From Escherichia phage PNJ1809-36, in sequence record MT944117.1: DNA of 64,000 nt; one strand, written 5' to 3'. Shown piece after piece: positions 1-64,000 of the stretch. Numbering within the stretch: position 1 is the stretch's first letter; every line of letters begins with the position of its first letter. The translations under genes and the position numbers were made by a program. The notes beneath the pieces are model-generated. The model searched no databases and had not been told where the DNA came from. It was given only the letters and a program-made list of their open reading frames with translations.

Positions 1-2399
1 CATTCTTCAACTTTAGCAAGGCATTCTTTATCAATTTTCTTTTGTTCTTCAGGATCGTCTACTTTCTTCCAACCTAATGATTCAGGTGAAAACCATTTAA
101 ATTCTACAAGGTTACGAGAAACTTCAAGCTGGGCTTCATCGTGATATGCAATCATTTGTTGCACGAAATCTTTATTCTTCCAGTCATCTTTAAAGAAGTC
201 AACACTTAGTCCTTCTTCTTCGATCATGTCGTCATAAATAACCATTGCACGTTTAGCACAGATAACCCCACCACTTTGGAACAGAGAGTTAAGAATCGCG
301 TGAGCAGAACGAGTAGGAACCTTACGACCGTCAATACCCAAAACATATTGTTTACCAGTCTTAACCCAGAAATCGTTTAAACGTTCTTTAAGACGCGCCA
401 ATGGGAATGCAGCTTCCCAGAAAGCATCAAACACCAATTGACCTGTAAACTTATCGCTACCAATTGTTTTAGCAACCTTGTCGGCTTGTGCACCATAGGT
501 AATACCATACTTAACAGATTTAGCAGGACTACGTTCAAATTTACGTCCGATAGTTTCAGTGATACGTTTTGCCATCATTGTGTGAACATCATTAGGTTTC
601 TCTAACAACAGAGCGTTACAATACTCGTGTGGCTCCGGCTCGTACCGCCAACAGTAGTGTGATTCAATTTTTGCTTCCAAAGAGTCGAAGTCGTAGCCGA
701 TCTGGAAGTATTTAGGAACCTCTACACCAAACAAGTTACGCATCTCCCATCCAAACAAAGATGTGACACGAGGAATATTAGCTACAGACCTATGCTTCAT
801 ACGAGAGGTTGCAGCATCACATGTAGCGGCTGGTGTAGGAATACGCCCATCCGCCCTTACTGCGGCTAAGAAACCTTTATCATATTCTTGATCTTCCTCA
901 TCTTCTTCCCAATCAGCACCGCCACCTAAAATAGAGTTCCTACGATGCTTATACGTTAAGTATTCTACAATCTGTGTAGCATAAGGAAACTTCTCACCCA
1001 AAGCTTGCAGGTTAGGACAAATTTCTTTTTCCTGACCTTTGGTAAAACATGGGTTAGTCAATACTTTAAGACCGCGACCTTTACCTTTTGCTATACGCTC
1101 TTGAATCTTCCTTTCCAAGGTTTCCGGTGTGCACTCCAAATGATCACAACGATCCTGACAAAAATTAGAAGATAAAGTTTGCTCAACGTAAGCTCGAATA
1201 CCTTTCTGAAGTTCTTCCTCGCTCTTTTTAATTTTGGTGCCAGATTTAAGCGTCAAGTCTTTATCTTTATATTCAGACGGTACCCAACCTAATCCTACAA
1301 GCCAGTTTTTAATATGGGTTGTATCGTTCAATGTTGCAGGAATGTTAGGATCACATAGAGGCTCATCTGCTGCAACTGGCAGTTTCCACTCTTTCCCCAA
1401 CATAACTAACCACCAATCGCCATCCCTCTCTTCCAAATGACCATCATGTTTCTTAGCAAAATTGATCATATGGTTAGTTGGCTCTAAGTTCTTTTTAATT
1501 TGCAACTTAGGTGGAATAAAAGCTTTAAGATAACCTTTTGTTGCTGGTTTAGGTGGCAAAATAGGCTCAACGAGTAAACGAAGACGCTCCATTTCTGCAT
1601 CCAAAAAAGCAAGGTTCTCTTCTGCTTGTTTCATGTTAAAAGCAAACCCACGGTGTTCCTGGCGTGTAATAATGTCTGCTACACGTTGTTCAAGTTCAAA
1701 TGGACCTTCCCATTTATCATAATCACCCCATTCTTCCATAAGGTAATTATATACGCTCGTATTGGCTTTGTTGTCATAGATACAGTAATAAAGCATATCC
1801 GCAGCAAAAGTCTTAAATCGATCTTCTTCTGGAATCTCTTTACGGAAATCTATTTTTACATCACCACCTGCTTTTCGAGAAAGTGCTGCCAAGCTATGTC
1901 CTGATTTGCCCTCAATCTTTCGATCTGGGTTTAACACTTTACTCAAAATCAAGGAGTCAATAAGTTTTACCTTATTTTTGCCCCACGTATTATATTTAAC
2001 ACTGTAATCTAATCCATAAAACAGTTTTGTAGCCAACCAGTCGTAGTTGATACCGTTGTGAGCCACAGCCATTTCAACCAGATATTCAGGCTTGTCTTTA
2101 AAATAACCTTCATGATTAATAAAATCTGGGAAATCTTTTAGTTGAAAATGTGTGTAATCTTGCGCCACATACTCTTTAAGAACATATGTGTATTTACCAT
2201 CTGACTCTTCATAAGGACGCCCATCAAAGATGTATTTAGGGCCATCGTGGAAAGCTACTATTTCTCCTGTTTCATGGTTCTCTAAGACAATACAGTGCAT
2301 TTGAAATGTGTCTTTGAGACGATAAGGACTAGCTAAATAATCAATAGTGTCATTATTCAACAATCCGTTTGCTTCAATATCCCATGTAAACTTACTCAC
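1..2399 (-). CDS. DNA polymerase, family A (T7 gp5-like), partial: 3' end runs off window
   Basis: Manual minus-strand translation is open from GTG at 2397-2399 (AAGGAGGA SD upstream, start overlaps methyltransferase stop by 1 nt) to position 1. N-terminus VSKFTWDIEANGLLNND resembles the T7 gp5 exonuclease motif (MIVSDIEANALLE). Downstream motifs YDFDSLEAKI, KSVKYGITYGA and IAYHDEAQLEV fit pol A motifs A, B, C. Not in ORF track because no stop lies in the window. Confidence 0.85.
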   Translation of the reverse strand, partial: MSKFTWDIEANGLLNNDTIDYLASPYRLKDTFQMHCIVLENHETGEIVAFHDGPKYIFDGRPYEESDGKYTYVLKEYVAQDYTHFQLKDFPDFINHEGYFKDKPEYLVEMAVAHNGINYDWLATKLFYGLDYSVKYNTWGKNKVKLIDSLILSKVLNPDRKIEGKSGHSLAALSRKAGGDVKIDFRKEIPEEDRFKTFAADMLYYCIYDNKANTSVYNYLMEEWGDYDKWEGPFELEQRVADIITRQEHRGFAFNMKQAEENLAFLDAEMERLRLLVEPILPPKPATKGYLKAFIPPKLQIKKNLEPTNHMINFAKKHDGHLEERDGDWWLVMLGKEWKLPVAADEPLCDPNIPATLNDTTHIKNWLVGLGWVPSEYKDKDLTLKSGTKIKKSEEELQKGIRAYVEQTLSSNFCQDRCDHLECTPETLERKIQERIAKGKGRGLKVLTNPCFTKGQEKEICPNLQALGEKFPYATQIVEYLTYKHRRNSILGGGADWEEDEEDQEYDKGFLAAVRADGRIPTPAATCDAATSRMKHRSVANIPRVTSLFGWEMRNLFGVEVPKYFQIGYDFDSLEAKIESHYCWRYEPEPHEYCNALLLEKPNDVHTMMAKRITETIGRKFERSPAKSVKYGITYGAQADKVAKTIGSDKFTGQLVFDAFWEAAFPLARLKERLNDFWVKTGKQYVLGIDGRKVPTRSAHAILNSLFQSGGVICAKRAMVIYDDMIEEEGLSVDFFKDDWKNKDFVQQMIAYHDEAQLEVSRNLVEFKWFSPESLGWKKVDDPEEQKKIDKECLAKVEE

Positions 2400-3193
2400 T
2401 ATTCCTCCTTTCTAATGTTCTCCAGAACCCACTGAAGTTCTTTTAAACTTAAACTTCTTACTCCCGCAGTTTTACTAGCTTCAGCTTTAAGTAACGGGTA
2501 AGCCTCAATGATACGCGTTTTAAGATCAGAAGTCAAGGCTTTTAAAAAATAGGTAGATGCTTCAGATAAAGAATCCTCTTCTGATAACACTTTACCTGCA
2601 CTTGCTCCCGCTCTCCTAACGGCTATGTCGTAGTCTTTACTGTTGCCTAATACGAATAGTCGATTTTCTCCTAAAACAACAGGAGAACGCTTCTCGTTGC
2701 GTTTAATCCATATCTGGAATACACAAGGAACATCCCAAGGTTCTCCATGAAGAATAAAAGATCCTTTTGGACATTCTTCTTCGTAAAGAAGATGCATGTG
2801 GGGATTTAGTCTGTGTGCAAAAAAGATTTTTTGAAATGTGCGAGGCAAGATAAAACAAATACCACCTTCGTTATCCAACATTTCAGCACAATGGTTAAAG
2901 AACTTAATGGCAAGACTAGCATTTTTTCCAAACGGAGGATTACCGACAAAAGCAGTTACACTACCAACAGACTCAATAGATTGAGCTAAAAAATCTGCCT
3001 CAATACAATCTTCAAACTTAGGGTCAATATCAAAAGAAGTTATGTTTTTAAAACAAGAAGAGAAAGCCCCTTCTCCCGCAGATGGTTCTACGTAGTTAGC
3101 TTCCTCTCCAAAAATTTCTTTGATCTTATCACATAAGAACCCCGCATAAGCGGGGTTAGTGTAATATTGATCAAGTGTGTTCAACTTGCTCAA
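2399..3193 (-). CDS. DNA amino-methyltransferase (N6-adenine/N4-cytosine class)
   Basis: 264 aa; AdoMet motif VEPSAGEGAF and catalytic NPPF (VGNPPFGKN); N-terminal QYYT. TTG start with AAGGAGGA SD. Confidence 0.7.
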   Translation of the reverse strand: MSKLNTLDQYYTNPAYAGFLCDKIKEIFGEEANYVEPSAGEGAFSSCFKNITSFDIDPKFEDCIEADFLAQSIESVGSVTAFVGNPPFGKNASLAIKFFNHCAEMLDNEGGICFILPRTFQKIFFAHRLNPHMHLLYEEECPKGSFILHGEPWDVPCVFQIWIKRNEKRSPVVLGENRLFVLGNSKDYDIAVRRAGASAGKVLSEEDSLSEASTYFLKALTSDLKTRIIEAYPLLKAEASKTAGVRSLSLKELQWVLENIRKEE

Positions 3194-3202
3194 TAGTCCT
3201 CC

Positions 3203-3634
3203 TTAGTTGTTAGCGAACTCAATAGTGAGGTCAACTTTACCATCGTCAGAAATAACCATGTTTTTGGTATTTTTAAAGATGATATCTACTTTACCTTCAC
3301 TTACACGACAGAATGCAACACCATCTGCAACTTTATCGATATAATATTTGTAAGAAAGAATACCCACTTTACTACGACCAGCACCTTTTGTGAAAGAAGG
3401 GCTTACATCGAAACGGAAACCTTTAGAAGAAACAACACGGTAAGAACGTCCAGTTGGAAGATGTTCAATAACAGAGACATTATTCTCAACAACTTTTACA
3501 GCAAACTCTTCAGGATGATCCTCAACAATCATATGTGGGATGGCAAATGCCAACGCTTGTTTGTGTTTAATAACACCAGCACCCAGAGCACCAGCAGCTT
3601 TAACTTTTGCATTCAGATCGATTGTCATACGCAT
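3203..3634 (-). CDS. hypothetical protein (143 aa), own promoter and upstream terminator
   Basis: ORF track; ATG with AAGAGGAGAAG SD; no motif recognised. Confidence 0.6.
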   Translation of the reverse strand: MRMTIDLNAKVKAAGALGAGVIKHKQALAFAIPHMIVEDHPEEFAVKVVENNVSVIEHLPTGRSYRVVSSKGFRFDVSPSFTKGAGRSKVGILSYKYYIDKVADGVAFCRVSEGKVDIIFKNTKNMVISDDGKVDLTIEFANN

Positions 3635-3667
3635 TTTTACTTCTCCTCTTGTTTGGTTGATGAGACA

Positions 3668-3696
3668 AGTATAAGTCTCTTCCGTAAAGTTGTCAA
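3668..3696 (-). promoter_or_regulatory. consensus sigma70 promoter (TTGACA-17-TATACT) for the 143-aa gene
   Basis: Minus-strand read TTGACAactttacggaagagactTATACT. Confidence 0.6.
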
Positions 3697-3705
3697 CAGG
3701 TATTT

Positions 3706-3726
3706 TTAATAAAAGGGCCGAAGCCC
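3706..3726 (-). terminator. intrinsic terminator after primase-helicase
   Basis: Minus-strand gggc-UUCG-gccc followed by UUUUAUU. Confidence 0.5.
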
Positions 3727-5505
3727 TTAATAGTTGCTATCCGTAGGCAAATTAGCAGGATTGTTGAAATACTGCTCTTTGTCATGCAGAGTTGCAGTTC
3801 TAATGTCATAGTAAAACTGCCCTGCCGGACCAGTTTCTGAGAACTCACGGTTTTTTAGGATAAAGCAATGAGTCGTATTGCGTTCTACAGGGTCTTCAGC
3901 GGCTTTATCTCGTTCCAAAGCCAAGGTAATACCAGCACCTTTAGCCAAGAAACTACTACCCATTGCATCGTCCTCTGTTAAGTGTTCATTGCCACCATTA
4001 GCCGATTTCTTAACGTGTGAGATGACAATAATAGTTATAGCATACTCTTTCATGATGCGCTTCAACCATGTTGCTAACTCTTCCTGGGCTTGAACATCCA
4101 TACCAGAAAGCAAATCAGAATAAGGGTCGATAACAAGAATTGTTACTCCAAAATAGATGATCATCTCCAAAACTTTTTCTTTGATAGACTCCACATCTGC
4201 TCCACGATCATCACACACATAAAAACGTGGTGATCCATCTTCTCTTTCGTAAAAATCTAGGATTTTTTCTTTATTCTCTTCCAAGATTTGAAATTTCTCT
4301 TCCGGTGTTTTCCTGTGTAGAGGAATATGCAGGAACGAGGACAACAGGTTACGAGAATATTTCTTATAAGTTGCTTCCAAGGACAGAATACCTAGGGTAT
4401 GTTCTGGGTGCGCAACAATAATATGTTTGGTGATCTCGTTCACCATCAAAGTTTTACCGATACTGGTCTTTGCCAGGATAACTGTAATCTCTTCCTCTAC
4501 TAAACCACCACCCAGCATGTTTGCAGCTACACGCATAAAAGGAGGCAAGGTAATCATCTTGGATTCCAAGCATTCTAATGCAGCTTCATACAAGACATTA
4601 GAAGCATAAACACCTGCTGGGGTGTATAGACGAGCACTCCAAAAAGCTTTTACGAAATCTTTTGCACGGCCTTCTTCCAGATACTGATTGGCATCCTTTA
4701 GATCCATCTGCATACGGTAGACTTTGTTACGAGGCAGCACCTTAACAATATTTTCAAATGCCTCATTACCTGCTTTGTCATTATCCATGCAAACAATAAT
4801 CTTCTTAAATTTTTCAAAGAAAGGATATTGTGCCTGAACTTGTTTATACATACTGGTTTCACCAGTTGTGCCACTAACTACTGCTGGAAGTTCATATTTG
4901 TTGTCCAAGTTTTCAGACAGCATTTGATAAGCTGCCAGAGCATCGTGTTCACCACCTGTAATTACCACAGTGTGAGAACGGTCTGCAAAACGAATTTGTC
5001 CAAAAAGATCTACATCTTTACCTACTTGACCAATAGGTTTACTGAAATCTTTAGGATGAATACGACGCTTAAAACCAACCAATTCTTTACCGATGGTAGT
5101 CGGATATAAACAACTTTCTACTACCATCTGATCTCCTTCCTGACGGTATTCATAACGAACACCATAGAAAGATGAAACTTTTTCTTTAATGCCTCGATAA
5201 CCACGTGGGTTGGTTGATGTTTCTTGAACAATTTTACGATGAATCTGTTTATTAAATTCCGAACCCACAATCTCCTCCTCTTCTTCTAAAACTTCACCAT
5301 TTTCTCGTAACCATTCTACGCTAGGAATAGTGTATTCACACGCAAAGCACTTAGCACCTTTATGCTCTCCATTAGAATCTAATCCATAAACCATCAGGTT
5401 ATTACGAGAGCGATCCTTGCCATTTTTCATGCAGCGCGGACAACCTGTATGCCCTTCCTTGCTAAGATCAACATCAAATCCATATTTAGTTATAATGTGC
5501 GACAC
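3727..5505 (-). CDS. DNA primase-helicase (T7 gp4-like)
   Basis: 592 aa; N-terminal Cys4 zinc ribbon (CPRC...CFAC), TOPRIM-like VVITGGEHDALAA, C-terminal helicase Walker A ILAKTSIGKT and Walker B LVIDPYSDL; GTG start with AGGAG SD. Confidence 0.8.
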   Translation of the reverse strand: MSHIITKYGFDVDLSKEGHTGCPRCMKNGKDRSRNNLMVYGLDSNGEHKGAKCFACEYTIPSVEWLRENGEVLEEEEEIVGSEFNKQIHRKIVQETSTNPRGYRGIKEKVSSFYGVRYEYRQEGDQMVVESCLYPTTIGKELVGFKRRIHPKDFSKPIGQVGKDVDLFGQIRFADRSHTVVITGGEHDALAAYQMLSENLDNKYELPAVVSGTTGETSMYKQVQAQYPFFEKFKKIIVCMDNDKAGNEAFENIVKVLPRNKVYRMQMDLKDANQYLEEGRAKDFVKAFWSARLYTPAGVYASNVLYEAALECLESKMITLPPFMRVAANMLGGGLVEEEITVILAKTSIGKTLMVNEITKHIIVAHPEHTLGILSLEATYKKYSRNLLSSFLHIPLHRKTPEEKFQILEENKEKILDFYEREDGSPRFYVCDDRGADVESIKEKVLEMIIYFGVTILVIDPYSDLLSGMDVQAQEELATWLKRIMKEYAITIIVISHVKKSANGGNEHLTEDDAMGSSFLAKGAGITLALERDKAAEDPVERNTTHCFILKNREFSETGPAGQFYYDIRTATLHDKEQYFNNPANLPTDSNY

Positions 5506-5517
5506 TTTGTTCTCCTG

Positions 5518-5796
5518 TTAAAATGGTTCGTTAGTCTCCATCATATATTCTGCTTCTAGTTCTTCCATGTGCTTTCTAAATTGGAAAGCAATTTCTGCTA
5601 CAGTTACATTTAAATCTTTTTCAAAAACTTCTGTAGAGCCTTCATAAAAACGAATACCGTCGATTAAAAGCCCTCCGTGGTAATCCCAATCACTTTCACG
5701 AGAAAGCGGGTTAGGCTCTTCATAATAGTAATCCACCTCCACGACTAAGGCTTTCCCGTTACGAGTGGTGTATTCAAAATCAAAAGTGTTAATCAT
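5518..5796 (-). CDS. hypothetical protein (92 aa)
   Basis: ORF track; operon context; no motif recognised. Confidence 0.5.
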   Translation of the reverse strand: MINTFDFEYTTRNGKALVVEVDYYYEEPNPLSRESDWDYHGGLLIDGIRFYEGSTEVFEKDLNVTVAEIAFQFRKHMEELEAEYMMETNEPF

Positions 5797-6740
5797 TATA
5801 GCTCCTCAAATAAAAGTCTACGACGCTCATTCAACACATCAATGTGATAATGAGTCCTGACATACTTAGCTAATGCTAATCCTTTCTCCATGCAAACATC
5901 GGGAGCACTTAATAAGTATTCCGTAATATCTTTCCACTCGGAAGGTGTTTCAGCAAAGAATAACAAATCTTTAAACTCTTGTGTATGATAATTCTCACGA
6001 GGAGAACAGATCAAAGGTAAACCCTTAGCACCTGCCTCAAGAATTTTAAGATTGCTTTTTGCATTATTAAACACGTTATCAATCAATGGCGCAAGACTGA
6101 TTTGATGACCATCGTAAGATTCCATGTAGTTAGCATATGGTCTTACACCTTCATAAACACAAGTTGGTGCTACATTTTCTCTGATTACAGACCATTCACG
6201 ACTACTTAAAACTTCAGAATCCCTACGAAAACCACATATTGTAAGATCTTTACCAAAATCGGGCAAGATAGCCAAGTCTTGTTTATGTGTTTCACTTCCA
6301 GCCCAGACTAATGGAGTTTTGGAGTAGCGATCACGGGTCAACACAAATTGACCTTCATCGTAAGGAAGACCATTAGGGATTATGTGCACATTATCATTGT
6401 ATTGTGAAAGTTCAACTTGCAAAGCAGGTGTCGTAGTTGTAACAAGATCGCTGTGCTCTAAAAACCATTTTAAATGTTCACGAATACCTGATTCAAAAAT
6501 ACCTTCTAACATGTGTCCTTTTGGAATAACTAAAGAGTCATCCAAATCCATAACCATTTTAAAGCCTAGGTTTTTAAGGGCTAAAAAGCCCTCTTTACCT
6601 TTTGTTGGCACTCCGTTAAAAACGAAAACGTTGTGTTTAGGTTGTGAAGAGAACTGCCTTGAGTAAGGCAGCACTACCCTATGGAAATCGCAGACACTAT
6701 AATTGATTCCGTTACGATTGTCAAGAATTATTTGTCCCAT
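5796..6740 (-). CDS. glycosyltransferase-like protein, GT-B type, paralog 1
   Basis: 314 aa; paralog of 6748..7695 (shared DYHRIV, VVWAG, SNLKILEAGAKG-P-I-CS); C-terminal E-x-G-x-x-G-x-P-I pattern typical of GT-B sugar-nucleotide domain. Confidence 0.45.
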   Translation of the reverse strand: MGQIILDNRNGINYSVCDFHRVVLPYSRQFSSQPKHNVFVFNGVPTKGKEGFLALKNLGFKMVMDLDDSLVIPKGHMLEGIFESGIREHLKWFLEHSDLVTTTTPALQVELSQYNDNVHIIPNGLPYDEGQFVLTRDRYSKTPLVWAGSETHKQDLAILPDFGKDLTICGFRRDSEVLSSREWSVIRENVAPTCVYEGVRPYANYMESYDGHQISLAPLIDNVFNNAKSNLKILEAGAKGLPLICSPRENYHTQEFKDLLFFAETPSEWKDITEYLLSAPDVCMEKGLALAKYVRTHYHIDVLNERRRLLFEEL

Positions 6741-6747
6741 ACTTCAC

Positions 6748-7695
6748 CTACAAACTTTCAATAACCTGGCGTCGCAACTCGTTTGCATCTGCCAGATTAT
6801 AATGTGTTCGAACATGTTCAGCCAAGAACAAGCCACGATCTTCCCGATAGTTTGGATTGCGAAGAAGCTTAACAATTTCGTAATGCCATTCTGCTTTATT
6901 CTCTGCGTAAGCAACAGCGCGAGCATCTACAGGGTTAAAATAAGGTAATACCTTAGAACAAACAATTGGAATACCTTTTGCTCCAGCTTCCAGGATTTTG
7001 AGATTACTTTTACAATTATTAAAATCATTATCTACCAAAGGAGCTATAGCAATAGCATGACTTTCGTAAACACTCATGTAATTATCTAAATCTTTTACAG
7101 CGGCTTTATATTTGGCATTTGGTAAATTTCTGCGAATCTTAATCCACTCTTGTCCCGTGATGCTTTGTGATGCTTCATATCCCGCAATAGTAAGAAGTTC
7201 ATCATCGAAAGTATTAGAGACTAGTCGTAAGTCTGGTTCGTGACTAGCACCGCCAGCCCATACAACAGGGGTACCGGATGAACGATCATTTGACAAAGTG
7301 AATTGTCCGCTATCAAAAGGAAGTGCATTTCGGATCACAACAACATTCCTATTTAAGTGACGGATCTTATATGCCAAATATTCCGTAGTCACAATAACCA
7401 CATCAGCAAGCTTAACCATAGCTACAATAGCATGAGTGTTTGACTCGTATAGGCTTGCTAAATAATGTTCTGGATTAAGTTGGTAAAAATCATCTAAGTC
7501 TACAACAACCTTAACACCTTGACGTTTCAAAGATAAAACGTATTCTGCACCTTTAGAGTGGATACGGTTAAACACAACAACATCTTTCTTAGGTTGAATA
7601 TTATTGTTGTTAAATGGTATAACAATACGATGATAGTCACAACCGCTGTGAGGTTTTGCATCAATTTTTAGTTTAGACCATTTTTTATTTGACAT
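6748..7695 (-). CDS. glycosyltransferase-like protein, GT-B type, paralog 2
   Basis: 315 aa; tandem paralog of 5796..6740; KSNLKILEAGAKGIPIVCS. Confidence 0.45.
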   Translation of the reverse strand: MSNKKWSKLKIDAKPHSGCDYHRIVIPFNNNNIQPKKDVVVFNRIHSKGAEYVLSLKRQGVKVVVDLDDFYQLNPEHYLASLYESNTHAIVAMVKLADVVIVTTEYLAYKIRHLNRNVVVIRNALPFDSGQFTLSNDRSSGTPVVWAGGASHEPDLRLVSNTFDDELLTIAGYEASQSITGQEWIKIRRNLPNAKYKAAVKDLDNYMSVYESHAIAIAPLVDNDFNNCKSNLKILEAGAKGIPIVCSKVLPYFNPVDARAVAYAENKAEWHYEIVKLLRNPNYREDRGLFLAEHVRTHYNLADANELRRQVIESL

Positions 7696-8368
7696 GTGCT
7701 AGTGCCTCCTCATAGGAAATTCGGATTTTCCCATTTTTAATATCCTCTAAAGATGCTTTATATTCTTCCCAGTTAATCCCAATAGCAGCCTCTTTCTCTT
7801 CTTTTGTCAGGTTAGCAAAAGGCATAGGATTGTTTCCAAAAACATCGTCTGGGTGGATATAAGCCATGATACGAAGTGGACAAGGTGTTGCCTGAATACC
7901 ATGATTCAAACCAGCAGCTTGCAAACGGTGTCCCCATTCAGCATCTTCAAAACCATAACCGTGAGTGTAAGGACGGAAATAACCCATCTTCTCAACAACA
8001 GCACGAGAATACATTGCAAATTGACACATTGCAAGTTCCCAGAGAATAACTTCTCCTTTGCTTCCAACAACTTTATCTTTGAAGTACTCCGGCATACCAA
8101 AGAAATCCCATCCTCCAGAGACAGCTTGATCTACAAAATATGTTTCCCATCCCTCCATGACTGGGTAGCAATCGTCGTCAAAAATAAACCAATAATCATA
8201 ACCTTCTTCATAAAACTGGTGCATAAGTTCATTCCTGGCATAAGCTACACCTTTACGATCTGGATCGTTGAATACTCGAAAATCTGCACGTGGATCTGTT
8301 ACAAGGTAGTCTTTAAGTGGACGGACACCTACAGTGATAACACCCACTCCGATTTTAATATTTTCCAT
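7685..8368 (-). CDS. glycosyltransferase, GT-A (DxD) type
   Basis: 227 aa; DxD motif WFIFDDDCYP and YGFEDAEWGHR resembling the GT2-family (W/Y)G-x-ED-x-E...R motif; AGGAGAG SD. Confidence 0.5.
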   Translation of the reverse strand: MENIKIGVGVITVGVRPLKDYLVTDPRADFRVFNDPDRKGVAYARNELMHQFYEEGYDYWFIFDDDCYPVMEGWETYFVDQAVSGGWDFFGMPEYFKDKVVGSKGEVILWELAMCQFAMYSRAVVEKMGYFRPYTHGYGFEDAEWGHRLQAAGLNHGIQATPCPLRIMAYIHPDDVFGNNPMPFANLTKEEKEAAIGINWEEYKASLEDIKNGKIRISYEEALAHVK

Positions 8369-8376
8369 TTTCTCTC

Positions 8377-8940
8377 CTAAATAGTTTTACTGTGATCATG
8401 ACAGTGCAATAAATGATGTATAGACCATTGAGGATTTATTTGACCTAATCTGTAAATGTGAAACAGATACATTCCCCGCATCAATCCTAACCTCTTTCCT
8501 TTTTCATGTAAAGTGCGAGAGAAAATTAAGTCGAATTGGATAGATTTTTCTTCGAAAGGAATTTCATTCCACAATGATTTTCTAAAAAGCAAAAAGAAAC
8601 CTGCCAGAGGTGTTCCGAAAGGAACTTCTTCAACACTCACTTTATGATATTCTCTTGCAATCTTAGCATATTCTATATGGTTTAGAATATCGGGATCATC
8701 GTTAATTTGGTTAGAGAAAAGCTGATAACCACTACCTAACCTGTTACAAGTTGCACCTATTACATCAAAAGGCGGGTTTGACATAACAAGCTCTTCAAGC
8801 ATAGATGGTTGATCAGGTAGGAGGAACATTGTATCGGTATCTCTTAAACACACCCAACTATCATCTGGAAGAACGGCAATGGCTTCATTGATAGCCTTGC
8901 CGATATTTCCTGTCAGATAGGGAGTAATATAATAAATCAT
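8377..8940 (-). CDS. putative nucleotide-sugar transferase (GT-A-like)
   Basis: 187 aa; candidate DxD (CLRDTDTMFL); GGAGGGG SD. Weak call. Confidence 0.35.
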   Translation of the reverse strand: MIYYITPYLTGNIGKAINEAIAVLPDDSWVCLRDTDTMFLLPDQPSMLEELVMSNPPFDVIGATCNRLGSGYQLFSNQINDDPDILNHIEYAKIAREYHKVSVEEVPFGTPLAGFFLLFRKSLWNEIPFEEKSIQFDLIFSRTLHEKGKRLGLMRGMYLFHIYRLGQINPQWSIHHLLHCHDHSKTI

Positions 8941-8956
8941 TCTCCCCTCCGTTATA

Positions 8957-9148
8957 TTAACTGTCAGCTACAATCCCACGTTTAATCATTTCTTGTTGGA
9001 TCTGAATCACACGATCTCGTGCTTCCATATATTCTTTAAAAGATTCTTGGAGATGGTCACGGGCTACGTCCCGTAGTTTAATCAGTTTGTCGTTTGTCAC
9101 TTCTTGAAGAGAGATCTCGCCAGTTTCATTGGTCCCAAGCGTTTTCAT
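8957..9148 (-). CDS. hypothetical protein (63 aa)
   Basis: ORF track. Confidence 0.4.
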   Translation of the reverse strand: MKTLGTNETGEISLQEVTNDKLIKLRDVARDHLQESFKEYMEARDRVIQIQQEMIKRGIVADS

Positions 9149-9356
9149 TTACAACCTCCTTAATAGCTACTGCACAGTTCTTACAAATACATTGACCTTT
9201 GTTCTTAGAAATTTCAATGTAAGGTTCATTTTCGTTTTCTCCGCGTCGTGAGTCGTATATTACTGTATTGAAGCAGACAACGCAAATGTTTTTAATAACG
9301 ACATATTTTTGCACTTTCTGTTTAGTGCGAAAATTGACTTCAATGACTTCTCCCAT
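9126..9356 (-). CDS. hypothetical Cys-rich small protein (about 76 aa)
   Basis: ORF track 9126..9404 trimmed to internal ATG whose start overlaps the upstream stop (TGATG); CVVC...CICKNC. Confidence 0.4.
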   Translation of the reverse strand: MGEVIEVNFRTKQKVQKYVVIKNICVVCFNTVIYDSRRGENENEPYIEISKNKGQCICKNCAVAIKEVVNENAWDQ

Positions 9357-9640
9357 CAATGAATCTCCCCTAAAATGTTGTTTTGAGACATTACTGCGGA
9401 GCATTCTACAGCATCATGAGTCCTTGCAAAACGCTCCCACAACACAGCATCTACTTTAAGAACCATACAAGGATAAATACTGTCGTTGATCATGTCAATG
9501 CTATATTTATCTACATCCTTTTCATCTTCCATAAACAAAGTAGCGTATGCTTCTAAATGCTTACGGGTGTAGTATACATCCTCTTCAGTAAGACCGACAA
9601 CCAGGTAACTTGCTACAACAACAGTATTATCTTCTTGCAT
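9356..9640 (-). CDS. hypothetical protein (about 94 aa)
   Basis: ORF track 9356..9703 trimmed to ATG at 9638-9640 with AAGGGGAG SD just after the hydrolase stop. Confidence 0.4.
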   Translation of the reverse strand: MQEDNTVVVASYLVVGLTEEDVYYTRKHLEAYATLFMEDEKDVDKYSIDMINDSIYPCMVLKVDAVLWERFARTHDAVECSAVMSQNNILGEIH

Positions 9641-9641
9641 T

Positions 9642-10163
9642 TTAACTCCCCTTTGGTAGATAGAAACCATGCACTTTATCTCGATAAACAAGACGCATAT
9701 CACGTTCCCAGTGTGTTCTTATATTCCGTTTCTTGAAGTATAGAGCACCTTTAGTAACATCTAAAACAGACCGCAATTCAGGAAAATGTTTCTCTAAATA
9801 AAGTAAACGCTCCGCTATTGCTTTTGCTTCCTGCCATTTATCTTTCTCTGTTACGTTAAAAGTTTTCGCATATGAGAATTGCCCTTTCTGGAACAAGACT
9901 CCTCTGACTGTGTTAGGGAAGTAGGTATCATTTCTTCTGTTGATTACCACATTCCCAACGGCATTCATTCCTTTTTTACCCAGACCGCGACCTTCTGCGT
10001 AAATTGCACAAGCTAATAGAATTTTATCATTATATTGCTTTGTACATTTGTGAACTACTTTAGCGGTTTTTACGTTTGCAGCTTCGGCTTTCGCCACAAC
10101 AGGTGTAAATGTAAAAGCAGTTAAGGATAGTAACGCAACTGTTACAAAGTTTTTTATCAGCAA
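9642..10163 (-). CDS. secreted cell-wall hydrolase, SleB/CwlJ-like (candidate endolysin)
   Basis: 173 aa; signal peptide (MLIKNFVTVALLSLTAFTFTPVVAKA); ACAIYAEGRG...AVGNVVINR matches the Hydrolase_2 N-terminal signature; TTG start with AAAAGGAGG SD. Confidence 0.6.
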   Translation of the reverse strand: MLIKNFVTVALLSLTAFTFTPVVAKAEAANVKTAKVVHKCTKQYNDKILLACAIYAEGRGLGKKGMNAVGNVVINRRNDTYFPNTVRGVLFQKGQFSYAKTFNVTEKDKWQEAKAIAERLLYLEKHFPELRSVLDVTKGALYFKKRNIRTHWERDMRLVYRDKVHGFYLPKGS

Positions 10164-10195
10164 ATTTTGCCTCCTTTTTAAGTTAACGAATTTCT

Positions 10196-10224
10196 AGTAT
10201 AACACGATAGAGGCTTTATTGCAA
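10196..10224 (-). promoter_or_regulatory. sigma70-like promoter for hydrolase gene (TTGCAA-17-TATACT)
   Basis: Minus-strand read TTGCAAtaaagcctctatcgtgtTATACT about 30 nt upstream of the TTG start. Confidence 0.5.
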
Positions 10225-10244
10225 GAGGGGGATTTCTCCCCCTC
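10225..10244 (-). other. perfect 8-bp GC hairpin between TerD stop and hydrolase promoter
   Basis: gagggggaTTTCtccccctc; no U-tract on either strand, so not a canonical intrinsic terminator. Confidence 0.4.
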
Positions 10245-10262
10245 AAAATCATTTGTTAATTA

Positions 10263-10865
10263 TTACGGACATTCATACCATTCTTTTTTACCACCAAAGG
10301 CCATCACCACATCACAAATATCCAGACCAGCTTTACCTACACCATATGCTTTCAGCTTCCATTCCCCATCTTCACGAACCAAGGAAGCCACGTGGCAGAT
10401 TGTGTTGCCAGCTACTTCAGGAGCCAGGAAGTCAAAATCCAGAATTTCCACATTGCGCTCGGAGTCGAAGATTTTAAGCATACCTTCAGAAGCATGACCA
10501 AAACGTTTCAGACCTGTATCATCATCAATGGTCAGAACAAAGGCAATCTCTTGTGCATCAGGAGAGATTTTAGCCAGAGTAATATCAATCTGCTCCATGC
10601 TGCCAGTTCCATCACGAACATCGTCACCAGCGAAGGTAGAACGTTCAGGATCAAACTTGTTAGCATAGCAAACCAGATGACGTGCAGACAGCATTTCAGG
10701 ATTGCCAGCGGCATTGTGACGACAAACCAGTGCACTTACATCCAGATCTAGTTTAGAATCAGATTTCCAAGAGAATTCCAGGCGCAGTTCTTTCAGAGCC
10801 GGAGCAACTTTCTTCAGGGAAATTTTTTCGCTAGAGCCTTTTTTCAGGGAAATTTTATCAGTCAT
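10263..10865 (-). CDS. TerD-family protein
   Basis: 200 aa; N-terminal ISLKKG...ISLKK and GDDVRDGTGSMEQI Ca-binding-like motif typical of TerD/TerE/TerZ. Confidence 0.7.
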   Translation of the reverse strand: MTDKISLKKGSSEKISLKKVAPALKELRLEFSWKSDSKLDLDVSALVCRHNAAGNPEMLSARHLVCYANKFDPERSTFAGDDVRDGTGSMEQIDITLAKISPDAQEIAFVLTIDDDTGLKRFGHASEGMLKIFDSERNVEILDFDFLAPEVAGNTICHVASLVREDGEWKLKAYGVGKAGLDICDVVMAFGGKKEWYECP

Positions 10866-10880
10866 TTTTTGTCTCCTCTA

Positions 10881-11150
10881 TTATTTAAGTGTAATACCAG
10901 TTACAGTCAATTCTACTTCCAAAAGCTTAGATGTGTTTTGGATTGATACTAATTGTGCATGATGGTTTAGTTCTACAGCAGAATAATCATTTTCCCCATC
11001 ATCTACTTTTAAATAAACAATGATTTCACTAAGGTCTAAACCATTTTCGTCAAATGCATTTTCATAGACGAAAGTATCTCCTACATCCAAATCTTTAATG
11101 GTAAGGCATCGTTTATTTACTTTTTGCTCATCAATTTCGAAGTTTAACAC
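10881..11150 (-). CDS. small protein, paralog family A (89 aa)
   Basis: GTG start with GGAGGAAGAA SD; paralog of 12172..12450 (shared DLDVG-TF-Y, C-terminal L-x-VT-x-ITLK). Confidence 0.5.
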   Translation of the reverse strand: MLNFEIDEQKVNKRCLTIKDLDVGDTFVYENAFDENGLDLSEIIVYLKVDDGENDYSAVELNHHAQLVSIQNTSKLLEVELTVTGITLK

Positions 11151-11379
11151 TTCTTCCTCCTAATGTTATCTCCGGTTTGTATATACGAAGAATTATAGCA
11201 TTTTCATTTTCTTTGTCAACCCATTCTTCATAATCAGGCCATACATGAATCTCTACTCTACTTACAATATCTTCCATTCGCACAGTCCCAATGAAATACT
11301 CTTTGAGACTGCGTATAATGAAAGCTTCTCTCTCGCGCCAATAATTTTCTATGACTTGAGAGGCAAGCTCGTCGATCAT
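11131..11379 (-). CDS. hypothetical protein (82 aa)
   Basis: ORF track; start overlaps vWA stop. Confidence 0.45.
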   Translation of the reverse strand: MIDELASQVIENYWREREAFIIRSLKEYFIGTVRMEDIVSRVEIHVWPDYEEWVDKENENAIILRIYKPEITLGGRSVKLRN

Positions 11380-12170
11380 TTTTTAGCACCTACTTTAACA
11401 ACCCACTCTCCGAACTCTTCAGATAAGAGTTTGTCATAAAGCTCTGAATCTGTCAAGTCTAAATCTTTAATGCCAATAAAACCAACATTATCATAAGCAT
11501 TTGCCAGTTCTTTCAGGAAGCCAAACTTCTCATTACCAACGCCAACCATGAACCAATAAATAGGTTTATTCTTATTCTCTTCGATAAGACGACGAACAGC
11601 ACTAGGATCACCATTCTCACCATCAGTCTGGAAGAATACAACACCAGGGGTAACGTCAGCACCTGGTTCAGATACAGCTACAACTTTTTCACGCTCTACA
11701 GACACTGTTTCAGTTTTACCAAGCAGACGATTAAAGAAGCCTTTCTTTGGAGCCTCCTCTTGTACCACTTGTTTAGTGGTAATATATTTAGTAACAGTGC
11801 CAAAATACTCATCGTAGATATCTGCCATTACAGGGGCGTAATTTGTTCCACCTCCGATACGAACATTACGCATACATTTACCAACATAATCGTCGTAAAC
11901 ATTTGCTGTTGCTGGAGTAAGCTCTTGGGAACTCGTATTGAAGGCCCACATATCAATTTGTTGATTATCGTCGAACAGCATACCAAAAGGAAGCAGTTTA
12001 CCTACAAAATCACTCACTACCCCACTAGAATATAGACCATGCATACTACCAGAAATATCTAGAGCACATGCTACACGAAGAACAATCTTACCTTCATTCA
12101 GGTTCTTATTCTTTTTCAGAGAGAAAGCAAGGTTTTCTTGACGTTTTTTCAGGCTGATTTTCTCGGACAT
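11376..12170 (-). CDS. von Willebrand factor A domain protein (TerY-like)
   Basis: 264 aa; MIDAS DISGSM, FFQTDGENG; N-terminal ISLKK repeat as in TerD proteins. Confidence 0.6.
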   Translation of the reverse strand: MSEKISLKKRQENLAFSLKKNKNLNEGKIVLRVACALDISGSMHGLYSSGVVSDFVGKLLPFGMLFDDNQQIDMWAFNTSSQELTPATANVYDDYVGKCMRNVRIGGGTNYAPVMADIYDEYFGTVTKYITTKQVVQEEAPKKGFFNRLLGKTETVSVEREKVVAVSEPGADVTPGVVFFQTDGENGDPSAVRRLIEENKNKPIYWFMVGVGNEKFGFLKELANAYDNVGFIGIKDLDLTDSELYDKLLSEEFGEWVVKVGAKK

Positions 12171-12171
12171 A

Positions 12172-12450
12172 TTATTTCTCCTTCTTAAGTGTAATATTGG
12201 TAACTTCTAAATCTACTTCCACCATATTTGTATCTGGTGGGATGCAATGAGTATAGCCTCGTTGTGCTAGTGATCCATTAATACAAATCGCACTGTTTGT
12301 GGAATTTTTAATGAACACCAAGTTACGGTAGGTATCCAACCCTGCGTCTTCATAGGCATCATAATACATGAATGTGGCCCCTACGTCAAGATCTTCGAAA
12401 GCAATAGGTAAATCCTGACTTTTTTCTTCTTGAATATTGAATCTAAACAC
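12172..12450 (-). CDS. small protein, paralog family A (about 92 aa)
   Basis: ORF track 12172..12516 trimmed to GTG with GAGGAGG SD overlapping upstream stop; paralog of 10881..11150. Confidence 0.45.
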   Translation of the reverse strand: MFRFNIQEEKSQDLPIAFEDLDVGATFMYYDAYEDAGLDTYRNLVFIKNSTNSAICINGSLAQRGYTHCIPPDTNMVEVDLEVTNITLKKEK

Positions 12451-13006
12451 ACATACCTCCTCTACCAATTTTGAAGCCCAAATCGTAAGCTTCCTTAGTG
12501 ATCTTTTGTAACTCACTTATAGGAAGTGTTACAAGAGGATCATCTTCTTCAATTTCCATCTTGTCATCTTCTGTTTCAATGAGAGTATTATGCACTTTGT
12601 GATAAGGGTTGTCAACACGTTTAAACTTATTCTTTTCTGTGCTGAAAAAACAATCTGGATCTTCTTCACCATCACCCCAACCTTGGTTAGGATCTCCGTC
12701 AGATTGTTCTGTAGGGATTTCACCTGTAAAGTACTCTTCCAGCACCATAGCGATACCGTCCCTTGGATTTGAGGAATGCATCAAATCACAAACCTTACCC
12801 CAATCCATAGCCCATTCGAACCGTTCACGAACGCCGTTTTCATCCTCCTTTCCAGAGAAAACACAACCATAACTATCATAGTTGCCATACATCTCTTCAA
12901 TAACAACACCGTCCTTCAAAAGAAAGAGATAACAAGGTGATCCGTCGAAAGAAGTAGAAAGGGCAGCTTTGCCCGATTCTTTGCACAAAAAGCTAAAACA
13001 ACCCAT
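12443..13006 (-). CDS. hypothetical acidic protein (187 aa)
   Basis: ORF track; AGGAGG SD. Confidence 0.5.
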   Translation of the reverse strand: MGCFSFLCKESGKAALSTSFDGSPCYLFLLKDGVVIEEMYGNYDSYGCVFSGKEDENGVRERFEWAMDWGKVCDLMHSSNPRDGIAMVLEEYFTGEIPTEQSDGDPNQGWGDGEEDPDCFFSTEKNKFKRVDNPYHKVHNTLIETEDDKMEIEEDDPLVTLPISELQKITKEAYDLGFKIGRGGMCV

Positions 13007-13404
13007 TACAAACCCTCCTTCAGATTATCAAGAGCTACAGTGGTTTCACAAAATTCTCCATAAGCTTTATGATGTTCCAGAAAAGCTTCGGGTCCACCCC
13101 AGTCATTATCTTGTGTATTCCAGCCATCAATAAAAGCATCTTCAATGATTGTGATCAGTTCCTGTCGAGTCAACGTAATGGTATCAGGTTTCTGCGTAGT
13201 TTCCACACGGAACCCTGGTTCTTCATAAAAACCTTTAGTTACAATGGATTCTAACTCTTCTGCATCACAGAGGAAGTAGCCACAAAGATAACACCAACCG
13301 TCACCATCTTTCATTACTTCATAAACTTCACCACTTGCTAACTTGGTGAAAAGAGTAGGGTCTGTTACTGTAAGTTTTAAAAGAATACCTGTTGGATTAT
13401 ACAT
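13006..13404 (-). CDS. hypothetical protein (132 aa)
   Basis: ORF track; AGGAGGAAGAAG SD. Confidence 0.5.
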   Translation of the reverse strand: MYNPTGILLKLTVTDPTLFTKLASGEVYEVMKDGDGWCYLCGYFLCDAEELESIVTKGFYEEPGFRVETTQKPDTITLTRQELITIIEDAFIDGWNTQDNDWGGPEAFLEHHKAYGEFCETTVALDNLKEGL

Positions 13405-13570
13405 CTTCTTCCTCCTCTAAAATATGGAACCCGTAATTACAATAATCCTGAAAGGTTTCGTGTGCAAGATCTTCTATATCTTCTTGAGACATATCATCTT
13501 CAATTTCGATATCTACAACCTCATTGCATCCACACCAAGCAGTTTCAATATTCACTCGTAATATTTTCAT
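13397..13570 (-). CDS. hypothetical small acidic protein (57 aa)
   Basis: Manual translation MKILRVNIETAWCGCNEVVDIEIEDD...; start and stop overlap neighbouring genes; below ORF-track cutoff. Confidence 0.35.
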   Translation of the reverse strand: MKILRVNIETAWCGCNEVVDIEIEDDMSQEDIEDLAHETFQDYCNYGFHILEEEEDV

Positions 13571-13764
13571 TACTCCTCCTCATTGAAGTCAATATCTGCA
13601 AGGAGTTCGAATTTACGGAAGTTACGACAACCTTCATAAATATAACAATCACGACAAACTGCTAGAACACTTGGGGGATATATGCCTCCCATCGGTGCGA
13701 ATCGTTTTTCGTCATCATAACGGACACCAATGTCTTCATCAATTATATAGATACGGATTCTCAT
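13570..13764 (-). CDS. hypothetical protein (64 aa)
   Basis: ORF track; overlaps TelA-like stop. Confidence 0.4.
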   Translation of the reverse strand: MRIRIYIIDEDIGVRYDDEKRFAPMGGIYPPSVLAVCRDCYIYEGCRNFRKFELLADIDFNEEE

Positions 13765-14873
13765 TTACCAAGCCCTCGTTTCACAGCAGCTACCATCCCG
13801 TCTTCCAGAGATTGAACTTCATTAATATAATCAACACGAGCAGCACGGGCTTCCGTATTGATGCGGTTAGTTTCTTCCAACATCTTAACCAAGTTTTCCT
13901 GATCGTGACGCAGAGTTTCAATATCCAACACTTGACGGTTAGCCAGTGCTGCTGCTTCGATCTGATTCTGTGTGGCAAGATCGCTACCCAGTTTAATTGC
14001 CAGGTTAAATTCATCAAGAACGTTATTCTGCGTCTCTGCTGCTTTCATTTGACGTAAGCTCTCGATATACATTGAGAAGTTAGCAGAGTAAGCAGGAATA
14101 ACATTATTTACTATGTTACGCGCAGATCGCATTAAGCTTGCAGAAACTTTTTGCATACCTTGTACACGCGGTCCCATTTGGACACACAGTAGGCGCAATG
14201 CTTTTAAATCTGCAATACGAATCTCCAGAAGATCCAAAGTATCTCGGATCACTTGTCGCTGTTCTACTGCATCTTCTGGAAGAGCAGCCAAAGCTTGTTC
14301 TTCTTTTTCATAGGTTGCTGTTAGAAGCTGCATATCTCGGTTCAAACTTGCAGCATATTGTCCAATAGCTTGATGTAGCTTTTCAAGATATACCAAGGAA
14401 TCTTCTTCTTTGCGAATATCCATTTGAAGGTTCTTTACCAACTCTTCAATACGGTTATTAACATTATCAAACTCCCCAAACAGATCTTCTTTCATACCCA
14501 TAACTTTTTTAATGAGTTTAGTAATACCCTTGCTTTGTTTAATAGAGTTTGGATCAAGTTGTTTTGCCTGTTTAATCAAAGCTGTGAGTCGTTCACTCAT
14601 CTGATCGCCTTGATTACTACGTTGATGTTTTAATACCTCGGCATTCAAGGAACGCAAGGTTGTTCCTGCCTCTGCCCCAATCTCTTCAATCTCTTGTCGG
14701 GTCATAGAAGGCAAAACTGGAACTTCTTGCGGTGCCGCTGGTGCATAAACAGGACTGGCATCTAACACGCTTGGAGCGAATACAGATTTACTTGCATCGG
14801 TTGTTGCAGCAAATACGCTCATTTCAGGCTTCTTCTGACCACCAGTAGCTGCTTTTAAAAATGGACTTGTCAT
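13761..14873 (-). CDS. TelA/KlaA-like toxic-anion-resistance family protein (tentative)
   Basis: 370 aa, mostly predicted coiled-coil, size and position between TerD and TerC fit TelA; no diagnostic motif verified. Confidence 0.45.
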   Translation of the reverse strand: MTSPFLKAATGGQKKPEMSVFAATTDASKSVFAPSVLDASPVYAPAAPQEVPVLPSMTRQEIEEIGAEAGTTLRSLNAEVLKHQRSNQGDQMSERLTALIKQAKQLDPNSIKQSKGITKLIKKVMGMKEDLFGEFDNVNNRIEELVKNLQMDIRKEEDSLVYLEKLHQAIGQYAASLNRDMQLLTATYEKEEQALAALPEDAVEQRQVIRDTLDLLEIRIADLKALRLLCVQMGPRVQGMQKVSASLMRSARNIVNNVIPAYSANFSMYIESLRQMKAAETQNNVLDEFNLAIKLGSDLATQNQIEAAALANRQVLDIETLRHDQENLVKMLEETNRINTEARAARVDYINEVQSLEDGMVAAVKRGLGK

Positions 14874-15460
14874 TCTTCATTCTCCTCTTCTGCATCTCTT
14901 ATATATGGTGAAACACCGTACTCTTTAGCTACTTTAACCCAATCGTCCCATTTATACAACCATAATTTTCCTTCGGTCCCTTCTTTATCTGATTTCAACC
15001 ACATATTAGGTTGCTTACCTGGGTGCATGCGATTAGGTTTACGATTATAACCTCTAACACATCTTGTCGCAAACCTATCTACCAGAACAAGAACATATTT
15101 ATATTCGTGGTTCAACGGCTCTTTGGAAGTGGCTTTAGGATTAGCCCCTAATTCTGCTGCCAGTTTTTGCCAATGAGCACCGTGCCTACTAAACTTACCC
15201 ATACAACCATCAATAGCATGAGCAATTTCGTGCTTCATTGTATCCACGATCATATCTCTTGTGGAGTTCTTATGCAAGTGCCAATTTACAACAACAATTT
15301 TATCTCGGTAGTTGCACCAACCGAAAGAGTTATTCACTTTGTTTCTAACACAAGCTTTATATCCTGCTTCACGTAACATGTTGTAGTAAACAGGAAAATC
15401 TTCTTTTATTTCCTGCATCACTTCCCACCACAAGAGTTGCAAGTCTCTCTCGGTATACAT
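14870..15460 (-). CDS. SprT-like zinc metalloprotease domain protein
   Basis: 196 aa; HEIAHAIDG (HExxH) followed by HGAHW. Confidence 0.55.
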   Translation of the reverse strand: MYTERDLQLLWWEVMQEIKEDFPVYYNMLREAGYKACVRNKVNNSFGWCNYRDKIVVVNWHLHKNSTRDMIVDTMKHEIAHAIDGCMGKFSRHGAHWQKLAAELGANPKATSKEPLNHEYKYVLVLVDRFATRCVRGYNRKPNRMHPGKQPNMWLKSDKEGTEGKLWLYKWDDWVKVAKEYGVSPYIRDAEEENEE

Positions 15461-15463
15461 AAC

Positions 15464-16057
15464 TTACACCTTAAAAGTGAAATGCGTGGTCGTGGCTTCA
15501 AAATCAGGGCCAGATAAACGTGCACTGAAATCTGAAATATTTGTAATTAAAAAGCTTTTATGCATACCTAACACAGCCACGCTTTCAATATCTTCTACTA
15601 ACATTTCAATCATGTTAGAAACATGGCTGAACGTAGAGTTTTGTTTTTTGATGGTGTAGAAAGAAAGATTCCCACCTGCTGTATAAGATACCTCTTCAAA
15701 ATCTTTAATCGTATATTGTGTACCATCAGTAAAGAAAATGGTAGCTTTATTAGTAGCACGTTTCTTGTTTTTTGGTCCTTTTTTACGTTTACTGCGAGTA
15801 GGCAAACCGTTTGGGAACACCGTAGCTACAAATTCTTCAGGGGAAACCTCCTTACCGAAATCATAATCGTAAGAAACAGCGTCTATACACTCGTCGTCTT
15901 CATTTTTAAAATAATGAAAATAGGGCCAATTTGAGAGATTATCGAGCATCTTATGCGCATCCACAACAGAGAACGTATCCCTCAAAGCACGTGTGATTTG
16001 CAAAGCATTAGGCAAACTTTTAACACCTGTAATGGAAGTACGAATAGAAATTGTCAT
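15464..16057 (-). CDS. hypothetical protein (197 aa)
   Basis: ORF track; AAGGAG SD; lysine-rich patch KRKKGPKNKKR. Confidence 0.5.
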   Translation of the reverse strand: MTISIRTSITGVKSLPNALQITRALRDTFSVVDAHKMLDNLSNWPYFHYFKNEDDECIDAVSYDYDFGKEVSPEEFVATVFPNGLPTRSKRKKGPKNKKRATNKATIFFTDGTQYTIKDFEEVSYTAGGNLSFYTIKKQNSTFSHVSNMIEMLVEDIESVAVLGMHKSFLITNISDFSARLSGPDFEATTTHFTFKV

Positions 16058-16071
16058 TGTTTTTCTCCTTA

Positions 16072-16509
16072 TTAACGTCGCTTGCTACGAGATGAACTCT
16101 TTTTACTTAAAGGGCTATTGTAAGATTTACGAGTTGTATAGCTACTATTTGTTTTAAAAGTTTGTCTCGGCTTTTCATAAGTTTTTATCTCTTGTTTAGG
16201 CTTACCATAAAAATTAGTTTTCGGTTTAGGTGTATTATAATGCTTATTAATAATCGTTCTGTTATCGTTATAATCCCCACTGCTACGATTACTACCACCA
16301 CTCATCATATGCCCTAACAACATACCTGTAGCAAACTCACCAACACCGCTACTACTAGAACCGCCACCATTGTTGATAATAGTTGTATCTCCGTCAGATC
16401 CTTGTTGAGCGTATTGTTGAGGAGGTTGTTGGTATTGTGCAGGATTTGTTTCATCCTCGCAAGCTGTTAAAAAGATACAACCAATTAAAATCAGGGCTAG
16501 TTTTTTCAT
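16072..16509 (-). CDS. lipoprotein (Gly/Ser-rich)
   Basis: ORF track trimmed to ATG with GAGGA SD; MKKLALILIGCIFLTAC has a lipobox (LTAC). Confidence 0.5.
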   Translation of the reverse strand: MKKLALILIGCIFLTACEDETNPAQYQQPPQQYAQQGSDGDTTIINNGGGSSSSGVGEFATGMLLGHMMSGGSNRSSGDYNDNRTIINKHYNTPKPKTNFYGKPKQEIKTYEKPRQTFKTNSSYTTRKSYNSPLSKKSSSRSKRR

Positions 16510-16696
16510 ATTTGCTTTCCTCATTTTGACTATTAATACATCTGTGTTTGAAATCTCCAGAGAAGCAATAAAGTTGCTCTCCATCTCGGTATAAACTCAC
16601 TTTACTGCCGTTGATTACGCTTGTCAATACAAAAATTACAACAAACAACCCTATTGCAAAACAAATATTTTCAAACACAACCAACAAGTATTTCAT
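16451..16696 (-). CDS. possible small membrane protein (81 aa)
   Basis: ORF track; hydrophobic N-terminus; 3' part overlaps lipoprotein gene. Confidence 0.25.
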   Translation of the reverse strand: MKYLLVVFENICFAIGLFVVIFVLTSVINGSKVSLYRDGEQLYCFSGDFKHRCINSQNEESKYEKTSPDFNWLYLFNSLRG

Positions 16697-17043
16697 TTTA
16701 AAAATACCTCATCATCAGTCTCATTATCCCAGAAGAACAAATCCCAACCATTCGGATCATTCCATTTGGCTGCTGGAGAAGTCCATATTTGTTCGATATC
16801 AATATTCAAAACTTCACCGTTTCGTTTTGAAACAGCTTTAGTTAATTCCCAACGAGATACAGGCTCTACTTCCCCTGAACCACTCCCACAACAAGCTACC
16901 ACGTTAGGAGGCAAATTAATTGGATCTTTGGTCACGATCATAACGCTTACCCCAGGGTAAACTTTTGAAAGATAATCTAAAACGTAATCCACATCACCAG
17001 ATAAATCCCAAACAAGTTCTTGAATTTCATCAAAATTATTCAT
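16693..17043 (-). CDS. hypothetical protein (116 aa)
   Basis: ORF track; AGGAGAG SD. Confidence 0.5.
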   Translation of the reverse strand: MNNFDEIQELVWDLSGDVDYVLDYLSKVYPGVSVMIVTKDPINLPPNVVACCGSGSGEVEPVSRWELTKAVSKRNGEVLNIDIEQIWTSPAAKWNDPNGWDLFFWDNETDDEVFLK

Positions 17044-17053
17044 AAGTCTCTCC

Positions 17054-17079
17054 TATAAAATAGCCTCCCGAAGGAGGCT
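17054..17079 (-). terminator. intrinsic terminator after TerC
   Basis: Minus-strand gagccTCC-UUCG-GGAggcu followed by AUUUUAU. Confidence 0.5.
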
Positions 17080-17085
17080 CATCTA

Positions 17086-18060
17086 TTAAACAGCAGCTTC
17101 TTCTTTTTCAGGGAAGATAAAGCTTGCAATAACACCAAGAGCTAATGTGCCTAGAACAATCATCAGACTTACGTTAGGGGAAATATCATGCGGGAGGAAT
17201 GACCACTTGGCATGAAGTGTTTCACCGAACGGGTGATACATAAGTTTAGCACCAACAAACACCAGAACCACAGCAACAGCTTTCTCTAAGTGAACCAGAT
17301 ATTTCACAGCTACACTTAACACAAAGAAAAGTGCACGTAAACCAAGAACAGCCATCAGCATTGCAGAATAAACTAGCAGAGGTTCTTGTGTCACACCGAT
17401 CACAGCCGGAACTGAATCAAAAGAGAAGACAATATCTGTAAGCTCAATAACAAACACACAAAGAATAGCAGGAGTTGCATATTTAATACCATTCTTAATG
17501 GTGATGAACTTTTCACCATCCAGTGCATTGTGCACAGGCAGAACTTTACCTACTAAACGAACAGCCCAATGCTTAGAGTAATCAATATCCTCTTCTTCGT
17601 CACCACCTTTGATGATAGCCACGGCAGACCAAGCTACAATCAAACCGAACAACACTTGGACCGACCAATGAAGGTTAAACAAAGCGGTCCCTGCTGCAAC
17701 AAAAATACCTCGGAAGACAATGGCTCCTGCAATCCCCCAAAGTAAAATCTTATGTTGGAGATGTGTGCTCTTAATTCCAAAGCTTGCAAAAATTGCCATG
17801 AACACCATCAGGTTATCTACAGAAAGACTCTTTTCCAACACATAGCCACTTAGGAAAAGCGCGGCAAACTCTTTACCATGTTCTACCCAAATGAATGCGT
17901 AATATCCTAAAGCTAAAGCAATCCAAAAAACAGACCAAAGCAAAGCAGATTTAATTCCAATTTCTTTATTCTCTTTGTGACCAAAGAAATCAATACCAAT
18001 AGACAATGCTAAAATACCAACTAAAACAACTACATCAATAATTGGGAAACCAAGTTGCAT
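17086..18060 (-). CDS. TerC-family integral membrane protein
   Basis: 324 aa, multi-pass hydrophobic; LEKSLSVDN and FSFDSVPAV match the two TerC DN/DS motifs. Confidence 0.7.
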   Translation of the reverse strand: MQLGFPIIDVVVLVGILALSIGIDFFGHKENKEIGIKSALLWSVFWIALALGYYAFIWVEHGKEFAALFLSGYVLEKSLSVDNLMVFMAIFASFGIKSTHLQHKILLWGIAGAIVFRGIFVAAGTALFNLHWSVQVLFGLIVAWSAVAIIKGGDEEEDIDYSKHWAVRLVGKVLPVHNALDGEKFITIKNGIKYATPAILCVFVIELTDIVFSFDSVPAVIGVTQEPLLVYSAMLMAVLGLRALFFVLSVAVKYLVHLEKAVAVVLVFVGAKLMYHPFGETLHAKWSFLPHDISPNVSLMIVLGTLALGVIASFIFPEKEEAAV

Positions 18061-18077
18061 TCTTTTCTCCTCTCTTT

Positions 18078-18136
18078 GCGGGGAACTATTCCCCGCTTCA
18101 TGTGATATATCTTACTCTTTTTAAGAACTATGTCAA
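18078..18136 (-). promoter_or_regulatory. promoter plus leader-hairpin cassette driving TerC (TTGACA-16-TAAGAT, hairpin gcggggaaTAGttccccgc)
   Basis: Same architecture as the rightward cassettes at 40.3-50 kb, on the minus strand. Confidence 0.55.
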
Positions 18137-18139
18137 CAC

Positions 18140-18361
18140 TTATTTTGTTGAATGAGAGGAAAAGATTCCTCGTAATACAGCCAGAATAAACGAAACACAA
18201 ACCACGGTCCAGAAGGTTACTGGGACAGTGATATCTGCATGACCCATAACTTCAGCAACATAGTTGTAAGCCAGCAACAGTAACCAAGCTGGAATCAAAC
18301 TAAGCATAAAAGCAATAACAAAAAAGCTTACCACTGCAACAATACCTGCAAAAACACCCAT
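18140..18361 (-). CDS. small membrane protein (73 aa)
   Basis: ORF track; two hydrophobic segments; GAGGAG SD. Confidence 0.45.
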   Translation of the reverse strand: MGVFAGIVAVVSFFVIAFMLSLIPAWLLLLAYNYVAEVMGHADITVPVTFWTVVCVSFILAVLRGIFSSHSTK

Positions 18362-18373
18362 ACTAATCTCCTC

Positions 18374-18847
18374 TTAAAGTTTATAAATAGTCACATCGTG
18401 ACCTGTTTTTACTAAAGTTTCTTCAATCATCACTTGGATGATAGCCCAATTACCTCCAGCATATCCAGCGCCAATCATAGGTAAGCCGATCTTACATTTT
18501 TGGTCACGGAGAAGCAAATCGTTAGCCATAGCTATTAGTGCATCGTAAAGTGCATCATAGTCCAACTGACGACCTTTAGCATTGTATCCGTAACGGTATT
18601 GCCCGTATAGATTATATACCAAAGGGTCTGATTGTTCGTCTGGCACCCCTAAACTAAAACAACCTAGTTTACTTTGATCACCAGCCATTGTGTCTAAGTC
18701 TGCTGCATATGCGTAAGGAAATGCTTGTTTGATTTGTGGGGCAATACCTGCCCCCATATTACACATACAGTTGCAACAATGAGCAATAACAGTTACTTCA
18801 CCTGCTTTAGCGGCATCAATAAGATTACCTGTTTTCATTTTAAGCAT
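18374..18847 (-). CDS. macro-domain-like protein
   Basis: ORF track trimmed to ATG with AAGGAG SD right after PRTase stop; GNLIDAAKAGEVTVIAHCCNC...GAGIA and KIGLPMIGAGYAGG resemble the macro-domain N- and C-terminal motifs. Confidence 0.5.
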   Translation of the reverse strand: MLKMKTGNLIDAAKAGEVTVIAHCCNCMCNMGAGIAPQIKQAFPYAYAADLDTMAGDQSKLGCFSLGVPDEQSDPLVYNLYGQYRYGYNAKGRQLDYDALYDALIAMANDLLLRDQKCKIGLPMIGAGYAGGNWAIIQVMIEETLVKTGHDVTIYKL

Positions 18848-18860
18848 TTTTAGCTCCTTA

Positions 18861-19688
18861 TTACAGAATGTGTTGTTTTGTGTAACGATCCAAGAATTCA
18901 AAGTTTTCAGCATACTTTGAAATTCGGTTGTAACCTTCTCCCAAGCATCCAAAGAAAAGTTGCTCTACATAGTAATGTGGCAATTGGCTAAGAATGATTT
19001 TGAAGTCTTCATGATTTTGGCCCATAAGATACTTAATAGGACGAACAAGACACTGTGCATCACGTTCTTCATTAATCATTTTAACAAACGCTTCTGGTGT
19101 ATTAATGTAGTTAAAATTCAGTTTAGCTTCGGTATCTGCTTGATTACCTTCGTATTTTGCAAAATACAAGAAGTAAACATCATTTTTAACTTGATTTTCA
19201 TCAAGGATCTCAATCAGTTTGTCTTCATGCGTTCCAGTGATATTTACATCATCAATGAATACAAGCTTCTTATCACCCCAGAATTCTTTGTTACAGTAGA
19301 ATGTATCCCCATCAATAAGTTTCTTACGACTAGCTTTATCCAAGAAACCATAATCGTTGATATAGCTAACTTTACGATGAATAATGTCCAGTTCTGCTGA
19401 ACGACCTTGATCATATTGTGCTTGCAACATATTAAAGTAATTAATAAAATGATCTGTCATCATTGTTGCAGCATTATGCACATGGTTGTAAGGAGAAGGA
19501 ATGATAACAAATTGTTCCCCAATATGTTTCATTGCCACTTGAGCAAAAAACTGAAGTGCCAATTCTTTACCCATACGACGCGCGGCTTGGTTACTACCAA
19601 ATTTCAATTTTGAATAATCTTGGATATCAAAAGTAGCAGTTTCCAGGTCATCAAATTTATTTGCAAAAATTTGAGTTTGATTACGCAT
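18861..19688 (-). CDS. phosphoribosyltransferase (PRTase) domain protein
   Basis: 275 aa; type I PRTase PRPP-binding motif KLVFIDDVNITGTHED. Confidence 0.6.
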   Translation of the reverse strand: MRNQTQIFANKFDDLETATFDIQDYSKLKFGSNQAARRMGKELALQFFAQVAMKHIGEQFVIIPSPYNHVHNAATMMTDHFINYFNMLQAQYDQGRSAELDIIHRKVSYINDYGFLDKASRKKLIDGDTFYCNKEFWGDKKLVFIDDVNITGTHEDKLIEILDENQVKNDVYFLYFAKYEGNQADTEAKLNFNYINTPEAFVKMINEERDAQCLVRPIKYLMGQNHEDFKIILSQLPHYYVEQLFFGCLGEGYNRISKYAENFEFLDRYTKQHIL

Positions 19689-20337
19689 TTACAATTTCTC
19701 CTCTTTTAAGTTTCTCTAGTAAGTCGTTAGGGTTCTTAATATGACAGAAGTTAAATCCTAAGTCAACACATTTTCCATCATATTCTTCACTATCGCCTAC
19801 GTGCAATACTTCGTGCCCTAACAGAGGGATCGGAGAATACGTGAGCGTGCGAGCAAAGAATCGCGGATCTGGTTTACAAAGTAAAGCTTCATCCGAGAAA
19901 TGGGTGAACTCAAAACAATTCCAACTATCAAACTTACAAGCACGACGCAGGATATCCCCTGATATAAAGTTGGTATTGCTCTTAATACTCAAATCATAAC
20001 GTCCCGAAAGATACAGCAAGTACATCGGCAGATCCACGGCTACGTGTGGTGGAAACTTAAGGAACCACTGTTCACACTCGAAACGAAGCTTTGCAGACTT
20101 CCAAGGTGTTATCCCAAGTTCAGAACCAAGTCTTTCCCAGGCGTATGCTGCACACTCGGCTTTGCCTTGAAGTGCTGCATTATCCAGTTCCTTTTTGATC
20201 TTTTTATAAGCTGCTCTTGCTTCAACTTCCGTAATATCTCCATATTTTGCGATAGTCCAGGCTCGCATGTCTGCGTAATTGGAGTTTGCTGTGATCAGTG
20301 TGTTCCATACATCAAAAGAGATATGTTTAATAGTCAT
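19681..20337 (-). CDS. HAD-superfamily hydrolase (variant motif I)
   Basis: 218 aa; ISFDVWNTLI (second Asp replaced by Trp), KPDP, VLHVGDSEEYD. Confidence 0.55.
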   Translation of the reverse strand: MTIKHISFDVWNTLITANSNYADMRAWTIAKYGDITEVEARAAYKKIKKELDNAALQGKAECAAYAWERLGSELGITPWKSAKLRFECEQWFLKFPPHVAVDLPMYLLYLSGRYDLSIKSNTNFISGDILRRACKFDSWNCFEFTHFSDEALLCKPDPRFFARTLTYSPIPLLGHEVLHVGDSEEYDGKCVDLGFNFCHIKNPNDLLEKLKRGEIVNA

Positions 20338-20338
20338 A

Positions 20339-20944
20339 TTAAGCCCACCATGCGTCTAAGTTAAGATTACTGTCCACTACCACTTGTTCTATGTGGTAGC
20401 CTTTTATCTGTATCCCACTGTTCAAGAGCATATCATACGCTTCATTGAAACGCAACTTATCTTCTGCGGAATATAAGCGAGCATTATAAAATCGGTAATC
20501 AACTTCTTCAGCATTAGAAGAAATACGGAAGAAGTTTGTTTCTACTTCGGGATCACTTGCTGAAGTCTTAATGTGAACTTCTCCGTAATTTTCTTTACTT
20601 AGATCCATGAAAAGAACACAGGCAACATGTTTAAACATTCGTTCCAGTTTGTAACGAACAACATTGAAGCCTGCATTCTCAAGTTTTTCTACACACTGCA
20701 ACATTAAAGTAGTGTCGAGATCGCTTTGATACTTTGTTAACATACGATCACGTTGAGACTTTGTATCCCGATGTAAATCAATTGTTGTGCATTTGGCACC
20801 AATAATCTTAGCTGCTTTCATCAACTCTTCAGAACTAACGTTAGATAAAGTAAGATGAAAATGGGCTTTCCACACTTTTTTAGCAGGGACACCAAAAGAT
20901 TTATCCCCACTATTCGGCATGTTGACTACTACACTATGTTGCAT
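20339..20944 (-). CDS. hypothetical protein (201 aa) co-operonic with HAD/PRTase
   Basis: ORF track; GAGGAG SD. Confidence 0.5.
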   Translation of the reverse strand: MQHSVVVNMPNSGDKSFGVPAKKVWKAHFHLTLSNVSSEELMKAAKIIGAKCTTIDLHRDTKSQRDRMLTKYQSDLDTTLMLQCVEKLENAGFNVVRYKLERMFKHVACVLFMDLSKENYGEVHIKTSASDPEVETNFFRISSNAEEVDYRFYNARLYSAEDKLRFNEAYDMLLNSGIQIKGYHIEQVVVDSNLNLDAWWA

Positions 20945-20959
20945 TACTTATCTCCTCAC

Positions 20960-21151
20960 TTAAAATGGAAGTCTTTGAAGTTCATCTCCTCCGATATCAA
21001 GTAATTTAGCAACATCTCGATCAGAAAGCAACTCTTTTCTTTGTAAAATATCCACAAGGGTTGCAAGAATGTCCTTAACGTCCCGATCACTGTTCTTCAA
21101 AAGTTCTCCTGCCGTCCCTACCCTATCTCCTACAGCAAAATATGTAACCAT
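20960..21151 (-). CDS. hypothetical small protein (about 63 aa)
   Basis: ORF track trimmed to ATG with TAGGAGG SD. Confidence 0.35.
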   Translation of the reverse strand: MVTYFAVGDRVGTAGELLKNSDRDVKDILATLVDILQRKELLSDRDVAKLLDIGGDELQRLPF

Positions 21152-21164
21152 AAAACCTCCTAAG

Positions 21165-21635
21165 TTAATCTGATTGCCAACCACTTGCCGTTTTGGTCCA
21201 TAATCTTTGATTATCTGACCCTCTGAAAGGTTTTGTAGTTGGATTGTTTATTTCATACTTTCCGTCTACAATAATGTCAACAAGATTTTTAATATACAAA
21301 GGCACTTCCTCAAAAGTATATCCTGTATACACCATTATATCTTTGCTTGACCCATAAACGTCTCTAACCTTTTCTATAAGGTTTTTAACATTGTAAATAT
21401 TCTGCGGATCTAATGGCTCTCCTCCTAAAATTGTTAAACCTTTTACAAACGGTCTTGACAAATCTTTTAAAACTTGCTCTACATTTTCGTGAGTAAACGG
21501 TTTCCCATAAGAATAAGACCAAGCTTTTTGGTTAAAACAGCCACGACAACCGTGGCTACAACCACTAACCCAGAGGGAGCACCTAACTCCCTCACCATTA
21601 ATAAGATCTACAGGTTCATATCCTGCAAAATTCAA
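21165..21635 (-). CDS. nrdG: anaerobic ribonucleotide reductase activating protein (radical SAM)
   Basis: 156 aa; CSHGCRGC cluster, GGEPL; TTG start overlapping nrdD stop. Confidence 0.8.
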   Translation of the reverse strand: MNFAGYEPVDLINGEGVRCSLWVSGCSHGCRGCFNQKAWSYSYGKPFTHENVEQVLKDLSRPFVKGLTILGGEPLDPQNIYNVKNLIEKVRDVYGSSKDIMVYTGYTFEEVPLYIKNLVDIIVDGKYEINNPTTKPFRGSDNQRLWTKTASGWQSD

Positions 21636-23446
21636 AGATGTTTCTCCCTTTGCAAAACTTCCTGCATTTTACCTTTGTTGTAAGGCCGTGAATTAGGGGC
21701 AGAAAGATACCCTGATACACGTCTAACTACAGAAATAGTTTCTTCTTCATGGTTGCCACAATCAGGACACTCAAACCCTTTAGCCGTTGCCTTAAATTCT
21801 CCATGAAAACCACACTTAAAGCATTGATCCACGGGCTGATTAATACCAAAATAGTGAATATGTTCATAAGCGTAGTCTACTAAAGTCTCCAAAGCTTCTA
21901 AGTTATTCTTTAAGTTTGGTGTTTCGACATAACTTATGTTACCACCATTACTAATCTGTGCAAAACCTGCTTCATAATCCCATTTTTCAAAAGGATTTGT
22001 TACCAACCACACAGGTTGATGAAAAGAGTTAGTAAGATAGTCTCTTTCTACCAAACCTGGGTATTTTTCATTTAAAGCTGTTGCAAACTTATAGCACAAA
22101 GATTCTGCTGGAGTTCCATAGAGACTAAACGCCAACTTAGATCGTTCTTTAAACACAGCACACACATCTTTCATATGTTGCAGAATGTTTTTACCAAGTT
22201 CCTTTTTATCTTTTTCTTCTGGATAAAGGATTTCCAAAGCTTCGGCAAGACCTACATAACCAATACTAATAGAAGCATAACCACCTTCAAACAAAACACC
22301 AATTTCATCATTGGCATTTAAACGCGCTAAAGCCCCTTCCATGAAAAGAATAGGGTTTTCAGATGCTTTGGTATGTCTGATACGGTTTACACGTAGCATG
22401 TGAGCATCGTAGGCTATCTCCATATGTTTATTAAGGAGATCGGTGAAAGATTCTCCTTTACTTCTCGCTTCCGCAGCGATTAGAGGTAAGTTGATAGAAA
22501 CTACCCCAAGGTTGAATCGTCCATCGTATTTTTCTCCTTGTTCGGTGGCATAGTACGACAAAAAGGAACGACAACCCATACTCGTAACAGTACCCTCTGC
22601 TGATCCCGTAACTTCTTTGTTCAAAGGAACAGAAATAAAATCTGGATAAATACGATCAGCACAACATGCCAAAGCTTGTTGCTTAAGATCGTAGTTAGGA
22701 TCACCAGGTTTCATGTTAACACCTTCTTGTAAAAAGAAAATAACTTTAGGGAATACAGGCGTTACATGATCTTTGCCTAGACCGTTACTATGCACTTTAA
22801 GATAGTTAGCTGTGATCATTCTGCCAAAAACAGAGGTATCCAGACCCATACTGATTGTAATAAAAGGAGATTGTCCATTAACACTCATTAAAGTATTAAC
22901 CTGATACAAGAGAGTTTGCATAGCATCGTATACATCTTGTTCGGTCATTTCTAGGGCTTCTTTCCTTGCATAACAACCGTAGCGACGTTTGGTTATCTCC
23001 ATGTTTTTAAGGAAACTAGCTTCAACATAAGGACTAAGACCTTTATCAATGTGCGCACACGTCTGACCTCCATACTGACTGGAGGCAACAGCTTGGATGA
23101 TTTGAGTTAGCACTGTGGTAGCTACTCCAATAGATTTTGGTTTTTCTATCTGTGCAGCACCGATCTTAAAACCATTTTCTAACATATCTTGATAATTAAC
23201 AAGACAACAGTTTGTAAGAGGAGAGAGCAGATAATCCAAGTCGTGAATATGTCCAAAACCTTCTGTATGCCATTCTGACAAGTTTTTTGGCAGTATCTGT
23301 GTCATTGCCATATGTTTGCTTAAAATCCCCGCCAAGAGATCCCTATGCGTGTTAACGAGGTGGGAAGGTTTGTTTGCATTCTCTCTAGTGTATGTTTCTG
23401 AAGTGCGATCTAAAAAAGAAAAAACATCTTGGTACAAATCTTTCAT
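21632..23446 (-). CDS. nrdD: anaerobic ribonucleoside-triphosphate reductase (class III)
   Basis: 604 aa; C-terminal Zn ribbon CFKCGF...CPDCG and glycyl-radical motif RVSGYL. Confidence 0.85.
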   Translation of the reverse strand: MKDLYQDVFSFLDRTSETYTRENANKPSHLVNTHRDLLAGILSKHMAMTQILPKNLSEWHTEGFGHIHDLDYLLSPLTNCCLVNYQDMLENGFKIGAAQIEKPKSIGVATTVLTQIIQAVASSQYGGQTCAHIDKGLSPYVEASFLKNMEITKRRYGCYARKEALEMTEQDVYDAMQTLLYQVNTLMSVNGQSPFITISMGLDTSVFGRMITANYLKVHSNGLGKDHVTPVFPKVIFFLQEGVNMKPGDPNYDLKQQALACCADRIYPDFISVPLNKEVTGSAEGTVTSMGCRSFLSYYATEQGEKYDGRFNLGVVSINLPLIAAEARSKGESFTDLLNKHMEIAYDAHMLRVNRIRHTKASENPILFMEGALARLNANDEIGVLFEGGYASISIGYVGLAEALEILYPEEKDKKELGKNILQHMKDVCAVFKERSKLAFSLYGTPAESLCYKFATALNEKYPGLVERDYLTNSFHQPVWLVTNPFEKWDYEAGFAQISNGGNISYVETPNLKNNLEALETLVDYAYEHIHYFGINQPVDQCFKCGFHGEFKATAKGFECPDCGNHEEETISVVRRVSGYLSAPNSRPYNKGKMQEVLQREKHL

Positions 23447-23512
23447 TATTAATCCTTATTTTGTGAGTAGAACTATTATTCTACCTCTTCTAACCGAAAA
23501 AAGCTTTGAGGA

Positions 23513-23541
23513 AAATCAAAAAAGGCGCAAAGTGCGCCTTT
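23513..23541 (-). terminator. intrinsic terminator downstream of 472-aa gene
   Basis: Minus-strand aaaggcgca-CUU-ugcgccuuu followed by UUUUUUGAUUUU. Confidence 0.6.
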
Positions 23542-23546
23542 AAGTT

Positions 23547-24935
23547 TTATCGTTTGGAGAGGAATTGTCTTCCCATGATCTTACCGTTCTTTACAGCGGT
23601 CCCATCGTGTCCATTATAATCCCAAGTTCCATCAATGTTACGCAAGAAGCTATCACGAACAGTGTAGGCTTTACCGTTCTCTACTTTACTTTCTTCAACA
23701 ATGATTGCCATAACAAGCTTATTTTCAATTTCGGTAGTAACCGATTCTTTAATACCCTCTGTAACTTCACGATCATATTGGATATAAACTCGCTCCTCGG
23801 TCACTTGCACGTCTACCACATTTTTAAATGTGTATGTCTGCTGTGTAGTGTAAAGGACACGAACAACACTCTTCTTACCTACTGGCGGCTTCTTACGAGG
23901 CTTACGGTAACGTGGTTTAGGGTTGTTAGTTGGAAGCCAACCAACAATATCCCGATCATATCCAACATGACCCCAAGTGAAATGCGTAGCCGATCCACTA
24001 TCCGTAGTTCCGTCACGAAAGAGAACTTCTACGTGACCACCACAAGGGCGGTGTCCACCATTATTATAGTTGTATTTTGCCGTGCGCGGGAGAATGAAGT
24101 ATTCTTTAATCGCCCACTCTTCCAGATTGTCGATATTCCAAGTGAATACTGTTCCCTTAGCAACATCTGTTTGACCATTGTTGAAGCGAACCTGCACGAA
24201 ATCTTCTGAAGGCATAACACCTGTGTTCGGCAGATATTCAAATGCAGTATCTTCCGCTACAAACTGTTCTTCCTCTTGCTCCTCAATACTTGGCACAGGC
24301 GCAGCTTCATCGTATTTCGCAGCAAACATATTTTTAAATTCTTGGGCCGTGACTTCTACAAGGCCGCGATCACCAGTAGCAGCAGAGTGTGGGCGTGGTA
24401 AATCCCCAACTTCAATATGCATTGCATCTAAACCTGCTTGACGATCAAAGAAGATAACCTTGCGGAATTGTTTATCTTTATATTGTGGTAGTTCATACAT
24501 ACTTGGGTCGATTGTCTTCAAACGTTCAGCATCTTCTGGCTTCCAGAAGCTTTTACCTGTTGCAAATCTAAAGTCTACCAGTAGTTTAACAACATCTCCT
24601 AATGATAAACTATCTGCATCTACGAAAACGTCTTCGATTCCCAATAACCCTGATTTCTTAAGAATCAGATCTAACATGTAACCTCCTGTGGTTTGTTCTG
24701 CGTCTGGATAACGATCAACACTGGTGCTGGTTACACCGTTTATTTCACCAGTGGAGGCATTGTAGGAAATATATGGGAAGGTCATATCGTTCATTGCAAA
24801 ATCACCTGAACAGGTTGGATCATCTTCTCCCTCCCAGCCATACACCTTCACAATACCTTCACACAATTTGTCATACACACCAGCGCGACGTGCTGCTTCA
24901 GCAACTTCCTGTTTACGGGCAAATTTATTAATCAT
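23547..24935 (-). CDS. hypothetical protein (about 462 aa)
   Basis: ORF track trimmed to ATG with AGGAGGA SD; basic patch PKPRYRKPRKKPPVGKK. Confidence 0.5.
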   Translation of the reverse strand: MINKFARKQEVAEAARRAGVYDKLCEGIVKVYGWEGEDDPTCSGDFAMNDMTFPYISYNASTGEINGVTSTSVDRYPDAEQTTGGYMLDLILKKSGLLGIEDVFVDADSLSLGDVVKLLVDFRFATGKSFWKPEDAERLKTIDPSMYELPQYKDKQFRKVIFFDRQAGLDAMHIEVGDLPRPHSAATGDRGLVEVTAQEFKNMFAAKYDEAAPVPSIEEQEEEQFVAEDTAFEYLPNTGVMPSEDFVQVRFNNGQTDVAKGTVFTWNIDNLEEWAIKEYFILPRTAKYNYNNGGHRPCGGHVEVLFRDGTTDSGSATHFTWGHVGYDRDIVGWLPTNNPKPRYRKPRKKPPVGKKSVVRVLYTTQQTYTFKNVVDVQVTEERVYIQYDREVTEGIKESVTTEIENKLVMAIIVEESKVENGKAYTVRDSFLRNIDGTWDYNGHDGTAVKNGKIMGRQFLSKR

Positions 24936-25485
24936 GATTCCTCCTGTTAATTGCCATAGATGCACGAGGTTCGGCTATGGCTGTTGCATAAATATATGGA
25001 TGACCTTGTGGGGACAATCTTGTTCCGAATGACCCTAATTCTAAACCATTCATGTCTTCCACGTCAAGCCCTATTTCTGTTTCTACAATTCTTGTTTGGA
25101 CTTTGTAGTAGGTCCAGAAGAAGTATCGCATTTCTTCGGCATACTCTTTCACTTCACCAAAGCTGGGATAGAACTCAATCAACTCCAGTTTCAAGAAGAT
25201 GTTGAAGTGAGAATCATCCAACACTTCCTCTGTGCGGTAACATGGTGTCAGGGCCATGTAGGGATGACCAGCGATAAACTCGTAGCCATCCTTTTCCATT
25301 TGCAAGAATGATTGCTCGGCACTGGCAACATAAAACTTCCCATTAGGATGCCCCAAAGGAGCATCTTCTTTGCCAGGTGGCAGTGTGAATGCCAAAATAT
25401 CTGCATCCACTAAATAAGGAACATCTAACATTTCAGCAAAGCGTCCATAACTCTGGATGGCTTCGGCAATCACACCTGTGTTCAT
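24928..25485 (-). CDS. hypothetical protein (185 aa)
   Basis: ORF track; AGGAGGAAGG SD. Confidence 0.5.
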   Translation of the reverse strand: MNTGVIAEAIQSYGRFAEMLDVPYLVDADILAFTLPPGKEDAPLGHPNGKFYVASAEQSFLQMEKDGYEFIAGHPYMALTPCYRTEEVLDDSHFNIFLKLELIEFYPSFGEVKEYAEEMRYFFWTYYKVQTRIVETEIGLDVEDMNGLELGSFGTRLSPQGHPYIYATAIAEPRASMAINRRNHD

Positions 25486-25733
25486 GACCTTCCTCCTGTG
25501 CGAAACGCACGTTTAGTAATGTTTGACATAATGATCAAATCTTGTAAAGTCATATCTGGGAACTGTTGTTCTAAAACTCCCTCGACAGCACCTATAATAT
25601 CTGACAATTCAACAAGTTGCATTATTTTGCAATCCTGCTCAACAGCATCAAAAAGTTCTTCTACTTCCTCTTTAATCTTTTCTATGCTGCCATAAGGTTG
25701 TTTCTTAATGTCTGTTATGTGATACCCCGCCAT
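25482..25733 (-). CDS. hypothetical protein (83 aa)
   Basis: ORF track; ATG directly after helicase stop. Confidence 0.45.
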   Translation of the reverse strand: MAGYHITDIKKQPYGSIEKIKEEVEELFDAVEQDCKIMQLVELSDIIGAVEGVLEQQFPDMTLQDLIIMSNITKRAFRTGGRS

Positions 25734-27326
25734 TTAACGATCCTCTCTGATTTGATTAATCTTACGAGCAAGGGCAGCTATAAGCTTATCTTCTTCGGAT
25801 ACAGGAGCCGTGCTCTTACCTAAACGATGCATGTCTAAAATCTCTTGAACAGTCCGGTTCCATTGCAGACATTTAATACAACGTGTATGTGCAACATACA
25901 GAAGATTTCGTTCTGATTCTTCAAGACCTACCCACTCACCCTTCTTATCATAATTGGAAGGGAAGTCATTTGCAACAATAACCTGATCCCATTCCAAACC
26001 TTTTGATTTGTGGGCTGTAGTTAAAGTAACTTTAGCCGTTGGAGAGTTACGGTGCATACGTAAAGTATATGCAATATTATTAGCTTTACCAGAAACAACA
26101 ATGTTTAAAAGTCGTTTTGCATCAGGATCTGATTCTGCACACTCTACAAATTCTTCCCAAGAAGTGTAAGGGAGAACTGTCTCATGCTTAACTTTGTCCA
26201 AATCACCTCTACGTAAAGCATTAACACTATCAACCATAGAAATGAAATCTTTGGTATCTACGTTAATAATAATCTCTTCTCCGTTAGCGATTCGGTCCAT
26301 AGCTTCGAGCAACAGAGTCAAATTCTTACGGAAAATAATGGTGTAAGGTTTACTATAATCTACCACATCAGAATGAAAACTTCCAGTGACAGTATCATAA
26401 CCTTTGCCTACCAGCGGATGCTTCAGAGGTGAACGATCAGAAAGGATCGCATTAGCAATTTCCGCAACTTTAGGACCAAAGCGAAAACAAGCTGTCAGAG
26501 GCAACTCAACCCCATATGTAGCCGTTTGCTTCATCATGTTCTGGCTTCCACGGAACTGATAAATACTCTGAAATTCATCACCCACAACAACAATACGTTT
26601 AGCCGATTTAGCATTGCGAAGGATAGACAGGAATGCAGGGTTAACATCCTGGAATTCATCTCCGAAAATAATATCATATCCTAAGTCTTCTTTGCTCAAT
26701 TCAAATAGTTTCACATAGGTGTCATGAGTCATAATTGTTTCTGATTTAGGATCAATACGCTCACGCCAAAGTTGCTTCGCATATTTAACAACTTCGTTAA
26801 TAAGTTTTTGTTCGTTGATGTTTTTACGTTTTAGGTCTGACATGTGCACTTTAGGAAAATGTTTATGTCCAATATGTTCATCGTCAGAAAACTCATATTT
26901 AGCTAAAGTTTGTTTGACCATTAACCCGATCATTGCACGAGTCAGTAGCACTTTACCTTTCTTATCGATCAAGTTCTGAATCTTGAATTTCTTGGCAATC
27001 TCACTACCAGTTCCAGCTACGTTAACATATTGACCTTCTGGACGAGATAATTTGTGTCGAAGGTTTTGTGGAAGACGCTGGTAACAGATAGAATGTAGCG
27101 TTCGGCACATAACATTAGGCGGCATTTTACGTCGAGCTTCCTCTGCCATACTTTTGTTAAATGCCAAGTATAGAATACTATCATTTGTGCCATTAGCCAA
27201 CATATACAGTGTTGACGTTTTACCTGATCCAGATTTAGCTTGAATTGTAACGAAACGATTTTCTTTATACCCGCTTTCAATAGCGTATTGTTCCTCGGTA
27301 GGTGTAAAACTCAATTGTGTAGACAC
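25734..27326 (-). CDS. UvrD/Rep-like superfamily 1 DNA helicase
   Basis: 530 aa; Walker A AKSGSGKTS, motif II FGDEFQDVNP, motif III VGDEFQSIYQFRGS, motif V/VI TAHKSKGLEWD; GTG start with AGGAG SD. Confidence 0.85.
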   Translation of the reverse strand: MSTQLSFTPTEEQYAIESGYKENRFVTIQAKSGSGKTSTLYMLANGTNDSILYLAFNKSMAEEARRKMPPNVMCRTLHSICYQRLPQNLRHKLSRPEGQYVNVAGTGSEIAKKFKIQNLIDKKGKVLLTRAMIGLMVKQTLAKYEFSDDEHIGHKHFPKVHMSDLKRKNINEQKLINEVVKYAKQLWRERIDPKSETIMTHDTYVKLFELSKEDLGYDIIFGDEFQDVNPAFLSILRNAKSAKRIVVVGDEFQSIYQFRGSQNMMKQTATYGVELPLTACFRFGPKVAEIANAILSDRSPLKHPLVGKGYDTVTGSFHSDVVDYSKPYTIIFRKNLTLLLEAMDRIANGEEIIINVDTKDFISMVDSVNALRRGDLDKVKHETVLPYTSWEEFVECAESDPDAKRLLNIVVSGKANNIAYTLRMHRNSPTAKVTLTTAHKSKGLEWDQVIVANDFPSNYDKKGEWVGLEESERNLLYVAHTRCIKCLQWNRTVQEILDMHRLGKSTAPVSEEDKLIAALARKINQIREDR

Positions 27327-27340
27327 GTATTTCTCCTCTC

Positions 27341-27850
27341 TTAATAAAAACTCTTGACAATCCTCATCATTTCCTTAGCTCTGCTGGCATAAGGTTCTTT
27401 TAGATTAGGTGGCAAATGTGCATTAATGTACCCCATTTGTTTTTCCCATGTCCACTTATCTTTAAATCTTGGCATGGTGTCTCCTGCTAAACTGTTTTCT
27501 TTTCGTGTTTGAATAATCCAATTGCATGGAAAATGCACACCACCTTTACGGAAGGGAATATAATGTCCCAATGTGAATGCCTTATTGTTCTTTAAACGTC
27601 CAGCTAAATTAAGATTAACAATAAGACTACGAAACACGTAGTATTGATAAAGATTGTCAACAGTATATACAGAGTAGTATGCTCTAAGTGCATTATCTCT
27701 ACTAAGATTACCAACATCCAAACTGCACCAGTTTAAATTACTTGGATCGTAGTTGTGATTATCAATCCATTCTTCTCTTTCCTCAAATTCTGCATTAACA
27801 GCAGACTGCCCTGCTGTAGATACAAAAAGAGAATTTGCATCAAAGAACAT
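27341..27850 (-). CDS. hypothetical protein (about 169 aa)
   Basis: ORF track trimmed to ATG with GGGGGAG SD. Confidence 0.5.
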   Translation of the reverse strand: MFFDANSLFVSTAGQSAVNAEFEEREEWIDNHNYDPSNLNWCSLDVGNLSRDNALRAYYSVYTVDNLYQYYVFRSLIVNLNLAGRLKNNKAFTLGHYIPFRKGGVHFPCNWIIQTRKENSLAGDTMPRFKDKWTWEKQMGYINAHLPPNLKEPYASRAKEMMRIVKSFY

Positions 27851-27869
27851 ACTCACTCCCCCCCTTTTT

Positions 27870-28223
27870 TTAGTTTACATCGTTTAGAGCATTACCAATC
27901 TTTAAGATAATAACATCATTAAGAGCTTCTTCTCCATTAAGGCCAGAGAAAGCAGGAGTAACGAAAGTTACCATATAATAATGGTCTTCTTGTAGGATTG
28001 CGATAACGCCGTCTAGTTTAACATCTCCTGTGAAACGAAAAACTTTCAACTTTTGTTCTAAAGGAAGATCTCCTTCAACATTTAAAACCATATCTCCGAC
28101 ACCAAACCTTTCTGCCCCGATGTAGATGTAAGCTTGGTCCTCTTTTTTATGATAATACAATGTTGCTTGTTTGTCTTGTAGTGTTGTGATACCAAACACA
28201 TCTACATCAATAATATTTTTCAA
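27870..28223 (-). CDS. hypothetical protein (about 117 aa)
   Basis: ORF track 27870..28280 trimmed to TTG with GGAGGAG SD overlapping upstream stop. Confidence 0.4.
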   Translation of the reverse strand: MKNIIDVDVFGITTLQDKQATLYYHKKEDQAYIYIGAERFGVGDMVLNVEGDLPLEQKLKVFRFTGDVKLDGVIAILQEDHYYMVTFVTPAFSGLNGEEALNDVIILKIGNALNDVN

Positions 28224-28588
28224 AAATTCTCCTCCCAAATCCAATAATTGTCTACATAAGTAGGATGCCTTTTGTCCCACTCTTTTCTAGCCCAAGCTAC
28301 GGCTGCTACCAATACATCTCCATGACAAAGTTGAGGTGAGCAGAAGCAAACTAAATCTTTCCCTTCTAACTCTAATAAATCTTCAAGAGGGATCTTACCA
28401 CAACGAATTTGCTCCCACAACCACTCTTTATACCTTTGTATGGTTGATCCTCGTGGTTCATCATCTTTTAACTTAAAAGGATTTGCAAACTTAGAGGCTT
28501 TTAGTCCCATATGTGGCATTGCTCTACCAATATAAACAGCACCCTCTGGGATTGTTTTGCCTAAATGGTAAAAGTTTAATACCTTCAT
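28220..28588 (-). CDS. DUF4326-like protein
   Basis: 122 aa; GAVYIGR...SKFANPF resembles the DUF4326 signature. Confidence 0.45.
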   Translation of the reverse strand: MKVLNFYHLGKTIPEGAVYIGRAMPHMGLKASKFANPFKLKDDEPRGSTIQRYKEWLWEQIRCGKIPLEDLLELEGKDLVCFCSPQLCHGDVLVAAVAWARKEWDKRHPTYVDNYWIWEENF

Positions 28589-28589
28589 A

Positions 28590-28952
28590 TTAACCTAAAC
28601 ACATACGTGCGATCAGACCCTGGATGAGTTTATCTGCTTCTTCACGATCATAGTCGGTATCTTCTATACCACCATCTTCGTCACGATAAACTTTACCTTC
28701 CAGGTACCCAGCATCGATCAAACCAATAATCAAATCGAACTGCCAGCAAGAGTTACCGAAAGGGCGTTTTCCACTGAAACTATCTTCTTCTTCCTAAAGC
28801 GTAGAGAGCAGTCGTCTGAAATATTCACGCACAGTAACAGTGCCAAGATCATCGTCTTCAAAAACAACATCTAAAGCATCTGGTTCAGCTTTCTCTACAA
28901 CAGGCACATAACGTTGACCATTAATAACAACATCTACGATTGTTTCTCTCAT
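28590..28952 (-). pseudogene. 120-codon reading frame interrupted by a single in-frame TAG (28794-28796)
   Basis: ATG at 28950-28952 overlaps upstream stop; 52 codons, then TAG, then 67 further sense codons in the same frame with no start of their own. Confidence 0.4.
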
Positions 28953-29311
28953 TTTTCCTCCTTTTTGTATTCAATGAACATATCTGTATAGTAAGCTTTA
29001 CGTTCTTCAAATTTAGCAGGGTTTACCACAATGAACAACACCTTTCTGTTGTCTTGTGGTTCTTTGACTGTAATATATAAATCTTTTGTGCAATAGAAAC
29101 CTGTGGCTTTGTAAGCGTCACCCCAATTATCCACTCCACGATCTATACGATCAAACTTGCAGTTATACTTTTTATCATCCACCTGGTAGACAGCCTCCCC
29201 ACCATACCAAGTGAAGAATTGGCTACCTTCCACCCCAATCTTGAAACCATCACGGGCGGCTGTAGCATTGGTGGCAATCATCAACATAAGGACACAAAGT
29301 AGCCTTTTCAT
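28949..29311 (-). CDS. secreted protein (120 aa)
   Basis: ORF track; signal peptide MKRLLCVLMLMIATNATAA. Confidence 0.5.
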   Translation of the reverse strand: MKRLLCVLMLMIATNATAARDGFKIGVEGSQFFTWYGGEAVYQVDDKKYNCKFDRIDRGVDNWGDAYKATGFYCTKDLYITVKEPQDNRKVLFIVVNPAKFEERKAYYTDMFIEYKKEEK

Positions 29312-29617
29312 TTAGAATTCCTCTTCAGTCTTCTGTCGGTTTTTGAAGAATACTACGTCATATACCTCTCCGTAACCATCTTTTACACAAAACATAATAA
29401 AACGATCATCTTCTGCTGTTGGTGCACGATGTTCAAGTTCAAAACTTTCAATAAAACCGCGTGAATTTACGTAGTAGATTTCATCCTCACCAGAGAACAT
29501 CCAATCCCTGTCTATCAGATAGAAAGCTAAACTCACAGGCGACAACTCATCCTTCACAGAATCATTGTACAGCATGTGGGCTGCAACTGCCAAACTTAAA
29601 GTCGTATTGTGCCGCAT
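29312..29617 (-). CDS. small protein, paralog family B (101 aa)
   Basis: ORF track; paralog of 29617..29925 (TLSLAV, YELE-RAP, DEDD-YIM-YV). Confidence 0.5.
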   Translation of the reverse strand: MRHNTTLSLAVAAHMLYNDSVKDELSPVSLAFYLIDRDWMFSGEDEIYYVNSRGFIESFELEHRAPTAEDDRFIMFCVKDGYGEVYDVVFFKNRQKTEEEF

Positions 29618-29925
29618 TACATCTCCTCGTCGGACTTCAAGGCTTTAGAGAATACTACATTAAACATTTCACCGCAACCATTATTAACATAATACATGAT
29701 GTAATTATCATCTTCGTCTACAGGCGCACGATACTCCAGTTCATAACTATACAAATTAGAATCACTTGTGCAACCTTGTGGATACCAAAAGTAGAGTTCA
29801 TCCCCAGATTCTACCCATTTAAGACCAGTCCGATCTTCAAACACCAATGTAGAAGGGTTTTCTGAATCTTTCACAGCTTCTTCATACTGTTGATGTACCA
29901 TAACTGCTAATGATAATGTACTCAT
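29617..29925 (-). CDS. small protein, paralog family B (about 102 aa)
   Basis: ORF track trimmed from GTG to adjacent ATG. Confidence 0.5.
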   Translation of the reverse strand: MSTLSLAVMVHQQYEEAVKDSENPSTLVFEDRTGLKWVESGDELYFWYPQGCTSDSNLYSYELEYRAPVDEDDNYIMYYVNNGCGEMFNVVFSKALKSDEEM

Positions 29926-30098
29926 CACGCCTCCAAATAGTGTTTACAAATGACAAAACGCCATGTTTGTTTGTAATAGTCTCTTTTTTCAAGAGCCTCT
30001 TTGTAAGAGGGTATACGTTGCGACAGAAGCATCCATTCACAATCTGCACCCATTCTTCCATAAAGCGCGTAACGGATGTTACTTTGTTTATCTCCCAT
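29925..30098 (-). CDS. hypothetical protein (57 aa)
   Basis: Manual translation MGDKQSNIRYALYGRMGADCEWML...; AAGGAGG SD; stop overlaps next start. Confidence 0.4.
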   Translation of the reverse strand: MGDKQSNIRYALYGRMGADCEWMLLSQRIPSYKEALEKRDYYKQTWRFVICKHYLEA

Positions 30099-30141
30099 AA
30101 ATGCCTCCTTAATCTTGTTTACAAGTATACCCTCTAATTAG

Positions 30142-30339
30142 TTACACTTTTTCCCAAGTACCAAAAGCACAGGAAGGGTAGATTCCAACTTGAGGGTTTC
30201 CGTTATCATCTTTGAAAGTAAAACTGTTGTTGTCTTTATCAAGAACTGTAGAATAAATCTTACCAACAGTAACGCAGTTGGAAGCTTGACCCAGTTCAGT
30301 GAGAGTAAGACATTTCATTTTCTGTTTCTTTGTAGCCAT
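30142..30339 (-). CDS. hypothetical protein (65 aa)
   Basis: ORF track; own promoter upstream. Confidence 0.45.
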   Translation of the reverse strand: MATKKQKMKCLTLTELGQASNCVTVGKIYSTVLDKDNNSFTFKDDNGNPQVGIYPSCAFGTWEKV

Positions 30340-30369
30340 TTATAAAATCTCCTTAGTAAGTGAATCTTT

Positions 30370-30399
30370 ATTCTACACAAAGAGCTTTGCACATGTCAA
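30370..30399 (-). promoter_or_regulatory. sigma70-like promoter (TTGACA-18-TAGAAT) whose -35 is flanked by an 8-bp inverted repeat
   Basis: Minus-strand read acaaagagttacTTGACAtgtgcaaagctctttgtgTAGAAT. Confidence 0.45.
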
Positions 30400-30421
30400 G
30401 TAACTCTTTGTCAGATTAGTC

Positions 30422-30691
30422 TTAATGATTGGTGATGTTGATGACAATCTTAGTTTCAACCTTAGCCCAACAGTAATCTGCTTCATTAAAACGACTAGTC
30501 ACAATGTATTCTCCTGCACGAGAACCTGTTAAGCACACTGCACCTGTATCTGTAGCTAAGTAGTAGTCCCGTTCTTGTTCACTTACTTCTGAATCGTAGT
30601 AGTAGAAAACAGACATAGGTTCAATTTCAGATAAACGGTATAACTTTGGAACAGGGGATTTCTCGATAAACTCAACAGAAGTTTTACTCAT
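30422..30691 (-). CDS. hypothetical protein (89 aa)
   Basis: ORF track; TAGGAGAAAA SD. Confidence 0.45.
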   Translation of the reverse strand: MSKTSVEFIEKSPVPKLYRLSEIEPMSVFYYYDSEVSEQERDYYLATDTGAVCLTGSRAGEYIVTSRFNEADYCWAKVETKIVINITNH

Positions 30692-30885
30692 TTGTTTTCT
30701 CCTAGATCTAAACTAATTAAGAAGTCACGAAGGATGATCATTTGTTCTGTAGACAATGATAATACACCTTCTCCATAAATATCACCAGACCATTCAGCAG
30801 TTAGATCTAGTGTACCAGTACCAGGAAACCAATCAACAGTGATCTGATTACCATTAGAGTCAGGTAGTATTCCACTGACTAACAT
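30688..30885 (-). CDS. hypothetical protein (about 65 aa)
   Basis: ORF track 30688..30924 trimmed to ATG with AGGAGAG SD. Confidence 0.4.
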   Translation of the reverse strand: MLVSGILPDSNGNQITVDWFPGTGTLDLTAEWSGDIYGEGVLSLSTEQMIILRDFLISLDLGENK

Positions 30886-31054
30886 AACACACTCTCCTAT
30901 TATTGTTCTTGATCTTACGATCATCTACCGATAAGAACAAGTACTTAAATCTCTGTTCTTCGAACATCTAACGATAGAGATTAATCTATTACATAATCTA
31001 TACTCGCTATCGCTCGACCCTTCGGGGTTAGGGTAGCATATTTTTTGAAAAAAG

Positions 31055-31378
31055 TCAACACTTATTTTTGGTAAGTAGATAAATCAATTGTTCACCTGCC
31101 TCTGGTGCATATAGTGCTTTAGTATCGAAGTCAAAGAAGTGAGTGACCCCTGTTACTTTGGATGCCTGAATAGATAATCGTGCAAGCTTAAGCAGATTAT
31201 CCATTTCCGCAATCTTTGCACGAAACACTGCACGTGTAGCGTCAAAAGCTGCATGTGGCATGTATTTACGATTTAGACTACTACGTTTAAATTTACGATA
31301 ATCTGCAATGATCCTGTTACGTTCTTTGTTTAAGTGCTTTACCAGTGCAGTATATACATGTGGTTCTTTGTTAGCCAT
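31055..31378 (-). CDS. hypothetical basic protein (about 107 aa)
   Basis: ORF track trimmed to ATG with AGGAGA SD. Confidence 0.45.
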   Translation of the reverse strand: MANKEPHVYTALVKHLNKERNRIIADYRKFKRSSLNRKYMPHAAFDATRAVFRAKIAEMDNLLKLARLSIQASKVTGVTHFFDFDTKALYAPEAGEQLIYLLTKNKC

Positions 31379-31583
31379 TGTTAATCTCCTCTTCATATGT
31401 TGGTAGTGCATGGTATGCGATCACAGGTGCCAAGTCAAAATAAAAATGACCATTGATAACAGCTATCGTGCCATTGCATGTTTTGTTAACTTCACAGAAT
31501 CCCTTCTTGCCGTTTGCCATGATTACAAGCCACTCTCCGATAGGAACATCCTCAGTACCAGATACTTTAATCCATCCACTCAC
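31371..31583 (-). CDS. hypothetical protein (70 aa)
   Basis: ORF track. Confidence 0.45.
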   Translation of the reverse strand: MSGWIKVSGTEDVPIGEWLVIMANGKKGFCEVNKTCNGTIAVINGHFYFDLAPVIAYHALPTYEEEINNG

Positions 31584-31840
31584 TTTACTTCCCCTTTGTA
31601 ATCGGACACTATACCAGGTCTTACTTTTGCCTTAAGATGTTTCAACTCTGCCATAGGAGTTGCCACTTGTATAAGGTTAATAATTTCAACCTCGTAGATA
31701 GTATACTCATAACCCGCATACTTCCCGATGGAATGCAGGTATTTGATAGCATGTTCAGGTGAATCTGCTTCAACATACCCCAAATCTTTTGTAGTGCGGC
31801 CTTCACAGTCGCCTTCTGTAGTTACGTGATAAAGTGTCAT
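31580..31840 (-). CDS. hypothetical protein (86 aa)
   Basis: ORF track. Confidence 0.45.
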   Translation of the reverse strand: MTLYHVTTEGDCEGRTTKDLGYVEADSPEHAIKYLHSIGKYAGYEYTIYEVEIINLIQVATPMAELKHLKAKVRPGIVSDYKGEVK

Positions 31841-32160
31841 AAAACCTCCTTCTTGTTGGCTGCTTCAATCATAGCGTTAAGAGTCTCCATACCGCTTTCA
31901 ACTGCTTGAGCAATCTCTTGGAACACAGACTTCTTAAAGATGTATAAAGACCCTGCCTGTAAGCGTTGCACACAACATAAAATCGCTTGGTGATCCATCA
32001 GGAAGTCGCCGTAGGCTGAATCAATCTTACCTGTAATTGGGTTCTCTCGTGAACGAGGATCGTATTCTAATGTGATATGCGTTACACCAGGTAAAGTAAC
32101 AAACTGACAACGGATGTTGACACGTGGTGCAATTGACACGCTAAACAGGCTGTTTGACAT
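31837..32160 (-). CDS. hypothetical protein (107 aa)
   Basis: ORF track. Confidence 0.45.
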   Translation of the reverse strand: MSNSLFSVSIAPRVNIRCQFVTLPGVTHITLEYDPRSRENPITGKIDSAYGDFLMDHQAILCCVQRLQAGSLYIFKKSVFQEIAQAVESGMETLNAMIEAANKKEVL

Positions 32161-32307
32161 TTAAACCTCCTCGTAGTAAGGCAAAGCTTTAATCAATTGT
32201 TCTGAAGTACCATTCTCTATCCACGTAGCCCCGTTGTCAAGAGAAACATACCCTTTCTTATCGATAAATTTACGGAGACAGCCAGTGAACTTGTTTTTGT
32301 AGATCAT
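32161..32307 (-). CDS. hypothetical small protein (48 aa)
   Basis: Manual translation MIYKNKFTGCLRKFIDKKGYVSLDNG...; start overlaps upstream stop (ATGA). Confidence 0.3.
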   Translation of the reverse strand: MIYKNKFTGCLRKFIDKKGYVSLDNGATWIENGTSEQLIKALPYYEEV

Positions 32308-32747
32308 TTCTTCTTTCCTTTCTTTAATTTGTTGTGACCTTTACCCTTATAAAGCTTGTGATTACGAGCAGACGGGTTATTTTGGTTCTCCAGTCGGCTA
32401 ACAGGTGTATTCCAAAGGTTTCCTGCTACAAAAGATGCTGCCACAAGTTCTTCCAGGTATACAAAATCCAAAGCAGGTATCTTTGTTTCCCTCATCTCGC
32501 GTTCTACATTAGACAACACGCCTTCTTCCTTACTATCTTCTTTTTCAATTACAGACCAACCCTCTTCCTGCCAAGCTTCCCCTCTGAACCAAGTTTCCAT
32601 GTTATAACCTTGTTCGTCGAGAATAACACCATCTCGCATCTCAAACCATTCGCCACCACAAAAATGGCGGTGCTCAACACGTCTACCTTCCTTCATTGCT
32701 TCTTTAGCTTCGAGCCAAGTCAGTTTGATGTTTTGGATGTTTTGCAT
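32304..32747 (-). CDS. hypothetical protein (147 aa), first gene of leftward operon
   Basis: ORF track; GGAGAA SD; lysine-rich C-terminus. Confidence 0.5.
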   Translation of the reverse strand: MQNIQNIKLTWLEAKEAMKEGRRVEHRHFCGGEWFEMRDGVILDEQGYNMETWFRGEAWQEEGWSVIEKEDSKEEGVLSNVEREMRETKIPALDFVYLEELVAASFVAGNLWNTPVSRLENQNNPSARNHKLYKGKGHNKLKKGKKK

Positions 32748-32777
32748 TTGTTTTCTCCTTTTGTTTGGTAGGAGTTG

Positions 32778-32805
32778 ATCTTAACAAGATTAAAAAGTAT
32801 GTCAA
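32778..32805 (-). promoter_or_regulatory. leftward sigma70-like promoter (TTGACA-16-TAAGAT)
   Basis: In the 114-bp divergent intergenic region; minus-strand read. Confidence 0.5.
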
Positions 32806-32808
32806 TAC

Positions 32809-32836
32809 TTGATCTGAAATTATTTTCAGGTATCAT
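32809..32836 (+). promoter_or_regulatory. rightward sigma70-like promoter (TTGATC-16-TATCAT)
   Basis: About 25 nt upstream of the ATG at 32862. Confidence 0.4.
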
Positions 32837-32861
32837 GTATGAACATTAACAAGAGAGGTAG

Positions 32862-33155
32862 ATGATGAACATTACTTTAGCAACTAAGAATATTTCTGAA
32901 ACAATTAACGGTTTTGGTGTTATTGTAGCCTTGCACGGTAACAACGAGAAATGGTTGGCTTCTTTTGAAGAGGATCGTCAACACAATATCATTTTAGACG
33001 CTCCTATAAAAGTTATGCATATCCTTGGTGAAAACAAAGTGCTCACTTCCTCCCGTTCAAAGGAACAAATTACAAACGAATTAGTAAAACTGCTTGACAA
33101 TGTTCTTAACATGTTCGATAATGCACCTATCGACACAAAACGTGTCTTAATGTGA
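32862..33155 (+). CDS. hypothetical protein (97 aa)
   Basis: ORF track; AGAGAGG SD. Confidence 0.5.
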   Translation: MMNITLATKNISETINGFGVIVALHGNNEKWLASFEEDRQHNIILDAPIKVMHILGENKVLTSSRSKEQITNELVKLLDNVLNMFDNAPIDTKRVLM

Positions 33156-33167
33156 AAGGAGAATATA

Positions 33168-33659
33168 ATGGCTTACCCTGATTACATTGACGAACGTGCT
33201 ATGGGTTTCTTCCGTAACTTCTTGGTTGGTCGTTCTCACGGAGACAACGGTTCCAGTTATAAAACAAGCTGGGATAGTCAATGTGGCGCTAAGGCTACCA
33301 AAACTTTGAAAATGCCAGGTCGTCCGTTGTGCGCGTATTGTGGTAATGAAGCCTTAGCTCTTCAACCTGGTATTGAACATGGTGATTATACTATTAAAGG
33401 TTACACTTGTGTCTGCAAAGGTGCAATGGACGAGGCGGATTGGGTAAAAGAAAAAGCAGAGATGGAGGAACGCCATAAACGAGAAGTTTATGAAATGGAA
33501 AAACGTATGCCTGTTCCAGATTTGCAAGTTAAGAAAAATATTGTTGCGAAAATGATGGAAAAAGTCCAGAAAGCAGAGACGGAAGAAGACCTAAACCGTG
33601 CACTGGAAAACTTGCGTAATTTTAAAGAAGAAAAAGAGTTGCGCGAGATTATGTGGTAA
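33168..33659 (+). CDS. hypothetical Cys-containing protein (163 aa)
   Basis: ORF track; CAYCG...CVCKG; AAAGGAGAA SD. Confidence 0.5.
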   Translation: MAYPDYIDERAMGFFRNFLVGRSHGDNGSSYKTSWDSQCGAKATKTLKMPGRPLCAYCGNEALALQPGIEHGDYTIKGYTCVCKGAMDEADWVKEKAEMEERHKREVYEMEKRMPVPDLQVKKNIVAKMMEKVQKAETEEDLNRALENLRNFKEEKELREIMW

Positions 33660-33696
33660 GGTATACTATTTCCATCAATTAAGAGAGGAGAACCAA

Positions 33697-33984
33697 ATGT
33701 ATTATTCACAAGATGAAGTAGCAAACATTAAACTGGCAGTGGGCGATCTTATTGTGTCACCTAACTACTATTGGGATAACACAGATTTGGTTGAAGTAGT
33801 AACCTATGTTGGAGTTGAAGGTATTGTGCTCTACACACTAGGTGGAGGTGTTGTTGGGGAAATGGAACGTTATACGACAACGAAGAAACTGGTAAGCTCT
33901 TATCACATGTTTTTACACCAAGGTTCGGAAGAGTATACAGCTTTCTTGTTGAAATTAGATGCAGATCGGGAGAAGGCACGATGA
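33697..33984 (+). CDS. hypothetical protein (about 95 aa)
   Basis: ORF track 33598..33984 trimmed to ATG with AGAGAGGAGAA SD. Confidence 0.45.
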   Translation: MYYSQDEVANIKLAVGDLIVSPNYYWDNTDLVEVVTYVGVEGIVLYTLGGGVVGEMERYTTTKKLVSSYHMFLHQGSEEYTAFLLKLDADREKAR

Positions 33985-34337
33985 AAATTGTACACGATGA
34001 AATTCAAATAGAAGAAAGTGACCTGATGGATTTGGATGCAGCTTTGGGGAAGGTAATCTATGCAGGAATTAAAGCCTTCCGTGAGAAGGCAAACAATAGC
34101 ACGTTTGTCATGATCCCCACTAAACTGATGCGTGTTTTGTATCCAAATAGAAGTGCGCCGTATACAGATGAAGAAGAGGAGACAGGTAGAAGAGAGTGGT
34201 TAAATATTTTAGAAAAGATGGAGAATGCTTTTATTGATAGTGGTAATCCAGAAATCGTGTATGCTGAAGATCAAAGGAAGGCACGGTTAGAGGGCCGTCT
34301 TTTATTCGCTAGTTATTTTGATAATCTTTGGAGCTAA
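33981..34337 (+). CDS. hypothetical protein (118 aa)
   Basis: ORF track. Confidence 0.45.
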   Translation: MKIVHDEIQIEESDLMDLDAALGKVIYAGIKAFREKANNSTFVMIPTKLMRVLYPNRSAPYTDEEEETGRREWLNILEKMENAFIDSGNPEIVYAEDQRKARLEGRLLFASYFDNLWS

Positions 34338-34339
34338 AT

Positions 34340-34516
34340 ATGTCTGAATTCTTCACAATGGCTTTCTTAGGGATCTATCTGATTATTAGTGCTGTTGGCT
34401 TAATCATGTCTCTAATAGAGGAAATGGGGATTAAGTGGAATTGTGCATTCGGTATAGCTCTTATGCTCACTCCAGTTTGGATTTACATTTGCAAATCGGT
34501 TGAACTAATTGGTTAA
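34340..34516 (+). CDS. small membrane protein (about 58 aa)
   Basis: ORF track trimmed to ATG; two hydrophobic segments. Confidence 0.4.
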   Translation: MSEFFTMAFLGIYLIISAVGLIMSLIEEMGIKWNCAFGIALMLTPVWIYICKSVELIG

Positions 34517-34526
34517 TGGAGGTAAT

Positions 34527-34865
34527 ATGTTTAGTAAAGAAATGAGAGAGGTAATCGCTACTCTGGTAGTTGATCATGGTGTTGAAGTTGAGCGTCACGT
34601 TTGGAAAGACGAGCCTCCTTTCTTTGATTTGGCATCACGGGCTAAAAGTCACATGTATCTCCTTGAAGATGATAAGGATTTTATTCTGCGTATGCGTTAT
34701 GATCGAGAGTTTAGAATTCCTCTTGACACAGATCCTGATGATGTAGTATTGTGGTTGGCAGAGCATTTCGCATTTAACGCTCTACATGGAAGAAGTTTTG
34801 GTAATGAACGTTGGGATACCATTTGTCGTAAACATAATATTGAACCAGAATACGGGAGTATGTAA
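34527..34865 (+). CDS. hypothetical protein (about 112 aa)
   Basis: ORF track trimmed to ATG with GGAGG SD. Confidence 0.45.
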   Translation: MFSKEMREVIATLVVDHGVEVERHVWKDEPPFFDLASRAKSHMYLLEDDKDFILRMRYDREFRIPLDTDPDDVVLWLAEHFAFNALHGRSFGNERWDTICRKHNIEPEYGSM

Positions 34866-35116
34866 TGTTAAGTATCAAACCTAAAATGATTACTGAAGAT
34901 CAAAAAGATTACATTTATAAATGTGGTCGGGTGTGGAAAGAATACACTAAAGGTAATGAAGTTATTGTAGTTACGGAACATGCTATTTCTTTATCAGATC
35001 TTTTTGGTGATTATTTGCAAGTCATTAAAATTGGTATTGACAGAGGTTTGGTGCAGGTGTTAACATTATCCCAAGTTGAAGCAGAACACTTAGACAAAAT
35101 CATTGTCGAGTTCTAA
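34865..35116 (+). CDS. hypothetical protein (83 aa)
   Basis: ORF track. Confidence 0.45.
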   Translation: MLSIKPKMITEDQKDYIYKCGRVWKEYTKGNEVIVVTEHAISLSDLFGDYLQVIKIGIDRGLVQVLTLSQVEAEHLDKIIVEF

Positions 35117-35129
35117 GAGGAGAAAGAAT

Positions 35130-35294
35130 ATGATCTCTTTAGAATCAATAGCTTTTAAGAAAGGGTATACCGCAGGGTTCAAGTTTGGTATGTTTAATAA
35201 AGTAAATCCATATTGTCCAATGACACACAAAAAGGAATTCGAAGAATGGGAAGATGGATTTTCTAAAGGCTATCAGGCAAAAGGTTGGTTGTAA
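35130..35294 (+). CDS. hypothetical protein (about 54 aa)
   Basis: ORF track trimmed to ATG with AAGAGGAGAAAG SD. Confidence 0.4.
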   Translation: MISLESIAFKKGYTAGFKFGMFNKVNPYCPMTHKKEFEEWEDGFSKGYQAKGWL

Positions 35295-35303
35295 GGAGAG
35301 AAT

Positions 35304-35468
35304 ATGATTTTAAACTTCATCATCAACTTGTGTTTGACATTGGGATTACTCTGTGCAATAGTATCCCCTCTGGTTGGTGAATATTGTTCTGAACTGGCGA
35401 TGTTTATAGTTCTTGGTGCGGCTATTGCTAATATGTTTATCGCTGCGATTTGTATGTTGTGGGAATAG
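35304..35468 (+). CDS. small membrane protein (54 aa)
   Basis: Manual translation MILNFIINLCLTLGLLCAIVSPLV...; AAGGAGAG SD. Confidence 0.4.
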   Translation: MILNFIINLCLTLGLLCAIVSPLVGEYCSELAMFIVLGAAIANMFIAAICMLWE

Positions 35469-35479
35469 GAGGGAAGTTT

Positions 35480-35836
35480 ATGAAAAAACTAATCTTAGCC
35501 ACATTGCTGGCTACCGTAAGCTTCACCACTTACGCTCAAAAATTTGTAGCAGTTAAAACGGATATTGGTAAAGATGTTGTGATCACAGGCAACAAATTTT
35601 ACTATACACCTGGGAATGGTGTTCTAGAAGAGTGCCAAGATGTTGAGGCATATACAGGAAAAGAAGATAACACGGAACGTCCTTTTTATTCGATTATAGC
35701 TACTTGCAAAAATGAAATAGTAGCTATTAAACAATACAAAGATGCCCCTGGAGGAGAGTACTTGTTAGTCAAGAATATTAAGAGTGAAAAAACTGCAAAG
35801 TTTACAGTAATTATTTTAAAAGGAGAAACGTTCTAA
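35480..35836 (+). CDS. secreted protein (about 118 aa)
   Basis: ORF track trimmed to ATG with GGAGGGAAG SD; signal peptide MKKLILATLLATVSFTTYAQ. Confidence 0.45.
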   Translation: MKKLILATLLATVSFTTYAQKFVAVKTDIGKDVVITGNKFYYTPGNGVLEECQDVEAYTGKEDNTERPFYSIIATCKNEIVAIKQYKDAPGGEYLLVKNIKSEKTAKFTVIILKGETF

Positions 35837-36975
35837 TGAAATACACTATTTTTGGAGATGTAGCTGTTGTAAATAAGGAATATGGCGTTGAAGCTAATAA
35901 ACTTCCTGCTGGAGTTTGGGTTGTCAACTGCGATCCGCACGGTAACTACTCTTTAGTGCGTGGCGAAAGTTTCTCTCTTCCGAACACTCTTTATGGGGAA
36001 ACTAAAGATCGCGCCGCACATGTTATTAAAACATTTGCTCGTCGTAGTAAAGAAGGTAAAAATACTGGGGTGTTACTGACAGGGACAAAAGGCAGTGGTA
36101 AGACGATGTTAGCTAAACTGATTAGCATGTCTCTAATGTCCACAGAAGGTTTAGGTATTCCAACCATTTTGGTTACACAGCCTTACACAGATGCTGGATT
36201 CTTAGAATTTATGAGTAAAATTACAGATCGTGCTGTTGTTTTATTTGACGAATTTGATAAAGTGTATGCTAAGAAAGAAGATCAGGAAGCACTGTTGACC
36301 TTGTTGGATGGAACAGGAAGTGGGAATAAACTTTACATCCTCACTAAAAATAGTGGTTATATCTCGGAATATTTTGTAAACCGTCCTAGTCGTATCTACT
36401 ACAGTTTCAATTACGATAAACTGTCTAGTGAAACTATGTTAGATTACTTGGATAAGAACTTGGTAAATAAAAAACACGTAGATAACTTCCAACGTTTATG
36501 GGATGTTAGCACAGAGTTGTCTTTCGATGTTATTCAAGGCATTGTAGAAGAATTGAATTTCTATCCAAAAATGACTTTTAAAGAATGTCTTGAAATGATG
36601 GGTATTTCTTTAGGCAATGATGCTAAATGGAATGTGGTTTCTATTGTAGCTAATGGCAAAACCTTGAAGGTGAATTGGATCAATAACTGGCACGACTTTA
36701 CCCCTACTAAGTTTTTGTCGGGTGCTTGTTCCTTGAACATCTATCTACAAAGCTTGAAAGATGATGAAGTGGAAGCAATGGAAACCAATAGTTATGTTAT
36801 CCTAGACGAAGATGGCGACCCACATATTGATCTATGTGCAACTGCTGATGGTCTAACTTGTGATCTGATTGAAGGTGGTAAGATCCTGGTGATGAGCACT
36901 ACACCAGGAAACACTCTGCGAGTGGTGCTGGAGCCTGTAACGCAGCGATCTACCACACTGGGTAGCGTATTCTGA
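35836..36975 (+). CDS. AAA+ ATPase
   Basis: 379 aa; Walker A GTKGSGKT, Walker B VVLFDEFDK. Confidence 0.55.
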   Translation: MKYTIFGDVAVVNKEYGVEANKLPAGVWVVNCDPHGNYSLVRGESFSLPNTLYGETKDRAAHVIKTFARRSKEGKNTGVLLTGTKGSGKTMLAKLISMSLMSTEGLGIPTILVTQPYTDAGFLEFMSKITDRAVVLFDEFDKVYAKKEDQEALLTLLDGTGSGNKLYILTKNSGYISEYFVNRPSRIYYSFNYDKLSSETMLDYLDKNLVNKKHVDNFQRLWDVSTELSFDVIQGIVEELNFYPKMTFKECLEMMGISLGNDAKWNVVSIVANGKTLKVNWINNWHDFTPTKFLSGACSLNIYLQSLKDDEVEAMETNSYVILDEDGDPHIDLCATADGLTCDLIEGGKILVMSTTPGNTLRVVLEPVTQRSTTLGSVF

Positions 36976-36991
36976 TACAGCACAAATAGCT

Positions 36992-37016
36992 AAACCCGCT
37001 TCGGCGGGTTTTGTTA
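36992..37016 (+). terminator. intrinsic terminator after AAA+ ATPase gene
   Basis: aaacccgc-UUCG-gcggguuu followed by U-tract. Confidence 0.65.
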
Positions 37017-37053
37017 TATTGATTTCAGTTTAATAGGAAGAGAATTGTTAGAT

Positions 37054-38052
37054 ATGCCAGTAAAGAAGAGTATTGAAACATATATGGAAGAATGTAAGCC
37101 GATAGCTGAGGCTAAAGGGATTACCATTCTCGGCACGTATGGAGAAGATAAAGGTGTGCATACGAAGATGATCAATCGTTGTGAGCATGGTCATGAATGG
37201 AATACTACAACGTTTCACAGTTTTAAAGATGGTCGAGGTTGTCCTAAGTGCGCCTACAGGGAACGTTCGAAAAAGAGAAGCAAAGCTATCACTATTCCAG
37301 ACCAGCAACACATACAAGATTTTATGAAGGTAGGTAAATTTAAGGAAGGCACTATTTTCACCAATACAGGAGAACGTAAAGGGTGTGATATAGTATGGAT
37401 GGTTGAATGTCCTGTTTGCTCTCATGATGAATATGTGGAAGCTGGGGTGTGTGATGGTAAATTCTATGCTACCGGAAGTCATCTTAAACGTGGGTGTCTC
37501 CCTTGCCGCTGTTCTACAAGTTACAAATACACAGAGGATCAGACCACCTATAGAACAAGAAAGGAAGTAGAAAGGAGAGGATATATATGGGTAGGATGGA
37601 TCGGTAAACCTTCAACAATGGGTAAGTTTAAATATGGATGTAAGGAGCACGGGGAACAGATAGGGCGTGCAGATGGTTTGCTACATAAGGGGAGTGGGTG
37701 TCCGCAGTGCGGGGGCCAAAACCAACAACAATGTTACATTAATCATATTTATGATGAAGATGGTATTCTTTGTGCACTGAAGTTTGGTATTGCCAATAGT
37801 AGTGATCGCCGTATCAAAGAACAGAATAGCCGCAATGTGTTTACTATGAGACAAGTTCAAGTGTGGCAGTTCCCCACTGTGAAGCAGTGCAAAAATTCAG
37901 AAAAGTATTGCAAAAAGGTGTTAGACACAGAAGCAGTGAGCAAATATGCTATGCCAGACGGCTACACAGAAACAGTGGAGCTATCTTGTCTGGCATCAAT
38001 ACAAAACATTTATAAACTTTATGGTGGAATATTACAGGAGGAAACATGTTAG
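37054..38052 (+). CDS. Cys-rich protein with repeated CxxC pairs (about 332 aa)
   Basis: ORF track trimmed to ATG with AGGAAGAG SD; GCPKC, CPVC, CLPCRC, GCPQCGG suggest several zinc ribbons; fold unknown. Confidence 0.5.
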   Translation: MPVKKSIETYMEECKPIAEAKGITILGTYGEDKGVHTKMINRCEHGHEWNTTTFHSFKDGRGCPKCAYRERSKKRSKAITIPDQQHIQDFMKVGKFKEGTIFTNTGERKGCDIVWMVECPVCSHDEYVEAGVCDGKFYATGSHLKRGCLPCRCSTSYKYTEDQTTYRTRKEVERRGYIWVGWIGKPSTMGKFKYGCKEHGEQIGRADGLLHKGSGCPQCGGQNQQQCYINHIYDEDGILCALKFGIANSSDRRIKEQNSRNVFTMRQVQVWQFPTVKQCKNSEKYCKKVLDTEAVSKYAMPDGYTETVELSCLASIQNIYKLYGGILQEETC

Positions 38053-38411
38053 TTGACGTTCAAATTATGCGCAACGAAAGAATGGACTTCTTTGAAGCAG
38101 TAGAGAAACATCTGATCAGATGGGACTATGAATTTGTTCCTGCTGGATGTGGACCAGTAGAGCATTTAGCGGAAGACGATGATGTATACATGATCATTCG
38201 TCAAGTGTACCAGACAGACCAGTGTGAAGAAACTCCCGAACTGATTTTGTTTGAGTGTAAAGATCTTGCAAAATATTTTGACTATGGCGGAAAAGAGGGT
38301 CATAATCTCTCCAGATACAATAAACGTCTACTTATCTTAGACTACATGCGGAACAACAAACACAAACTCATCGACGCAGACGCAGTTTATGGCTACTGGT
38401 GGATGGATTAA
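38046..38411 (+). CDS. hypothetical protein (121 aa)
   Basis: ORF track; GGAGGA SD. Confidence 0.45.
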   Translation: MLVDVQIMRNERMDFFEAVEKHLIRWDYEFVPAGCGPVEHLAEDDDVYMIIRQVYQTDQCEETPELILFECKDLAKYFDYGGKEGHNLSRYNKRLLILDYMRNNKHKLIDADAVYGYWWMD

Positions 38412-38424
38412 CAAAGGAGAAACT

Positions 38425-38613
38425 ATGGCACGTTTAGCAGATAACCCTGTATTCTACCCCGTTCTTGATCTTTATGATGAATTGACATATGTTGTGGAGC
38501 GGTATAATTACAATGAAGACCTCTTGGAGACAAACCTTAAAGTAGTTCTGATGAAAGCCTATCAGCAAGGGCAACGTGAAATTTTGGAGAGTATGAAAAA
38601 TGCGAATAACTGA
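38425..38613 (+). CDS. hypothetical protein (about 62 aa)
   Basis: ORF track trimmed to ATG with AAAGGAGAAA SD. Confidence 0.4.
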   Translation: MARLADNPVFYPVLDLYDELTYVVERYNYNEDLLETNLKVVLMKAYQQGQREILESMKNANN

Positions 38614-39142
38614 TGATTATGTATTCTTCTTTTCACATAAAGATGTTTTTAGTAATTGGTATATTGCACCCTTTACAGAAACCGAACCAAGTTACAATCA
38701 GACATTTAATTGTGTCGAACAATACATGATGTGGCGTAAAGCTTTGCTTTTTAATGATCACAACACTGCACAGGCTATTCTGACTCATAGCTTAAAACGA
38801 GAAGATGAGAAGATACAAGCTTATTACAAACGTATGGGTAGGGCAGTAGCAGGTTTCGATAACAAAATATGGGAAGAGAATCGTGAGCGTATTGTTATGC
38901 GAGGTTTATGCTTGAAGTATGTACAGAATCCAGACTTGTATGCCGATTTACGTCTATATCAATACAAAACATTTGTTGAAGCAAGTCCTTACGATAAGGT
39001 ATACGGAATTGGAATGGGGATGTATGAACCAGGGGTGCTAAACCCTGCCACCTGGAAAGGGCAGAATCTTTTAGGCAAATATCATAACAAACTGATCGAA
39101 ATACTTTTCCCAGACAAAATACCGCAAAGACGATATTTGTGA
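38600..39142 (+). CDS. NADAR (DUF1768, YbiA-like) domain protein
   Basis: 180 aa; FFFSHKDVFSNW, NCVEQYMMWRKALLF and ASPYDKVYGIGMG...GQNLLGKYHNKL parallel the E. coli YbiA/NADAR motifs (FSNF, EHYFQAQKF, DAYWGDG...GKNRLG). Confidence 0.7.
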   Translation: MRITDDYVFFFSHKDVFSNWYIAPFTETEPSYNQTFNCVEQYMMWRKALLFNDHNTAQAILTHSLKREDEKIQAYYKRMGRAVAGFDNKIWEENRERIVMRGLCLKYVQNPDLYADLRLYQYKTFVEASPYDKVYGIGMGMYEPGVLNPATWKGQNLLGKYHNKLIEILFPDKIPQRRYL

Positions 39143-39197
39143 TATTTTAACTTTTTTCATTTTTAGAACAAAGGTGTCACTTTGTAGCACAGAAATA

Positions 39198-39234
39198 AGG
39201 CTCCTACAGCACCGTAGAGAGCCTGTTATTTTGT
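39198..39234 (+). terminator. intrinsic terminator after NADAR gene
   Basis: aggcuccuac-AGCACC-guagagagccu followed by GUUAUUUUGU. Confidence 0.5.
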
Positions 39235-39365
39235 CCTATACAAACCCTTATCTTTTTCAGTTTGCATCACTAGGATTCGATCTAAGTGGGTTCCTGAAGG
39301 TTTACCAATAAGATTAAAGGTTATCTCAAATTCCCACTACCTATTATCTCAAAAATCCCTCAAAT

Positions 39366-39431
39366 TATTTAAACTTTTTAAGAATTTACAAAAGTGAAAG
39401 TTGAAAACCAAAATTTAAAGTTTAGGAAAAT
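39366..39431. repeat. direct repeat copy 1 (about 65 bp, AT-rich)
   Basis: atttaaac...tttacaaaagtgaaagttgaaaaccaaaatttaaagtttaggaaaatt, imperfect copy of 39505..39570. Confidence 0.6.
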
Positions 39432-39504
39432 TATCTTAAAATGTTAGATACAAAACAAAACTCAAAAGTCAAGGAAAATTTTAAAAATTTTGCGCGCCCA
39501 CAGT

Positions 39505-39570
39505 ATTTAAAGTTTTTTTGCTTTTACAAAAATGAAAGTACAAAAGCAAAATTTAAAGTTTACAAAAATT
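39505..39570. repeat. direct repeat copy 2
   Basis: atttaaag...tttacaaaaatgaaagtacaaaagcaaaatttaaagtttacaaaaattt. Confidence 0.6.
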
Positions 39571-39610
39571 TATGCAGATGGGAATGAGAAGAGTTCTCAT
39601 ATGGAAATGC

Positions 39611-39631
39611 AAATGATAATGATTCGCATTT
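39611..39631. promoter_or_regulatory. Fur-box-like operator A
   Basis: aaATGATAATGATTcgCATTt versus E. coli Fur consensus GATAATGATAATCATTATC. Confidence 0.4.
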
Positions 39632-39668
39632 AGGTTTATAAATGAGATTGATTCTTATTTGATAAGGT

Positions 39669-39689
39669 AAATGATAATCATTCTCATTT
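39669..39689. promoter_or_regulatory. Fur-box-like operator B
   Basis: aAATGATAATCATTcTCATTt. Confidence 0.45.
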
Positions 39690-39915
39690 AGAGAATGACG
39701 CGCAGGGGCGGTGTTTGTCTCGCGCTCCCGTGTCCCCTCGCCATGTAATAAGAATAACAGATCCAGCCAGGAAAGCAAGCGATTATTTTATCTTTACATT
39801 TCTTTACAAATATATAGCGCCCAGCCTACCGGCGATCAACCTTCCAACCAGCGCCCTGGTATGTTAGCCCCGCCTTTACGCCGTGGGGTGGCGCTTCCTC
39901 TTCTGTATGTAAAAC

Positions 39916-39944
39916 AGTATAAGCCCGATCCCTGGGCTTGTCAA
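39916..39944 (-). promoter_or_regulatory. consensus sigma70 promoter (TTGACA-17-TATACT) firing leftward into ORF-poor GC-rich DNA
   Basis: Minus-strand read TTGACAagcccagggatcgggctTATACT; spacer holds the palindrome agccc/gggct. Confidence 0.55.
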
Positions 39945-39946
39945 GA

Positions 39947-40213
39947 TTATTTTTTGTTTTCTTGCCAGGAAAGGACACCTAACCAAAAATGCATATCGCC
40001 CCGCGCCCCTGGTGGGATCTTGCTTTCCCCGCCGCCACTGCAAGCCCATAAATAACCATCAGCAAACGGATCAAAATGGTCTATCTCTTCCACCTTATGA
40101 TCGCCCAGGTTGAGAACGGTTTCAACCTTTAAGCCCGTTGCGCTTGCTACCTGGTGCACCGTGCCGCCTTGCCAGCCCAATGAGTGCATAAGGTGTAATG
40201 TAGTATTTGTCAT
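39947..40213 (-). CDS. hypothetical protein (88 aa) in GC-rich island
   Basis: ORF track; coding-like composition; upstream promoter TTGCTA-17-TATCAT at 40261..40289 and a GC leader hairpin. Confidence 0.35.
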   Translation of the reverse strand: MTNTTLHLMHSLGWQGGTVHQVASATGLKVETVLNLGDHKVEEIDHFDPFADGYLWACSGGGESKIPPGARGDMHFWLGVLSWQENKK

Positions 40214-40260
40214 GGTGTCGCCCTTTCTTTGTTGTGCGCCCTGGTTGGCGCGGTAGAAAG

Positions 40261-40289
40261 ATGATAGCCCTTTCTTTTATATATAGCAA
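40261..40289 (-). promoter_or_regulatory. sigma70-like promoter (TTGCTA-17-TATCAT) for the 88-aa gene
   Basis: Minus-strand read; followed by GC hairpin gcgcc-AACCAG-ggcgc. Confidence 0.4.
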
Positions 40290-40322
40290 GCAAAAAGAAA
40301 ATAAAAAAGATTGAAAAAGTGA

Positions 40323-40381
40323 TTGACGTTCGCCAGGTGGCGGCATAATATTTACCACGTAGGGCGGCAATGGTGCCGCTC
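40323..40381 (+). promoter_or_regulatory. promoter-hairpin cassette U1 (TTGACG-17-TAATAT, leader hairpin gggcggcAAUGGUgccgcuc)
   Basis: -35/-10 then a GC hairpin at the predicted transcript 5' end, then SD and ATG at 40401. Confidence 0.6.
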
Positions 40382-40400
40382 ATTATTTGGAGTTAAGATC

Positions 40401-40598
40401 ATGGCAACATTGCACATTGTGGCGAAAGCTGGACAAATCAACGTAATAGTAAACGGTTTTACTGAGTTCAGTCATCCCCAGGATGATCATGAAACGGTTT
40501 TATCTTTCATTGATTCACTGTTAGAAATGGGAGTAATTACAGAAGATCAGCATACTGCAAAATGCAAGCGCGTTAAGCAGATTGCAGGAATAGAATAA
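40401..40598 (+). CDS. hypothetical protein (about 65 aa)
   Basis: ORF track 40323..40598 trimmed to ATG after SD; the track start is the TTG of the -35 box. Confidence 0.45.
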   Translation: MATLHIVAKAGQINVIVNGFTEFSHPQDDHETVLSFIDSLLEMGVITEDQHTAKCKRVKQIAGIE

Positions 40599-40603
40599 AA
40601 GTC

Positions 40604-40666
40604 TTGACAACAAGCCACAACCTGATAAGATGTATCACATAGGGCGGCGGAATGGTCCAGCCGCTC
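40604..40666 (+). promoter_or_regulatory. promoter-hairpin cassette U2 (TTGACA-16-TAAGAT)
   Basis: Hairpin gggcggcggAAUGGUccagccgcuc. Confidence 0.6.
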
Positions 40667-40689
40667 ACAACAGAAGAGAGATTATAATC

Positions 40690-40962
40690 ATGGCATCATA
40701 TAGCGCAACAATGATCGTAGCTGGCACAACTGGTAAACCTATGAGCGGTGGCGGATCTTTCGCTAATATCAATATTGACGGGCGTTTATCCCTGGACGCA
40801 GCGATTGCCATTGCACGGGAAACATTTAAGAAAGAATGTAATTTCAACAAGCAAGATTATCTCGGTTTCGCTATTGAAAAAACCGCGCGCTTTGTTGATT
40901 ATAAAAGCCCGAAAATGGTTGATACTACACTAAAAGCGCAAGATGTAGCGTTTTTGCTTTAA
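40690..40962 (+). CDS. hypothetical protein (about 90 aa)
   Basis: ORF track trimmed to ATG with AGAAGAGAG SD. Confidence 0.45.
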   Translation: MASYSATMIVAGTTGKPMSGGGSFANINIDGRLSLDAAIAIARETFKKECNFNKQDYLGFAIEKTARFVDYKSPKMVDTTLKAQDVAFLL

Positions 40963-40965
40963 GGC

Positions 40966-41020
40966 TTGACATTAACGAATAATTTGTTAATATGTTACAT
41001 AAAGCGGGAATAGTTCCCGC
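40966..41020 (+). promoter_or_regulatory. promoter-hairpin cassette U3 (TTGACA-16-TAATAT)
   Basis: Hairpin gcgggaAUAGUUcccgc. Confidence 0.6.
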
Positions 41021-41038
41021 TATTTGTAAGGTGGTAGA

Positions 41039-41296
41039 ATGTTTTACATCAAATTAAAAGGTCACGTGATCGCGTTCAAAGATAACGCTTTTTACAGATT
41101 AGCAAAATATGCGTTAATACATCCCCACTATGTTTATATAAGGGGGCGTGATGAAATAAATATCTTTGATCAAACAACATGCGAGAACATCGAGATCCGC
41201 AAGGTTGGCGTACGTGATTATCGTACATCTTTCTACCCTTGCAAGGATTCAGCAAGTCTTTTTAAAGTATGCCAATTGTTGAAAAAAGGTGGTTAA
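41039..41296 (+). CDS. hypothetical protein (85 aa)
   Basis: ORF track. Confidence 0.45.
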   Translation: MFYIKLKGHVIAFKDNAFYRLAKYALIHPHYVYIRGRDEINIFDQTTCENIEIRKVGVRDYRTSFYPCKDSASLFKVCQLLKKGG

Positions 41297-41297
41297 T

Positions 41298-41855
41298 ATG
41301 GGCCGCGAATATGTGATCCAGTCTTGGGTAAAACATGAAGCAGATGATCCGCGCATCATTCCCGATCATCTTATCGATGAATCCACGGGATATAGCGGTG
41401 AGCAAATAGGTAACAGATTAGCACGTAGTAACGGCAACGTAAAAGCGCGTTATGTGCGCCCTGGCTGGCTGGCAAATGGTAACGCTGATTTATCCAGTGC
41501 GGAAGATGCGAGCGACGGCGCGAAAGATAATCCTTTGTACAAAGTTGATCCGGCTTTTCGTGTCCTGGATGAATACCCCAGCAAGATAGCGGCGCTTGAT
41601 GAAGCATTAGAAAGTAAGCGCATAACCTGGACCGCTTACAACATGGCAAAAAACGTACTTGATGGTAAATTGATTCAAGCCGAAAGAAAATTAGCCAAAA
41701 TTGCAGCCATAGCCCAGGAGGAAGACGAGGAGACAACGGAAGAGGAAGAGTACGAAGAGATCCCGCCGTTGTTGTGTATTGATGCTTTTCCTGATTATCA
41801 GCCGACAGAGGAAGAAAAAAGGATCGCACTAGAAAACTTTGAAAATAGTCTTTGA
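41298..41855 (+). CDS. hypothetical protein with acidic C-terminus (about 185 aa)
   Basis: ORF track trimmed to ATG; no own promoter. Confidence 0.45.
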   Translation: MGREYVIQSWVKHEADDPRIIPDHLIDESTGYSGEQIGNRLARSNGNVKARYVRPGWLANGNADLSSAEDASDGAKDNPLYKVDPAFRVLDEYPSKIAALDEALESKRITWTAYNMAKNVLDGKLIQAERKLAKIAAIAQEEDEETTEEEEYEEIPPLLCIDAFPDYQPTEEEKRIALENFENSL

Positions 41856-41910
41856 CATATCGCCGCCACTGGTATAATATTTACCACGTAGGGCGGCAAT
41901 GGTGCCGCTC
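41852..41910 (+). promoter_or_regulatory. promoter-hairpin cassette U4 (TTGACA-15-TATAAT)
   Basis: -35 overlaps upstream stop; hairpin identical to U1. Confidence 0.6.
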
Positions 41911-41937
41911 ATAGTGAAATTATGCAAGAGGTTTACA

Positions 41938-42033
41938 ATGATTAATAAAGAAAATAGCTTGACGGTTGGAACGATTAACGCTATCATTTTCGCCGTTCCA
42001 TTTTGGGTTGTAGTAGCGGCTATTATTTTCTAA
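41938..42033 (+). CDS. small hydrophobic peptide (31 aa)
   Basis: Manual translation MINKENSLTVGTINAIIFAVPFWVVVAAIIF; sole ORF behind cassette U4. Confidence 0.3.
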   Translation: MINKENSLTVGTINAIIFAVPFWVVVAAIIF

Positions 42034-42041
42034 AAATATTC

Positions 42042-42102
42042 TTGACAACGTTTTTTAATCTGATAAGATGTATCACATAGGGCGGCGGAATACTTCCCCG
42101 CC
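42042..42102 (+). promoter_or_regulatory. promoter-hairpin cassette U5 (TTGACA-16-TAAGAT)
   Basis: Hairpin gggcggcggaaUACuuccccgcc. Confidence 0.6.
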
Positions 42103-42123
42103 AAAACAAAAAAGGGTAACACA

Positions 42124-42486
42124 ATGAGCAAGCAAATCAATACTATCATGTTTAATCTGGTATCTTTCCGCGATGATATGAAAAATTTACCACGTGAAAC
42201 GGTTGATATTCATGTTTCAGCTTATCGCGCCCTTATTGATATGTTACCGCTAAAACGTGATCAACATGCCGCTAATATGATGCTTAATGCTATGCTTAAA
42301 AAGATGATTCAAACGGATCTTACTCTGGCGTATGAGTATCAAGGGCGCTTATATGCTACTTACAACAAGGCGGTACCTGGTCTGGGAAGTACCGAAGAGT
42401 TGCACGGCTTAAACTTGGATCAGAACACTTGGGATAGTATGCGCCGCGTTATGGTATGGGCCGAAAGCGGTAAAATTTACGAATAA
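42124..42486 (+). CDS. hypothetical protein (120 aa)
   Basis: ORF track. Confidence 0.45.
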   Translation: MSKQINTIMFNLVSFRDDMKNLPRETVDIHVSAYRALIDMLPLKRDQHAANMMLNAMLKKMIQTDLTLAYEYQGRLYATYNKAVPGLGSTEELHGLNLDQNTWDSMRRVMVWAESGKIYE

Positions 42487-42492
42487 AAACGG

Positions 42493-42552
42493 TTGACACT
42501 GTTTAAAATTCCGGTATAGTTTACCACATAGGGCGGGAAGTGGTTTCCCGCC
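42493..42552 (+). promoter_or_regulatory. promoter-hairpin cassette U6 (TTGACA-16-TATAGT)
   Basis: Hairpin gggcgggaaGUGGUuucccgcc. Confidence 0.6.
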
Positions 42553-42574
42553 AACAATGAAAAAGGTTATCATC

Positions 42575-42940
42575 ATGGCTATTAATATTAATGTTTCCTC
42601 TTATGCTACCCTGGCTAACACGGCTAAAATTGAATTATCCAGCATTGAGGCGGTGCATATTAGCGCCCGTCGCTGGTTTCAACAGTCCTACGGTAACACA
42701 TATTTTTCTTTAATGGTTGACGTTGAGATCGGCGGTAAACTGATCGAGGTGGTTAACGTTCCGTTTCAATATGGCTATGGTGATCATTTTGATACCGTCG
42801 CCCTGGAAGAATTTAGCAAGGTTATCAACCTTGAGGGCAAGGAATTTTCACGCGGCGCGTATCTTTCCCGTTTTTGCCGTGACAATGGGATCACTGTATA
42901 CAGTCATGCAAGCGATGTTAAACGTAAAAAAGATCTATAA
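42575..42940 (+). CDS. hypothetical protein (about 121 aa)
   Basis: ORF track 42557..42940 trimmed to second ATG (MAININ) by analogy with 43447. Confidence 0.4.
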   Translation: MAININVSSYATLANTAKIELSSIEAVHISARRWFQQSYGNTYFSLMVDVEIGGKLIEVVNVPFQYGYGDHFDTVALEEFSKVINLEGKEFSRGAYLSRFCRDNGITVYSHASDVKRKKDL

Positions 42941-42946
42941 AAAGCA

Positions 42947-43008
42947 TTGACAGCACGAATAAAAAGAGTAAACTGTATTACATAGAGAGCGGGAACACTT
43001 CCCGCCTC
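42947..43008 (+). promoter_or_regulatory. promoter-hairpin cassette U7 (TTGACA-16-TAAACT)
   Basis: Hairpin gcgggaaCACuucccgc. Confidence 0.6.
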
Positions 43009-43029
43009 ACTGAAAAAGAGAGAAAAATC

Positions 43030-43269
43030 ATGGCTAAATCTAAAATGTACAACGGTCACAAAAACAAAACTCATTGGAATGTAAGCCTGTGGATTAATAA
43101 CGATGAGGGATTGTATCGGTTTGCATTGGGATTGATCAATGAGTGCGGTAATAAAGATCAGGCGGCTGATTTAATGTGCTACCGTTTGAAACAGGATGGA
43201 ATCACTACAACGCCAGACGGCTTTAAGTATAGTAAAACTGCAATCCGCGCCGCTATGGTTGGAATGTAA
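43030..43269 (+). CDS. hypothetical protein (79 aa)
   Basis: ORF track. Confidence 0.45.
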   Translation: MAKSKMYNGHKNKTHWNVSLWINNDEGLYRFALGLINECGNKDQAADLMCYRLKQDGITTTPDGFKYSKTAIRAAMVGM

Positions 43270-43282
43270 AGGAGACATAAAA

Positions 43283-43363
43283 ATGAAACATCGTTCGACC
43301 TATCTCACAAAACGTTTTAGCTTAGATCATAAATTGGGCTATTACGGAAGAAATAGAAAATAA
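43283..43363 (+). CDS. possible 26-aa peptide
   Basis: AAGGAGACATAAAA then ATG; MKHRSTYLTKRFSLDHKLGYYGRNRK; very short. Confidence 0.2.
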   Translation: MKHRSTYLTKRFSLDHKLGYYGRNRK

Positions 43364-43364
43364 T

Positions 43365-43424
43365 TTGACAACGTTTAAAATTAGTGTAAGATGTATCACA
43401 TAGGGCGGGAAGTGGTTTCCCGCC
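43365..43424 (+). promoter_or_regulatory. promoter-hairpin cassette U8 (TTGACA-16-TAAGAT)
   Basis: Hairpin identical to U6. Confidence 0.6.
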
Positions 43425-43446
43425 AACAACAGAGAGATTAAAGATT

Positions 43447-43674
43447 ATGGCTATCAATATTGTTCGTGTATCCGGCACCGTTGGCAGTTCCCAGGTTGTA
43501 GCAGTTGTAACAAACAAAAAGATTAATGATGTATGTGAGATCTTGAATAAGTGGGCTATTGCTAATTTTGGAGAATATGCGAGCGTCGAGTACATCGAAT
43601 CCTACCAGGTGCCAACCATCAGCCTAACCGATCTCAACGTTGATCGCCTGTTATGCCTGGATGAATTAATCTGA
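43447..43674 (+). CDS. hypothetical protein (75 aa)
   Basis: ORF track. Confidence 0.45.
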   Translation: MAINIVRVSGTVGSSQVVAVVTNKKINDVCEILNKWAIANFGEYASVEYIESYQVPTISLTDLNVDRLLCLDELI

Positions 43675-43683
43675 AAAAGATTG

Positions 43684-43741
43684 TTGACACGGGAAAGAAA
43701 AAGAGTAAACTGTATTACGTAGGGCGGCAATGGTGCCGCTC
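43684..43741 (+). promoter_or_regulatory. promoter-hairpin cassette U9 (TTGACA-16-TAAACT)
   Basis: Hairpin identical to U1. Confidence 0.6.
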
Positions 43742-43764
43742 ACAACAGAAGAGAGATTATCACG

Positions 43765-43980
43765 ATGGCTAATATCCGCACACTGTTAAAAAATGCAAGT
43801 CAAGTTTTATTTTCAGATGACGAGTATTTCAATAAAGACATTACGGGCGTAAAAAGTCTTAAAGATGTAAAGGATGTAATAGGTATTCGCGGATCTTTAC
43901 GTAAGGGCGATTACTACGGTAACAAGGTGCAATATAAACTGTCAAAAGATTATGATTTTACTTTGACAATTATCAACTAA
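43765..43980 (+). CDS. hypothetical protein (71 aa)
   Basis: ORF track. Confidence 0.45.
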   Translation: MANIRTLLKNASQVLFSDDEYFNKDITGVKSLKDVKDVIGIRGSLRKGDYYGNKVQYKLSKDYDFTLTIIN

Positions 43981-43991
43981 GGGATCACAAA

Positions 43992-44150
43992 ATGAAAACT
44001 TGCCAATGTGGTAAAAAGTCTATCTCTGGTTTAAAACGTGGCGTTGCTCTTTGTCAATACCACTATAACGCTCAAACGTGGGGTAAGCAGTGGGCGGATC
44101 AGGTGGAAGAGGCAAAGAAAGAAAATATAAAAGTAGTTGCAAAGAAATAA
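43992..44150 (+). CDS. hypothetical small Cys-containing protein (52 aa)
   Basis: Manual translation MKTCQCGKKSISGLKRGVALCQYHYN... Confidence 0.35.
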   Translation: MKTCQCGKKSISGLKRGVALCQYHYNAQTWGKQWADQVEEAKKENIKVVAKK

Positions 44151-44199
44151 AAATAGAGTAAACTGTATTACATCAAGGCGGCGGAATGGTCCACCGCCT
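44137..44199 (+). promoter_or_regulatory. promoter-hairpin cassette U10 (TTGCAA-16-TAAACT)
   Basis: Hairpin ggcggcggAAUGGUccaccgcc. Confidence 0.5.
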
Positions 44200-44222
44200 A
44201 ACAAAGAGAAGAGGAAAATATC

Positions 44223-44390
44223 ATGATCACTTTCGCTACCCGTGAAGCCGCTCGCAACGTTGCACGTAAAGTTAACGCCGCCAACTTGGGCGCTACGCTT
44301 AAAGCCCCTGTAAAAGATGAATCAGGAAAATGGATCTTACCTGGTCTGCGTCATGCTGACAAGTTAGGTACTTTAAGCCTTAAAAAATAA
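44223..44390 (+). CDS. hypothetical basic protein (55 aa)
   Basis: Manual translation MITFATREAARNVARKVNAANLG... Confidence 0.4.
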   Translation: MITFATREAARNVARKVNAANLGATLKAPVKDESGKWILPGLRHADKLGTLSLKK

Positions 44391-44393
44391 TCG

Positions 44394-44431
44394 TTGACTT
44401 TTCGTTATAGCGCCTTATAATGGGCGCTATA
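44394..44431 (+). promoter_or_regulatory. promoter U11 (TTGACT-16-TATAAT) with -10 inside the loop of a 9-bp palindrome
   Basis: tatagcgccTTATAATGggcgctata. Confidence 0.5.
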
Positions 44432-44464
44432 GAGAAGAGAAACCACTATTAACAAGGAAACATC

Positions 44465-44686
44465 ATGATTACTTTTGCTATTGTCGCCGTTGTTGCTGGT
44501 CAGGTTTACGTAAACGAGACATTTACTACAGAAGACAAGGCCGCAGGAGATATAACCGCCGTTTACAATGAGTGCAAGGCAGTAGAAAGGATGTTATCGC
44601 CTTGTATGCTAATGAGTGAACGTCAGGATGGGATAACAGTATTTACTAACATTGAAACAGGGTACCAAATGGTAGTAACAAAATAA
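44465..44686 (+). CDS. hypothetical protein (73 aa)
   Basis: ORF track. Confidence 0.45.
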   Translation: MITFAIVAVVAGQVYVNETFTTEDKAAGDITAVYNECKAVERMLSPCMLMSERQDGITVFTNIETGYQMVVTK

Positions 44687-44689
44687 AGC

Positions 44690-44747
44690 TTGACACGTAT
44701 TTAATTTTCAGTAAACTGTTACACGTAGGGCGGGAATAGTTCCCGCT
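44690..44747 (+). promoter_or_regulatory. promoter-hairpin cassette U12 (TTGACA-16-TAAACT)
   Basis: Hairpin gggcgggaAUAGUUcccgcu. Confidence 0.6.
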
Positions 44748-44764
44748 AAAAAGAGAGAAAGACC

Positions 44765-45118
44765 ATGAAAGCACAAAATGCAATTAAAGAGTACATCCTT
44801 GCCGCTATCGATTTTAATGATTATGGTATTACAACCGAAAAAGAGAAGATCGCGGAATTGATGCGCCGTTTTAATTCCGAGTACTGGTACCCTGATAACC
44901 AATCACGTTTTAATTATAGTATTGTTAAAGCACTTGCATCATGGTTACAAGGTTTGCCATCAGATATTAATATCGCTTTCGAATATTGGGAAATTGATCG
45001 CTTGTTAACATCCTGGGGATACATTAAAGAGAATAGCAGCGATGATAAAATCCAACGAGAAAGGGAAAATTATTGGCTTTATATTGCAGGCGTGATCCTT
45101 GCTTGCTCTTATGAATGA
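44765..45118 (+). CDS. hypothetical protein (117 aa)
   Basis: ORF track. Confidence 0.45.
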   Translation: MKAQNAIKEYILAAIDFNDYGITTEKEKIAELMRRFNSEYWYPDNQSRFNYSIVKALASWLQGLPSDINIAFEYWEIDRLLTSWGYIKENSSDDKIQRERENYWLYIAGVILACSYE

Positions 45119-45124
45119 TAAACC

Positions 45125-45178
45125 TTGACAATTTTACAAAACAGTTTAAATTAATAATATAGCGGCAATGGTGCCGCT
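45125..45178 (+). promoter_or_regulatory. promoter-hairpin cassette U13 (TTGACA, AT-rich -10 region)
   Basis: Hairpin agcggcAAUGGUgccgcu; exact -10 register ambiguous. Confidence 0.5.
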
Positions 45179-45197
45179 CATATAAAGAGGAAACAAA

Positions 45198-45344
45198 ATG
45201 AATACATCTAATCGCGCAGAAAAAATTCAATCTTCCAAGATCCGCAAGGCCTGGAATGAGGAAGTGATCCGCAAAGGCGACAAGCGCAATAAAACAAAGC
45301 GCGGGAAGAGTGACAAATATAATTGGATGGATTTAGAGAATTAA
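45198..45344 (+). CDS. hypothetical basic protein (48 aa)
   Basis: Manual translation MNTSNRAEKIQSSKIRKAWNEEVIRKG... Confidence 0.4.
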   Translation: MNTSNRAEKIQSSKIRKAWNEEVIRKGDKRNKTKRGKSDKYNWMDLEN

Positions 45345-45350
45345 CATAAC

Positions 45351-45378
45351 AAGGGCGCACCAAGCGCCCTTTCTTTTT
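45351..45378 (+). terminator. intrinsic terminator, copy 1 of a duplicated 28-mer
   Basis: aagggcgcACCAAgcgcccuu followed by UCUUUUU; same sequence at 50806..50833. Confidence 0.7.
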
Positions 45379-45399
45379 ACATGTAGAGGATAAACAAAA

Positions 45400-45585
45400 A
45401 TGACTTTAAACGAGCTTAAAACAGCCTATAACGCAACATTAAAAATAGCCGTGCGTTACCGTGACGAATACGGTTTTATTGCGCAGGGCGTGATCCTGGG
45501 CTTTTCTGACGATGGTTTGATCTATGTTGATGCACATCACAACAAGGTTAAACTTGAAAACGTCATTAGCATAAAATATCTTTAA
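45400..45585 (+). CDS. hypothetical protein (61 aa)
   Basis: ORF track. Confidence 0.4.
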   Translation: MTLNELKTAYNATLKIAVRYRDEYGFIAQGVILGFSDDGLIYVDAHHNKVKLENVISIKYL

Positions 45586-45591
45586 AAGTGG

Positions 45592-45651
45592 TTGACACCA
45601 TAACCGGACCTGTTAAACTGTATTACATCAGGCGGGGAATAGTTCCCCACC
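45592..45651 (+). promoter_or_regulatory. promoter-hairpin cassette U14 (TTGACA-16-TAAACT)
   Basis: Hairpin ggcggggaAUAGuuccccacc. Confidence 0.55.
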
Positions 45652-45670
45652 ATACAAAAAGGTAAATATT

Positions 45671-45877
45671 ATGATCACCGCAAAACAAGAAAAAATCATT
45701 ATCGACGTTGCAGCCGTTGCCGCTATTGCTATTATCGGTACCTACTATGACACCGCGCGTCCTTCCTCCTTGCATGAGATCGCCGCCGTTGCATCAGTTG
45801 GCGTGCTGTTTTACGTTGGTAAACGTTATTTATCACCAATGATTAACAAGCTGACACCGTGGAAAAATAAAGGTTGA
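45671..45877 (+). CDS. small membrane protein (68 aa)
   Basis: ORF track; hydrophobic segments. Confidence 0.45.
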   Translation: MITAKQEKIIIDVAAVAAIAIIGTYYDTARPSSLHEIAAVASVGVLFYVGKRYLSPMINKLTPWKNKG

Positions 45878-45932
45878 TCCTGTTTTATATTGTGTTATAG
45901 TTATCGTGTAGGGCGGCAATGGTGCCGCGCCC
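45874..45932 (+). promoter_or_regulatory. promoter-hairpin cassette U15 (TTGATC-16-TATAGT)
   Basis: Hairpin gggcggcAAUGGUgccgcgccc. Confidence 0.5.
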
Positions 45933-45948
45933 CTTTGAGGATGCAATC

Positions 45949-46233
45949 ATGAGTAAAGCTAACACCGTGCTAATGTTTTCCCTGATTAATGATCCCGCTT
46001 ACTTGTCCAACATGACGCAGGAGGGTAACACATTAACGGCAACATTCACCAATAAGCTTGACCGAGTGATCATCATCTCACTGAAAACAGTTAGTAAAGG
46101 CTTTTACTCGTTAGCTTATCATTGGATCACTGATACCGATGAGACAAGCCAGGACTATAGCGCCCCTTTCCCTGAATCAATGGCACGGGAGATCATCGCC
46201 GCCGTTGTAAATGATGGTTTGTTTACTGCATAA
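45949..46233 (+). CDS. hypothetical protein (about 94 aa)
   Basis: ORF track 45919..46233 trimmed; the track start is the AUG inside the hairpin loop. Confidence 0.45.
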   Translation: MSKANTVLMFSLINDPAYLSNMTQEGNTLTATFTNKLDRVIIISLKTVSKGFYSLAYHWITDTDETSQDYSAPFPESMAREIIAAVVNDGLFTA

Positions 46234-46251
46234 AATAATTTAGAAAAAGGC

Positions 46252-46308
46252 TTGCAATCATTTTGAGATAGTGTATATTTAATTCATAGGGCGGCGGGAA
46301 TAGTTCCC
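46252..46308 (+). promoter_or_regulatory. promoter-hairpin cassette U16 (TTGCAA-16-TATATT)
   Basis: Hairpin gggaaUAGuuccc with 5' gggcggc extension. Confidence 0.5.
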
Positions 46309-46331
46309 AAAGCAAACGAGAGGATTACACG

Positions 46332-46451
46332 ATGAGCAAGTACACAGTAGAATACACGGTAGAGAATCCGGTAGTATCCGAAGGTAAAAAGATGACATTT
46401 GCCATCAGTATAATCGCTTTCGTTGTCACTATCTTATCAATCATCTTATAA
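46332..46451 (+). CDS. small membrane-anchored protein (39 aa)
   Basis: Manual translation MSKYTVEYTVENPVVSEGKKMTFAISIIAFVVTILSIIL. Confidence 0.35.
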   Translation: MSKYTVEYTVENPVVSEGKKMTFAISIIAFVVTILSIIL

Positions 46452-46461
46452 GGTGCACACC

Positions 46462-46623
46462 ATGAAAATAACAGACATTATCAAAGAGATCGCCCTTGCC
46501 GCTGGCGTTGAAGTCGAGGAAGTGATCGCGCTCAATCTTACAGAAAACGATCTGCGCAACTATGAAGCGGAAAGCGTGAAAGCAAGCGGCGCGGTCCTGG
46601 TATATGATCCGGCTAACAAGTAA
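46462..46623 (+). CDS. hypothetical protein (about 53 aa)
   Basis: ORF track 46423..46623 trimmed to ATG with AAGGTG SD. Confidence 0.4.
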   Translation: MKITDIIKEIALAAGVEVEEVIALNLTENDLRNYEAESVKASGAVLVYDPANK

Positions 46624-46632
46624 GGGGATAAC

Positions 46633-46743
46633 ATGAATCCGAAAGATATGCAAGCATGGAAAGGGTACGACGATCTAAGCGCCTTGCGCAATAAGTCAAG
46701 CCGTAACCTTAGACGGTTGGAAGCAAAGAAAAAGAAAAAATAG
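46633..46743 (+). CDS. possible basic peptide (36 aa)
   Basis: Manual translation MNPKDMQAWKGYDDLSALRNKSSRNLRRLEAKKKKK. Confidence 0.3.
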   Translation: MNPKDMQAWKGYDDLSALRNKSSRNLRRLEAKKKKK

Positions 46744-46744
46744 T

Positions 46745-46802
46745 TTGACAAGTCCGCGTAGTCTGATAATATGTATCTTGTAGCGCGGCAATGGTGCCGC
46801 TC
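46745..46802 (+). promoter_or_regulatory. promoter-hairpin cassette U17 (TTGACA-16-TAATAT)
   Basis: Hairpin gcgcggcAAUGGUgccgcuc. Confidence 0.6.
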
Positions 46803-46821
46803 ACAAGAAGAGAGAAAAATC

Positions 46822-47106
46822 ATGAAAATTACAAAAAGCCTAACTAATTATGCAGCACGTCGCGGATTATGCTTAACCGTTGAAAACTTAGGGAAAGAAG
46901 ACTTTTTGTGTTTTTGGGAGCTTGAGAATGATTGCGAGTGGATGTTTTCTTATTCTATCTGCGAAGATCAAAACGGTTGTTTGTTAACCTGGCGCGGTAA
47001 TATCTATTTACCGGAAGAAATTAAAGAAGAGTTACCAGGTACGATCATGACAGAGAGACAGCTTAAGGAAGTGATCAATTTTGTAGGGCAAAACATTAAA
47101 AAATAA
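46822..47106 (+). CDS. hypothetical protein (about 94 aa)
   Basis: ORF track 46771..47106 trimmed to ATG. Confidence 0.45.
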   Translation: MKITKSLTNYAARRGLCLTVENLGKEDFLCFWELENDCEWMFSYSICEDQNGCLLTWRGNIYLPEEIKEELPGTIMTERQLKEVINFVGQNIKK

Positions 47107-47107
47107 T

Positions 47108-47170
47108 TTGACAGTAGGCAAACAACGTAGTAAAGTTTATTACATAGAGCGGCGGAATGGTCCACCGCTC
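47108..47170 (+). promoter_or_regulatory. promoter-hairpin cassette U18 (TTGACA-17-TAAAGT)
   Basis: Hairpin gagcggcggAAUGGUccaccgcuc. Confidence 0.6.
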
Positions 47171-47191
47171 ACAACAGAAGAGAAACAAATC

Positions 47192-47362
47192 ATGATCCCG
47201 ACTATGTTTTATGTATCGCGCAAAGGTCACAATATTTTTTGGTCTGAAGATTTAAATGAAGCTATGACGTTTGCCCGTGATCGTGTTGCTATCGGTGGCG
47301 TTAACATCACCGTAACCGATGAAAATGGCATTGAATACTATAACGGCGACGATGAAGAATAA
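47192..47362 (+). CDS. hypothetical protein (about 56 aa)
   Basis: ORF track 47108..47362 trimmed; the track start is the -35 TTG. Confidence 0.4.
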   Translation: MIPTMFYVSRKGHNIFWSEDLNEAMTFARDRVAIGGVNITVTDENGIEYYNGDDEE

Positions 47363-47369
47363 TTAATGA

Positions 47370-47390
47370 GGCGGGGGAGTATTCCCCGCC
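47370..47390 (+). other. intercistronic GC hairpin without promoter
   Basis: ggcggggGAGUAUUccccgcc between the stop at 47362 and the next SD. Confidence 0.45.
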
Positions 47391-47409
47391 GTCAATAAAG
47401 AGGTAAATC

Positions 47410-47679
47410 ATGAAAATATCATTAGACGTTGCAATCAAGGCCATCGAATCTGGTTACATCCTGGTAAAAGATGATAAGGCTAAAATAGTGCATCATGTTA
47501 ACAAGGAAACAGGTGAAAGCATGATCACATATAAAGCCGCCTACTTTCTCCAATCAGTAGCAGATCCGCGCGTACAACGCCAGGTTACGGCGGCTATTGC
47601 TAAAAAATTATGTGCTTTACAGGGTACAAGTTTTAACGAGATCGCCCCGTGTTTTGAGTGGTCAAGCTTGAAAAAATAA
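47410..47679 (+). CDS. hypothetical protein (89 aa)
   Basis: ORF track. Confidence 0.45.
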   Translation: MKISLDVAIKAIESGYILVKDDKAKIVHHVNKETGESMITYKAAYFLQSVADPRVQRQVTAAIAKKLCALQGTSFNEIAPCFEWSSLKK

Positions 47680-47680
47680 T

Positions 47681-47742
47681 TTGACAACAATTATAAATCG
47701 GGTAGAATGTATTTCGTAGGGCGGGGCAATAAGGCAACGCCC
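47681..47742 (+). promoter_or_regulatory. promoter-hairpin cassette U19 (TTGACA-16-TAGAAT)
   Basis: Hairpin gggcg-(14-nt loop)-cgccc. Confidence 0.5.
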
Positions 47743-47760
47743 ATTAATGAGGGTAGAATC

Positions 47761-47865
47761 ATGTTAGAGAAAATTTTCACGGTCGTAGTAGTGGGCCTGG
47801 CGTTATCGGTTGGAGTGGTTGCGACTATGGCTAACATGATCCTATCTTCCCACGGTATCGGCTAA
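47761..47865 (+). CDS. small hydrophobic peptide (34 aa)
   Basis: Manual translation MLEKIFTVVVVGLALSVGVVATMANMILSSHGIG. Confidence 0.3.
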   Translation: MLEKIFTVVVVGLALSVGVVATMANMILSSHGIG

Positions 47866-47879
47866 AAGAGAGACACAAC

Positions 47880-48266
47880 ATGAAAACAGAAATCATTATT
47901 GAAATCATCAACGGCTATAAAGAAGCCTTTATTTTTGCTGAATCAGCAAGGGATCATGAAGGTAATTTTATTGATAACTTAGACGATTATGATTTTTCTC
48001 CTAGCGCGGACGAACGGATCGCCCAGGATGTAACAGCCTTTATTAATGCTAATCTTGCCGCTATCTCTGAGGCAATGAGCGACGGCGCAACAGCCAACCA
48101 GATCGGGAATGATTTACATTTTACCCGTAACAGTCACGGCGTAGGCTTTTGGGATCGCCCTGAAATATACACCACTAACACAGCCAACCGCCTAACCAAT
48201 GCAGCTAAGTTTATGCCGAACGTGTCGGCTTACATTGGTGAAGATAATTTGATTTATATTGAATAA
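47880..48266 (+). CDS. hypothetical acidic protein (128 aa)
   Basis: ORF track. Confidence 0.45.
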   Translation: MKTEIIIEIINGYKEAFIFAESARDHEGNFIDNLDDYDFSPSADERIAQDVTAFINANLAAISEAMSDGATANQIGNDLHFTRNSHGVGFWDRPEIYTTNTANRLTNAAKFMPNVSAYIGEDNLIYIE

Positions 48267-48272
48267 AAAGTA

Positions 48273-48329
48273 TTGACACAGATCGCCAGTGTGCTAATAT
48301 TTACCACGTAGGGCGGCAATGGTGCCGCC
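48273..48329 (+). promoter_or_regulatory. promoter-hairpin cassette U20 (TTGACA-16-TAATAT)
   Basis: Hairpin gggcggcAAUGGUgccgcc (no wobble pair). Confidence 0.6.
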
Positions 48330-48347
48330 GATAATGAGGAAAGTAAA

Positions 48348-48647
48348 ATGGAAACTATCGCTATTGTTACCGTAGAAAAACTGGTTGTTGGTGATGTATT
48401 CGCGTTAATGGTGCCTAACAGCAGCAAGCTGGGCGCTTATGAAGTAATGGATCATAAAAATGAATCATTTGGCGACGGTTGCACAATGGCGGTAAAATCC
48501 TTAAAGGATGGAATCATCCGTCAAGCTAATTGGCACAAAGGGAATCAAGTCGGATTAATATCAGCTAATTTCTTGCCAGAAGAGCAAACGTTAGACCAAC
48601 TATCAGGCGGTAAGACGTTAGCCGAACTACTGGAAACAGCGATCTAA
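48348..48647 (+). CDS. hypothetical protein (99 aa)
   Basis: ORF track. Confidence 0.45.
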   Translation: METIAIVTVEKLVVGDVFALMVPNSSKLGAYEVMDHKNESFGDGCTMAVKSLKDGIIRQANWHKGNQVGLISANFLPEEQTLDQLSGGKTLAELLETAI

Positions 48648-48655
48648 TCAACAAA

Positions 48656-48669
48656 GGGCGGCAACGCCC
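48656..48669 (+). other. intercistronic GNRA-tetraloop hairpin
   Basis: gggcgGCAAcgccc. Confidence 0.45.
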
Positions 48670-48690
48670 CACATCAGAAAGGAAAAGATT

Positions 48691-48927
48691 ATGAGTATTG
48701 CAACAGTATTAACCGCCGTTAAAACCGCTGAATCATCCGGCTTGCATGTTGAGCTTATAGATCAACCAGGTGGCGATCTCCTTGTCCAGGTTTACCCGCC
48801 GAAAGTAGGAGATGATTATTATTGGTGCTATTCTGATACGTTCGAACAAGTAGACACGAAAGCGATCACGGCTTTTATTTTAAAAGCTGTTGAAGAAAAT
48901 AACTTTCATTATAACATCAATCAATAA
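48691..48927 (+). CDS. hypothetical protein (78 aa)
   Basis: ORF track. Confidence 0.45.
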   Translation: MSIATVLTAVKTAESSGLHVELIDQPGGDLLVQVYPPKVGDDYYWCYSDTFEQVDTKAITAFILKAVEENNFHYNINQ

Positions 48928-48937
48928 ACTTTAAGCA

Positions 48938-48951
48938 GGGCGGTAACGCCC
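48938..48951 (+). other. intercistronic GNRA-tetraloop hairpin
   Basis: gggcgGUAAcgccc. Confidence 0.45.
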
Positions 48952-48982
48952 TATTAAACGCAATAGGAAGAGGATAGAAAGC

Positions 48983-49273
48983 ATGAAAAAGATGATCGCA
49001 GTAGTTGCCCTGGTTGTTGGTATTAACGCGCCTGCAATGGCTAATGATTTGCCTGAATCCATCACGTTAACCGATATCAACGCGGTAAACCGGATCGGTG
49101 TTAATTATCGCCTATGCCTTGCCGCTAAAACTTTCCAGGACGGCACGACAGAATACCACGGATTCGAGGGTATCCGCTGCGGTGAGCTTGCACGCGACCT
49201 TAAGGAAGATCCAGACCTTGAGGCCATACCGATGACCGTAAACGGTAAAGCTTACGTAAACCGCCAACAATGA
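48983..49273 (+). CDS. secreted protein (96 aa)
   Basis: ORF track; signal peptide MKKMIAVVALVVGINAPAMA. Confidence 0.45.
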   Translation: MKKMIAVVALVVGINAPAMANDLPESITLTDINAVNRIGVNYRLCLAAKTFQDGTTEYHGFEGIRCGELARDLKEDPDLEAIPMTVNGKAYVNRQQ

Positions 49274-49284
49274 GAAAGGTAATC

Positions 49285-49404
49285 ATGACAATGGGGATCA
49301 TAGTAGCAACGCTGGCGCTGATCCCCTTCCTGGTTGAATATGTGCTGATTAGTGTTGTCCTGGTAGTCAGTGACTTATTGGAAACGGTTGGCACCTGGTT
49401 TTAA
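49285..49404 (+). CDS. small membrane protein (39 aa)
   Basis: Manual translation MTMGIIVATLALIPFLVEYVLISVVLVVSDLLETVGTWF. Confidence 0.35.
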   Translation: MTMGIIVATLALIPFLVEYVLISVVLVVSDLLETVGTWF

Positions 49405-49416
49405 GGAGTAATAAAA

Positions 49417-49608
49417 ATGAATGCAGAACAAGTTAGAAAGGTATTAGCAGCGTTGCGGTATCACAACCATAGCAAGGTAAAGAATGATCCTGATTATGTG
49501 GATTCAAGCCTGGAAGAAGACACATTGCAAGCTATAAGCCATATGCAAGAATTGTTTAAGCGTATGACAGAGAAAAACAGATCTGATTATATAGGTGACG
49601 AGATCTAA
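49417..49608 (+). CDS. hypothetical protein (63 aa)
   Basis: ORF track. Confidence 0.45.
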   Translation: MNAEQVRKVLAALRYHNHSKVKNDPDYVDSSLEEDTLQAISHMQELFKRMTEKNRSDYIGDEI

Positions 49609-49614
49609 TCCTTA

Positions 49615-49647
49615 CAAAAACAGGGCTTGCTTTTGTCCTGTTTTTTG
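49615..49647 (+). terminator. intrinsic terminator
   Basis: aaaacagg-(12-nt loop)-ccuguuuu followed by UUG. Confidence 0.5.
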
Positions 49648-49785
49648 TTATACTTATTGAACGGGCGGCACCTGGTAGCAGGGGAAGATAATCACCGGAC
49701 GACCCCGCTATATATTGATAGCTAACATCTATCAAACAACAAAACATCAAAGAAATAAACTATCAAATCTTTACAATGCTACCTA

Positions 49786-49846
49786 TTGACACCGGATCAC
49801 GCTTACATTATTATTTATCACGTAGGGCGAGCAATACAGCAAGCCC
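49786..49846 (+). promoter_or_regulatory. promoter-hairpin cassette U21 (TTGACA-17-TATTAT)
   Basis: Hairpin gggcgagcAAUACagcaagccc. Confidence 0.5.
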
Positions 49847-49863
49847 ACAAAGAGGAAAATAAA

Positions 49864-50232
49864 ATGAGCAAATCAGCAATTAAAGCACTTGAAAAAGCAC
49901 AAGAAGTGATCGCAACGTCAACCACTGGCGCAAAGGTTAATCTCGTTGGTTATCTGACAGATGAAACTATCCGTAAAAATTGGCGTAATGCTGATTTACT
50001 GGCTTGCTTATTGATTAATAGTGTCGCTAATGCTTTCCAGTGTGAAACAGCCGAGAGCCTGGAGGCAAACTTGTTCGACAGTATGGATCAAGCCATTGAA
50101 ACCTATATTCAATCAAATTTAGATAGCTGGAACAATAAAACATGGCCCGACAACTTACGCGATACAACTGATCAACTGATCCGCCTTGCCGTGATGGTTG
50201 AACGCGATAACGTTCACAACCGCACAAAGTAA
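49864..50232 (+). CDS. hypothetical protein (about 122 aa)
   Basis: ORF track 49786..50232 trimmed to ATG with AAAGAGGAAA SD. Confidence 0.45.
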   Translation: MSKSAIKALEKAQEVIATSTTGAKVNLVGYLTDETIRKNWRNADLLACLLINSVANAFQCETAESLEANLFDSMDQAIETYIQSNLDSWNNKTWPDNLRDTTDQLIRLAVMVERDNVHNRTK

Positions 50233-50241
50233 GATTATACA

Positions 50242-50263
50242 AGGGGCGCACTAAGCGCCCTTT
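50242..50263 (+). other. GC hairpin after gene (weak terminator)
   Basis: aggggcgcACUAAgcgcccuu with only a short U run. Confidence 0.35.
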
Positions 50264-50290
50264 AACGTAAAGAAATGTAAATAATGCGCT

Positions 50291-50327
50291 ATCCCCTATT
50301 GACAGGGGATCGGCGTTATATTATATT
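50291..50327 (+). promoter_or_regulatory. promoter (TTGACA-17-TATATT) with -35 embedded in a perfect 7-bp inverted repeat (operator-like)
   Basis: atcccctATTGACaggggat. Confidence 0.5.
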
Positions 50328-50372
50328 TAACTCACTGGCAGCAAACAACGAAACGAAACAAAGGACAACACC

Positions 50373-50792
50373 ATGAACATTAAATCAAATAATCCAGCTT
50401 ACTCCTTCGATAACGCTTTTTGTCACGGTAGCGCCGCCAAAGGCTTCGAAATCGATGGTAAATTGGTTATCGTGAACGTTGACGGGGAAGAGGTTGCAGT
50501 ATATCCGGTAAACGATGTTAAAAGCCGTTTACAATGCCGCATGGATGTTACCGCATATCAGCTTGATCCGGTCCGTGTAGTTGCCCTGGTATTAGAGGAA
50601 GAGATCAAAGCAATGCATCATAGTAATAAGTTTATTGGTGACGCGCAGGATAATATGAACGTTTGCCGCCATAAAGTTAATGAAGCCTTGAAAGAATGCG
50701 GTTTTAAGGATCTGATGATTAAACGTGATGAAAAATTCCGCTTTCGTAATGACCTGGCAAACCGGATCTACTCAATCTATGAAGCGTTATAA
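50373..50792 (+). CDS. hypothetical protein (139 aa)
   Basis: ORF track. Confidence 0.45.
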   Translation: MNIKSNNPAYSFDNAFCHGSAAKGFEIDGKLVIVNVDGEEVAVYPVNDVKSRLQCRMDVTAYQLDPVRVVALVLEEEIKAMHHSNKFIGDAQDNMNVCRHKVNEALKECGFKDLMIKRDEKFRFRNDLANRIYSIYEAL

Positions 50793-50805
50793 TTGACAAC
50801 AAAAC

Positions 50806-50833
50806 AAGGGCGCACCAAGCGCCCTTTCTTTTT
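50806..50833 (+). terminator. intrinsic terminator, copy 2 of the duplicated 28-mer
   Basis: aagggcgcACCAAgcgcccuu followed by UCUUUUU. Confidence 0.7.
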
Positions 50834-51038
50834 GCCCGAATAATGTTGATAGATTCCGCCTATGAAAAACCGACACAGAACAAAACTGAATAGATCGCGG
50901 TATCGAGCTAATCAACCATTAAACGAATAACCATACCTCCCAGGGTAACAGGTTGTTAGAGAGCCATTTAGAGCGGTTAAAATCGATCAACAACCAACAA
51001 CAAACCATCAAAAACACCCTTTTACCTCCTTTCTAGTG

Positions 51039-51058
51039 CAATGATAACCATTATCATC
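51039..51058. promoter_or_regulatory. Fur-box-like operator C
   Basis: gcAATGATAAcCATTATCatc. Confidence 0.45.
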
Positions 51059-51383
51059 TATCCATGTTTATCTATGCAATATAAGTGCATAACTATAATG
51101 TTGATAATAGTTCGCAACAACTAACTAACCAACAACCTAAAACAATAAGCAAACTAATCATAATCAAAGGAATAATAGCAAGATGATTGATAACGACAAA
51201 CAATCAAACCATGATGAATACTAAGCAAGATAACGATAACACGACAAAACAACCAACTAACGAACAATAACAAACGAAACCATTAAAATAACAACTATTA
51301 GCAAAATAGTGCCTGAATGAAATCATTACAAAACGAATCATTCACAGGATCATCATTAGCACGCTATGCCGGACACATAGCGA

Positions 51384-51511
51384 GCTAATAATAAGCCAAC
51401 TACACCCCAACAATCATAACCATCGGTGATGGTTATTTCTTGTTACTGCGTAGCTTGCAATAATTGCAAGCGTAATGACGCTTACACTTATTGCGCTGGC
51501 TTATTATTAGC
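51384..51511. repeat. nested inverted repeats
   Basis: Outer arms gctaataataagccaac / gctggcttattattagc; inner palindromes aaccatcGGTgatggtt, cttgcaataattgcaag, agcgtaatgacgct. Confidence 0.55.
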
Positions 51512-51826
51512 ATTATATGTAATTACCAAGATCATAACATTAGCGCAATAACAATAATCATTGTGGTAATTACAAGATGAAATAATCGCTATCGCTCAAA
51601 GATTATTAGCAAGATGAATAATTGCACGTAGCAACATGAGCGAATAGCGACAGGTTGCATAGTGTGCACATAGATGTACACGCAGTGTATAAACATACAG
51701 GAAAATAAAGGCTAATCTTTTGGGGGCGAATACTATCGCGTAGCGATATGTTGAGCATCTTCTCTTAAACGTAAATAAAATCAGAAAATTCTTGATTTAT
51801 TTTAATTTTTATGTTAATAAACGTTT

Positions 51827-51845
51827 AAATAATAATCATTCTCAT
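51827..51845. promoter_or_regulatory. Fur-box-like operator D
   Basis: taAATAATAATCATTcTCat. Confidence 0.35.
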
Positions 51846-52006
51846 ATGAATAATAGTCTGCTTGTCATGAGCGGGATTAGTTGACAATGTTCCGTCATAT
51901 GATGAGGTTGCCAAACCATTGATAAATAAGTGTTTGTGTGATTTATAATCAAGCGGCCCACCTTGTCGCTATGTTGGCATGAGCCTTGCATAAGTCATTG
52001 AATACG

Positions 52007-52025
52007 AATGATAATTATTCTCATT
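52007..52025. promoter_or_regulatory. Fur-box-like operator E
   Basis: AATGATAATtATTcTCATT. Confidence 0.4.
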
Positions 52026-52284
52026 CGCATGATATTTGGGAATTGTCGCTGCGTGGACCTGACGGCCCGAAAATTCGCGTTAAGCACTTCTTACGTATGT
52101 GCCATGATTTTTGCCATATGATATTGATTCTACTAGATATTCTTGCCATGATTGCCATGAAACAGGGTGTCCCGAAATAATCTCTCCCTGTAGATATTTT
52201 GGGTTACTTTTTATACAAGAGTGGGGTGTCAAAAATAATTGGTATATATGGGATAATTGATAGGAATCCCCTATGATAATTCGA

Positions 52285-52313
52285 TTGTAATTCCCTAAGA
52301 TTGATCGTATGAT
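52285..52313 (+). promoter_or_regulatory. candidate sigma70-like promoter (TTGTAA-17-TATGAT)
   Basis: About 55 nt upstream of the ATG at 52367. Confidence 0.35.
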
Positions 52314-52366
52314 GTTGGTGATTGATGATTGCCATGAAAGATGGCTAACGATGAGAGGAGATTATC

Positions 52367-52741
52367 ATGCAAGAGAGTAAAAATGTTCCGTTGAGTAGTG
52401 CAACATTGCTTCGCTTCTATAAAGCATGGATTGCCAACTATCCTGCAATGAATCGCACAACGAGTGGCTTATGTGGTTGTCTGGTAGATTATGTAGATGA
52501 TTTTGTTGGTGAGACAACTAGAGAAGAAGATAGAAGATGGCGTGATCATTTGTTGGACCGTTTGAAATATGAAATGAGGAAACAATTTACATGTGCAGGG
52601 CTGGACTACAATCTTCCGTTCAATGCAGATTGCATGGATTACCTTTCAGAGTGTATAAACTTGGCGTGTCATACCAACACGTTACGTCTTCAATGGGTGA
52701 AAGACAGAATCGAAGATGCAAATAATGCTTGCATTGAATAA
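52367..52741 (+). CDS. paralog family C member 1 (124 aa)
   Basis: ORF track; shares FY-x-W...GLC-C-L...EM...AGL...PF...L-x-W-VKDR with 57054, 60283, 61048. Confidence 0.5.
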   Translation: MQESKNVPLSSATLLRFYKAWIANYPAMNRTTSGLCGCLVDYVDDFVGETTREEDRRWRDHLLDRLKYEMRKQFTCAGLDYNLPFNADCMDYLSECINLACHTNTLRLQWVKDRIEDANNACIE

Positions 52742-52812
52742 AAATGTCTGTATGATGGTTTGCATGAGAGGTGCGATATCGCGCATAACAAACAGCTAAT
52801 GAGGAGATTGGA

Positions 52813-53025
52813 ATGCATAGCATGAAACGCATGAAAATTCGTATTGAGAATGATGGTGGTTATAAAGGATTGGCACATGCAAAATTTCCACTTGTGCTGG
52901 AAGCTACGGTGGAATACAGTGGGCTTGCTCATGTGCGATTCTCGAAGATGATGGAAGTGCAGGAGTGGTTTTGGGACGAGATAGATGCACGAGAAGGGGG
53001 AAGATTATGTTTTCTTTCCTCATGA
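52813..53025 (+). CDS. hypothetical protein (70 aa)
   Basis: ORF track. Confidence 0.45.
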   Translation: MHSMKRMKIRIENDGGYKGLAHAKFPLVLEATVEYSGLAHVRFSKMMEVQEWFWDEIDAREGGRLCFLSS

Positions 53026-53056
53026 ATATGAAATCGTTTATTAAAGGTTGTGTGCA

Positions 53057-53296
53057 ATGATCACACCACAACAGAATGAAGCAGCAATGGATCTTCTTGA
53101 TAGTTTGTATTTCGATAATTGGTACTCTGAATGTGAATGGATGAATATGCAAACTCTGAAAGAGAAGACAGAAGCGTTGATTACCGTAGATCAATTTCTT
53201 GCAGAGACGGAAAGAATGAATTATGATATGGCATCTCGCGCACGACGCGTTTCCATTTTCAATAAAATGTTAGCATTATGGGGAGGTAGAAAATGA
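53057..53296 (+). CDS. hypothetical protein (about 79 aa)
   Basis: ORF track trimmed from TTG to ATG. Confidence 0.45.
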   Translation: MITPQQNEAAMDLLDSLYFDNWYSECEWMNMQTLKEKTEALITVDQFLAETERMNYDMASRARRVSIFNKMLALWGGRK

Positions 53297-53754
53297 GACA
53301 ATTCACTATACTGGCAGCTTATGTGCAATGTGTTCACGATTATGTTAGTGCTCATACAGGTTTGCTGGAAGTTAATAGTAAAATTGAAGGCAATATGGGT
53401 ACTGTCTATGTGCAACATACTTTATCTAACGTGCCGTATAAAGTGTTCACTGTTGTAGCTGCCGATTACAATCGTGTAGATGTGCGTTTCTTGGATCATA
53501 ATTTTCGTAACGCACTAGATAATATCGAAGATTATCTTCCCGTGAAACCTTTGTCATTTCCACCGAGTCGTGCAAATAATGTAGTGACAAACCTTAATGA
53601 AAGGAATGTGGCTATGCACAAAAAAGTCCGTCAACTGAAAACGCTGATGGAAATGCAAGAAGAGATTGAAAAAGAACTGAAAGAAGATTTTGGTATGCTT
53701 CCAAAAGACGCTTTGAAATGGTATGATGAACTAGGAGGAGAAAGTTATGAATAA
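53293..53754 (+). CDS. hypothetical protein (153 aa)
   Basis: ORF track. Confidence 0.45.
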   Translation: MRQFTILAAYVQCVHDYVSAHTGLLEVNSKIEGNMGTVYVQHTLSNVPYKVFTVVAADYNRVDVRFLDHNFRNALDNIEDYLPVKPLSFPPSRANNVVTNLNERNVAMHKKVRQLKTLMEMQEEIEKELKEDFGMLPKDALKWYDELGGESYE

Positions 53755-53777
53755 AGAGACTACTGTATATTTAGTGA

Positions 53778-53921
53778 CTAAGAACACCCCAGGTTGGAAT
53801 CAGTGCTCAACACCTCGAAAAAATTCTCTCCAATGATAGCAGCAATACTGTTATCAAAGGTAGAATATAGTCGCATATAATCTTCATCCTGGAAACGGTA
53901 GACATGACCTTCTTTAAACAT
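53778..53921 (-). CDS. antisense-oriented small protein (about 47 aa)
   Basis: ORF track 53778..54002 trimmed to ATG with AAGGAG SD; only leftward gene in this block. Confidence 0.35.
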   Translation of the reverse strand: MFKEGHVYRFQDEDYMRLYSTFDNSIAAIIGENFFEVLSTDSNLGCS

Positions 53922-54005
53922 TGTATGCTCCTTCTTGTTCAAGAGTGAAAGGAATGATTTCACCATAGCTGTATCGCATAGCATCAACTTCTGCTTCTGC
54001 ACGTT

Positions 54006-54389
54006 GTGCTAGTTCTAGTGTTGCACAGATTTTATATGGGGTTGTTGAGCACTGATGCAAATGGTAATATCTTGTCAATTGTTGTGATAGGGAGAGACGG
54101 TATTATCACTGCTAGTGATGGGGATCGTTACATAATCAATTCTGCTCATATAGATTATTTTGTTGACGGTGGTATTCGTGGTGGTCGTGGAAAACCCCAA
54201 GAAGAACCTGTTGATACAACAAAAGAAGAGTGGTATGTTGTAATGACTGATGACACCTGTATTTCTGGATTTGAAAGTTATGAAGAAGCTTTGAAAGAAG
54301 CAGCAGAGCATAAAATGGCTAATCCTACAGAAGAGGTTGAAGTTTATAAACGTTTGGTTGTTGCTACCATCGGCGTATCTTTTGTTTAA
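54006..54389 (+). CDS. hypothetical protein (up to 127 aa, start uncertain)
   Basis: ORF track; no convincing SD at GTG 54006 or ATG 54036. Confidence 0.35.
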   Translation: MLVLVLHRFYMGLLSTDANGNILSIVVIGRDGIITASDGDRYIINSAHIDYFVDGGIRGGRGKPQEEPVDTTKEEWYVVMTDDTCISGFESYEEALKEAAEHKMANPTEEVEVYKRLVVATIGVSFV

Positions 54390-54401
54390 AAGGGGAATGT
54401 T

Positions 54402-54839
54402 ATGTTTAAAGTTAATGCTGTTTACTGTTTCAAAACTAAAGCTGCCCGTGAAGCTTTCTCTATGATCTCTGATGAAAATTTCAAAATGGCAGCTTTGATT
54501 GAAGGGTCTTGTTTCCGCGTCGAAGATGTTAGTGAATCAGGCTCTGTTTGCTCATTGACTTTATTGGACAGCGGGGATATTATTGAAGCTGGACAGTATC
54601 CGTTCAGAAGTTGGGGGATATTGTTAGCTCGCGGAGAGCGTAACTTTTTTATGTGCGTGTCTGCGGGGGAAGTTGTGAAAGAAACTAAGGATGTTTCTGT
54701 TTACAATTCTGAATTTATAAGTTATAGTGAGTATCAACATCTGGAAGGCATTGTTGGTCACTTGTTATCTCTGATTAATATTGAATGTGACTTGCCTGAA
54801 TCATTGAAAGAAGAGTTGAAAGCATTAGATCTGCTATAA
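54402..54839 (+). CDS. hypothetical protein (145 aa)
   Basis: ORF track. Confidence 0.45.
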   Translation: MFKVNAVYCFKTKAAREAFSMISDENFKMAALIEGSCFRVEDVSESGSVCSLTLLDSGDIIEAGQYPFRSWGILLARGERNFFMCVSAGEVVKETKDVSVYNSEFISYSEYQHLEGIVGHLLSLINIECDLPESLKEELKALDLL

Positions 54840-54866
54840 TGTTTCACACAACGAAAGGAGAATAAG

Positions 54867-55166
54867 ATGAATCTGACTGAACAGTTACGCCGTATTGCAA
54901 AAGAAGCTTCCTTCAACTTCCCTGTTGAAGAAGTGATCGAGACATGTTTTGCTGAAGCACGAGCGGGAAACTCTTCAAGAAATTTCACGCCATCTGATTT
55001 TGGTTTGGATAATTCTCCTACTCACCCAGGGGAAATCTACAATCAGGTGAAATGGATGGATGAAGCAGTAGCAATTCTTCGTGAGCGTGGGCTTATTGTT
55101 TATAAAGAAATGGATCTGAACGGGGCATACGAGTGGATCACTATTGATTGGTCGGAGGTGAAATAA
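54867..55166 (+). CDS. hypothetical protein (99 aa)
   Basis: ORF track. Confidence 0.45.
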   Translation: MNLTEQLRRIAKEASFNFPVEEVIETCFAEARAGNSSRNFTPSDFGLDNSPTHPGEIYNQVKWMDEAVAILRERGLIVYKEMDLNGAYEWITIDWSEVK

Positions 55167-55375
55167 TGGTTACTATCACGTTGACAGTTACACAAGAGCA
55201 AGCAGAAGAATTACGTGATGCACTGGCATATATGGGACGCGCTTATTATATGCCTCACAAATCTCAAGATGTTTTTGCTACAGCCGTTGAGAAAGCTTTA
55301 AACAAATACCGAGAAACTCATGCCGTTCCTAAAGTATCAGCGGAAGAGTTTGGCACTTGGCACGAAGTTCACTGA
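55166..55375 (+). CDS. hypothetical protein (about 69 aa)
   Basis: ORF track trimmed to ATG. Confidence 0.4.
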   Translation: MVTITLTVTQEQAEELRDALAYMGRAYYMPHKSQDVFATAVEKALNKYRETHAVPKVSAEEFGTWHEVH

Positions 55376-55385
55376 GGAGGTTTCG

Positions 55386-55619
55386 ATGAAAGGTAACAAG
55401 ATGAAAGTTAATCAAGTGCCGAGCGCATACACTTTGTGGCTTGCGCGAGCGTTACACCAGACGATCAAAAACCCTAAGAAGCCAATGAAGAGCGGGAAGA
55501 AGTTTATGTCTAAGGGCAAAACAACCTTTGGCTTCACTCGTATGTCTGTTAAGATGAAAAGACTGGGGTACAAGCCAAACTACGCTCGTTACCCTTCTGA
55601 ATACAACTGGTTTGACTAA
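55386..55619 (+). CDS. hypothetical basic protein (about 77 aa)
   Basis: ORF track trimmed to ATG with GAGGAGG SD. Confidence 0.45.
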   Translation: MKGNKMKVNQVPSAYTLWLARALHQTIKNPKKPMKSGKKFMSKGKTTFGFTRMSVKMKRLGYKPNYARYPSEYNWFD

Positions 55620-55631
55620 AAGGAGAAAGCA

Positions 55632-56105
55632 ATGGCAGGTTTGAAACTGGAGATGTTGACAAAGCAAGAATTTGTTCCCGAACACGGTGAAACTTACATT
55701 GCTTTCTTGATTAGTGATTTTTATGGGGATTTAGAGTATGTTGAACTGGAGTGTGAGTTTCACTACCAAATGATTGACGCAGAAACTGGTTATTGTTTGG
55801 GTACGTCTGCGGTGTATAATGGTGATAATGGCATTCCTTTTCATACCCCAATGAGGTACGAAGCGAAAAGCCGATTCAAACTTCTCACAGAAGAAGAAAA
55901 AGAGACATATAAATATCACGAAGAGGAGGATCAACGCTTCTGGTGGGAGAAAACTTGGTTCCTGTCTGATCGCCGTAATCTTCAGATTCACCCAGAAGAA
56001 CTGGATGAAATGTCCATCGGGATTATGAAGAAGAAAGACTTCATGTACCAGGTGAGAGAAGCTAATAAGTTCCGTGTTGCAACTAAAGAGGAGAACAAAA
56101 CATGA
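55632..56105 (+). CDS. hypothetical protein (157 aa)
   Basis: ORF track. Confidence 0.45.
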   Translation: MAGLKLEMLTKQEFVPEHGETYIAFLISDFYGDLEYVELECEFHYQMIDAETGYCLGTSAVYNGDNGIPFHTPMRYEAKSRFKLLTEEEKETYKYHEEEDQRFWWEKTWFLSDRRNLQIHPEELDEMSIGIMKKKDFMYQVREANKFRVATKEENKT

Positions 56106-56320
56106 AAACATTTATTCGCGTAAAACATGATCCAAACAGCAGTTACCCATACGCGTATGTTGAACGTCATGAAGGAGCCTATTACACCATAAAACGTAAA
56201 GTCCCAACTGATACAGGGTTTAACTTTGATGTTATTGCGCTGGATGATCAAGGTGTTGATAATCTGGTGAATGCATTACTCGCATTGAAGGAAGTACGAT
56301 ATGAAAATCAGACTAATTGA
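56102..56320 (+). CDS. hypothetical protein (72 aa)
   Basis: ORF track. Confidence 0.45.
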   Translation: MKTFIRVKHDPNSSYPYAYVERHEGAYYTIKRKVPTDTGFNFDVIALDDQGVDNLVNALLALKEVRYENQTN

Positions 56321-56492
56321 AAAGGGTGATACCATCTTCGAAACCCGTAAAGGTGAAATCACAGAGATTCCAGAAGAAAGATCAACAATCCTTGTCGATG
56401 GTGTTTTGAAATATTGCTGTAGTGTCTATAAATCTTACGAGAAGGATCAGTATGGCGATCCAGAAATCTGGTTTGTAGGAGATGTGTATTAA
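56301..56492 (+). CDS. hypothetical protein (63 aa)
   Basis: ORF track. Confidence 0.4.
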   Translation: MKIRLIEKGDTIFETRKGEITEIPEERSTILVDGVLKYCCSVYKSYEKDQYGDPEIWFVGDVY

Positions 56493-56501
56493 GGGGGTAA
56501 A

Positions 56502-56861
56502 ATGAGCGGAGAATTTCGTAAAGTAAAAGATATCTCCTTGTTTGAAGGAGATGTTGTTAGGATGAACGGAAGATTGTTAAAATTTCACCAGTTGATGCAT
56601 CCAAGCACAACACGTAACGTGATGGTCATCTTCCAGGATGCTTTTGCTGCCAGCGATTACACTCCATATTCAGCAGAAACTGAAGTATATTTTGAAGGAT
56701 ATGTTGATCGACCACTTGCAAAAGAGATGTGGGACAAGTATCATATAAACATTACAGATTCACGGGGTGTCTTCTGGAACTACCCTAGTGAAGGTAAAGT
56801 GGCTTTCGATTCTTGTGATCGTTTAGCCGAAGAGATTGCCGAATGGCGCGATACTCACTAA
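56502..56861 (+). CDS. hypothetical protein (119 aa)
   Basis: ORF track. Confidence 0.45.
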   Translation: MSGEFRKVKDISLFEGDVVRMNGRLLKFHQLMHPSTTRNVMVIFQDAFAASDYTPYSAETEVYFEGYVDRPLAKEMWDKYHINITDSRGVFWNYPSEGKVAFDSCDRLAEEIAEWRDTH

Positions 56862-56876
56862 AACAGGAGAAAGATT

Positions 56877-57053
56877 ATGGCTACTTTTCAACAACTGAAA
56901 GATGTTTCACGTTTAGTAAGAAAAATCCGAGAAGCAGACGCTGCTGTGCGGAATGCATTAACGCCAGCAGAGCGTGAAGATCTTGAAGAGGAGGTGAAAA
57001 CAGCCGAGAATGCTTTTGCTGCGTATCTTTCAACACTGTACACAGGAGGTTAA
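56877..57053 (+). CDS. hypothetical protein (58 aa)
   Basis: Manual translation MATFQQLKDVSRLVRKIREADAAVRNALTPAERED... Confidence 0.4.
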   Translation: MATFQQLKDVSRLVRKIREADAAVRNALTPAEREDLEEEVKTAENAFAAYLSTLYTGG

Positions 57054-57368
57054 ATGTCAGAAGAACTAAAAGAATTTTATCAGGCATATCATAACTGGCT
57101 GTTAGCTGGCGCTCCAGATAATAATCCTTTCTGGCACGATAAAGGATTATGTAGTTGCCTCTACCTTTGGACTGGTGGTTACGATGATCTAAATTATGAA
57201 ATGCAAATGCAATTTCGAGAAGCAGGGTTGTCTGAAGAATACCCGTTTGATGACGGAGACTGGTTTAAATATGATTTTGCACAAAGAAACGGGCTATTGC
57301 ATTTGAATGCTGCCCGTATAAAATGGGTAAAAGATCATGCTACACAGGAGGATGTGCAATGCCAATAG
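57054..57368 (+). CDS. paralog family C member 2 (104 aa)
   Basis: ORF track; FYQAYHNWLLAGAP...GLCSCL...PF...IKWVKD. Confidence 0.5.
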   Translation: MSEELKEFYQAYHNWLLAGAPDNNPFWHDKGLCSCLYLWTGGYDDLNYEMQMQFREAGLSEEYPFDDGDWFKYDFAQRNGLLHLNAARIKWVKDHATQEDVQCQ

Positions 57369-57559
57369 TGTTTAGTTTCTTGGTAATTGTTATGGTTGTT
57401 CTTTTCGCGGCATGGCTTTGGGATTTTGACCCAGGAGCAGCGCAGCAAAGAGCTACAGACTGGAAAGAACAGTGTATTGTGCTCAAACATGAACGAAATG
57501 CGGAGAAATTTCTTGACCTGGAGTGTGATCGCCTTGTAAGATACAAGCAAGATAAATAA
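57359..57559 (+). CDS. small membrane-anchored protein (about 66 aa)
   Basis: ORF track trimmed to ATG with AGGAGGA SD. Confidence 0.4.
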   Translation: MPIVFSFLVIVMVVLFAAWLWDFDPGAAQQRATDWKEQCIVLKHERNAEKFLDLECDRLVRYKQDK

Positions 57560-57573
57560 CCTTGAGGTGCAAA

Positions 57574-57762
57574 ATGGTAATTGAGATTAAACTTGAATAT
57601 GCTGGGGCTGTTGCCCTGATCGCACAAATGTTGGGAGCAAAGATTGAAGAAGTGTATATCAATGCCTGGAGTGTAGAGATTGATGTTCCTATGGATAACA
57701 TTGCTAATCGCTTGCTGGTGGCAGAGTGTGAACGCACCAACATAATCTACAAAGGAGCATAA
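57574..57762 (+). CDS. hypothetical protein (about 62 aa)
   Basis: ORF track trimmed to ATG. Confidence 0.4.
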   Translation: MVIEIKLEYAGAVALIAQMLGAKIEEVYINAWSVEIDVPMDNIANRLLVAECERTNIIYKGA

Positions 57763-57763
57763 T

Positions 57764-57985
57764 ATGAAAATCAGAGTTTGTGATGTATTGGGTTATGTTG
57801 GTTTTAAGAATGTTCAGATTCCTTTTGTTGTTGAAGCACATCTTGTTAGCGATGATATGACAACATTCTTTGTTACGATAGAAGAAATGTCCAAAGTTGA
57901 GGGATGGGAGTGGTTTGAAGAAGATGTTTGGGAAGGTTGTGATTACGTATTTTTCTCTGATGAAGTGAATGTTCTTTCGGAGTAG
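57764..57985 (+). CDS. hypothetical protein (73 aa)
   Basis: ORF track. Confidence 0.45.
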   Translation: MKIRVCDVLGYVGFKNVQIPFVVEAHLVSDDMTTFFVTIEEMSKVEGWEWFEEDVWEGCDYVFFSDEVNVLSE

Positions 57986-57987
57986 GT

Positions 57988-58194
57988 ATGTCTTGTTTTA
58001 CAAAAGCAGTATCCATATGTAAGAAACAGTATGAAAGTGATTACGGGATATTTAATATTCCAGCGGATCATACGGAGTATTGTTCATGTGGTGGCAGAAT
58101 GAAGAAAACAGTGATTTATGCGGATAATGAAGATGAACTTGTTCCGGTTATGGTTTGCAAAGCTTGTCATTCTGTTAAAACATTAAAAGCGTAA
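57988..58194 (+). CDS. small zinc-ribbon-like protein (68 aa)
   Basis: ORF track; CSCGG...CKAC. Confidence 0.45.
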   Translation: MSCFTKAVSICKKQYESDYGIFNIPADHTEYCSCGGRMKKTVIYADNEDELVPVMVCKACHSVKTLKA

Positions 58195-58289
58195 GGAGTC
58201 GGGACACCCGACGATTGGAGCTAAAAATTTTGCGTACAACCCTTTCCGCCCAACAGGGGCGCGTCGGGTAAATAAAGAGGAGAGTTTAT

Positions 58290-58688
58290 ATGAAAAAGAT
58301 CATCGTAGGTTTATTGTTACTCATTGCATCACTCGGAACAGCAAATGCGTCTCAAGTTTATGAGTGTGTGTCAGATGTGGTTGTTAAAAATCTGAAAGGT
58401 GAAGTGATTTCTGGTCCTAAGAAAATGGCTTCTGTTGTCATTAATAAAGATAACTCCTTTATCCTTAAAAATTCAGGTGGTGCTTTGATGAGTGGCATTC
58501 TGCAATACACAGGAGAAAAAAGTAAAGATGGTAGTGCTATGTATGGTTCACAACAGTTTATTGGCACTACTGAAGTTGTGATGATGCGCACAGAGTATCG
58601 AGACACTTTAGCTTGGTTTGCATTTCTAAAAAATGATAAAACAATAACGAATGTTCTTACTCTAGAAGCTGATTGTACGCAACGATAA
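58290..58688 (+). CDS. secreted protein (132 aa)
   Basis: ORF track; signal peptide MKKIIVGLLLLIASLGTANA. Confidence 0.5.
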   Translation: MKKIIVGLLLLIASLGTANASQVYECVSDVVVKNLKGEVISGPKKMASVVINKDNSFILKNSGGALMSGILQYTGEKSKDGSAMYGSQQFIGTTEVVMMRTEYRDTLAWFAFLKNDKTITNVLTLEADCTQR

Positions 58689-58697
58689 GGGGGATTT

Positions 58698-59153
58698 ATG
58701 ACTAAAATGAGACATTACGCTGTAAACTGCAACGATGCTTGGCGTTTGTGTCCTGATGATCCGACAGAAGGTACATTTGTAAGATATGAGGATTATAAAG
58801 AGTTATCGGATGCTGTAATCGCATTGTTAACTGATATCCGTTCACGTTATCCAGGACAAGATTTCACTTGCCCTCACATCAAACTTCTTGCTTGCCTGGT
58901 AGAAGGTGAGAAAGAAGTGGAAGATGGCTTCAAGCGTGTAGAGTATCAAGGTGAAACTTTAGATGTTCCTGAATTTGTTAATTATATTGCAACAGATTCA
59001 AGTGGCGAGCGTTATGGTTACACTCATAAACCGGAGATTCCAGATTTCGCTTATGCGTGGCGTATTCCTTATGAAGTTTTTAATGTTGCAGATTGCTGGT
59101 ATTTAGGAGAAGGAAACAACCTTAATTGGCGTGATTCCTTGGTTCAGGTTTAA
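58698..59153 (+). CDS. hypothetical protein (151 aa)
   Basis: ORF track. Confidence 0.45.
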   Translation: MTKMRHYAVNCNDAWRLCPDDPTEGTFVRYEDYKELSDAVIALLTDIRSRYPGQDFTCPHIKLLACLVEGEKEVEDGFKRVEYQGETLDVPEFVNYIATDSSGERYGYTHKPEIPDFAYAWRIPYEVFNVADCWYLGEGNNLNWRDSLVQV

Positions 59154-59157
59154 CAAT

Positions 59158-59421
59158 ATGAAAGAGACATTGCCAGCAGCATACCGTTTGAATGATGAAC
59201 GTATTTGGGAGTGGACCGACGTTTCTTGTTTTTACCCTGAAATAGTTCAATATTGGCGAGCAAAAGGGTGTGTTGTAGTTATCAACCCATGTGGACCAGT
59301 GGATGAAGATTGCTTGTATCTCGATGGAAAGTGGCACAGTTATTGTCGCTGGCCTTTTGAGTGGATGTGTAAAGAAGATCTCCCAGAGGGTTGGGAGTAT
59401 CCAAAAGCAAATAGGAGATAA
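59158..59421 (+). CDS. hypothetical protein (about 87 aa)
   Basis: ORF track trimmed to ATG. Confidence 0.4.
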   Translation: MKETLPAAYRLNDERIWEWTDVSCFYPEIVQYWRAKGCVVVINPCGPVDEDCLYLDGKWHSYCRWPFEWMCKEDLPEGWEYPKANRR

Positions 59422-59422
59422 T

Positions 59423-59785
59423 ATGTCTGAAGATTTTGTTGAAGTGTTTGTCAAAGACGAAGAAACTGGTTTAGGCACAGGTTTCATTTGTGAAGAAACC
59501 TTTAAACGTGAACAAGAAAAAGCTATTCTTATGCGAAACTATGATCACGCATTAGAACAATGGAAAAATGCAGAACAAAAATGCAAAAACCTTTATGCAG
59601 AAAATAGAAAACTACAAGATCAAATGGAGTTGTTAGCTATCAGTTTACGATCTCTCATTTTGGCTGTAGAAGATGGTTTTAAAAATCCAGATGGTTTTCC
59701 TGTGAGCGATATTGAACATGATTTGTATCTTGCTCGTGGTGCTTACTTCTATGTTAAACAGAAGTCTGTAGAAGGAGAGAAGTGA
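59423..59785 (+). CDS. hypothetical coiled-coil protein (about 120 aa)
   Basis: ORF track 59291..59785 trimmed to ATG with AGGAGA SD. Confidence 0.45.
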   Translation: MSEDFVEVFVKDEETGLGTGFICEETFKREQEKAILMRNYDHALEQWKNAEQKCKNLYAENRKLQDQMELLAISLRSLILAVEDGFKNPDGFPVSDIEHDLYLARGAYFYVKQKSVEGEK

Positions 59786-59982
59786 TGGAAGAAAAACTGG
59801 AACGTATTATCGAGTTAGCCATGTCTATTGGCTACGACGATTGTTTTCTCCAAACTATTGGAGAAACAGAGAACGATTACGACTCTTGGGTGAAAGAGTT
59901 GGAAGAACTTAAAACTTCCTTGATTGCTGACTTTGCTGAAGCAGAGGATAAAGCAGATCGTTACAACTATCTGTGTCGATAA
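59785..59982 (+). CDS. hypothetical acidic protein (about 65 aa)
   Basis: ORF track. Confidence 0.4.
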   Translation: MEEKLERIIELAMSIGYDDCFLQTIGETENDYDSWVKELEELKTSLIADFAEAEDKADRYNYLCR

Positions 59983-59985
59983 GCC

Positions 59986-60013
59986 TTGACATTTATTTTA
60001 TGTATGGTATACA
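59986..60013 (+). promoter_or_regulatory. sigma70-like promoter (TTGACA-16-TATACA)
   Basis: Directly after the stop at 59982, about 30 nt upstream of the ATG at 60045. Confidence 0.5.
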
Positions 60014-60044
60014 TACATTATCAACGTGAGCAAGGTGGTGTAAT

Positions 60045-60317
60045 ATGAATAAAGATCGGTTTCTTTCTTTAGTCGCGGAAGCTCCTTTTGATGTTCTTGG
60101 GGTGAGATTATGGAAAGACAGAAACTATGGGTTAGATGTTCAAACATACTCTCTTTGGTTGGTTGGGGAGCACAGTTTAGATGAAAGCTTGTGCATGGGT
60201 AGGGATTCTCGTTCCCTCTGTTTAAAGTTCAGAAGCTTAGAACGCGCAAACAAAGAGCAAGAAAAACTAACGAGGTGGCTAAATGAAAACAAGCGCAAGG
60301 TTGATGGAGTTTTATAA
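60045..60317 (+). CDS. hypothetical protein (90 aa)
   Basis: ORF track. Confidence 0.45.
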   Translation: MNKDRFLSLVAEAPFDVLGVRLWKDRNYGLDVQTYSLWLVGEHSLDESLCMGRDSRSLCLKFRSLERANKEQEKLTRWLNENKRKVDGVL

Positions 60318-60609
60318 AATTTATTTAGCATGGATTGATGTTGGTGCTCCTGATGGTAAACCTTTTCGGCGGGATTGCGGTTTGTGTGCCAACTTATTCG
60401 ACTATGTGCACGCGGATGGCTACAATCCCCTTATAACAACCTTGTCAGATGAAATGCACGCACAGTTTTACCACAAAGGGTTGAGTCAAGAATTACCCTT
60501 CAATGAGAACTACGATGCATATGTCTTAGAATCAGATGCAGAGGTATGTCACCTGAATGTGGACAGGATTAATTGGGTAAGAGATCGTATTGCAGAGGAG
60601 GATGAATAA
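60283..60609 (+). CDS. paralog family C member 3 (108 aa)
   Basis: ORF track; FYKIYLAWIDVGAP...GLCANL...PF...INWVRDR. Confidence 0.5.
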   Translation: MKTSARLMEFYKIYLAWIDVGAPDGKPFRRDCGLCANLFDYVHADGYNPLITTLSDEMHAQFYHKGLSQELPFNENYDAYVLESDAEVCHLNVDRINWVRDRIAEEDE

Positions 60610-60836
60610 TGTCGGATTATAACTGGTATGAACTTGAGGCTGTTTGTCAGTTTTATGACTCAATAGTTCTGCGTGATCCAATCTGTCAAGAATTGAGTCG
60701 CCGTGCAAGTGCATTGGCAATCCGTGTTAAAATAAACGGTTGGAACGCAGATTTGGAAAAAGAGTTGGAATTTCTCTTAGAAAACACGCGGGTCTTCCGC
60801 AAAGTGTTCCCTGAATGGTTTGAGATGGAAGAATGA
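60609..60836 (+). CDS. hypothetical protein (75 aa)
   Basis: ORF track. Confidence 0.45.
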   Translation: MSDYNWYELEAVCQFYDSIVLRDPICQELSRRASALAIRVKINGWNADLEKELEFLLENTRVFRKVFPEWFEMEE

Positions 60837-61051
60837 TCATGTGGATTGTGCGTCTTAAGTATGATGGCAAGTTTCCGTGGGAGAAAGATGTTTGTGCTTG
60901 TGATTCGGCAGCACATGCCAAAGCAGCGGGTCAGGCAGTAGTTGACATGTATAACAACACTTCCGTTGATCCAGAAATGGCAGGTGTTACAATGAGCATG
61001 TTCACTTACTATTCTTTTGAGGTTTACTATCATGAAGGAGAGTGGAAATGA
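60833..61051 (+). CDS. hypothetical protein (72 aa)
   Basis: ORF track. Confidence 0.4.
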   Translation: MIMWIVRLKYDGKFPWEKDVCACDSAAHAKAAGQAVVDMYNNTSVDPEMAGVTMSMFTYYSFEVYYHEGEWK

Positions 61052-61368
61052 GCGAAGAACTATTAACATTTTACCGCACGTATTTGGCATGGTTGGAAGC
61101 TGGTGCTCCTGAAGGCGAACCGTTCACCCGTTGCACAGGTTTGTGCTCGAACCTCTATCATTTTTACGATATGGGTGAAAGCGAACGATACGAACCCGTA
61201 CTGGATGAAATGCATGAGCAGTTCTACCGCAAAGGTTTGGTTATGGTGTTGCCTTTCAACAGTAATTTTGGAAAGTACACCTTAGAAGCGGAAAAAAGCC
61301 GCTGTCACTTGAATGTGGATCGTGTGAACTGGGTAAAAGAACGTGTAGCAGAAGAAATAATTGGTTGA
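61048..61368 (+). CDS. paralog family C member 4 (about 106 aa)
   Basis: ORF track trimmed to ATG with AAGGAGAG SD; FYRTYLAWLEAGAP...GLCSNL...PF...VNWVKER. Confidence 0.5.
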   Translation: MSEELLTFYRTYLAWLEAGAPEGEPFTRCTGLCSNLYHFYDMGESERYEPVLDEMHEQFYRKGLVMVLPFNSNFGKYTLEAEKSRCHLNVDRVNWVKERVAEEIIG

Positions 61369-61393
61369 CAGAGGGATCTGTCTTTGTCATAAT
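61365..61393 (+). promoter_or_regulatory. sigma70-like promoter (TTGACA-17-CATAAT)
   Basis: -35 overlaps the stop at 61368; spacer holds gacag/ctgtc inverted repeat. Confidence 0.45.
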
Positions 61394-61422
61394 CATCTCA
61401 TCGAAACAGAGAGGAGAGAATC

Positions 61423-61836
61423 ATGAAAAAGTTTATTTGCACCCGTTCCACTAACAGTGATATCCTTGTAGGTAAGGTTATCAAAGGAGAACTCTTCCAT
61501 GCAAACGGTAAGAAATATATTCTGCTGAAAGATTCTTTCAACGGGGAATATCCGCGCTGCACTTTCTTCAATTACAACACTCCATTTGCTTTAGAAGGAG
61601 ATGCTTGGGACTGGGCTGAACTCAATCCTTGTTGTGAGGAAGAAGAATCTATGTTCTTAGGTTTAAACGTTTACCGTGTAGATTACACCATGTGCGGAGC
61701 GGAACATTCTGTTCGCGTAGAAGCCGAATCCAAGCTACAAGCACCTTTCAAGGCGGGATTGCCTTTGGGTCATTGTTTGGCAAACATTGAAGATGTTGTG
61801 ATCCAAAGAGTTGTTTTAGAGAAAGGGGCTATTTGA
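61423..61836 (+). CDS. hypothetical protein (137 aa)
   Basis: ORF track. Confidence 0.45.
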   Translation: MKKFICTRSTNSDILVGKVIKGELFHANGKKYILLKDSFNGEYPRCTFFNYNTPFALEGDAWDWAELNPCCEEEESMFLGLNVYRVDYTMCGAEHSVRVEAESKLQAPFKAGLPLGHCLANIEDVVIQRVVLEKGAI

Positions 61837-61889
61837 CAGAAAACGGTACAATATTTAAAATATAAAGATTAACCACAAAAGGAGAGAAA

Positions 61890-62189
61890 ATGCAAGTTGA
61901 AGACCTGATCCAGATTCTGAATAGAGCCAAAGAGAAGGGTGCTATCAAAGACTGGAAACGTGAAACGAGTGAAGACCTATCTCACTGTTGCCGAGAATTT
62001 TACATCGAAGGTATTGCTGACGATCATTATACTATCGAATGGTATATCAACTTAATGACCCTTAAGCACGGTTCATTTGAGATTTGGTTTGATGACATTG
62101 ATGTAAATGGTTTTCATCCTGGCTATAAAATCGCTATGCAGTTATCTTATCGTAGAGAAGTTGTAGCACATTTGGGTTTACATAACTAA
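61890..62189 (+). CDS. hypothetical protein (99 aa)
   Basis: ORF track. Confidence 0.45.
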   Translation: MQVEDLIQILNRAKEKGAIKDWKRETSEDLSHCCREFYIEGIADDHYTIEWYINLMTLKHGSFEIWFDDIDVNGFHPGYKIAMQLSYRREVVAHLGLHN

Positions 62190-62199
62190 GGAGAAAAGA

Positions 62200-62523
62200 A
62201 TGCAAGCAGTTGTTAACGAAGCTATTATGAACTTATCCTTCTTGTTAGCTGGTTTAGGAGGTGTTCTCATAGGTTTGGGTCTTATCTGGTGTATTCGTCG
62301 ATTAATCGGGTACCGACAAAAAGGTGTTTCATGTTTTGTATCTTACAATTTTACAACTGCTTACAGCAATGAAGTTGGATCTGGTAATGCTCAAGCATTT
62401 TTACCAACATATCCTCCTACGGTGGAAGATATTCGAAACTTGGAAGTACAACTTATGGGACTAGGTGATAACTATACATCTCTAGTTATTCAAAATATTT
62501 TTCGACTAAAACAGGGGGCGTGA
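62200..62523 (+). CDS. membrane-anchored protein (107 aa)
   Basis: ORF track; N-terminal transmembrane segment. Confidence 0.45.
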   Translation: MQAVVNEAIMNLSFLLAGLGGVLIGLGLIWCIRRLIGYRQKGVSCFVSYNFTTAYSNEVGSGNAQAFLPTYPPTVEDIRNLEVQLMGLGDNYTSLVIQNIFRLKQGA

Positions 62524-62736
62524 ATGAAGGTACATTACCCTCATCCCTTTGATCCTAAAAACAAAGCCGTAATTCTTCGTCAGTGGCAACGGGTTTGTCG
62601 TACTAAATGTCCAATCAATAGCCCACACAATGTAGACAAGGACTATCTTGGTACATTTGTTGAATACACTTACATAGACAAAAACAAGCGTAAACAACAT
62701 GTCGAGGAATACTGCTTAAGAGTAGAATGGCTGTAA
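62524..62736 (+). CDS. hypothetical protein (70 aa)
   Basis: ORF track. Confidence 0.45.
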   Translation: MKVHYPHPFDPKNKAVILRQWQRVCRTKCPINSPHNVDKDYLGTFVEYTYIDKNKRKQHVEEYCLRVEWL

Positions 62737-62748
62737 ATAATAAATACC

Positions 62749-62777
62749 TTGACAAGTGTTTATTCGTTTTGTAAAGT
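62749..62777 (+). promoter_or_regulatory. sigma70-like promoter (TTGACA-17-TAAAGT) for recombinase gene
   Basis: About 30 nt upstream of the ATG at 62807. Confidence 0.5.
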
Positions 62778-62806
62778 GGGAATACAGCAATGGTTTAGGA
62801 GTGGTT

Positions 62807-63478
62807 ATGAAAAAGTTTGTTGTTTACAGTCGTCTTTCTAAACAGAAAAAAGGTGAGGCACAATATGGTATGGAGAGCCAAGAGAATGATATCCGTTACT
62901 TCTTAGACTCTGTGCCTGATGCGGAAGTTATTGGTCAATTTTCTGAATACTATTCGGGTAAGGGCGATTGGAAGCAACGTAAGGAACTGGTTAAAGCGGT
63001 TGAAATGTGTAAAGCTACCGGAGCAACTTTATTGGTAGCTAAAGTTGACCGCTTGGGTCGTAACAACGCCTCTGTAGCAACTCTTCTAGAGATGATCGAT
63101 GTTAAGATAGCCATCATGCCAGACGCAGATAAAATGGTTATACAGCTTCTGTCTGTTCTGGCTGAACAAGAAGTTAGAGGTATTGCTGATCGTATTAAAA
63201 AGGGTCTTGCTGTAGCAAAAAGCAAAGGTGTTTTATTAGGCAGTGCTAATCCTAAAACTGCCGCTGCACGTAGAAAAGGGAAAATGGAATACAACTCTGT
63301 TAAAGCAGACGCTTTTGCAGAGACATTCCGTGAACGCTTGGAGATCCTTAGAGATTTAAATACACCTTACAAAACTATTGCTGAAAAATTCAATAGTAAG
63401 AAAATAGCAACAGCACGTGGTGGTAAATGGGATGCTAAAACTGTTTCTCGTTTGTGTGCCAGACTGAACATTAAATAG
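62807..63478 (+). CDS. small serine recombinase (resolvase/invertase family)
   Basis: ORF track 62756..63478 trimmed to ATG; N-terminal VVYSRLSKQKKGE resembles the catalytic-Ser motif; VAKVDRLGRN. Confidence 0.6.
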   Translation: MKKFVVYSRLSKQKKGEAQYGMESQENDIRYFLDSVPDAEVIGQFSEYYSGKGDWKQRKELVKAVEMCKATGATLLVAKVDRLGRNNASVATLLEMIDVKIAIMPDADKMVIQLLSVLAEQEVRGIADRIKKGLAVAKSKGVLLGSANPKTAAARRKGKMEYNSVKADAFAETFRERLEILRDLNTPYKTIAEKFNSKKIATARGGKWDAKTVSRLCARLNIK

Positions 63479-63486
63479 GAGAGGAT

Positions 63487-63909
63487 ATGAAACAAGAAAA
63501 TGAATCTGTAGATCACTTAATCATGCTGTCAGCCCTTTTTGCCGGATGGGACGTATTTTTTGAAAATTTGTTCAATTCTTCTACAGATGGTTCCGATTTT
63601 ATGCGCCAGTTTAAACGACGAACTGTTGAGGACTATGCTTTCTATTCAGGTCGGATTGAAAAAGGTTACGAAGATACAAATACAACACTCACCATTAAAG
63701 TTTTAGATGTGATGTTTAGTGTTATAGATGCTATCGACGAAAGTCTTCCGATCCTAGACAATTGTAATACGAAAGCCTATGTTTACAAAATAGCTCGTGC
63801 TTATGTGTCTGCAAACAGTTGTCTTCTTTCCACCCAGATTGCCGTGAACAATCTTGCCAACTTGTTTGATGAAGGAGAAACTTTTTATGACAATCGATTT
63901 GAAGTGTAA
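63487..63909 (+). CDS. hypothetical protein (140 aa)
   Basis: ORF track; AGGAGAGG SD. Confidence 0.45.
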   Translation: MKQENESVDHLIMLSALFAGWDVFFENLFNSSTDGSDFMRQFKRRTVEDYAFYSGRIEKGYEDTNTTLTIKVLDVMFSVIDAIDESLPILDNCNTKAYVYKIARAYVSANSCLLSTQIAVNNLANLFDEGETFYDNRFEV

Positions 63910-64000
63910 GAGGATTCTTTTAGATTTCTATAATAATTGGTTAGAACACCTCCGTCTCTTTCCAAGAGAAAGTGGTTACGCTGATGTTGGCTTATGCCGA

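Follow-up and report, generated by a model that had tools for sequence, protein, structure and literature searches.

In the 64,000-nucleotide stretch of Escherichia phage PNJ1809-36 analysed here (the window; record MT944117.1), a segment of some 600 bp raises a question: what is transcribed from a near-consensus promoter that faces structured DNA with hardly a reading frame in it? An earlier note had described the segment as a GC-rich island, proposed that the promoter makes a small structured RNA and called the 88-aa gene beside it a moron. When its composition was computed, the segment did stand out, with a GC content of 0.507 for positions 39700-40214 and 0.486 for positions 39700-40320 against a window mean of 0.394 (sd ~0.026). 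This places it in the top 0.05-0.13% of equal-sized windows, and it holds the GC maximum (~500 bp) of the 64 kb, whereas the adjoining positions 39300-39690 are the window minimum (0.251). The GC-richness stems from structured-RNA sequence and a coding gene. As acquired DNA, the 'island' did not survive a blastn search of 5,426 E. coli genomes, which returned zero matches; a host origin was likewise rejected, as a 22-base core pattern, run against 185,579 species genomes, matched a single 4-kb MAG contig. There is instead strong support for its being the leftward-transcribed edge of the phage early region. The 200 nt downstream of the promoter, the Fur-like operators and the repeats beyond are parts of one conserved non-coding region of ~800 bp. 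In the order of leftward transcription, the features are:

40261-40289, minus strand: P88, predicted promoter of the 88-aa gene, TTGCTA-17-TATCAT, with 9 of 12 consensus matches.
40235-40250, minus strand: 5' leader hairpin of the 88-aa mRNA, GCGCC-aacca-GGGCGC, read from the sequence (plus-strand form GCGCCC-TGGTT-GGCGC).
39947-40213, minus strand: 88-aa early gene (ASO2A_262, phrog_19316), ORF confirmed.
39916-39944, minus strand: P1, predicted early sigma-70 promoter, TTGACA (39944-39939)-17-TATACT (39921-39916), with 11 of 12 consensus matches, the best site in a 2-kb scan.
39921-39939, minus strand: GC hairpin AAGCCC-agggatc-GGGCTT inside the P1 spacer, flagged as terminator-like.
39826-39905, minus strand: core of RNA-1, scoring 101.8 bits with its covariance model, single copy in the window.
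39791-39810, minus strand: spacer motif TTTGTAAAGAAATGTAAAGA between RNA-1 and P3, with two TGTAAAG copies, near-invariant in most aligned loci.
39751-39778, minus strand: P3, second predicted leftward early promoter, TTGCTT-16-TGtTATTCT (extended -10).
39695-39746, minus strand: RNA-2, a stem-loop of ~50 nt whose outer stem pairs AUGGCGAG (39744-39737) with GCGCGUCAU (39703-39695).
39583-39688, no strand: four Fur-box-like palindromes AATGAnAATnATTnTCATT, starting at 39583, 39612, 39641 and 39670, a spacing of exactly 29 bp.
39300-39582, no strand: the AT-richest stretch of the window; it contains direct repeats of 72 nt at 39361-39432 and 39499-39570, 82% identical to each other.
39198-39234, plus strand: terminator of the upstream rightward operon, annotated in MZ726793 (ASO2A, a Phapecoctavirus; 100% identical to the window).

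The hairpin in the P1 spacer, P3 and the box array, which begins at the left edge of the island, had escaped the earlier note. The terminator at 39198-39234 bounds the non-coding region on the left and may also stop leftward transcripts.

The 88-aa ORF is a real gene, and the promoter and leader hairpin ascribed to it were confirmed. In Av-05 (TTGCTA-17-TATAAT) and Kashira (TTGACT-16-TATAAT), the P88 hexamers are kept while the spacer differs. The leader hairpin, which is confined to Phapecoctavirus and Justusliebigvirus, is followed by the ribosome-binding region ACAACAAAGAAAGGG, in the same layout as the hairpin and ACAACAGAAGAGAG leader of the rightward early genes. Promoter, 5' hairpin and ribosome-binding site thus match the cassette of ~15 neighbouring early genes; 'terminators' annotated in the ASO2A record are probably 5' leader hairpins. 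As for the moron label, it had to be abandoned. The gene does have its own promoter and a probable terminator, in the form of P88 and the downstream hairpin, yet this cassette is common to every neighbouring early gene. Nor is the distribution patchy, with relatives in hosts or unrelated phages: the gene occupies the same position in ~150 records of the lineage and has no match in the 5,426 E. coli genomes. Its protein is matched by 21 protein clusters; among their members, names are attached only to a Serratia phage and to one assembly record labelled E. coli, and several members sit on contigs of ~140-150 kb. The gene differs at 20% of its nucleotides in nepoznato, its product shares 48% amino-acid identity with that of SF1-1, and the predicted fold has no known neighbour. 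It is an ordinary, lineage-conserved early gene. We infer that the hairpin in the P1 spacer is its intrinsic terminator. At that position Tr1, Kashira, phiTE and the loci L036 and L042 have a different GC hairpin; in CR8 and POP15, which lack the 88-aa gene, the spacer retains, on our reading, only GC-rich, almost loopless near-palindromes.

P1 proved as close to perfect as had been claimed, and its hexamers are conserved among relatives. Its predicted start is A39910 or A39908, and it shares the A-rich upstream element and ACAT start context of ~14 neighbouring early promoters. P3, for which A39746 or A39744 is the predicted start, lies some 160 nt beyond P1 and scores under the threshold of a simple promoter scan. 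Its start context, ACAT(A/G)GCG, agrees with CACATAGGGCGGC, the motif of the early promoter class, and its hexamers are conserved around a free spacer in 8 phages and ~35 loci. In 37 distinct loci drawn from GenBank, IMG/VR and metagenomes, the P1 hexamers are likewise kept around a variable spacer; because hexamers are kept while spacers vary, P1 and P3 behave as promoters. P88, P1 and P3 all combine the A-rich element with TTGACA-like and TAnnnT hexamers and an ACAT start, as do the ~14 rightward early promoters. That the three belong to the early, host sigma-70 class of the phage and are set to fire leftward in series is therefore a strongly supported prediction. The notion of a leftward promoter facing ~200 nt of GC palindromes and no credible ORF thus stands, but that of a single unit does not, as the stretch comprises two promoter-RNA units. 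The motif that separates them has a degenerate second TGTAAAG copy in Kashira, L029, L030 and L036, and TTTGTAAAG is not enriched across the window.

The first unit, RNA-1, comprises a hairpin H1 (39893-39879), a hairpin H2 (39863-39845) that covaries, and a GGCGG/UCGCC pairing that is invariant. By blastn it is found in 226 phage records at 80-100% identity; it is conserved across two phage subfamilies, whose hosts belong to at least 10 genera, and far better so than the neighbouring 88-aa gene. Conservation begins at the predicted P1 start, ends ~85 nt on and drops after GGUAG. Since relatives carry indels of 1-6 nt that break any reading frame, RNA-1 is non-coding; an in-frame reading of the core to a conserved UAG was rejected, with no start codon past the transcription start and with the frame broken by indels. 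In H2, three pairs are changed on both sides, a degree of covariation reached by none of 500 shuffles; 16 sequences have AU at pair 61-83 and 13 have GC. One position of RNA-1 is invariantly G.U. Two of the three helices are invariant and therefore uninformative for covariation. The stability of the fold is unremarkable (z = -1.27 for 96 nt, 0.05 for 221 nt). A closing helix joining the 5' leader to the variable 3' tail was discarded, as the apparent pairings change register between lineages. Watson-Crick covariation by itself does not distinguish RNA hairpins from DNA cruciforms.

In Citrobacter phage Tr1, a diverged but syntenic variant has preserved H1, H2 and the 3' AAUCGCCGG. RNA-1 is also retained where the 88-aa gene is absent, and in some relatives homing-endonuclease genes are inserted directly 3' of its core; such genes typically insert at conserved functional targets. 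In Vequintavirus proper, RNA-1 is missing and its place is taken by a second RNA-2-like module. The earlier reading as a small structured RNA was thus a good one, given a promoter kept as a promoter, a non-coding target and compensatory changes in a hairpin. We regard it as strongly supported that RNA-1 is a structured non-coding element of ~85 nt, whose predicted promoter is P1.

There is similarly strong support for RNA-2 as a second non-coding stem-loop, with P3 as the predicted promoter. It encloses an invariant motif, AGACAAACACC (39720-39710). Its outer stem is 87.5% paired in the alignment used (A5), with pair 5-51 occurring as GC (9), AU (5) or GU (3) and pair 6-50 as GU (16) or GC (6). 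This covariation and richness in G.U point to RNA-2 being an RNA of the minus strand. The inner stem changes register between lineages. Matches in Erwinia phages include P3 and RNA-2 and leave out RNA-1, and Vequintavirus records, too, show similarity to the box and the 3' part of RNA-2. The complement of the RNA-2 loop occurs nowhere else in the window. A second non-coding region of the genome (51.9-52.04 kb) was considered as a paralogue of RNA-2 and rejected, as only the box aligns.

What, then, are the boxes? The palindrome has 11 matches in the window where 1.4 are expected, a number reached in none of 100 shuffles. The best box agrees with 16 of 19 positions of the 19-bp Fur consensus, or 14 of 15 in its 7-1-7 form. 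The first box lies ~+186 to +241 from the core motif in 16 loci, in all genera examined, and reads TGAGAATGATTATCA in most of them; Certrevirus-type loci extend the array, at ~+224, +253 and +290. A hairpin overlapping the first box is weak and AU-rich, and shows no covariation. Fur usually represses from sites over a promoter; the boxes here lie ~50-150 nt downstream of P3 (at ~+55 to +160) and are overlapped only by weak promoter-like sites (e.g. TTTATA-18-TATCAT, 39642-39613). At two boxes, a second match is shifted by 6 bp (39606/39612 and 39664/39670), and overlapping sites with this shift are a criterion for genuine Fur clusters (PMC2189734). The consensus match suggests that the boxes may be Fur operators, although matches to the Fur consensus can fail to bind (PMC2189734).

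Beyond the boxes come the AT-rich repeats. At the equivalent place, phiTE has at least six (GAT)CGAGACC iterons, and the locus L025 and phage nimi have GATCGAG iterons; the Phapecoctaviruses harbour AT-rich repeats instead of the GATC iterons of their relatives.

The explanation that we favour, while giving it somewhat less than even chances, joins these elements into serial early promoters, two structured RNAs and a cis-acting origin or control region. P88 would express the 88-aa protein from an mRNA most likely ending at the P1-spacer hairpin. P1 would start RNA-1, and P3 would then start RNA-2, displaying AGACAAACACC. As both units lack an ORF and a clear intrinsic terminator, transcripts should run on into the boxes and then into the AT-rich repeats. 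These early transcripts of the host RNA polymerase might open or prime the block in cis, their fate being controlled by the structured 5' domains, and read-through might be gated at the palindromes by host Fur or by a phage dimer. That the ORF-free block of ~800 bp is the replication-origin or control region of the family, with transcripts acting in cis, is possible, and we put this part forward more tentatively. The layout is that of origins, with promoters directed towards AT-rich, ORF-free DNA with repeats, and iterons in relatives. DnaA boxes are at chance level in the window, with none in the region, and the skew of the window shows no inflection. For rV5, the genome paper marks a 'non-coding' box on the map and reports that the origin could not be located by skew analysis (PMC3606486). 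A literature search returned nothing relevant on transcriptomes, origins or Fur sites for these phages, and a preprint on phage transposon mutagenesis does not include this phage family.

Several known systems resemble parts of this arrangement. In the T7 primary origin, an AT-rich stretch comes after the tandem promoters phi1.1A and phi1.1B; T4 oriF and oriG each combine a promoter with a DNA-unwinding element and use an R-loop as primer. The likeness lies in tandem early promoters facing the most AT-rich, ORF-free DNA; here, in contrast, the promoters are of the host sigma-70 type, and structured 5' domains and phased palindromes precede the AT-rich DNA of what is a candidate origin. The pre-primer RNA II of ColE1 begins with a structured domain, and what becomes of the transcript could depend on how this domain folds. 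It shares with the present locus a promoter that lies upstream, by a few hundred nt, of the (here putative) origin, such a 5' domain and a G-rich RNA strand, but no partner like the antisense RNA I and no RNase H or C-run hybrid motif were found here, the locus belongs to a phage and there is no sequence similarity. As for the put RNA of HK022, a cis-acting antitermination RNA just downstream of an early promoter, the two stem-loops directly after a strong early promoter, the lack of an ORF and a possible action on the polymerase invite no more than an analogy; no defined terminators for it to suppress are known here. The operator of E. coli Fur (GATAATGATAATCATTATC; PMC2189734) is matched at 16 of 19 positions, with sites shifted by 6 bp, in phages that infect many Enterobacterales; the differences are the position downstream of promoters, the phased 29-bp array and the half-site (TGAGAAT rather than TGATAAT). 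The ligand may be a phage protein. Fur boxes are alike among Enterobacterales.

An alternative that is possible, if on the unlikely side, holds that RNA-1 and RNA-2 each exist as a separate, stable small RNA and work in trans, the boxes and repeats being unrelated regulatory DNA; we infer such RNAs to be nearly as likely as the favoured cis-acting early transcripts. Their targets may be conserved components of host or phage, such as RNA polymerase, a ribonuclease or a defence protein, or else mRNAs paired through the invariant loops (ACCCCAC, GGAAGG and that of RNA-2). The gene-like boundaries of RNA-1 conservation would fit, as would its persistence without the 88-aa gene and an extreme sequence conservation across at least 10 host genera, as expected of an RNA that touches conserved machinery. 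A relative, phiTE, counters ToxIN with a non-coding RNA (PMC3475682). Its pseudo-ToxI was nevertheless rejected as an identity for the present locus: the escape locus lies at 106,714-106,772 in phiTE (the AT-rich 36-nt repeats at 106.7 kb), the phiTE counterpart of the present locus at ~39.6 kb, the repeats are absent here, and sequence and structure are unrelated (PMC3475682). Against action in trans, no Rho-independent terminator with a U-tail, as in Hfq-type sRNAs, follows RNA-1 or RNA-2 (the weak AU-rich hairpin at the first box being the sole candidate), the window offers no complement to the RNA-2 loop, and Vequintavirus proper has replaced RNA-1. Rfam 15 likewise gave no match at E <=1 in 37000-43000, and in 39560-39960 the matches were at chance level, 10-20 bits against gathering scores of 43-100; ARAGORN found no tRNA or tmRNA in the window. 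Two further identities were rejected. A likeness of CCAGGUCGGAAGG to domain IV of 4.5S (SRP) RNA occurs in a different structural context, with no SRP match in Rfam, and complementarity to RyhB comes down to the palindromic UGAUCGC, whose position varies among phages.

It is unlikely that the hairpins and palindromes act as DNA, for pac recognition or as protein-binding elements of an origin, with transcription from P1 and P3 incidental. The boxes are 7-1-7 palindromes whose central base is free, as is typical where a dimeric protein binds DNA, and the GATC-containing iterons of the relatives resemble pac or oriR of phage P1. These phages also package by headful and have circularly permuted genomes (PMC3475682). 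However, G.U dominates one stem position of RNA-2 (16 of 22) and is invariant at one of RNA-1, and such pairs do not form in DNA or in the opposite strand; moreover, RNA-1 and RNA-2 each start exactly at a conserved early-class promoter.

It is far less probable still that the units are relic leaders, the promoters and 5' UTRs of early genes that lost their ORFs and now drift without function. The P1 RNA does open with the purine tract of early genes, ACAGAAGAGGAA, and the P3 RNA does begin like a standard early-gene 5' hairpin, but the core is far better conserved across two subfamilies than the adjacent coding sequence and carries compensatory changes, and drift would erase it. Hardly credible, finally, is a protein-coding stretch: the phAPEC8 record annotates a CDS here (phAPEC8_00257, 114 aa, plus strand), probably spurious, as it has no Pfam or PHROG match, overlaps a genuine minus-strand gene and is broken by the indels of 1-6 nt, and the 18-codon ORF of the earlier note does exist (AUG at 39744, UAA at 39690-39688) and, beginning at the predicted P3 start, could be translated from a leaderless mRNA, but its AUG is AUA in Certrevirus-type loci, L021, L023, L024, L034 and L040.

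Returning to the favoured account, of early transcripts acting in cis, the ~1-kb non-coding block, which until now figured on maps just as an empty box, has an anatomy of two early promoters, two structured RNA elements, a phased operator array and repeats. Relatives of rV5, phi92 and PVP-SE1 are in wide use as candidates for therapy and biocontrol, and RNA-1 and RNA-2, both conserved in two phage subfamilies, are missing from Rfam and from genome annotations. It is tempting to speculate, doubtful as this reading is, that the two are the founders of an undescribed class of phage non-coding RNAs acting on conserved host machinery, and that Fur arrays make a virulent phage responsive to iron. 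Such RNAs would be made in the first minutes of infection and might, for example, modify RNA polymerase for read-through or neutralise a defence or ribonuclease, while the phased arrays here and in the second non-coding region at 51-52 kb would tie early programme or replication to host iron via Fur. If Fur does bind, we would have a rare instance in which a strictly virulent phage has wired a host metal sensor into its early programme.

Left of the early region lies a block of about 800 bp without credible ORFs; it is delimited by the terminator of the rightward operon upstream. There is strong support for two conserved non-coding structured elements in it, each starting at a promoter, for a conserved, phased operator array, and for three leftward promoters of the early class. 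Escherichia phage vB_EcoM_ASO2A (MZ726793; Phapecoctavirus, Stephanstirmvirinae) is a 100% match to the window, whose position 39300 is 145608 in that record. Host labels look doubtful for several records named 'Campylobacter phage' (MG0656xx) and for one named 'Acinetobacter phage', since they share about 96% identity with these coliphages.

Features of the region (window positions)
39143-39946: block without credible ORFs
39361-39432 and 39499-39570: two 72-nt direct repeats
39583, 39612, 39641 and 39670: starts of four AATGAnAATnATTnTCATT palindromes, spaced exactly 29 bp
39778-39751, leftward: promoter P3 (TTGCTT, 16 nt, TGtTATTCT)
39905-39826, minus strand: RNA-1, single copy in the window by covariance model (101.8 bits)
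39944-39916, minus strand: promoter P1 (TTGACA-17-TATACT)
39947-40213, minus strand: 88-aa gene
40323-48700, rightward: early region
40354-40383 and 40632-40668, rightward: example early cassettes

The GC-rich island that the earlier note had perceived is borne out by computation, with a GC content of 0.507 (39700-40214) or 0.486 (39700-40320) against a mean of 0.394, in the top 0.05-0.13% among equal-sized windows. GC falls to 0.251 in the adjoining 39300-39690, where the 64 kb are at their most AT-rich.

The early region comprises about 15 rightward genes (40.3-48.7 kb), each preceded by a cassette of an A-rich tract, TTGACA, 16-17 nt and TAnnnT. The start context, CAC(A/G)TAGGGCGGC-loop-GCCGCTCA, forms a 5' hairpin followed by an ACAACAGAAGAGAG ribosome-binding region, and the TAGGGCGGC motif is found 18 times where 4 would be expected. 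These hairpins are labelled terminators in the ASO2A record and 'PHIRE promoters' in that of phAPEC8; they have the look of stem-loops in the 5' leaders of early mRNAs.

The 88-aa ORF is present with its weaker promoter (TTGCTA-17-TATCAT) and leader hairpin, as previously noted. Its description as a moron does not hold: it shares the layout of promoter, 5' hairpin and ACAACAAAGAAAGGG ribosome-binding region with the neighbouring early genes, its homologues belong to the phage lineage, and a BLASTn search of the island against 5,426 E. coli genomes gave no match. The protein is matched end to end by phrog_19316 (E 4.5e-59), has homologues in 151 phage records (tblastn), the most distant about 42% identical, and yields a confident five-helix AlphaFold2 model (pLDDT 94). 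Substitutions at codon positions 1/2/3 number 82/55/185. It is strongly supported as one ordinary early gene. On the opposite strand, the 114-aa CDS phAPEC8_00257 (39715-40056), annotated for phAPEC8, runs across RNA-2 and RNA-1 and antisense to this gene; it has no family match, indels in relatives break its frame, and it is probably spurious.

P1 agrees with the consensus promoter that had been proposed (11/12 matches). We aligned the region from phi92, TSP7_1, nepoznato, Av-05, SF1-1, FBKp34, phiTE, CR8, PVP-SE1/GEC_vB_MG, POP15 and Kashira, and from 27 IMG/VR and metagenome contigs fetched by a 23-26-nt pattern. Both hexamers of P1 are kept, and its 17-nt spacer is freely replaced. The spacer holds a hairpin, AAGCCC-agggatc-GGGCTT (39939-39921), that scans as terminator-like. 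Reading the alignments by eye, phages with the 88-aa gene have a different, equally good GC hairpin there, whereas in CR8 and POP15, which lack the gene and retain P1 and RNA-1, only GC-rich near-palindromes with almost no loop are found. We infer that the hairpin terminates the 88-aa mRNA, the -10 hexamer serving also as the first part of the U-rich tail.

The ORF-poor structured DNA into which P1 was said to fire begins with a conserved non-coding element, RNA-1, with a covarying hairpin, H2. Conservation is near absolute from the predicted start (ACAUACAG) through about 85 nt, falling off past GGUAG, and the core occurs in 226 phage records at 80-100% identity (blastn). In SF1-1 the core is 97.9% kept versus 48% identity for the 88-aa protein; in nepoznato, 20.6% of the positions of the gene differ, whereas the core shows just a couple of substitutions or indels. 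Across the aligned loci, coding is excluded by indels of 1-6 nt in two loops. The helices predicted by RNAalifold are H1 (CGCC/GGCG), H2, the only one to vary, and an outer GGCGG/UCGCC pairing. At pair 61-83, 16 sequences have A-U and 13 have G-C, and the switch appears to have arisen more than once, since sequences of the same promoter type carry different forms (L023 versus L024/L027/L040; L034 versus L029/L030). Two further H2 pairs are swapped in Kashira. Overall, 96.9% of cells are paired, and the observed covariation was reached by 0/500 shuffles. With the covariance model, a diverged variant was also detected in syntenic position in Citrobacter phage Tr1 (24.6 bits, E 2e-4); it retains H1, H2 and the 3' AAUCGCCGG. 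Searches of Rfam, tRNAs and host genomes found no family, tRNA or host copy; RNA-1 is phage-specific.

Homing endonuclease genes occur at this site. In contig IMGVR_UViG_2974574029_000001, an HNH gene is inserted directly past the core (CGCTGGTA|C), followed by a second promoter (TTGACA-17-CATAAT) with a GC-hairpin spacer and a divergent Tr1-type RNA-1, all within +65 to +800 from the core motif. K23PH08C2 (OY757067) also has an annotated HNH endonuclease gene where the core match lies.

P3, absent from the earlier note, follows a conserved TTTGTAAAGAAnTGTAAAGA motif. Its hexamers are kept and its spacer is free across genera, and its start context, ACAT(A/G)GCG(G)GGG, resembles the early-class motif. 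It would start RNA-2, a stem-loop of about 50 nt whose first eight bases pair with those just before the first palindrome. This outer stem is 87.5% paired; one pair is seen as G-C, A-U or G.U, and another is G.U in 16/22 sequences, which argues for an RNA on the minus strand. The inner GC stem differs among lineages in both sequence and register, and surrounds an invariant AGACAA(A/U)CACC. Erwinia phage matches cover P3 and RNA-2 and not RNA-1, and Vequintavirus records match the 3' part of RNA-2 plus the box. The Vequintavirus nimi lacks RNA-1 and has two tandem modules of promoter, GAGACAA(C/T)CACC and box. At 700-1000 of its locus, these modules precede direct repeats of about 70 bp containing GATCGAGTAC, the arrangement of rV5-type phages, which lack RNA-1.

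The window contains 11 matches to the palindrome pattern where 1.4 would be expected; none of 100 shuffles gave as many. The best copy agrees with the E. coli Fur box at 16/19 positions, and two copies hold a second match offset by 6 bp; such shifted, overlapping matches are the signature of genuine Fur clusters (PMC2189734). Distances between RNA-1 and the first box are similar in the 16 loci examined, among them phages of Pectobacterium, Cronobacter, Serratia, Klebsiella and Salmonella, and Certrevirus-type loci have further boxes at about +224, +253 and +290. Their likeness to the Fur box suggests that Fur may bind them; a phage-encoded dimer would be the alternative ligand. Three more such palindromes occur in another stretch poor in ORFs (50800-52360, about 1.5 kb), at 51040, 51828 and 52007; the one at 52007 fits the derived pattern perfectly. 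Visual inspection places one of the three some 55 nt downstream of a promoter-like TTGATA...TATAAT with a spacer too long for a simple scan. In alignment with the RNA-2 region, nothing but the box matches.

Beyond the boxes, the 72-nt repeats of ASO2A lie in very AT-rich DNA, 138 bp apart and 82% identical. Each holds a plus-strand promoter-like TTTACA-18-CAAAAT, from which rightward transcripts antisense to RNA-2 and RNA-1 could start. The corresponding place holds six or more (GAT)CGAGACC iterons in phiTE, and GATCGAG iterons in nimi and the HNH-bearing contig. In phiTE (2190-2680 of its locus) they lie downstream of Fur-like boxes and several contain GATC, a layout that resembles an origin or pac site.

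Transcripts from P1 and P3 would run on leftward into this AT-rich, iteron-bearing DNA. Our tentative proposal is that the block is an origin or control region of the phage family, which these transcripts would activate or prime, as at the T7, T4 and ColE1 origins, with the boxes gating read-through. That RNA-1 and RNA-2 instead act in trans as small RNAs seems only slightly less likely. Nucleotide skew over the window is uninformative on an origin (cf. PMC3606486), and no DnaA boxes were found in the region.

No description of these elements turned up in Rfam, GenBank annotations or the literature searchable outside subscription journals; the rV5 genome map shows only a 'non-coding' box, possibly at another locus (PMC3606486). 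We class the block with its RNAs as a putative phage control region of origin type with early non-coding RNAs, noteworthy for joining an ultra-conserved RNA and a Fur-type array in strictly virulent phages.

Follow-up and report, generated by a model that had tools for sequence, protein, structure and literature searches.

The promoter cassettes of T4-type phages known as PeSLs are much like those of the locus analyzed here. Their stem-loop lies mostly between the -35 and -10 elements or over the -10, where it serves as a terminator for upstream transcription (PMC2839356, PMC4122927), and stem-loops in "various positions" are also described (PMC2839356). The stem-loop of PeSL211/210 cut reporter expression about as strongly as the rrnB T1 terminator, and in RB49 a crossover was mapped inside the loop (PMC2839356). 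We compare these cassettes with an array in a window of 64,000 nucleotides from Escherichia phage PNJ1809-36 (MT944117.1), a Phapecoctavirus (Stephanstirmvirinae), that is, a phAPEC8-type coliphage and myovirus.

Our own scan and a consensus scan identified 22 sigma70-type promoters, all on the plus strand at 40323-50372 (promoter positions 40323-50299), which are near consensus with AT-rich upstream DNA, and a G/C-rich leader hairpin follows 20 of them. The array holds 34 small ORFs with SD and ATG, one to three per promoter. The core of the preliminary description, roughly 21 promoter-hairpin cassettes with one to three small genes each, is borne out. The cassette unit of about 80 nt comprises an AT-rich tract, promoter, G-run/loop/C-run hairpin, purine-rich SD, and ATG. 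The pattern TTGAC-N20-32-TAGGGCGG occurs ten times in the window, always on the plus strand at 40323-48273 (chance expectation, none), and GCGG-N5-16-CCGC 24 times against 1.4 expected, all except three within 40364-48328. The array further holds three or four canonical terminators and three promoter-less hairpins, found at 47370, 48657, and 48937 much as first reported (47370, 48656, and 48938). Its genes are ORFans: all tested proteins match PHROGs of unknown function, and the product of gene 45198-45344 falls in the T7 gene 1.1 family. The parts are as follows.

40323-40400, plus strand: cassette 1, TTGACG -35, -10 ending at 40350, hairpin 40362-40381 (GGGCGGCAATGGTGCCGCTC), SD, ATG 40401
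40604-40689, plus: cassette 2, TTGACA/TAAGAT, hairpin 40642-40666 of bulged 10-bp type, ATG 40690
40966-41038, plus: cassette 3, hairpin 41003-41021 (AGCGGGAA-TAG-TTCCCGCT), genes 41039-41296 and 41298-41855
41852-41937, plus: cassette 4, TTGACA/TATAAT, hairpin 41891-41910, ATG 41938 of a 31-aa ORF
42042-42123, plus: cassette 5, promoter, hairpin 42081-42102, ATG 42124
42493-42574, plus: cassette 6, promoter, hairpin 42532-42552
42947-43029, plus: cassette 7, hairpin 42985-43008, genes 43030-43269 (DUF7249) and 43283-43363
43365-43446, plus: cassette 8, promoter, hairpin 43404-43424, ATG 43447
43684-43764, plus: cassette 9, hairpin 43722-43741, genes 43765-43980 and 43992-44150
44137-44222, plus: cassette 10, weaker -35 TTGCAA, -10 TAAACT, hairpin 44176-44199 with C/A mismatch
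44394-44464, plus: cassette 11, TTGACT/TATAAT, inverted repeat 44407-44414/44422-44430 around the -10, no leader hairpin
44690-44764, plus: cassette 12, promoter, hairpin 44729-44747, ATG 44765
45125-45197, plus: cassette 13, hairpin 45161-45178, gene 45198-45344 (T7 gene 1.1 protein family, PF08200)
45351-45378, plus: canonical intrinsic terminator inside the array, AAGGGCGCACCAAGCGCCCTT and TCTTTTT
45592-45670, plus: cassette 14, promoter, hairpin 45631-45651 including a C/A mismatch
45874-45948, plus: cassette 15, TTGATC/TATAGT, hairpin 45911-45931 folding as its shuffles do (z -0.5)
46252-46331, plus: cassette 16, TTGCAA/TATATT, degenerate hairpin 46296-46308 (outer 3' arm lost, z -0.9), three ORFs 46332-46743
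46745-46821, plus: cassette 17, hairpin 46776-46808 with core 46785-46800, which CUUGU/ACAAG pairing lengthens toward the predicted 5' end
47108-47191, plus: cassette 18, promoter, hairpin 47147-47170
47370-47390, plus: promoter-less intercistronic hairpin, GGCGGGGGA-GTA-TTCCCCGCC, 7 nt past a stop codon and 19 nt ahead of ATG 47410
47681-47760, plus: cassette 19, promoter, branched hairpin 47719-47742
48273-48347, plus: cassette 20, promoter, hairpin 48312-48329
48657-48670, plus: promoter-less hairpin between cistrons, GGGCG-GCAA-CGCCC
48937-48952, plus: promoter-less hairpin, AGGGCG-GTAA-CGCCCT
49616-49652, plus: canonical terminator, 11-bp stem and T-tract, 3' of gene 49417-49608
49786-49863, plus: cassette 21, TTGACA/TATTAT, branched hairpin 49822-49848, ATG 49864
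50299-50372, plus: promoter 22, TTGACA/TATATT, no leader hairpin, inverted repeat CCCCT/AGGGG (50293-50308) around the -35, gene 50373-50792
50806-50833, plus: terminator closing the array, stem-loop identical to that at 45351, then TCTTTTT
18060-18136, minus strand: isolated cassette outside the array, TTGACA-16-TAAGAT, hairpin 18078-18096 (GCGGGGAA-TAG-TTCCCCGC), SD, ATG 18060

The isolated cassette, beyond the range described earlier, runs from 18136 to ATG 18060; the gene under its control (17086-18060) encodes a TerC-family membrane protein. The promoter spacer of cassette 1 also holds a small hairpin (40330-40343). GC content is 41.5% in the array and 39.0% in the window outside it (38.3%-39.9% in other 10.5-kb stretches), far from the contrast of about 50% with 37% in the flanks first estimated, and the idea of GC-rich acquired cargo loses its support with it. 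The T7-like replication genes of the preliminary description apply only loosely, to a primase-helicase with Toprim and DnaB_C domains at 3727-5505.

The GC core of the leader hairpins in the window begins 9-12 nt past the -10 hexamer, and the hairpin should therefore be transcribed as part of the opening ~30 nt of the mRNA. The corresponding distance is 8-11 nt in phi92-like and rV5-like phages, even with unrelated stem sequences. Given the usual transcription start at the 7th-8th nt after the -10, the stem is predicted to start at about +3 to +5, not at +1 as originally proposed, with a predicted unpaired 5' tail of 0-5 nt (median, 4). Between hairpin end and ATG lie 8-27 nt, which leaves the SD uncovered. 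Leader folds reach z <= -2.9 against shuffles in 18 of 20 cases, the weak pair being those at 45905 and 46283. The 10-nt tail after the stem contains no T in 11 of the 20 leader hairpins and at most four, compared with six at the terminators at 45351, 49616, and 50806; without U-tracts, the leader hairpins are therefore not canonical terminators. Loops differ in sequence and size (AUGG, UAG, UGG, UAC, GUGGU, CAC, AAUAAG, GCAA, and GUAA), while the arms are polar, with G on the 5' side in 266 pairs and C in 62. An Rfam search returned no match for the hairpin. Matches of our covariance model reach 20-42 bits in the orientation of the genes but at most 14 bits antisense, and in WPEC6 they change strand together with the annotated genes.

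Pairing in the model-fitted alignment exceeds that of shuffles, with 95.1% of cells paired versus 86.6% and a covariation score of 0.241 versus 0.107 (0 of 500 in each case), and swapping 3' arms between hairpins weakens the folding energy from -12.9 to -9.1 +/- 0.33 kcal/mol. Four of eight core pairs are essentially invariant and three have two-sided changes; at pair 7, 34 rows have C-G and 25 have G-C; at pair 2, 24 have G-U, 19 G-C, and 10 A-U; and the GCGG/CCGC core hardly varies (58-60 of 60 distinct rows). The counts of G-U pairs (14) and C/A mismatches (8) do not decide between strands. Orthologous hairpins, promoter-less ones included, show compensated changes: the C/A mismatch of cassette 10 is U-A in relatives L005 and L007, and hairpin 47370 has a paired indel in L005 with the stem kept. 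The outer pair of hairpin 48937 is A-U in the window, G-C in L002 and L004, and A/C in L005. Stem variety stems mostly from whole-hairpin swaps among about eight types and less from independent compensatory mutation. The earlier argument from covariation to selection on RNA structure thus keeps the two-sided changes and the excess pairing and loses ground to the invariant pairs and module swaps; on these alignments it is only moderately supported.

Related phages share this organization: it recurs in those of the phi92-like group and, partially, in rV5-like ones. Cassettes cover 28% of the region and contain 43 of 80 breakpoints of colinear blocks, the others being mostly further gene junctions and few lying within genes. 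Relatives differ by gene-sized indels, swaps of promoter halves, hairpin swaps (seen as whole-hairpin swaps between otherwise identical cassettes), and one deletion joined within two hairpins. Cassette 6 is the junction of a cassette-plus-gene insertion carried by L002, L003, and L004. At cassette 19, hairpin, SD, and gene are kept even in the rV5-like phage FV3 and the promoter half varies among relatives; at cassette 20, the hairpin is shared with L001, L003, and L006, where a different promoter half abuts its 5' edge. Phage anhysbys (L001) has deleted gene 48691-48927 with hairpin 48657 as one recombination partner, and L003 and L006 have lost the hairpin upstream of 48983 through deletion of the 5' arm of hairpin 48937. 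FV3 has many promoters without hairpins, and its specific ORFs 161/162 sit between phAPEC8-type cassettes. Hairpins of rV5-like phages and W70 lack the GCGG core, with G-poor or unrelated cores in W70 and FV3. These comparisons show the cassettes to be paralogous repeats that, judging from the aligned genomes, act as substrates of homologous recombination, with promoter halves and whole hairpins exchanged independently and genes inserted, deleted, or replaced through junctions that lie in the cassettes. The array is very probably built of PeSL-like, recombination-prone early promoter cassettes.

Our best explanation as a whole, to which we give about an even chance, is a cassette-built block of early accessory genes transcribed by host RNA polymerase, in which cassettes recombine and the hairpin acts as RNA rather than as a canonical terminator. 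The hairpin would be a stand-alone structure, in the leader or between cistrons, that lengthens or insulates the lifetime of each early mRNA; RppH and RNase E, whose attack depends on the 5' end, may be hindered on primary or processed transcripts, and 3' exonucleases may stall on those that result from read-through. If so, expression of any ORFan plugged in behind a cassette would be independent of its neighbors. Stabilization of mRNA by the hairpin is itself put forward tentatively. RppH is blocked by a stem-loop at the very 5' end, and unpaired 5' nucleotides are required by this enzyme and RNase E alike (PMC8833179, PMC3997798), two being sufficient and at least three preferred (PMC8833179); with a predicted median tail of 4 nt, most hairpins would thus lie too deep in the transcript to bar access to the 5' end alone, and pure 5'-end protection is uncertain. 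Ordinary stem-loops are readily scanned past by RNase E (PMC9943677). The hairpin is also dispensable at some sites, being lost upstream of 48983, degenerate at 46283, and missing at many FV3 promoters, and a purely structural stabilizer leaves the G-rich 5' arm and the near-invariant core unexplained.

It is conceivable, though unlikely, that the hairpins are attenuators or terminators that damp upstream read-through, which would leave each gene mainly dependent on its own promoter, and that polymerases freshly initiated 25-30 nt upstream might be spared. Such is the published function of PeSLs, as the PeSL211/210 reporter illustrates (PMC2839356); the stems share their G-run/loop/C-run composition (PMC4122927), the GenBank record OX090893.1 of PATM labels these hairpins as terminators, promoter-less copies directly follow stop codons, and the geometry at 44394 and 50299 is the classical one within the promoter. 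However, the T-poor tails set out above differ from those of canonical terminators, which the phage already uses at 45351, 49616, and 50806; a hairpin downstream of its own promoter would attenuate its own transcript too; and a terminator of upstream transcription needs no fixed 9-12 nt from the -10, PeSL positions being "various" (PMC2839356).

That fixed distance, held among unrelated stems, would suit a putative role in initiation or promoter escape, a reading we likewise regard as improbable. Polymerase escape would be aided by a strong initial RNA:DNA hybrid over the G-cluster, at about +4 to +9; pairing with the C-rich arm would then sequester the G-rich RNA and so prevent R-loops or backtracking, or else set a hairpin-dependent pause close to the SD. 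Near-consensus promoters with AT-rich upstream tracts, as found here, are of the type in which escape would be limiting, G lies nearly always on the 5' arm, and TAGGGCGG is conserved with 3' arms that vary to match it. Promoter-less hairpins are nevertheless conserved, with compensated changes, and the W70 and FV3 cores are G-poor or unrelated.

Less probable still is recognition of the hairpin, or of its GGGCGG box, by a protein of the phage or its host, putatively a boxB/N-type antiterminator, an early-mRNA-specific nuclease, a translational repressor, or a factor at a DNA operator that shuts off early promoters. About 24 copies would let one factor coordinate the whole block, and both the near-invariant core and TAGGGCGG, at a fixed position beside 10 promoters, fit such a site. 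Yet loops are not conserved, variable arm length and spacing speak against a protein that binds the DNA as a dimer, the core is missing from rV5-like and W70 hairpins, Rfam gave no match, and concerted evolution via cassette recombination can account for the conservation. Hairpins without any expression role, as palindromic hot spots or passengers kept by promoting recombination and gene conversion (selfish or "mobile" repeats), are just as improbable: junctions inside or at the edge of hairpins, whole-hairpin swaps, dispensability, and the RB49 crossover (PMC2839356) agree with this, but orientation follows the gene strand and position the -10, strictly, across three genera, pairing is kept through point changes, and the promoter and SD repeats already supply homology, so that no palindrome is needed.

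The PeSL match proposed at the outset thus stands for most parts of the unit and fails for hairpin placement and phage lineage. As in T4-type PeSLs, near-consensus sigma70 promoters follow AT-rich DNA, stem-loops are of the G-run/loop/C-run type, SD and ATG lie at the cassette 3' end, genes are ORFans, and indel and replacement junctions of close relatives fall within cassettes (PMC2839356, PMC4122927). Unlike in those PeSLs, 20 of 22 hairpins here lie downstream of the -10, in their own transcript and without a U-tract, and the phage belongs to Stephanstirmvirinae and is not T4-like. The units at 44394 (repeat around the -10) and 50299 (around the -35) have the within-promoter geometry of the classical PeSL, and the array as a whole extends modular shuffling of the PeSL type to a phage lineage for which it had not been described.

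The array at 40323-50833 (+ strand) is built from a cassette of about 80 nt that comprises an AT-rich tract, a sigma70 promoter, a G/C-rich leader hairpin, a Shine-Dalgarno (SD) sequence and an ATG, and units are named here by the start of their -35 hexamer. A window scan for TTGAC-N20-32-TAGGGCGG gave 10 matches where none was expected, every one on the + strand within 40323-48273, and GCGG-N5-16-CCGC was matched 24 times against an expected 1.4, with all except three matches falling within 40364-48328. Scanning of the entire window on both strands for a promoter plus a fold, together with a standard consensus scan, identified 22 strong promoters in the interval 40323-50299, with a TTGACA-like -35 hexamer, a spacer of 15-17 nt and a TAnnnT -10 hexamer. 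The 25 nt 5' of the -35 hexamer are 73% A+T, compared with 60.6% for the window. A hairpin follows the promoter in 20 of the 22 units, and 18 of these 20 leaders fold with z-scores of -2.9 to -5.3 against dinucleotide shuffles; leaders 45905 and 46283, which belong to promoters 45874 and 46252, fold no better than their shuffles. Behind the cassettes lie 34 ORFs that encode 26-185 aa and have purine-rich SD sequences. The preliminary description, which had proposed about 21 cassettes with one to three genes apiece and promoter-less hairpins between cistrons at 47370, 48656 and 48938, is borne out on both points. Further elements are as follows.

Elements of the window in addition to the promoter-hairpin units
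47370-47390, + strand: promoter-less hairpin
48657-48670, + strand: promoter-less hairpin
48937-48952, + strand: promoter-less hairpin
45351: canonical terminator, stem and T-tract
49616: canonical terminator, stem and T-tract
50806: canonical terminator, stem and T-tract
50243: weak terminator
44394: promoter without leader hairpin; inverted repeat 44407-44430 brackets the -10
50299: promoter without leader hairpin; inverted repeat 50293-50308 brackets the -35
40330-40343: small hairpin in the spacer of the first promoter
18136 (TTGACA), 18078-18096 (hairpin) and 18060 (ATG), - strand: extra cassette beyond the array, driving a TerC-family gene

The terminator stem-loops at 45351-45371 and 50806-50826 are identical and symmetric (AAGGGCGCACCAAGCGCCCTT), lie 5.4 kb apart and are preceded by an A-run and followed by a T-run. 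As the gene at 45400-45585 follows the first of them without a promoter of its own, its expression would depend on read-through. The lone array-type cassette on the - strand drives a gene for a TerC-family membrane protein (17086-18060, - strand; 17086-18136 with the cassette), and a homologue of TelA (toxic anion resistance) is found 2 kb further at 13761-14873; together they have the look of a tellurite-resistance-like pair that the phage carries under the control of an early promoter.

The position of the hairpin relative to the promoter is nearly constant. Its core starts 9-12 nt 3' of the -10 hexamer in 20 of the 22 units, and the hairpin consequently belongs to the transcript of its own cassette. 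With the transcription start taken as the seventh nucleotide after the -10, the predicted unpaired 5' tail is 0-5 nt long with a median of 4 (+/-1 with the start chosen), so that the stem begins at about +3 to +5 and not, as had been supposed earlier, at +1. In units 41852, 43684, 46745 and 49786, weak flanking pairs lengthen the helix, which then reaches the predicted 5' end. Stems are 7-11 bp long, with G on the 5' arm in 266 pairs and C in 62, and the loops vary in sequence and size (ATGG in 12 and TAG in 8, with TGG, TAC, GTGGT, AATACA, ATAG, ACGG, TGT and CAC also present). Between the hairpin end and the ATG there are 8-27 nt, which leave the SD unobstructed.

Whether the stems covary, as had been claimed, depends on the pairs and on the alignment considered. 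On a MAFFT alignment of 47 hairpin regions, assessed for the outer helix only, 80% of cells were paired against 76% in shuffles, and covariation (0.121 against 0.107; 63/500) was not significant. The outer helix is mostly invariant on this plain alignment, and MAFFT places the inner helices of different hairpin types out of register; a covariance model was built in view of this misregistration and the non-significant result. The model was seeded with 10 rows, of which seven were real and three were type-B hairpins trimmed to equal length (synthetic and used for seeding only), and covariation was counted on real matches. Over 290 kb it returned 198 matches, scoring 20-42 bits on the sense strand and at most 14 bits on the antisense strand, and in phage WPEC6 the matches switch strand along with the genes. 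In the model alignment of 60 distinct rows, 95.1% of cells are paired, against 86.6 +/- 0.9% in shuffles (0/500) and 37-59% in slid controls, and the covariation score is 0.241 against 0.107 (0/500), values to be read with caution because an alignment fitted to the structure favors pairing and because the rows are related. A small number of pairs carries the covariation signal. At pair 7, 34 rows have C-G and 25 have G-C; at pair 1, 37 rows have G-C, 5 have A-U and 1 has U-A; and at pair 2, 24 rows have G-U, 19 have G-C and 10 have A-U. Two-sided change in three pairs is not unusual against shuffles (48/500), and the four GCGG/CCGC pairs are essentially invariant. Pairing itself is kept across 49-65 distinct hairpins, and when 3' arms were exchanged among 49 of them the mean fold weakened from -12.9 to -9.1 +/- 0.33 kcal/mol (0/200). 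A strand test counted 14 G-U pairs against 8 C/A mismatches, each deriving from one or two hairpin families. The earlier claim of selection on RNA structure is moderately supported at most, with two-sided changes in three of eight pairs and much of the variety due to swapping of whole hairpins. A search of 39000-53000 against Rfam 15 in E-value mode returned only a chance, sub-threshold match to STnc320 (25 bits, gathering score 50).

Comparison of orthologous loci adds genuine compensated changes in individual hairpins. The outer pair of the 48937 hairpin is A-U in the window phage, G-C in two relatives (L002 and L004) and A/C in a third (L005); the 44176 hairpin has a C/A mismatch in place of which L005 and L007 have a U-A pair; a paired indel distinguishes the 47370 hairpin of L005; and phages W70 and WPEC6 have the variants GCCGCA/TGCGGC and TGGCGGCA/TGCCGCTA. 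Loss is seen as well, with the 5' arm before gene 48983 deleted in L003 and L006. At genes 40690, 43447, 43765, 46822 and 47192, different phages carry different hairpin types between an unchanged promoter and SD flank, which indicates an exchange of whole hairpins, presumably by gene conversion between paralogous cassettes. At genes 47761, 48348 and 49864 it is instead the promoter halves that differ before a constant hairpin, SD and gene, and the junction is the 5' edge of the hairpin.

The cassettes are also sites at which larger blocks are joined. In colinear BLAST blocks against six phapecoctaviruses, 43 of the 80 internal breakpoints, which are not phylogenetically independent, fall in cassettes, which make up 28% of the region; most of the remainder coincide with gene junctions elsewhere, and a few are intragenic. 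In phage anhysbys, gene 48691-48927 is missing and its two flanking promoter-less hairpins are fused to one, with the blocks overlapping by 18 nt. Three relatives have a cassette-plus-gene unit inserted at the 42493 cassette, and in the rV5-like phage FV3 the FV3-specific ORFs 161/162 have phAPEC8-type cassettes on both flanks inside an rV5-type array. This junction behavior is that of the promoter-early stem-loop cassettes (PeSLs) of T4-type phages (PMC2839356, PMC4122927).

With one 89-nt cassette as query, 154 records were matched, which belong to Phapecoctavirus and the phi92-like Justusliebigvirus and, solely from the -10 onward, to the rV5-like Vequintavirus. In the phi92-like phage alia, a hairpin is found at equal offset on 15 of about 23 strong promoters. 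FV3 has hairpins on a subset of its promoters only, with unrelated stems (e.g., GGGGCAAACGTCTTGCCCC, CGGGGAGACACTCCCC and GGGCCAAAAGGCCC) that begin 8-10 nt after the -10, and W70 and WPEC6 carry additional stems. When sites with a promoter and a gene start were loosely defined across all the loci retrieved, 179 of the 319 had a leader with a minimum free energy of -9 kcal/mol or below, compared with 6.5% of random 36-mers. Taken together, these offsets and folds indicate that the position of hairpin relative to promoter is conserved even where the sequence is not. Exact matches to the promoter-proximal 19-mer were found on only 2 contigs in IMG/VR, so that a large independent sample is absent.

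Some of the matching records raise questions of their own. Enterococcus phage heks (MT119359.1, a 39.7-kb siphovirus record) contains in its initial ~1 kb, at about 177-1000, two phi92/phAPEC8-type array genes with E. coli-type promoter-hairpin cassettes; it comes from Danish wastewater, like the coliphages anhysbys and alia, and the most likely explanation of the record is a chimeric assembly, not a real transfer. The unannotated MG0656xx records of 141-151 kb (Campylobacter phages A150, A110a, B15, A142 and A13b), labeled as C. jejuni phages, match the array and its flanking noncoding region at up to 94% identity, and their host labels are probably wrong. The host labels of related records named as Pseudomonas, Acinetobacter and Klebsiella phages are likewise in question.

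The 10.5-kb array as a whole is matched by about 270 phage records, the best of which are Phapecoctavirus members of the Stephanstirmvirinae (E. coli myoviruses of about 150 kb) with 95-97% identity; as these cover 59-93% of the array in 7-13 pieces, the region is a mosaic. Its GC content is 41.5%, alike in coding and intergenic parts, against 39.0% in the remaining window and 38.3-39.9% in other 10.5-kb windows. This windowed profile replaces an earlier sampling estimate of about 50% versus about 37%, and the suggestion of GC-richer acquired cargo is rejected, as there is no compositional case for it. The array genes that match in annotated relatives are all "hypothetical protein" there. A Pfam scan of 29 of the 34 array proteins matched only DUF7249 (43030-43269; E 8e-12) and the T7 gene 1.1 family, of which the 48-aa protein at 45198-45344 is a homologue (PF08200; E 5e-13), and all 10 of the longest proteins match PHROGs families of unknown function; neither search gave a functional assignment, anti-defense or plasmid leading-region, for the proteins that it covered. 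Elsewhere the window encodes a Toprim and DnaB_C primase-helicase, NrdD, a UvrD-type helicase, TelA and TerC, and the primase-helicase makes the earlier phrase "T7-like replication genes" loosely right.

The flanks of the array have features of their own. Just 5' of it lie tandem repeats at 39321-39369 (24 nt x 2.1) and 39611-39692 (29 nt x 2.8), near a divergent 88-aa gene (39947-40213, - strand), and relatives annotate a "repeat_region" at the equivalent place. Directly after it, about 1.4 kb (50850-52300) is without a convincing ORF, AT-rich (34% GC at 51001-52000), 93-99% conserved in about 45 relatives and unannotated in nearly all of them; an Rfam search of this stretch returned nothing. 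The record of phage ESCO13 (KX552041.2) begins at about window position 50869, with the array at its opposite end, and a physical genome end or origin may therefore be near 50850-52300.

The hairpin is coupled to gene orientation and, at a fixed distance, to the promoter, and promoter-less copies also keep their pairing. From these features, the free SD and the difference from a canonical terminator we infer that it is an RNA-level leader or intercistronic element, which most plausibly stabilizes or insulates each early mRNA. A stabilizer role is weakest on geometry. Two unpaired 5' nucleotides are all that RppH and RNase E require, although three or more are preferred (PMC8833179), and ordinary stem-loops do not stop RNase E scanning (PMC9943677); a tail of 3-5 nt, as predicted, would not by itself block access to the 5' end, unless transcription starts closer to the stem than predicted. 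The G-rich 5' arm, universal among the hairpins, and the conserved TAGGGCGG hint at an extra role, in which the hairpin would act close to initiation or be recognized by a protein. A protein-binding site of the boxB/nut antiterminator type would need a conserved loop, which the varied loops do not offer. It is also conceivable, although we consider it improbable, that the hairpin marks essentially all early mRNAs throughout the lineage of phAPEC8-, phi92- and rV5-type phages and exempts them from an RNase E-dependent destruction of host mRNA that the phage accelerates; for rV5, an Srd-like protein has been proposed (PMC3606486). Were this true, an RNA-level self/non-self signal would move with the promoter in a recombining cassette, and a captured ORFan would gain expression and protection in a single step.

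Attenuation, action close to initiation, protein binding and a part in recombination alone are retained as rivals of the RNA-level reading. The location of the hairpin within the transcript separates the two roles published for such stem-loops, those of terminator and recombination site, from one another and suggests a third role as an RNA leader. The hairpin is not a canonical terminator: the 10 nt after the stem contain no T in 11 of 20 leader hairpins and at most 4, compared with 6 in terminators 45351, 49616 and 50806, and only one leader hairpin (40362) passed a terminator scan, so that the absent U-tract rules out a canonical Rho-independent terminator. This has a practical side, as leader hairpins at 6016-6040 and 11909-11932 of at least one record, that of Escherichia phage vB_Eco_PATM (OX090893.1), are presently annotated as "terminator"; their placement between a sigma70 promoter and an SD, without a U-tract, argues against that label. 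N4-type hairpin promoters and RNase III sites appear unlikely, given the complete sigma70 promoter before each hairpin and stems of just 7-11 bp.

If the reading as an RNA-level leader in a shuffling cassette is right, promoter/stem-loop cassettes that shuffle ORFans are not peculiar to T4-type phages and would represent a convergent or shared design among large lytic coliphages. The system is easily tested, as its hosts are E. coli K-12, the genomes of some 270 relatives are sequenced and hairpins have been swapped naturally in otherwise identical cassettes, and it could reveal the actual job of the stem-loop in such cassettes. The units of about 80 nt are, in addition, ready-made strong promoter/leader/SD modules.

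Among known systems, intrinsic terminators share with the array hairpins a G/C-rich stem of 7-11 bp and a loop of 3-5 nt but have a U-tract and sit after a gene, whereas the array hairpin has none and sits after a promoter. The leader stem-loop of T7 gene 10 is a 5'-terminal, mRNA-stabilizing element. Other such stabilizers, ompA hp1, papA and RNA I (references in PMC3997798), resemble the array in having a stable hairpin close to the transcript 5' end, a largely free stem sequence, an SD that is not occluded and no U-tract. They protect only with fewer than about 2 unpaired 5' nucleotides (PMC8833179), in contrast to the longer median tail predicted here, and, unlike them, the array element is repeated about 20 times in a recombining cassette, and its G-rich 5' arm is conserved. 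Sigma70-type promoters clustered in "early" regions of small ORFs are described for rV5 (PMC3606486), Certrevirus CB7 (PMC7344957) and the 41-nt repeats of PAK_P1-like phages (PMC4309531); in common with the array, these have many near-consensus host-type promoters in presumed early, short hypothetical genes and conservation that reaches past both hexamers. The leader hairpin and cassette-mediated shuffling, both features of the array, are unmentioned in these three reports, and a literature search for hairpins in phAPEC8-, rV5- and phi92-type phages gave promoter lists and consensus sequences only. What is new is thus the hairpin component, as promoter arrays of this phage group had been described before.

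The closest described system is that of the PeSLs, known from the T4-type phages RB49/phi1, T4/PST and KVP40/nt-1 (Arbiol et al. 2010, PMC2839356; Comeau et al. 2014, PMC4122927). Both systems have intergenic repeats of about 80-100 bp with a near-consensus sigma70 promoter, an AT-rich upstream tract, a G-run/loop/C-run stem-loop and the SD and start codon of a downstream ORFan, and in both the repeats cluster in a hyperplastic block, include degraded "half" copies and contain indel or replacement junctions between near relatives, at times within the stem-loop. PeSLs are further characterized by terminator/attenuator activity in vivo (lacZ reporter) and by encapsidated mini-circles from recombination of flanking cassettes (PMC2839356, PMC4122927). 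The PeSL stem-loop lies mostly between the -35 and -10 or over the -10, whereas 20 of 22 array units have the hairpin 3' of the -10, and the published geometry fits only 44394, 50299 and the small spacer hairpin at 40330-40343; the hosts of PeSLs are T4-type myoviruses, and the array phage, a myovirus of the Stephanstirmvirinae, has a replication module that differs from theirs. Of seven PeSL features examined, five were found (promoter, G-run/C-run stem-loop, SD and ATG with ORFan, hyperplastic block and cassette junctions), and to this extent the match to T4-type cassettes proposed in the preliminary description stands; the stem-loop position within the promoter and the T4-type genome are the two in which it fails. 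On account of these two, the array is a PeSL-like cassette system and not PeSL sensu stricto.
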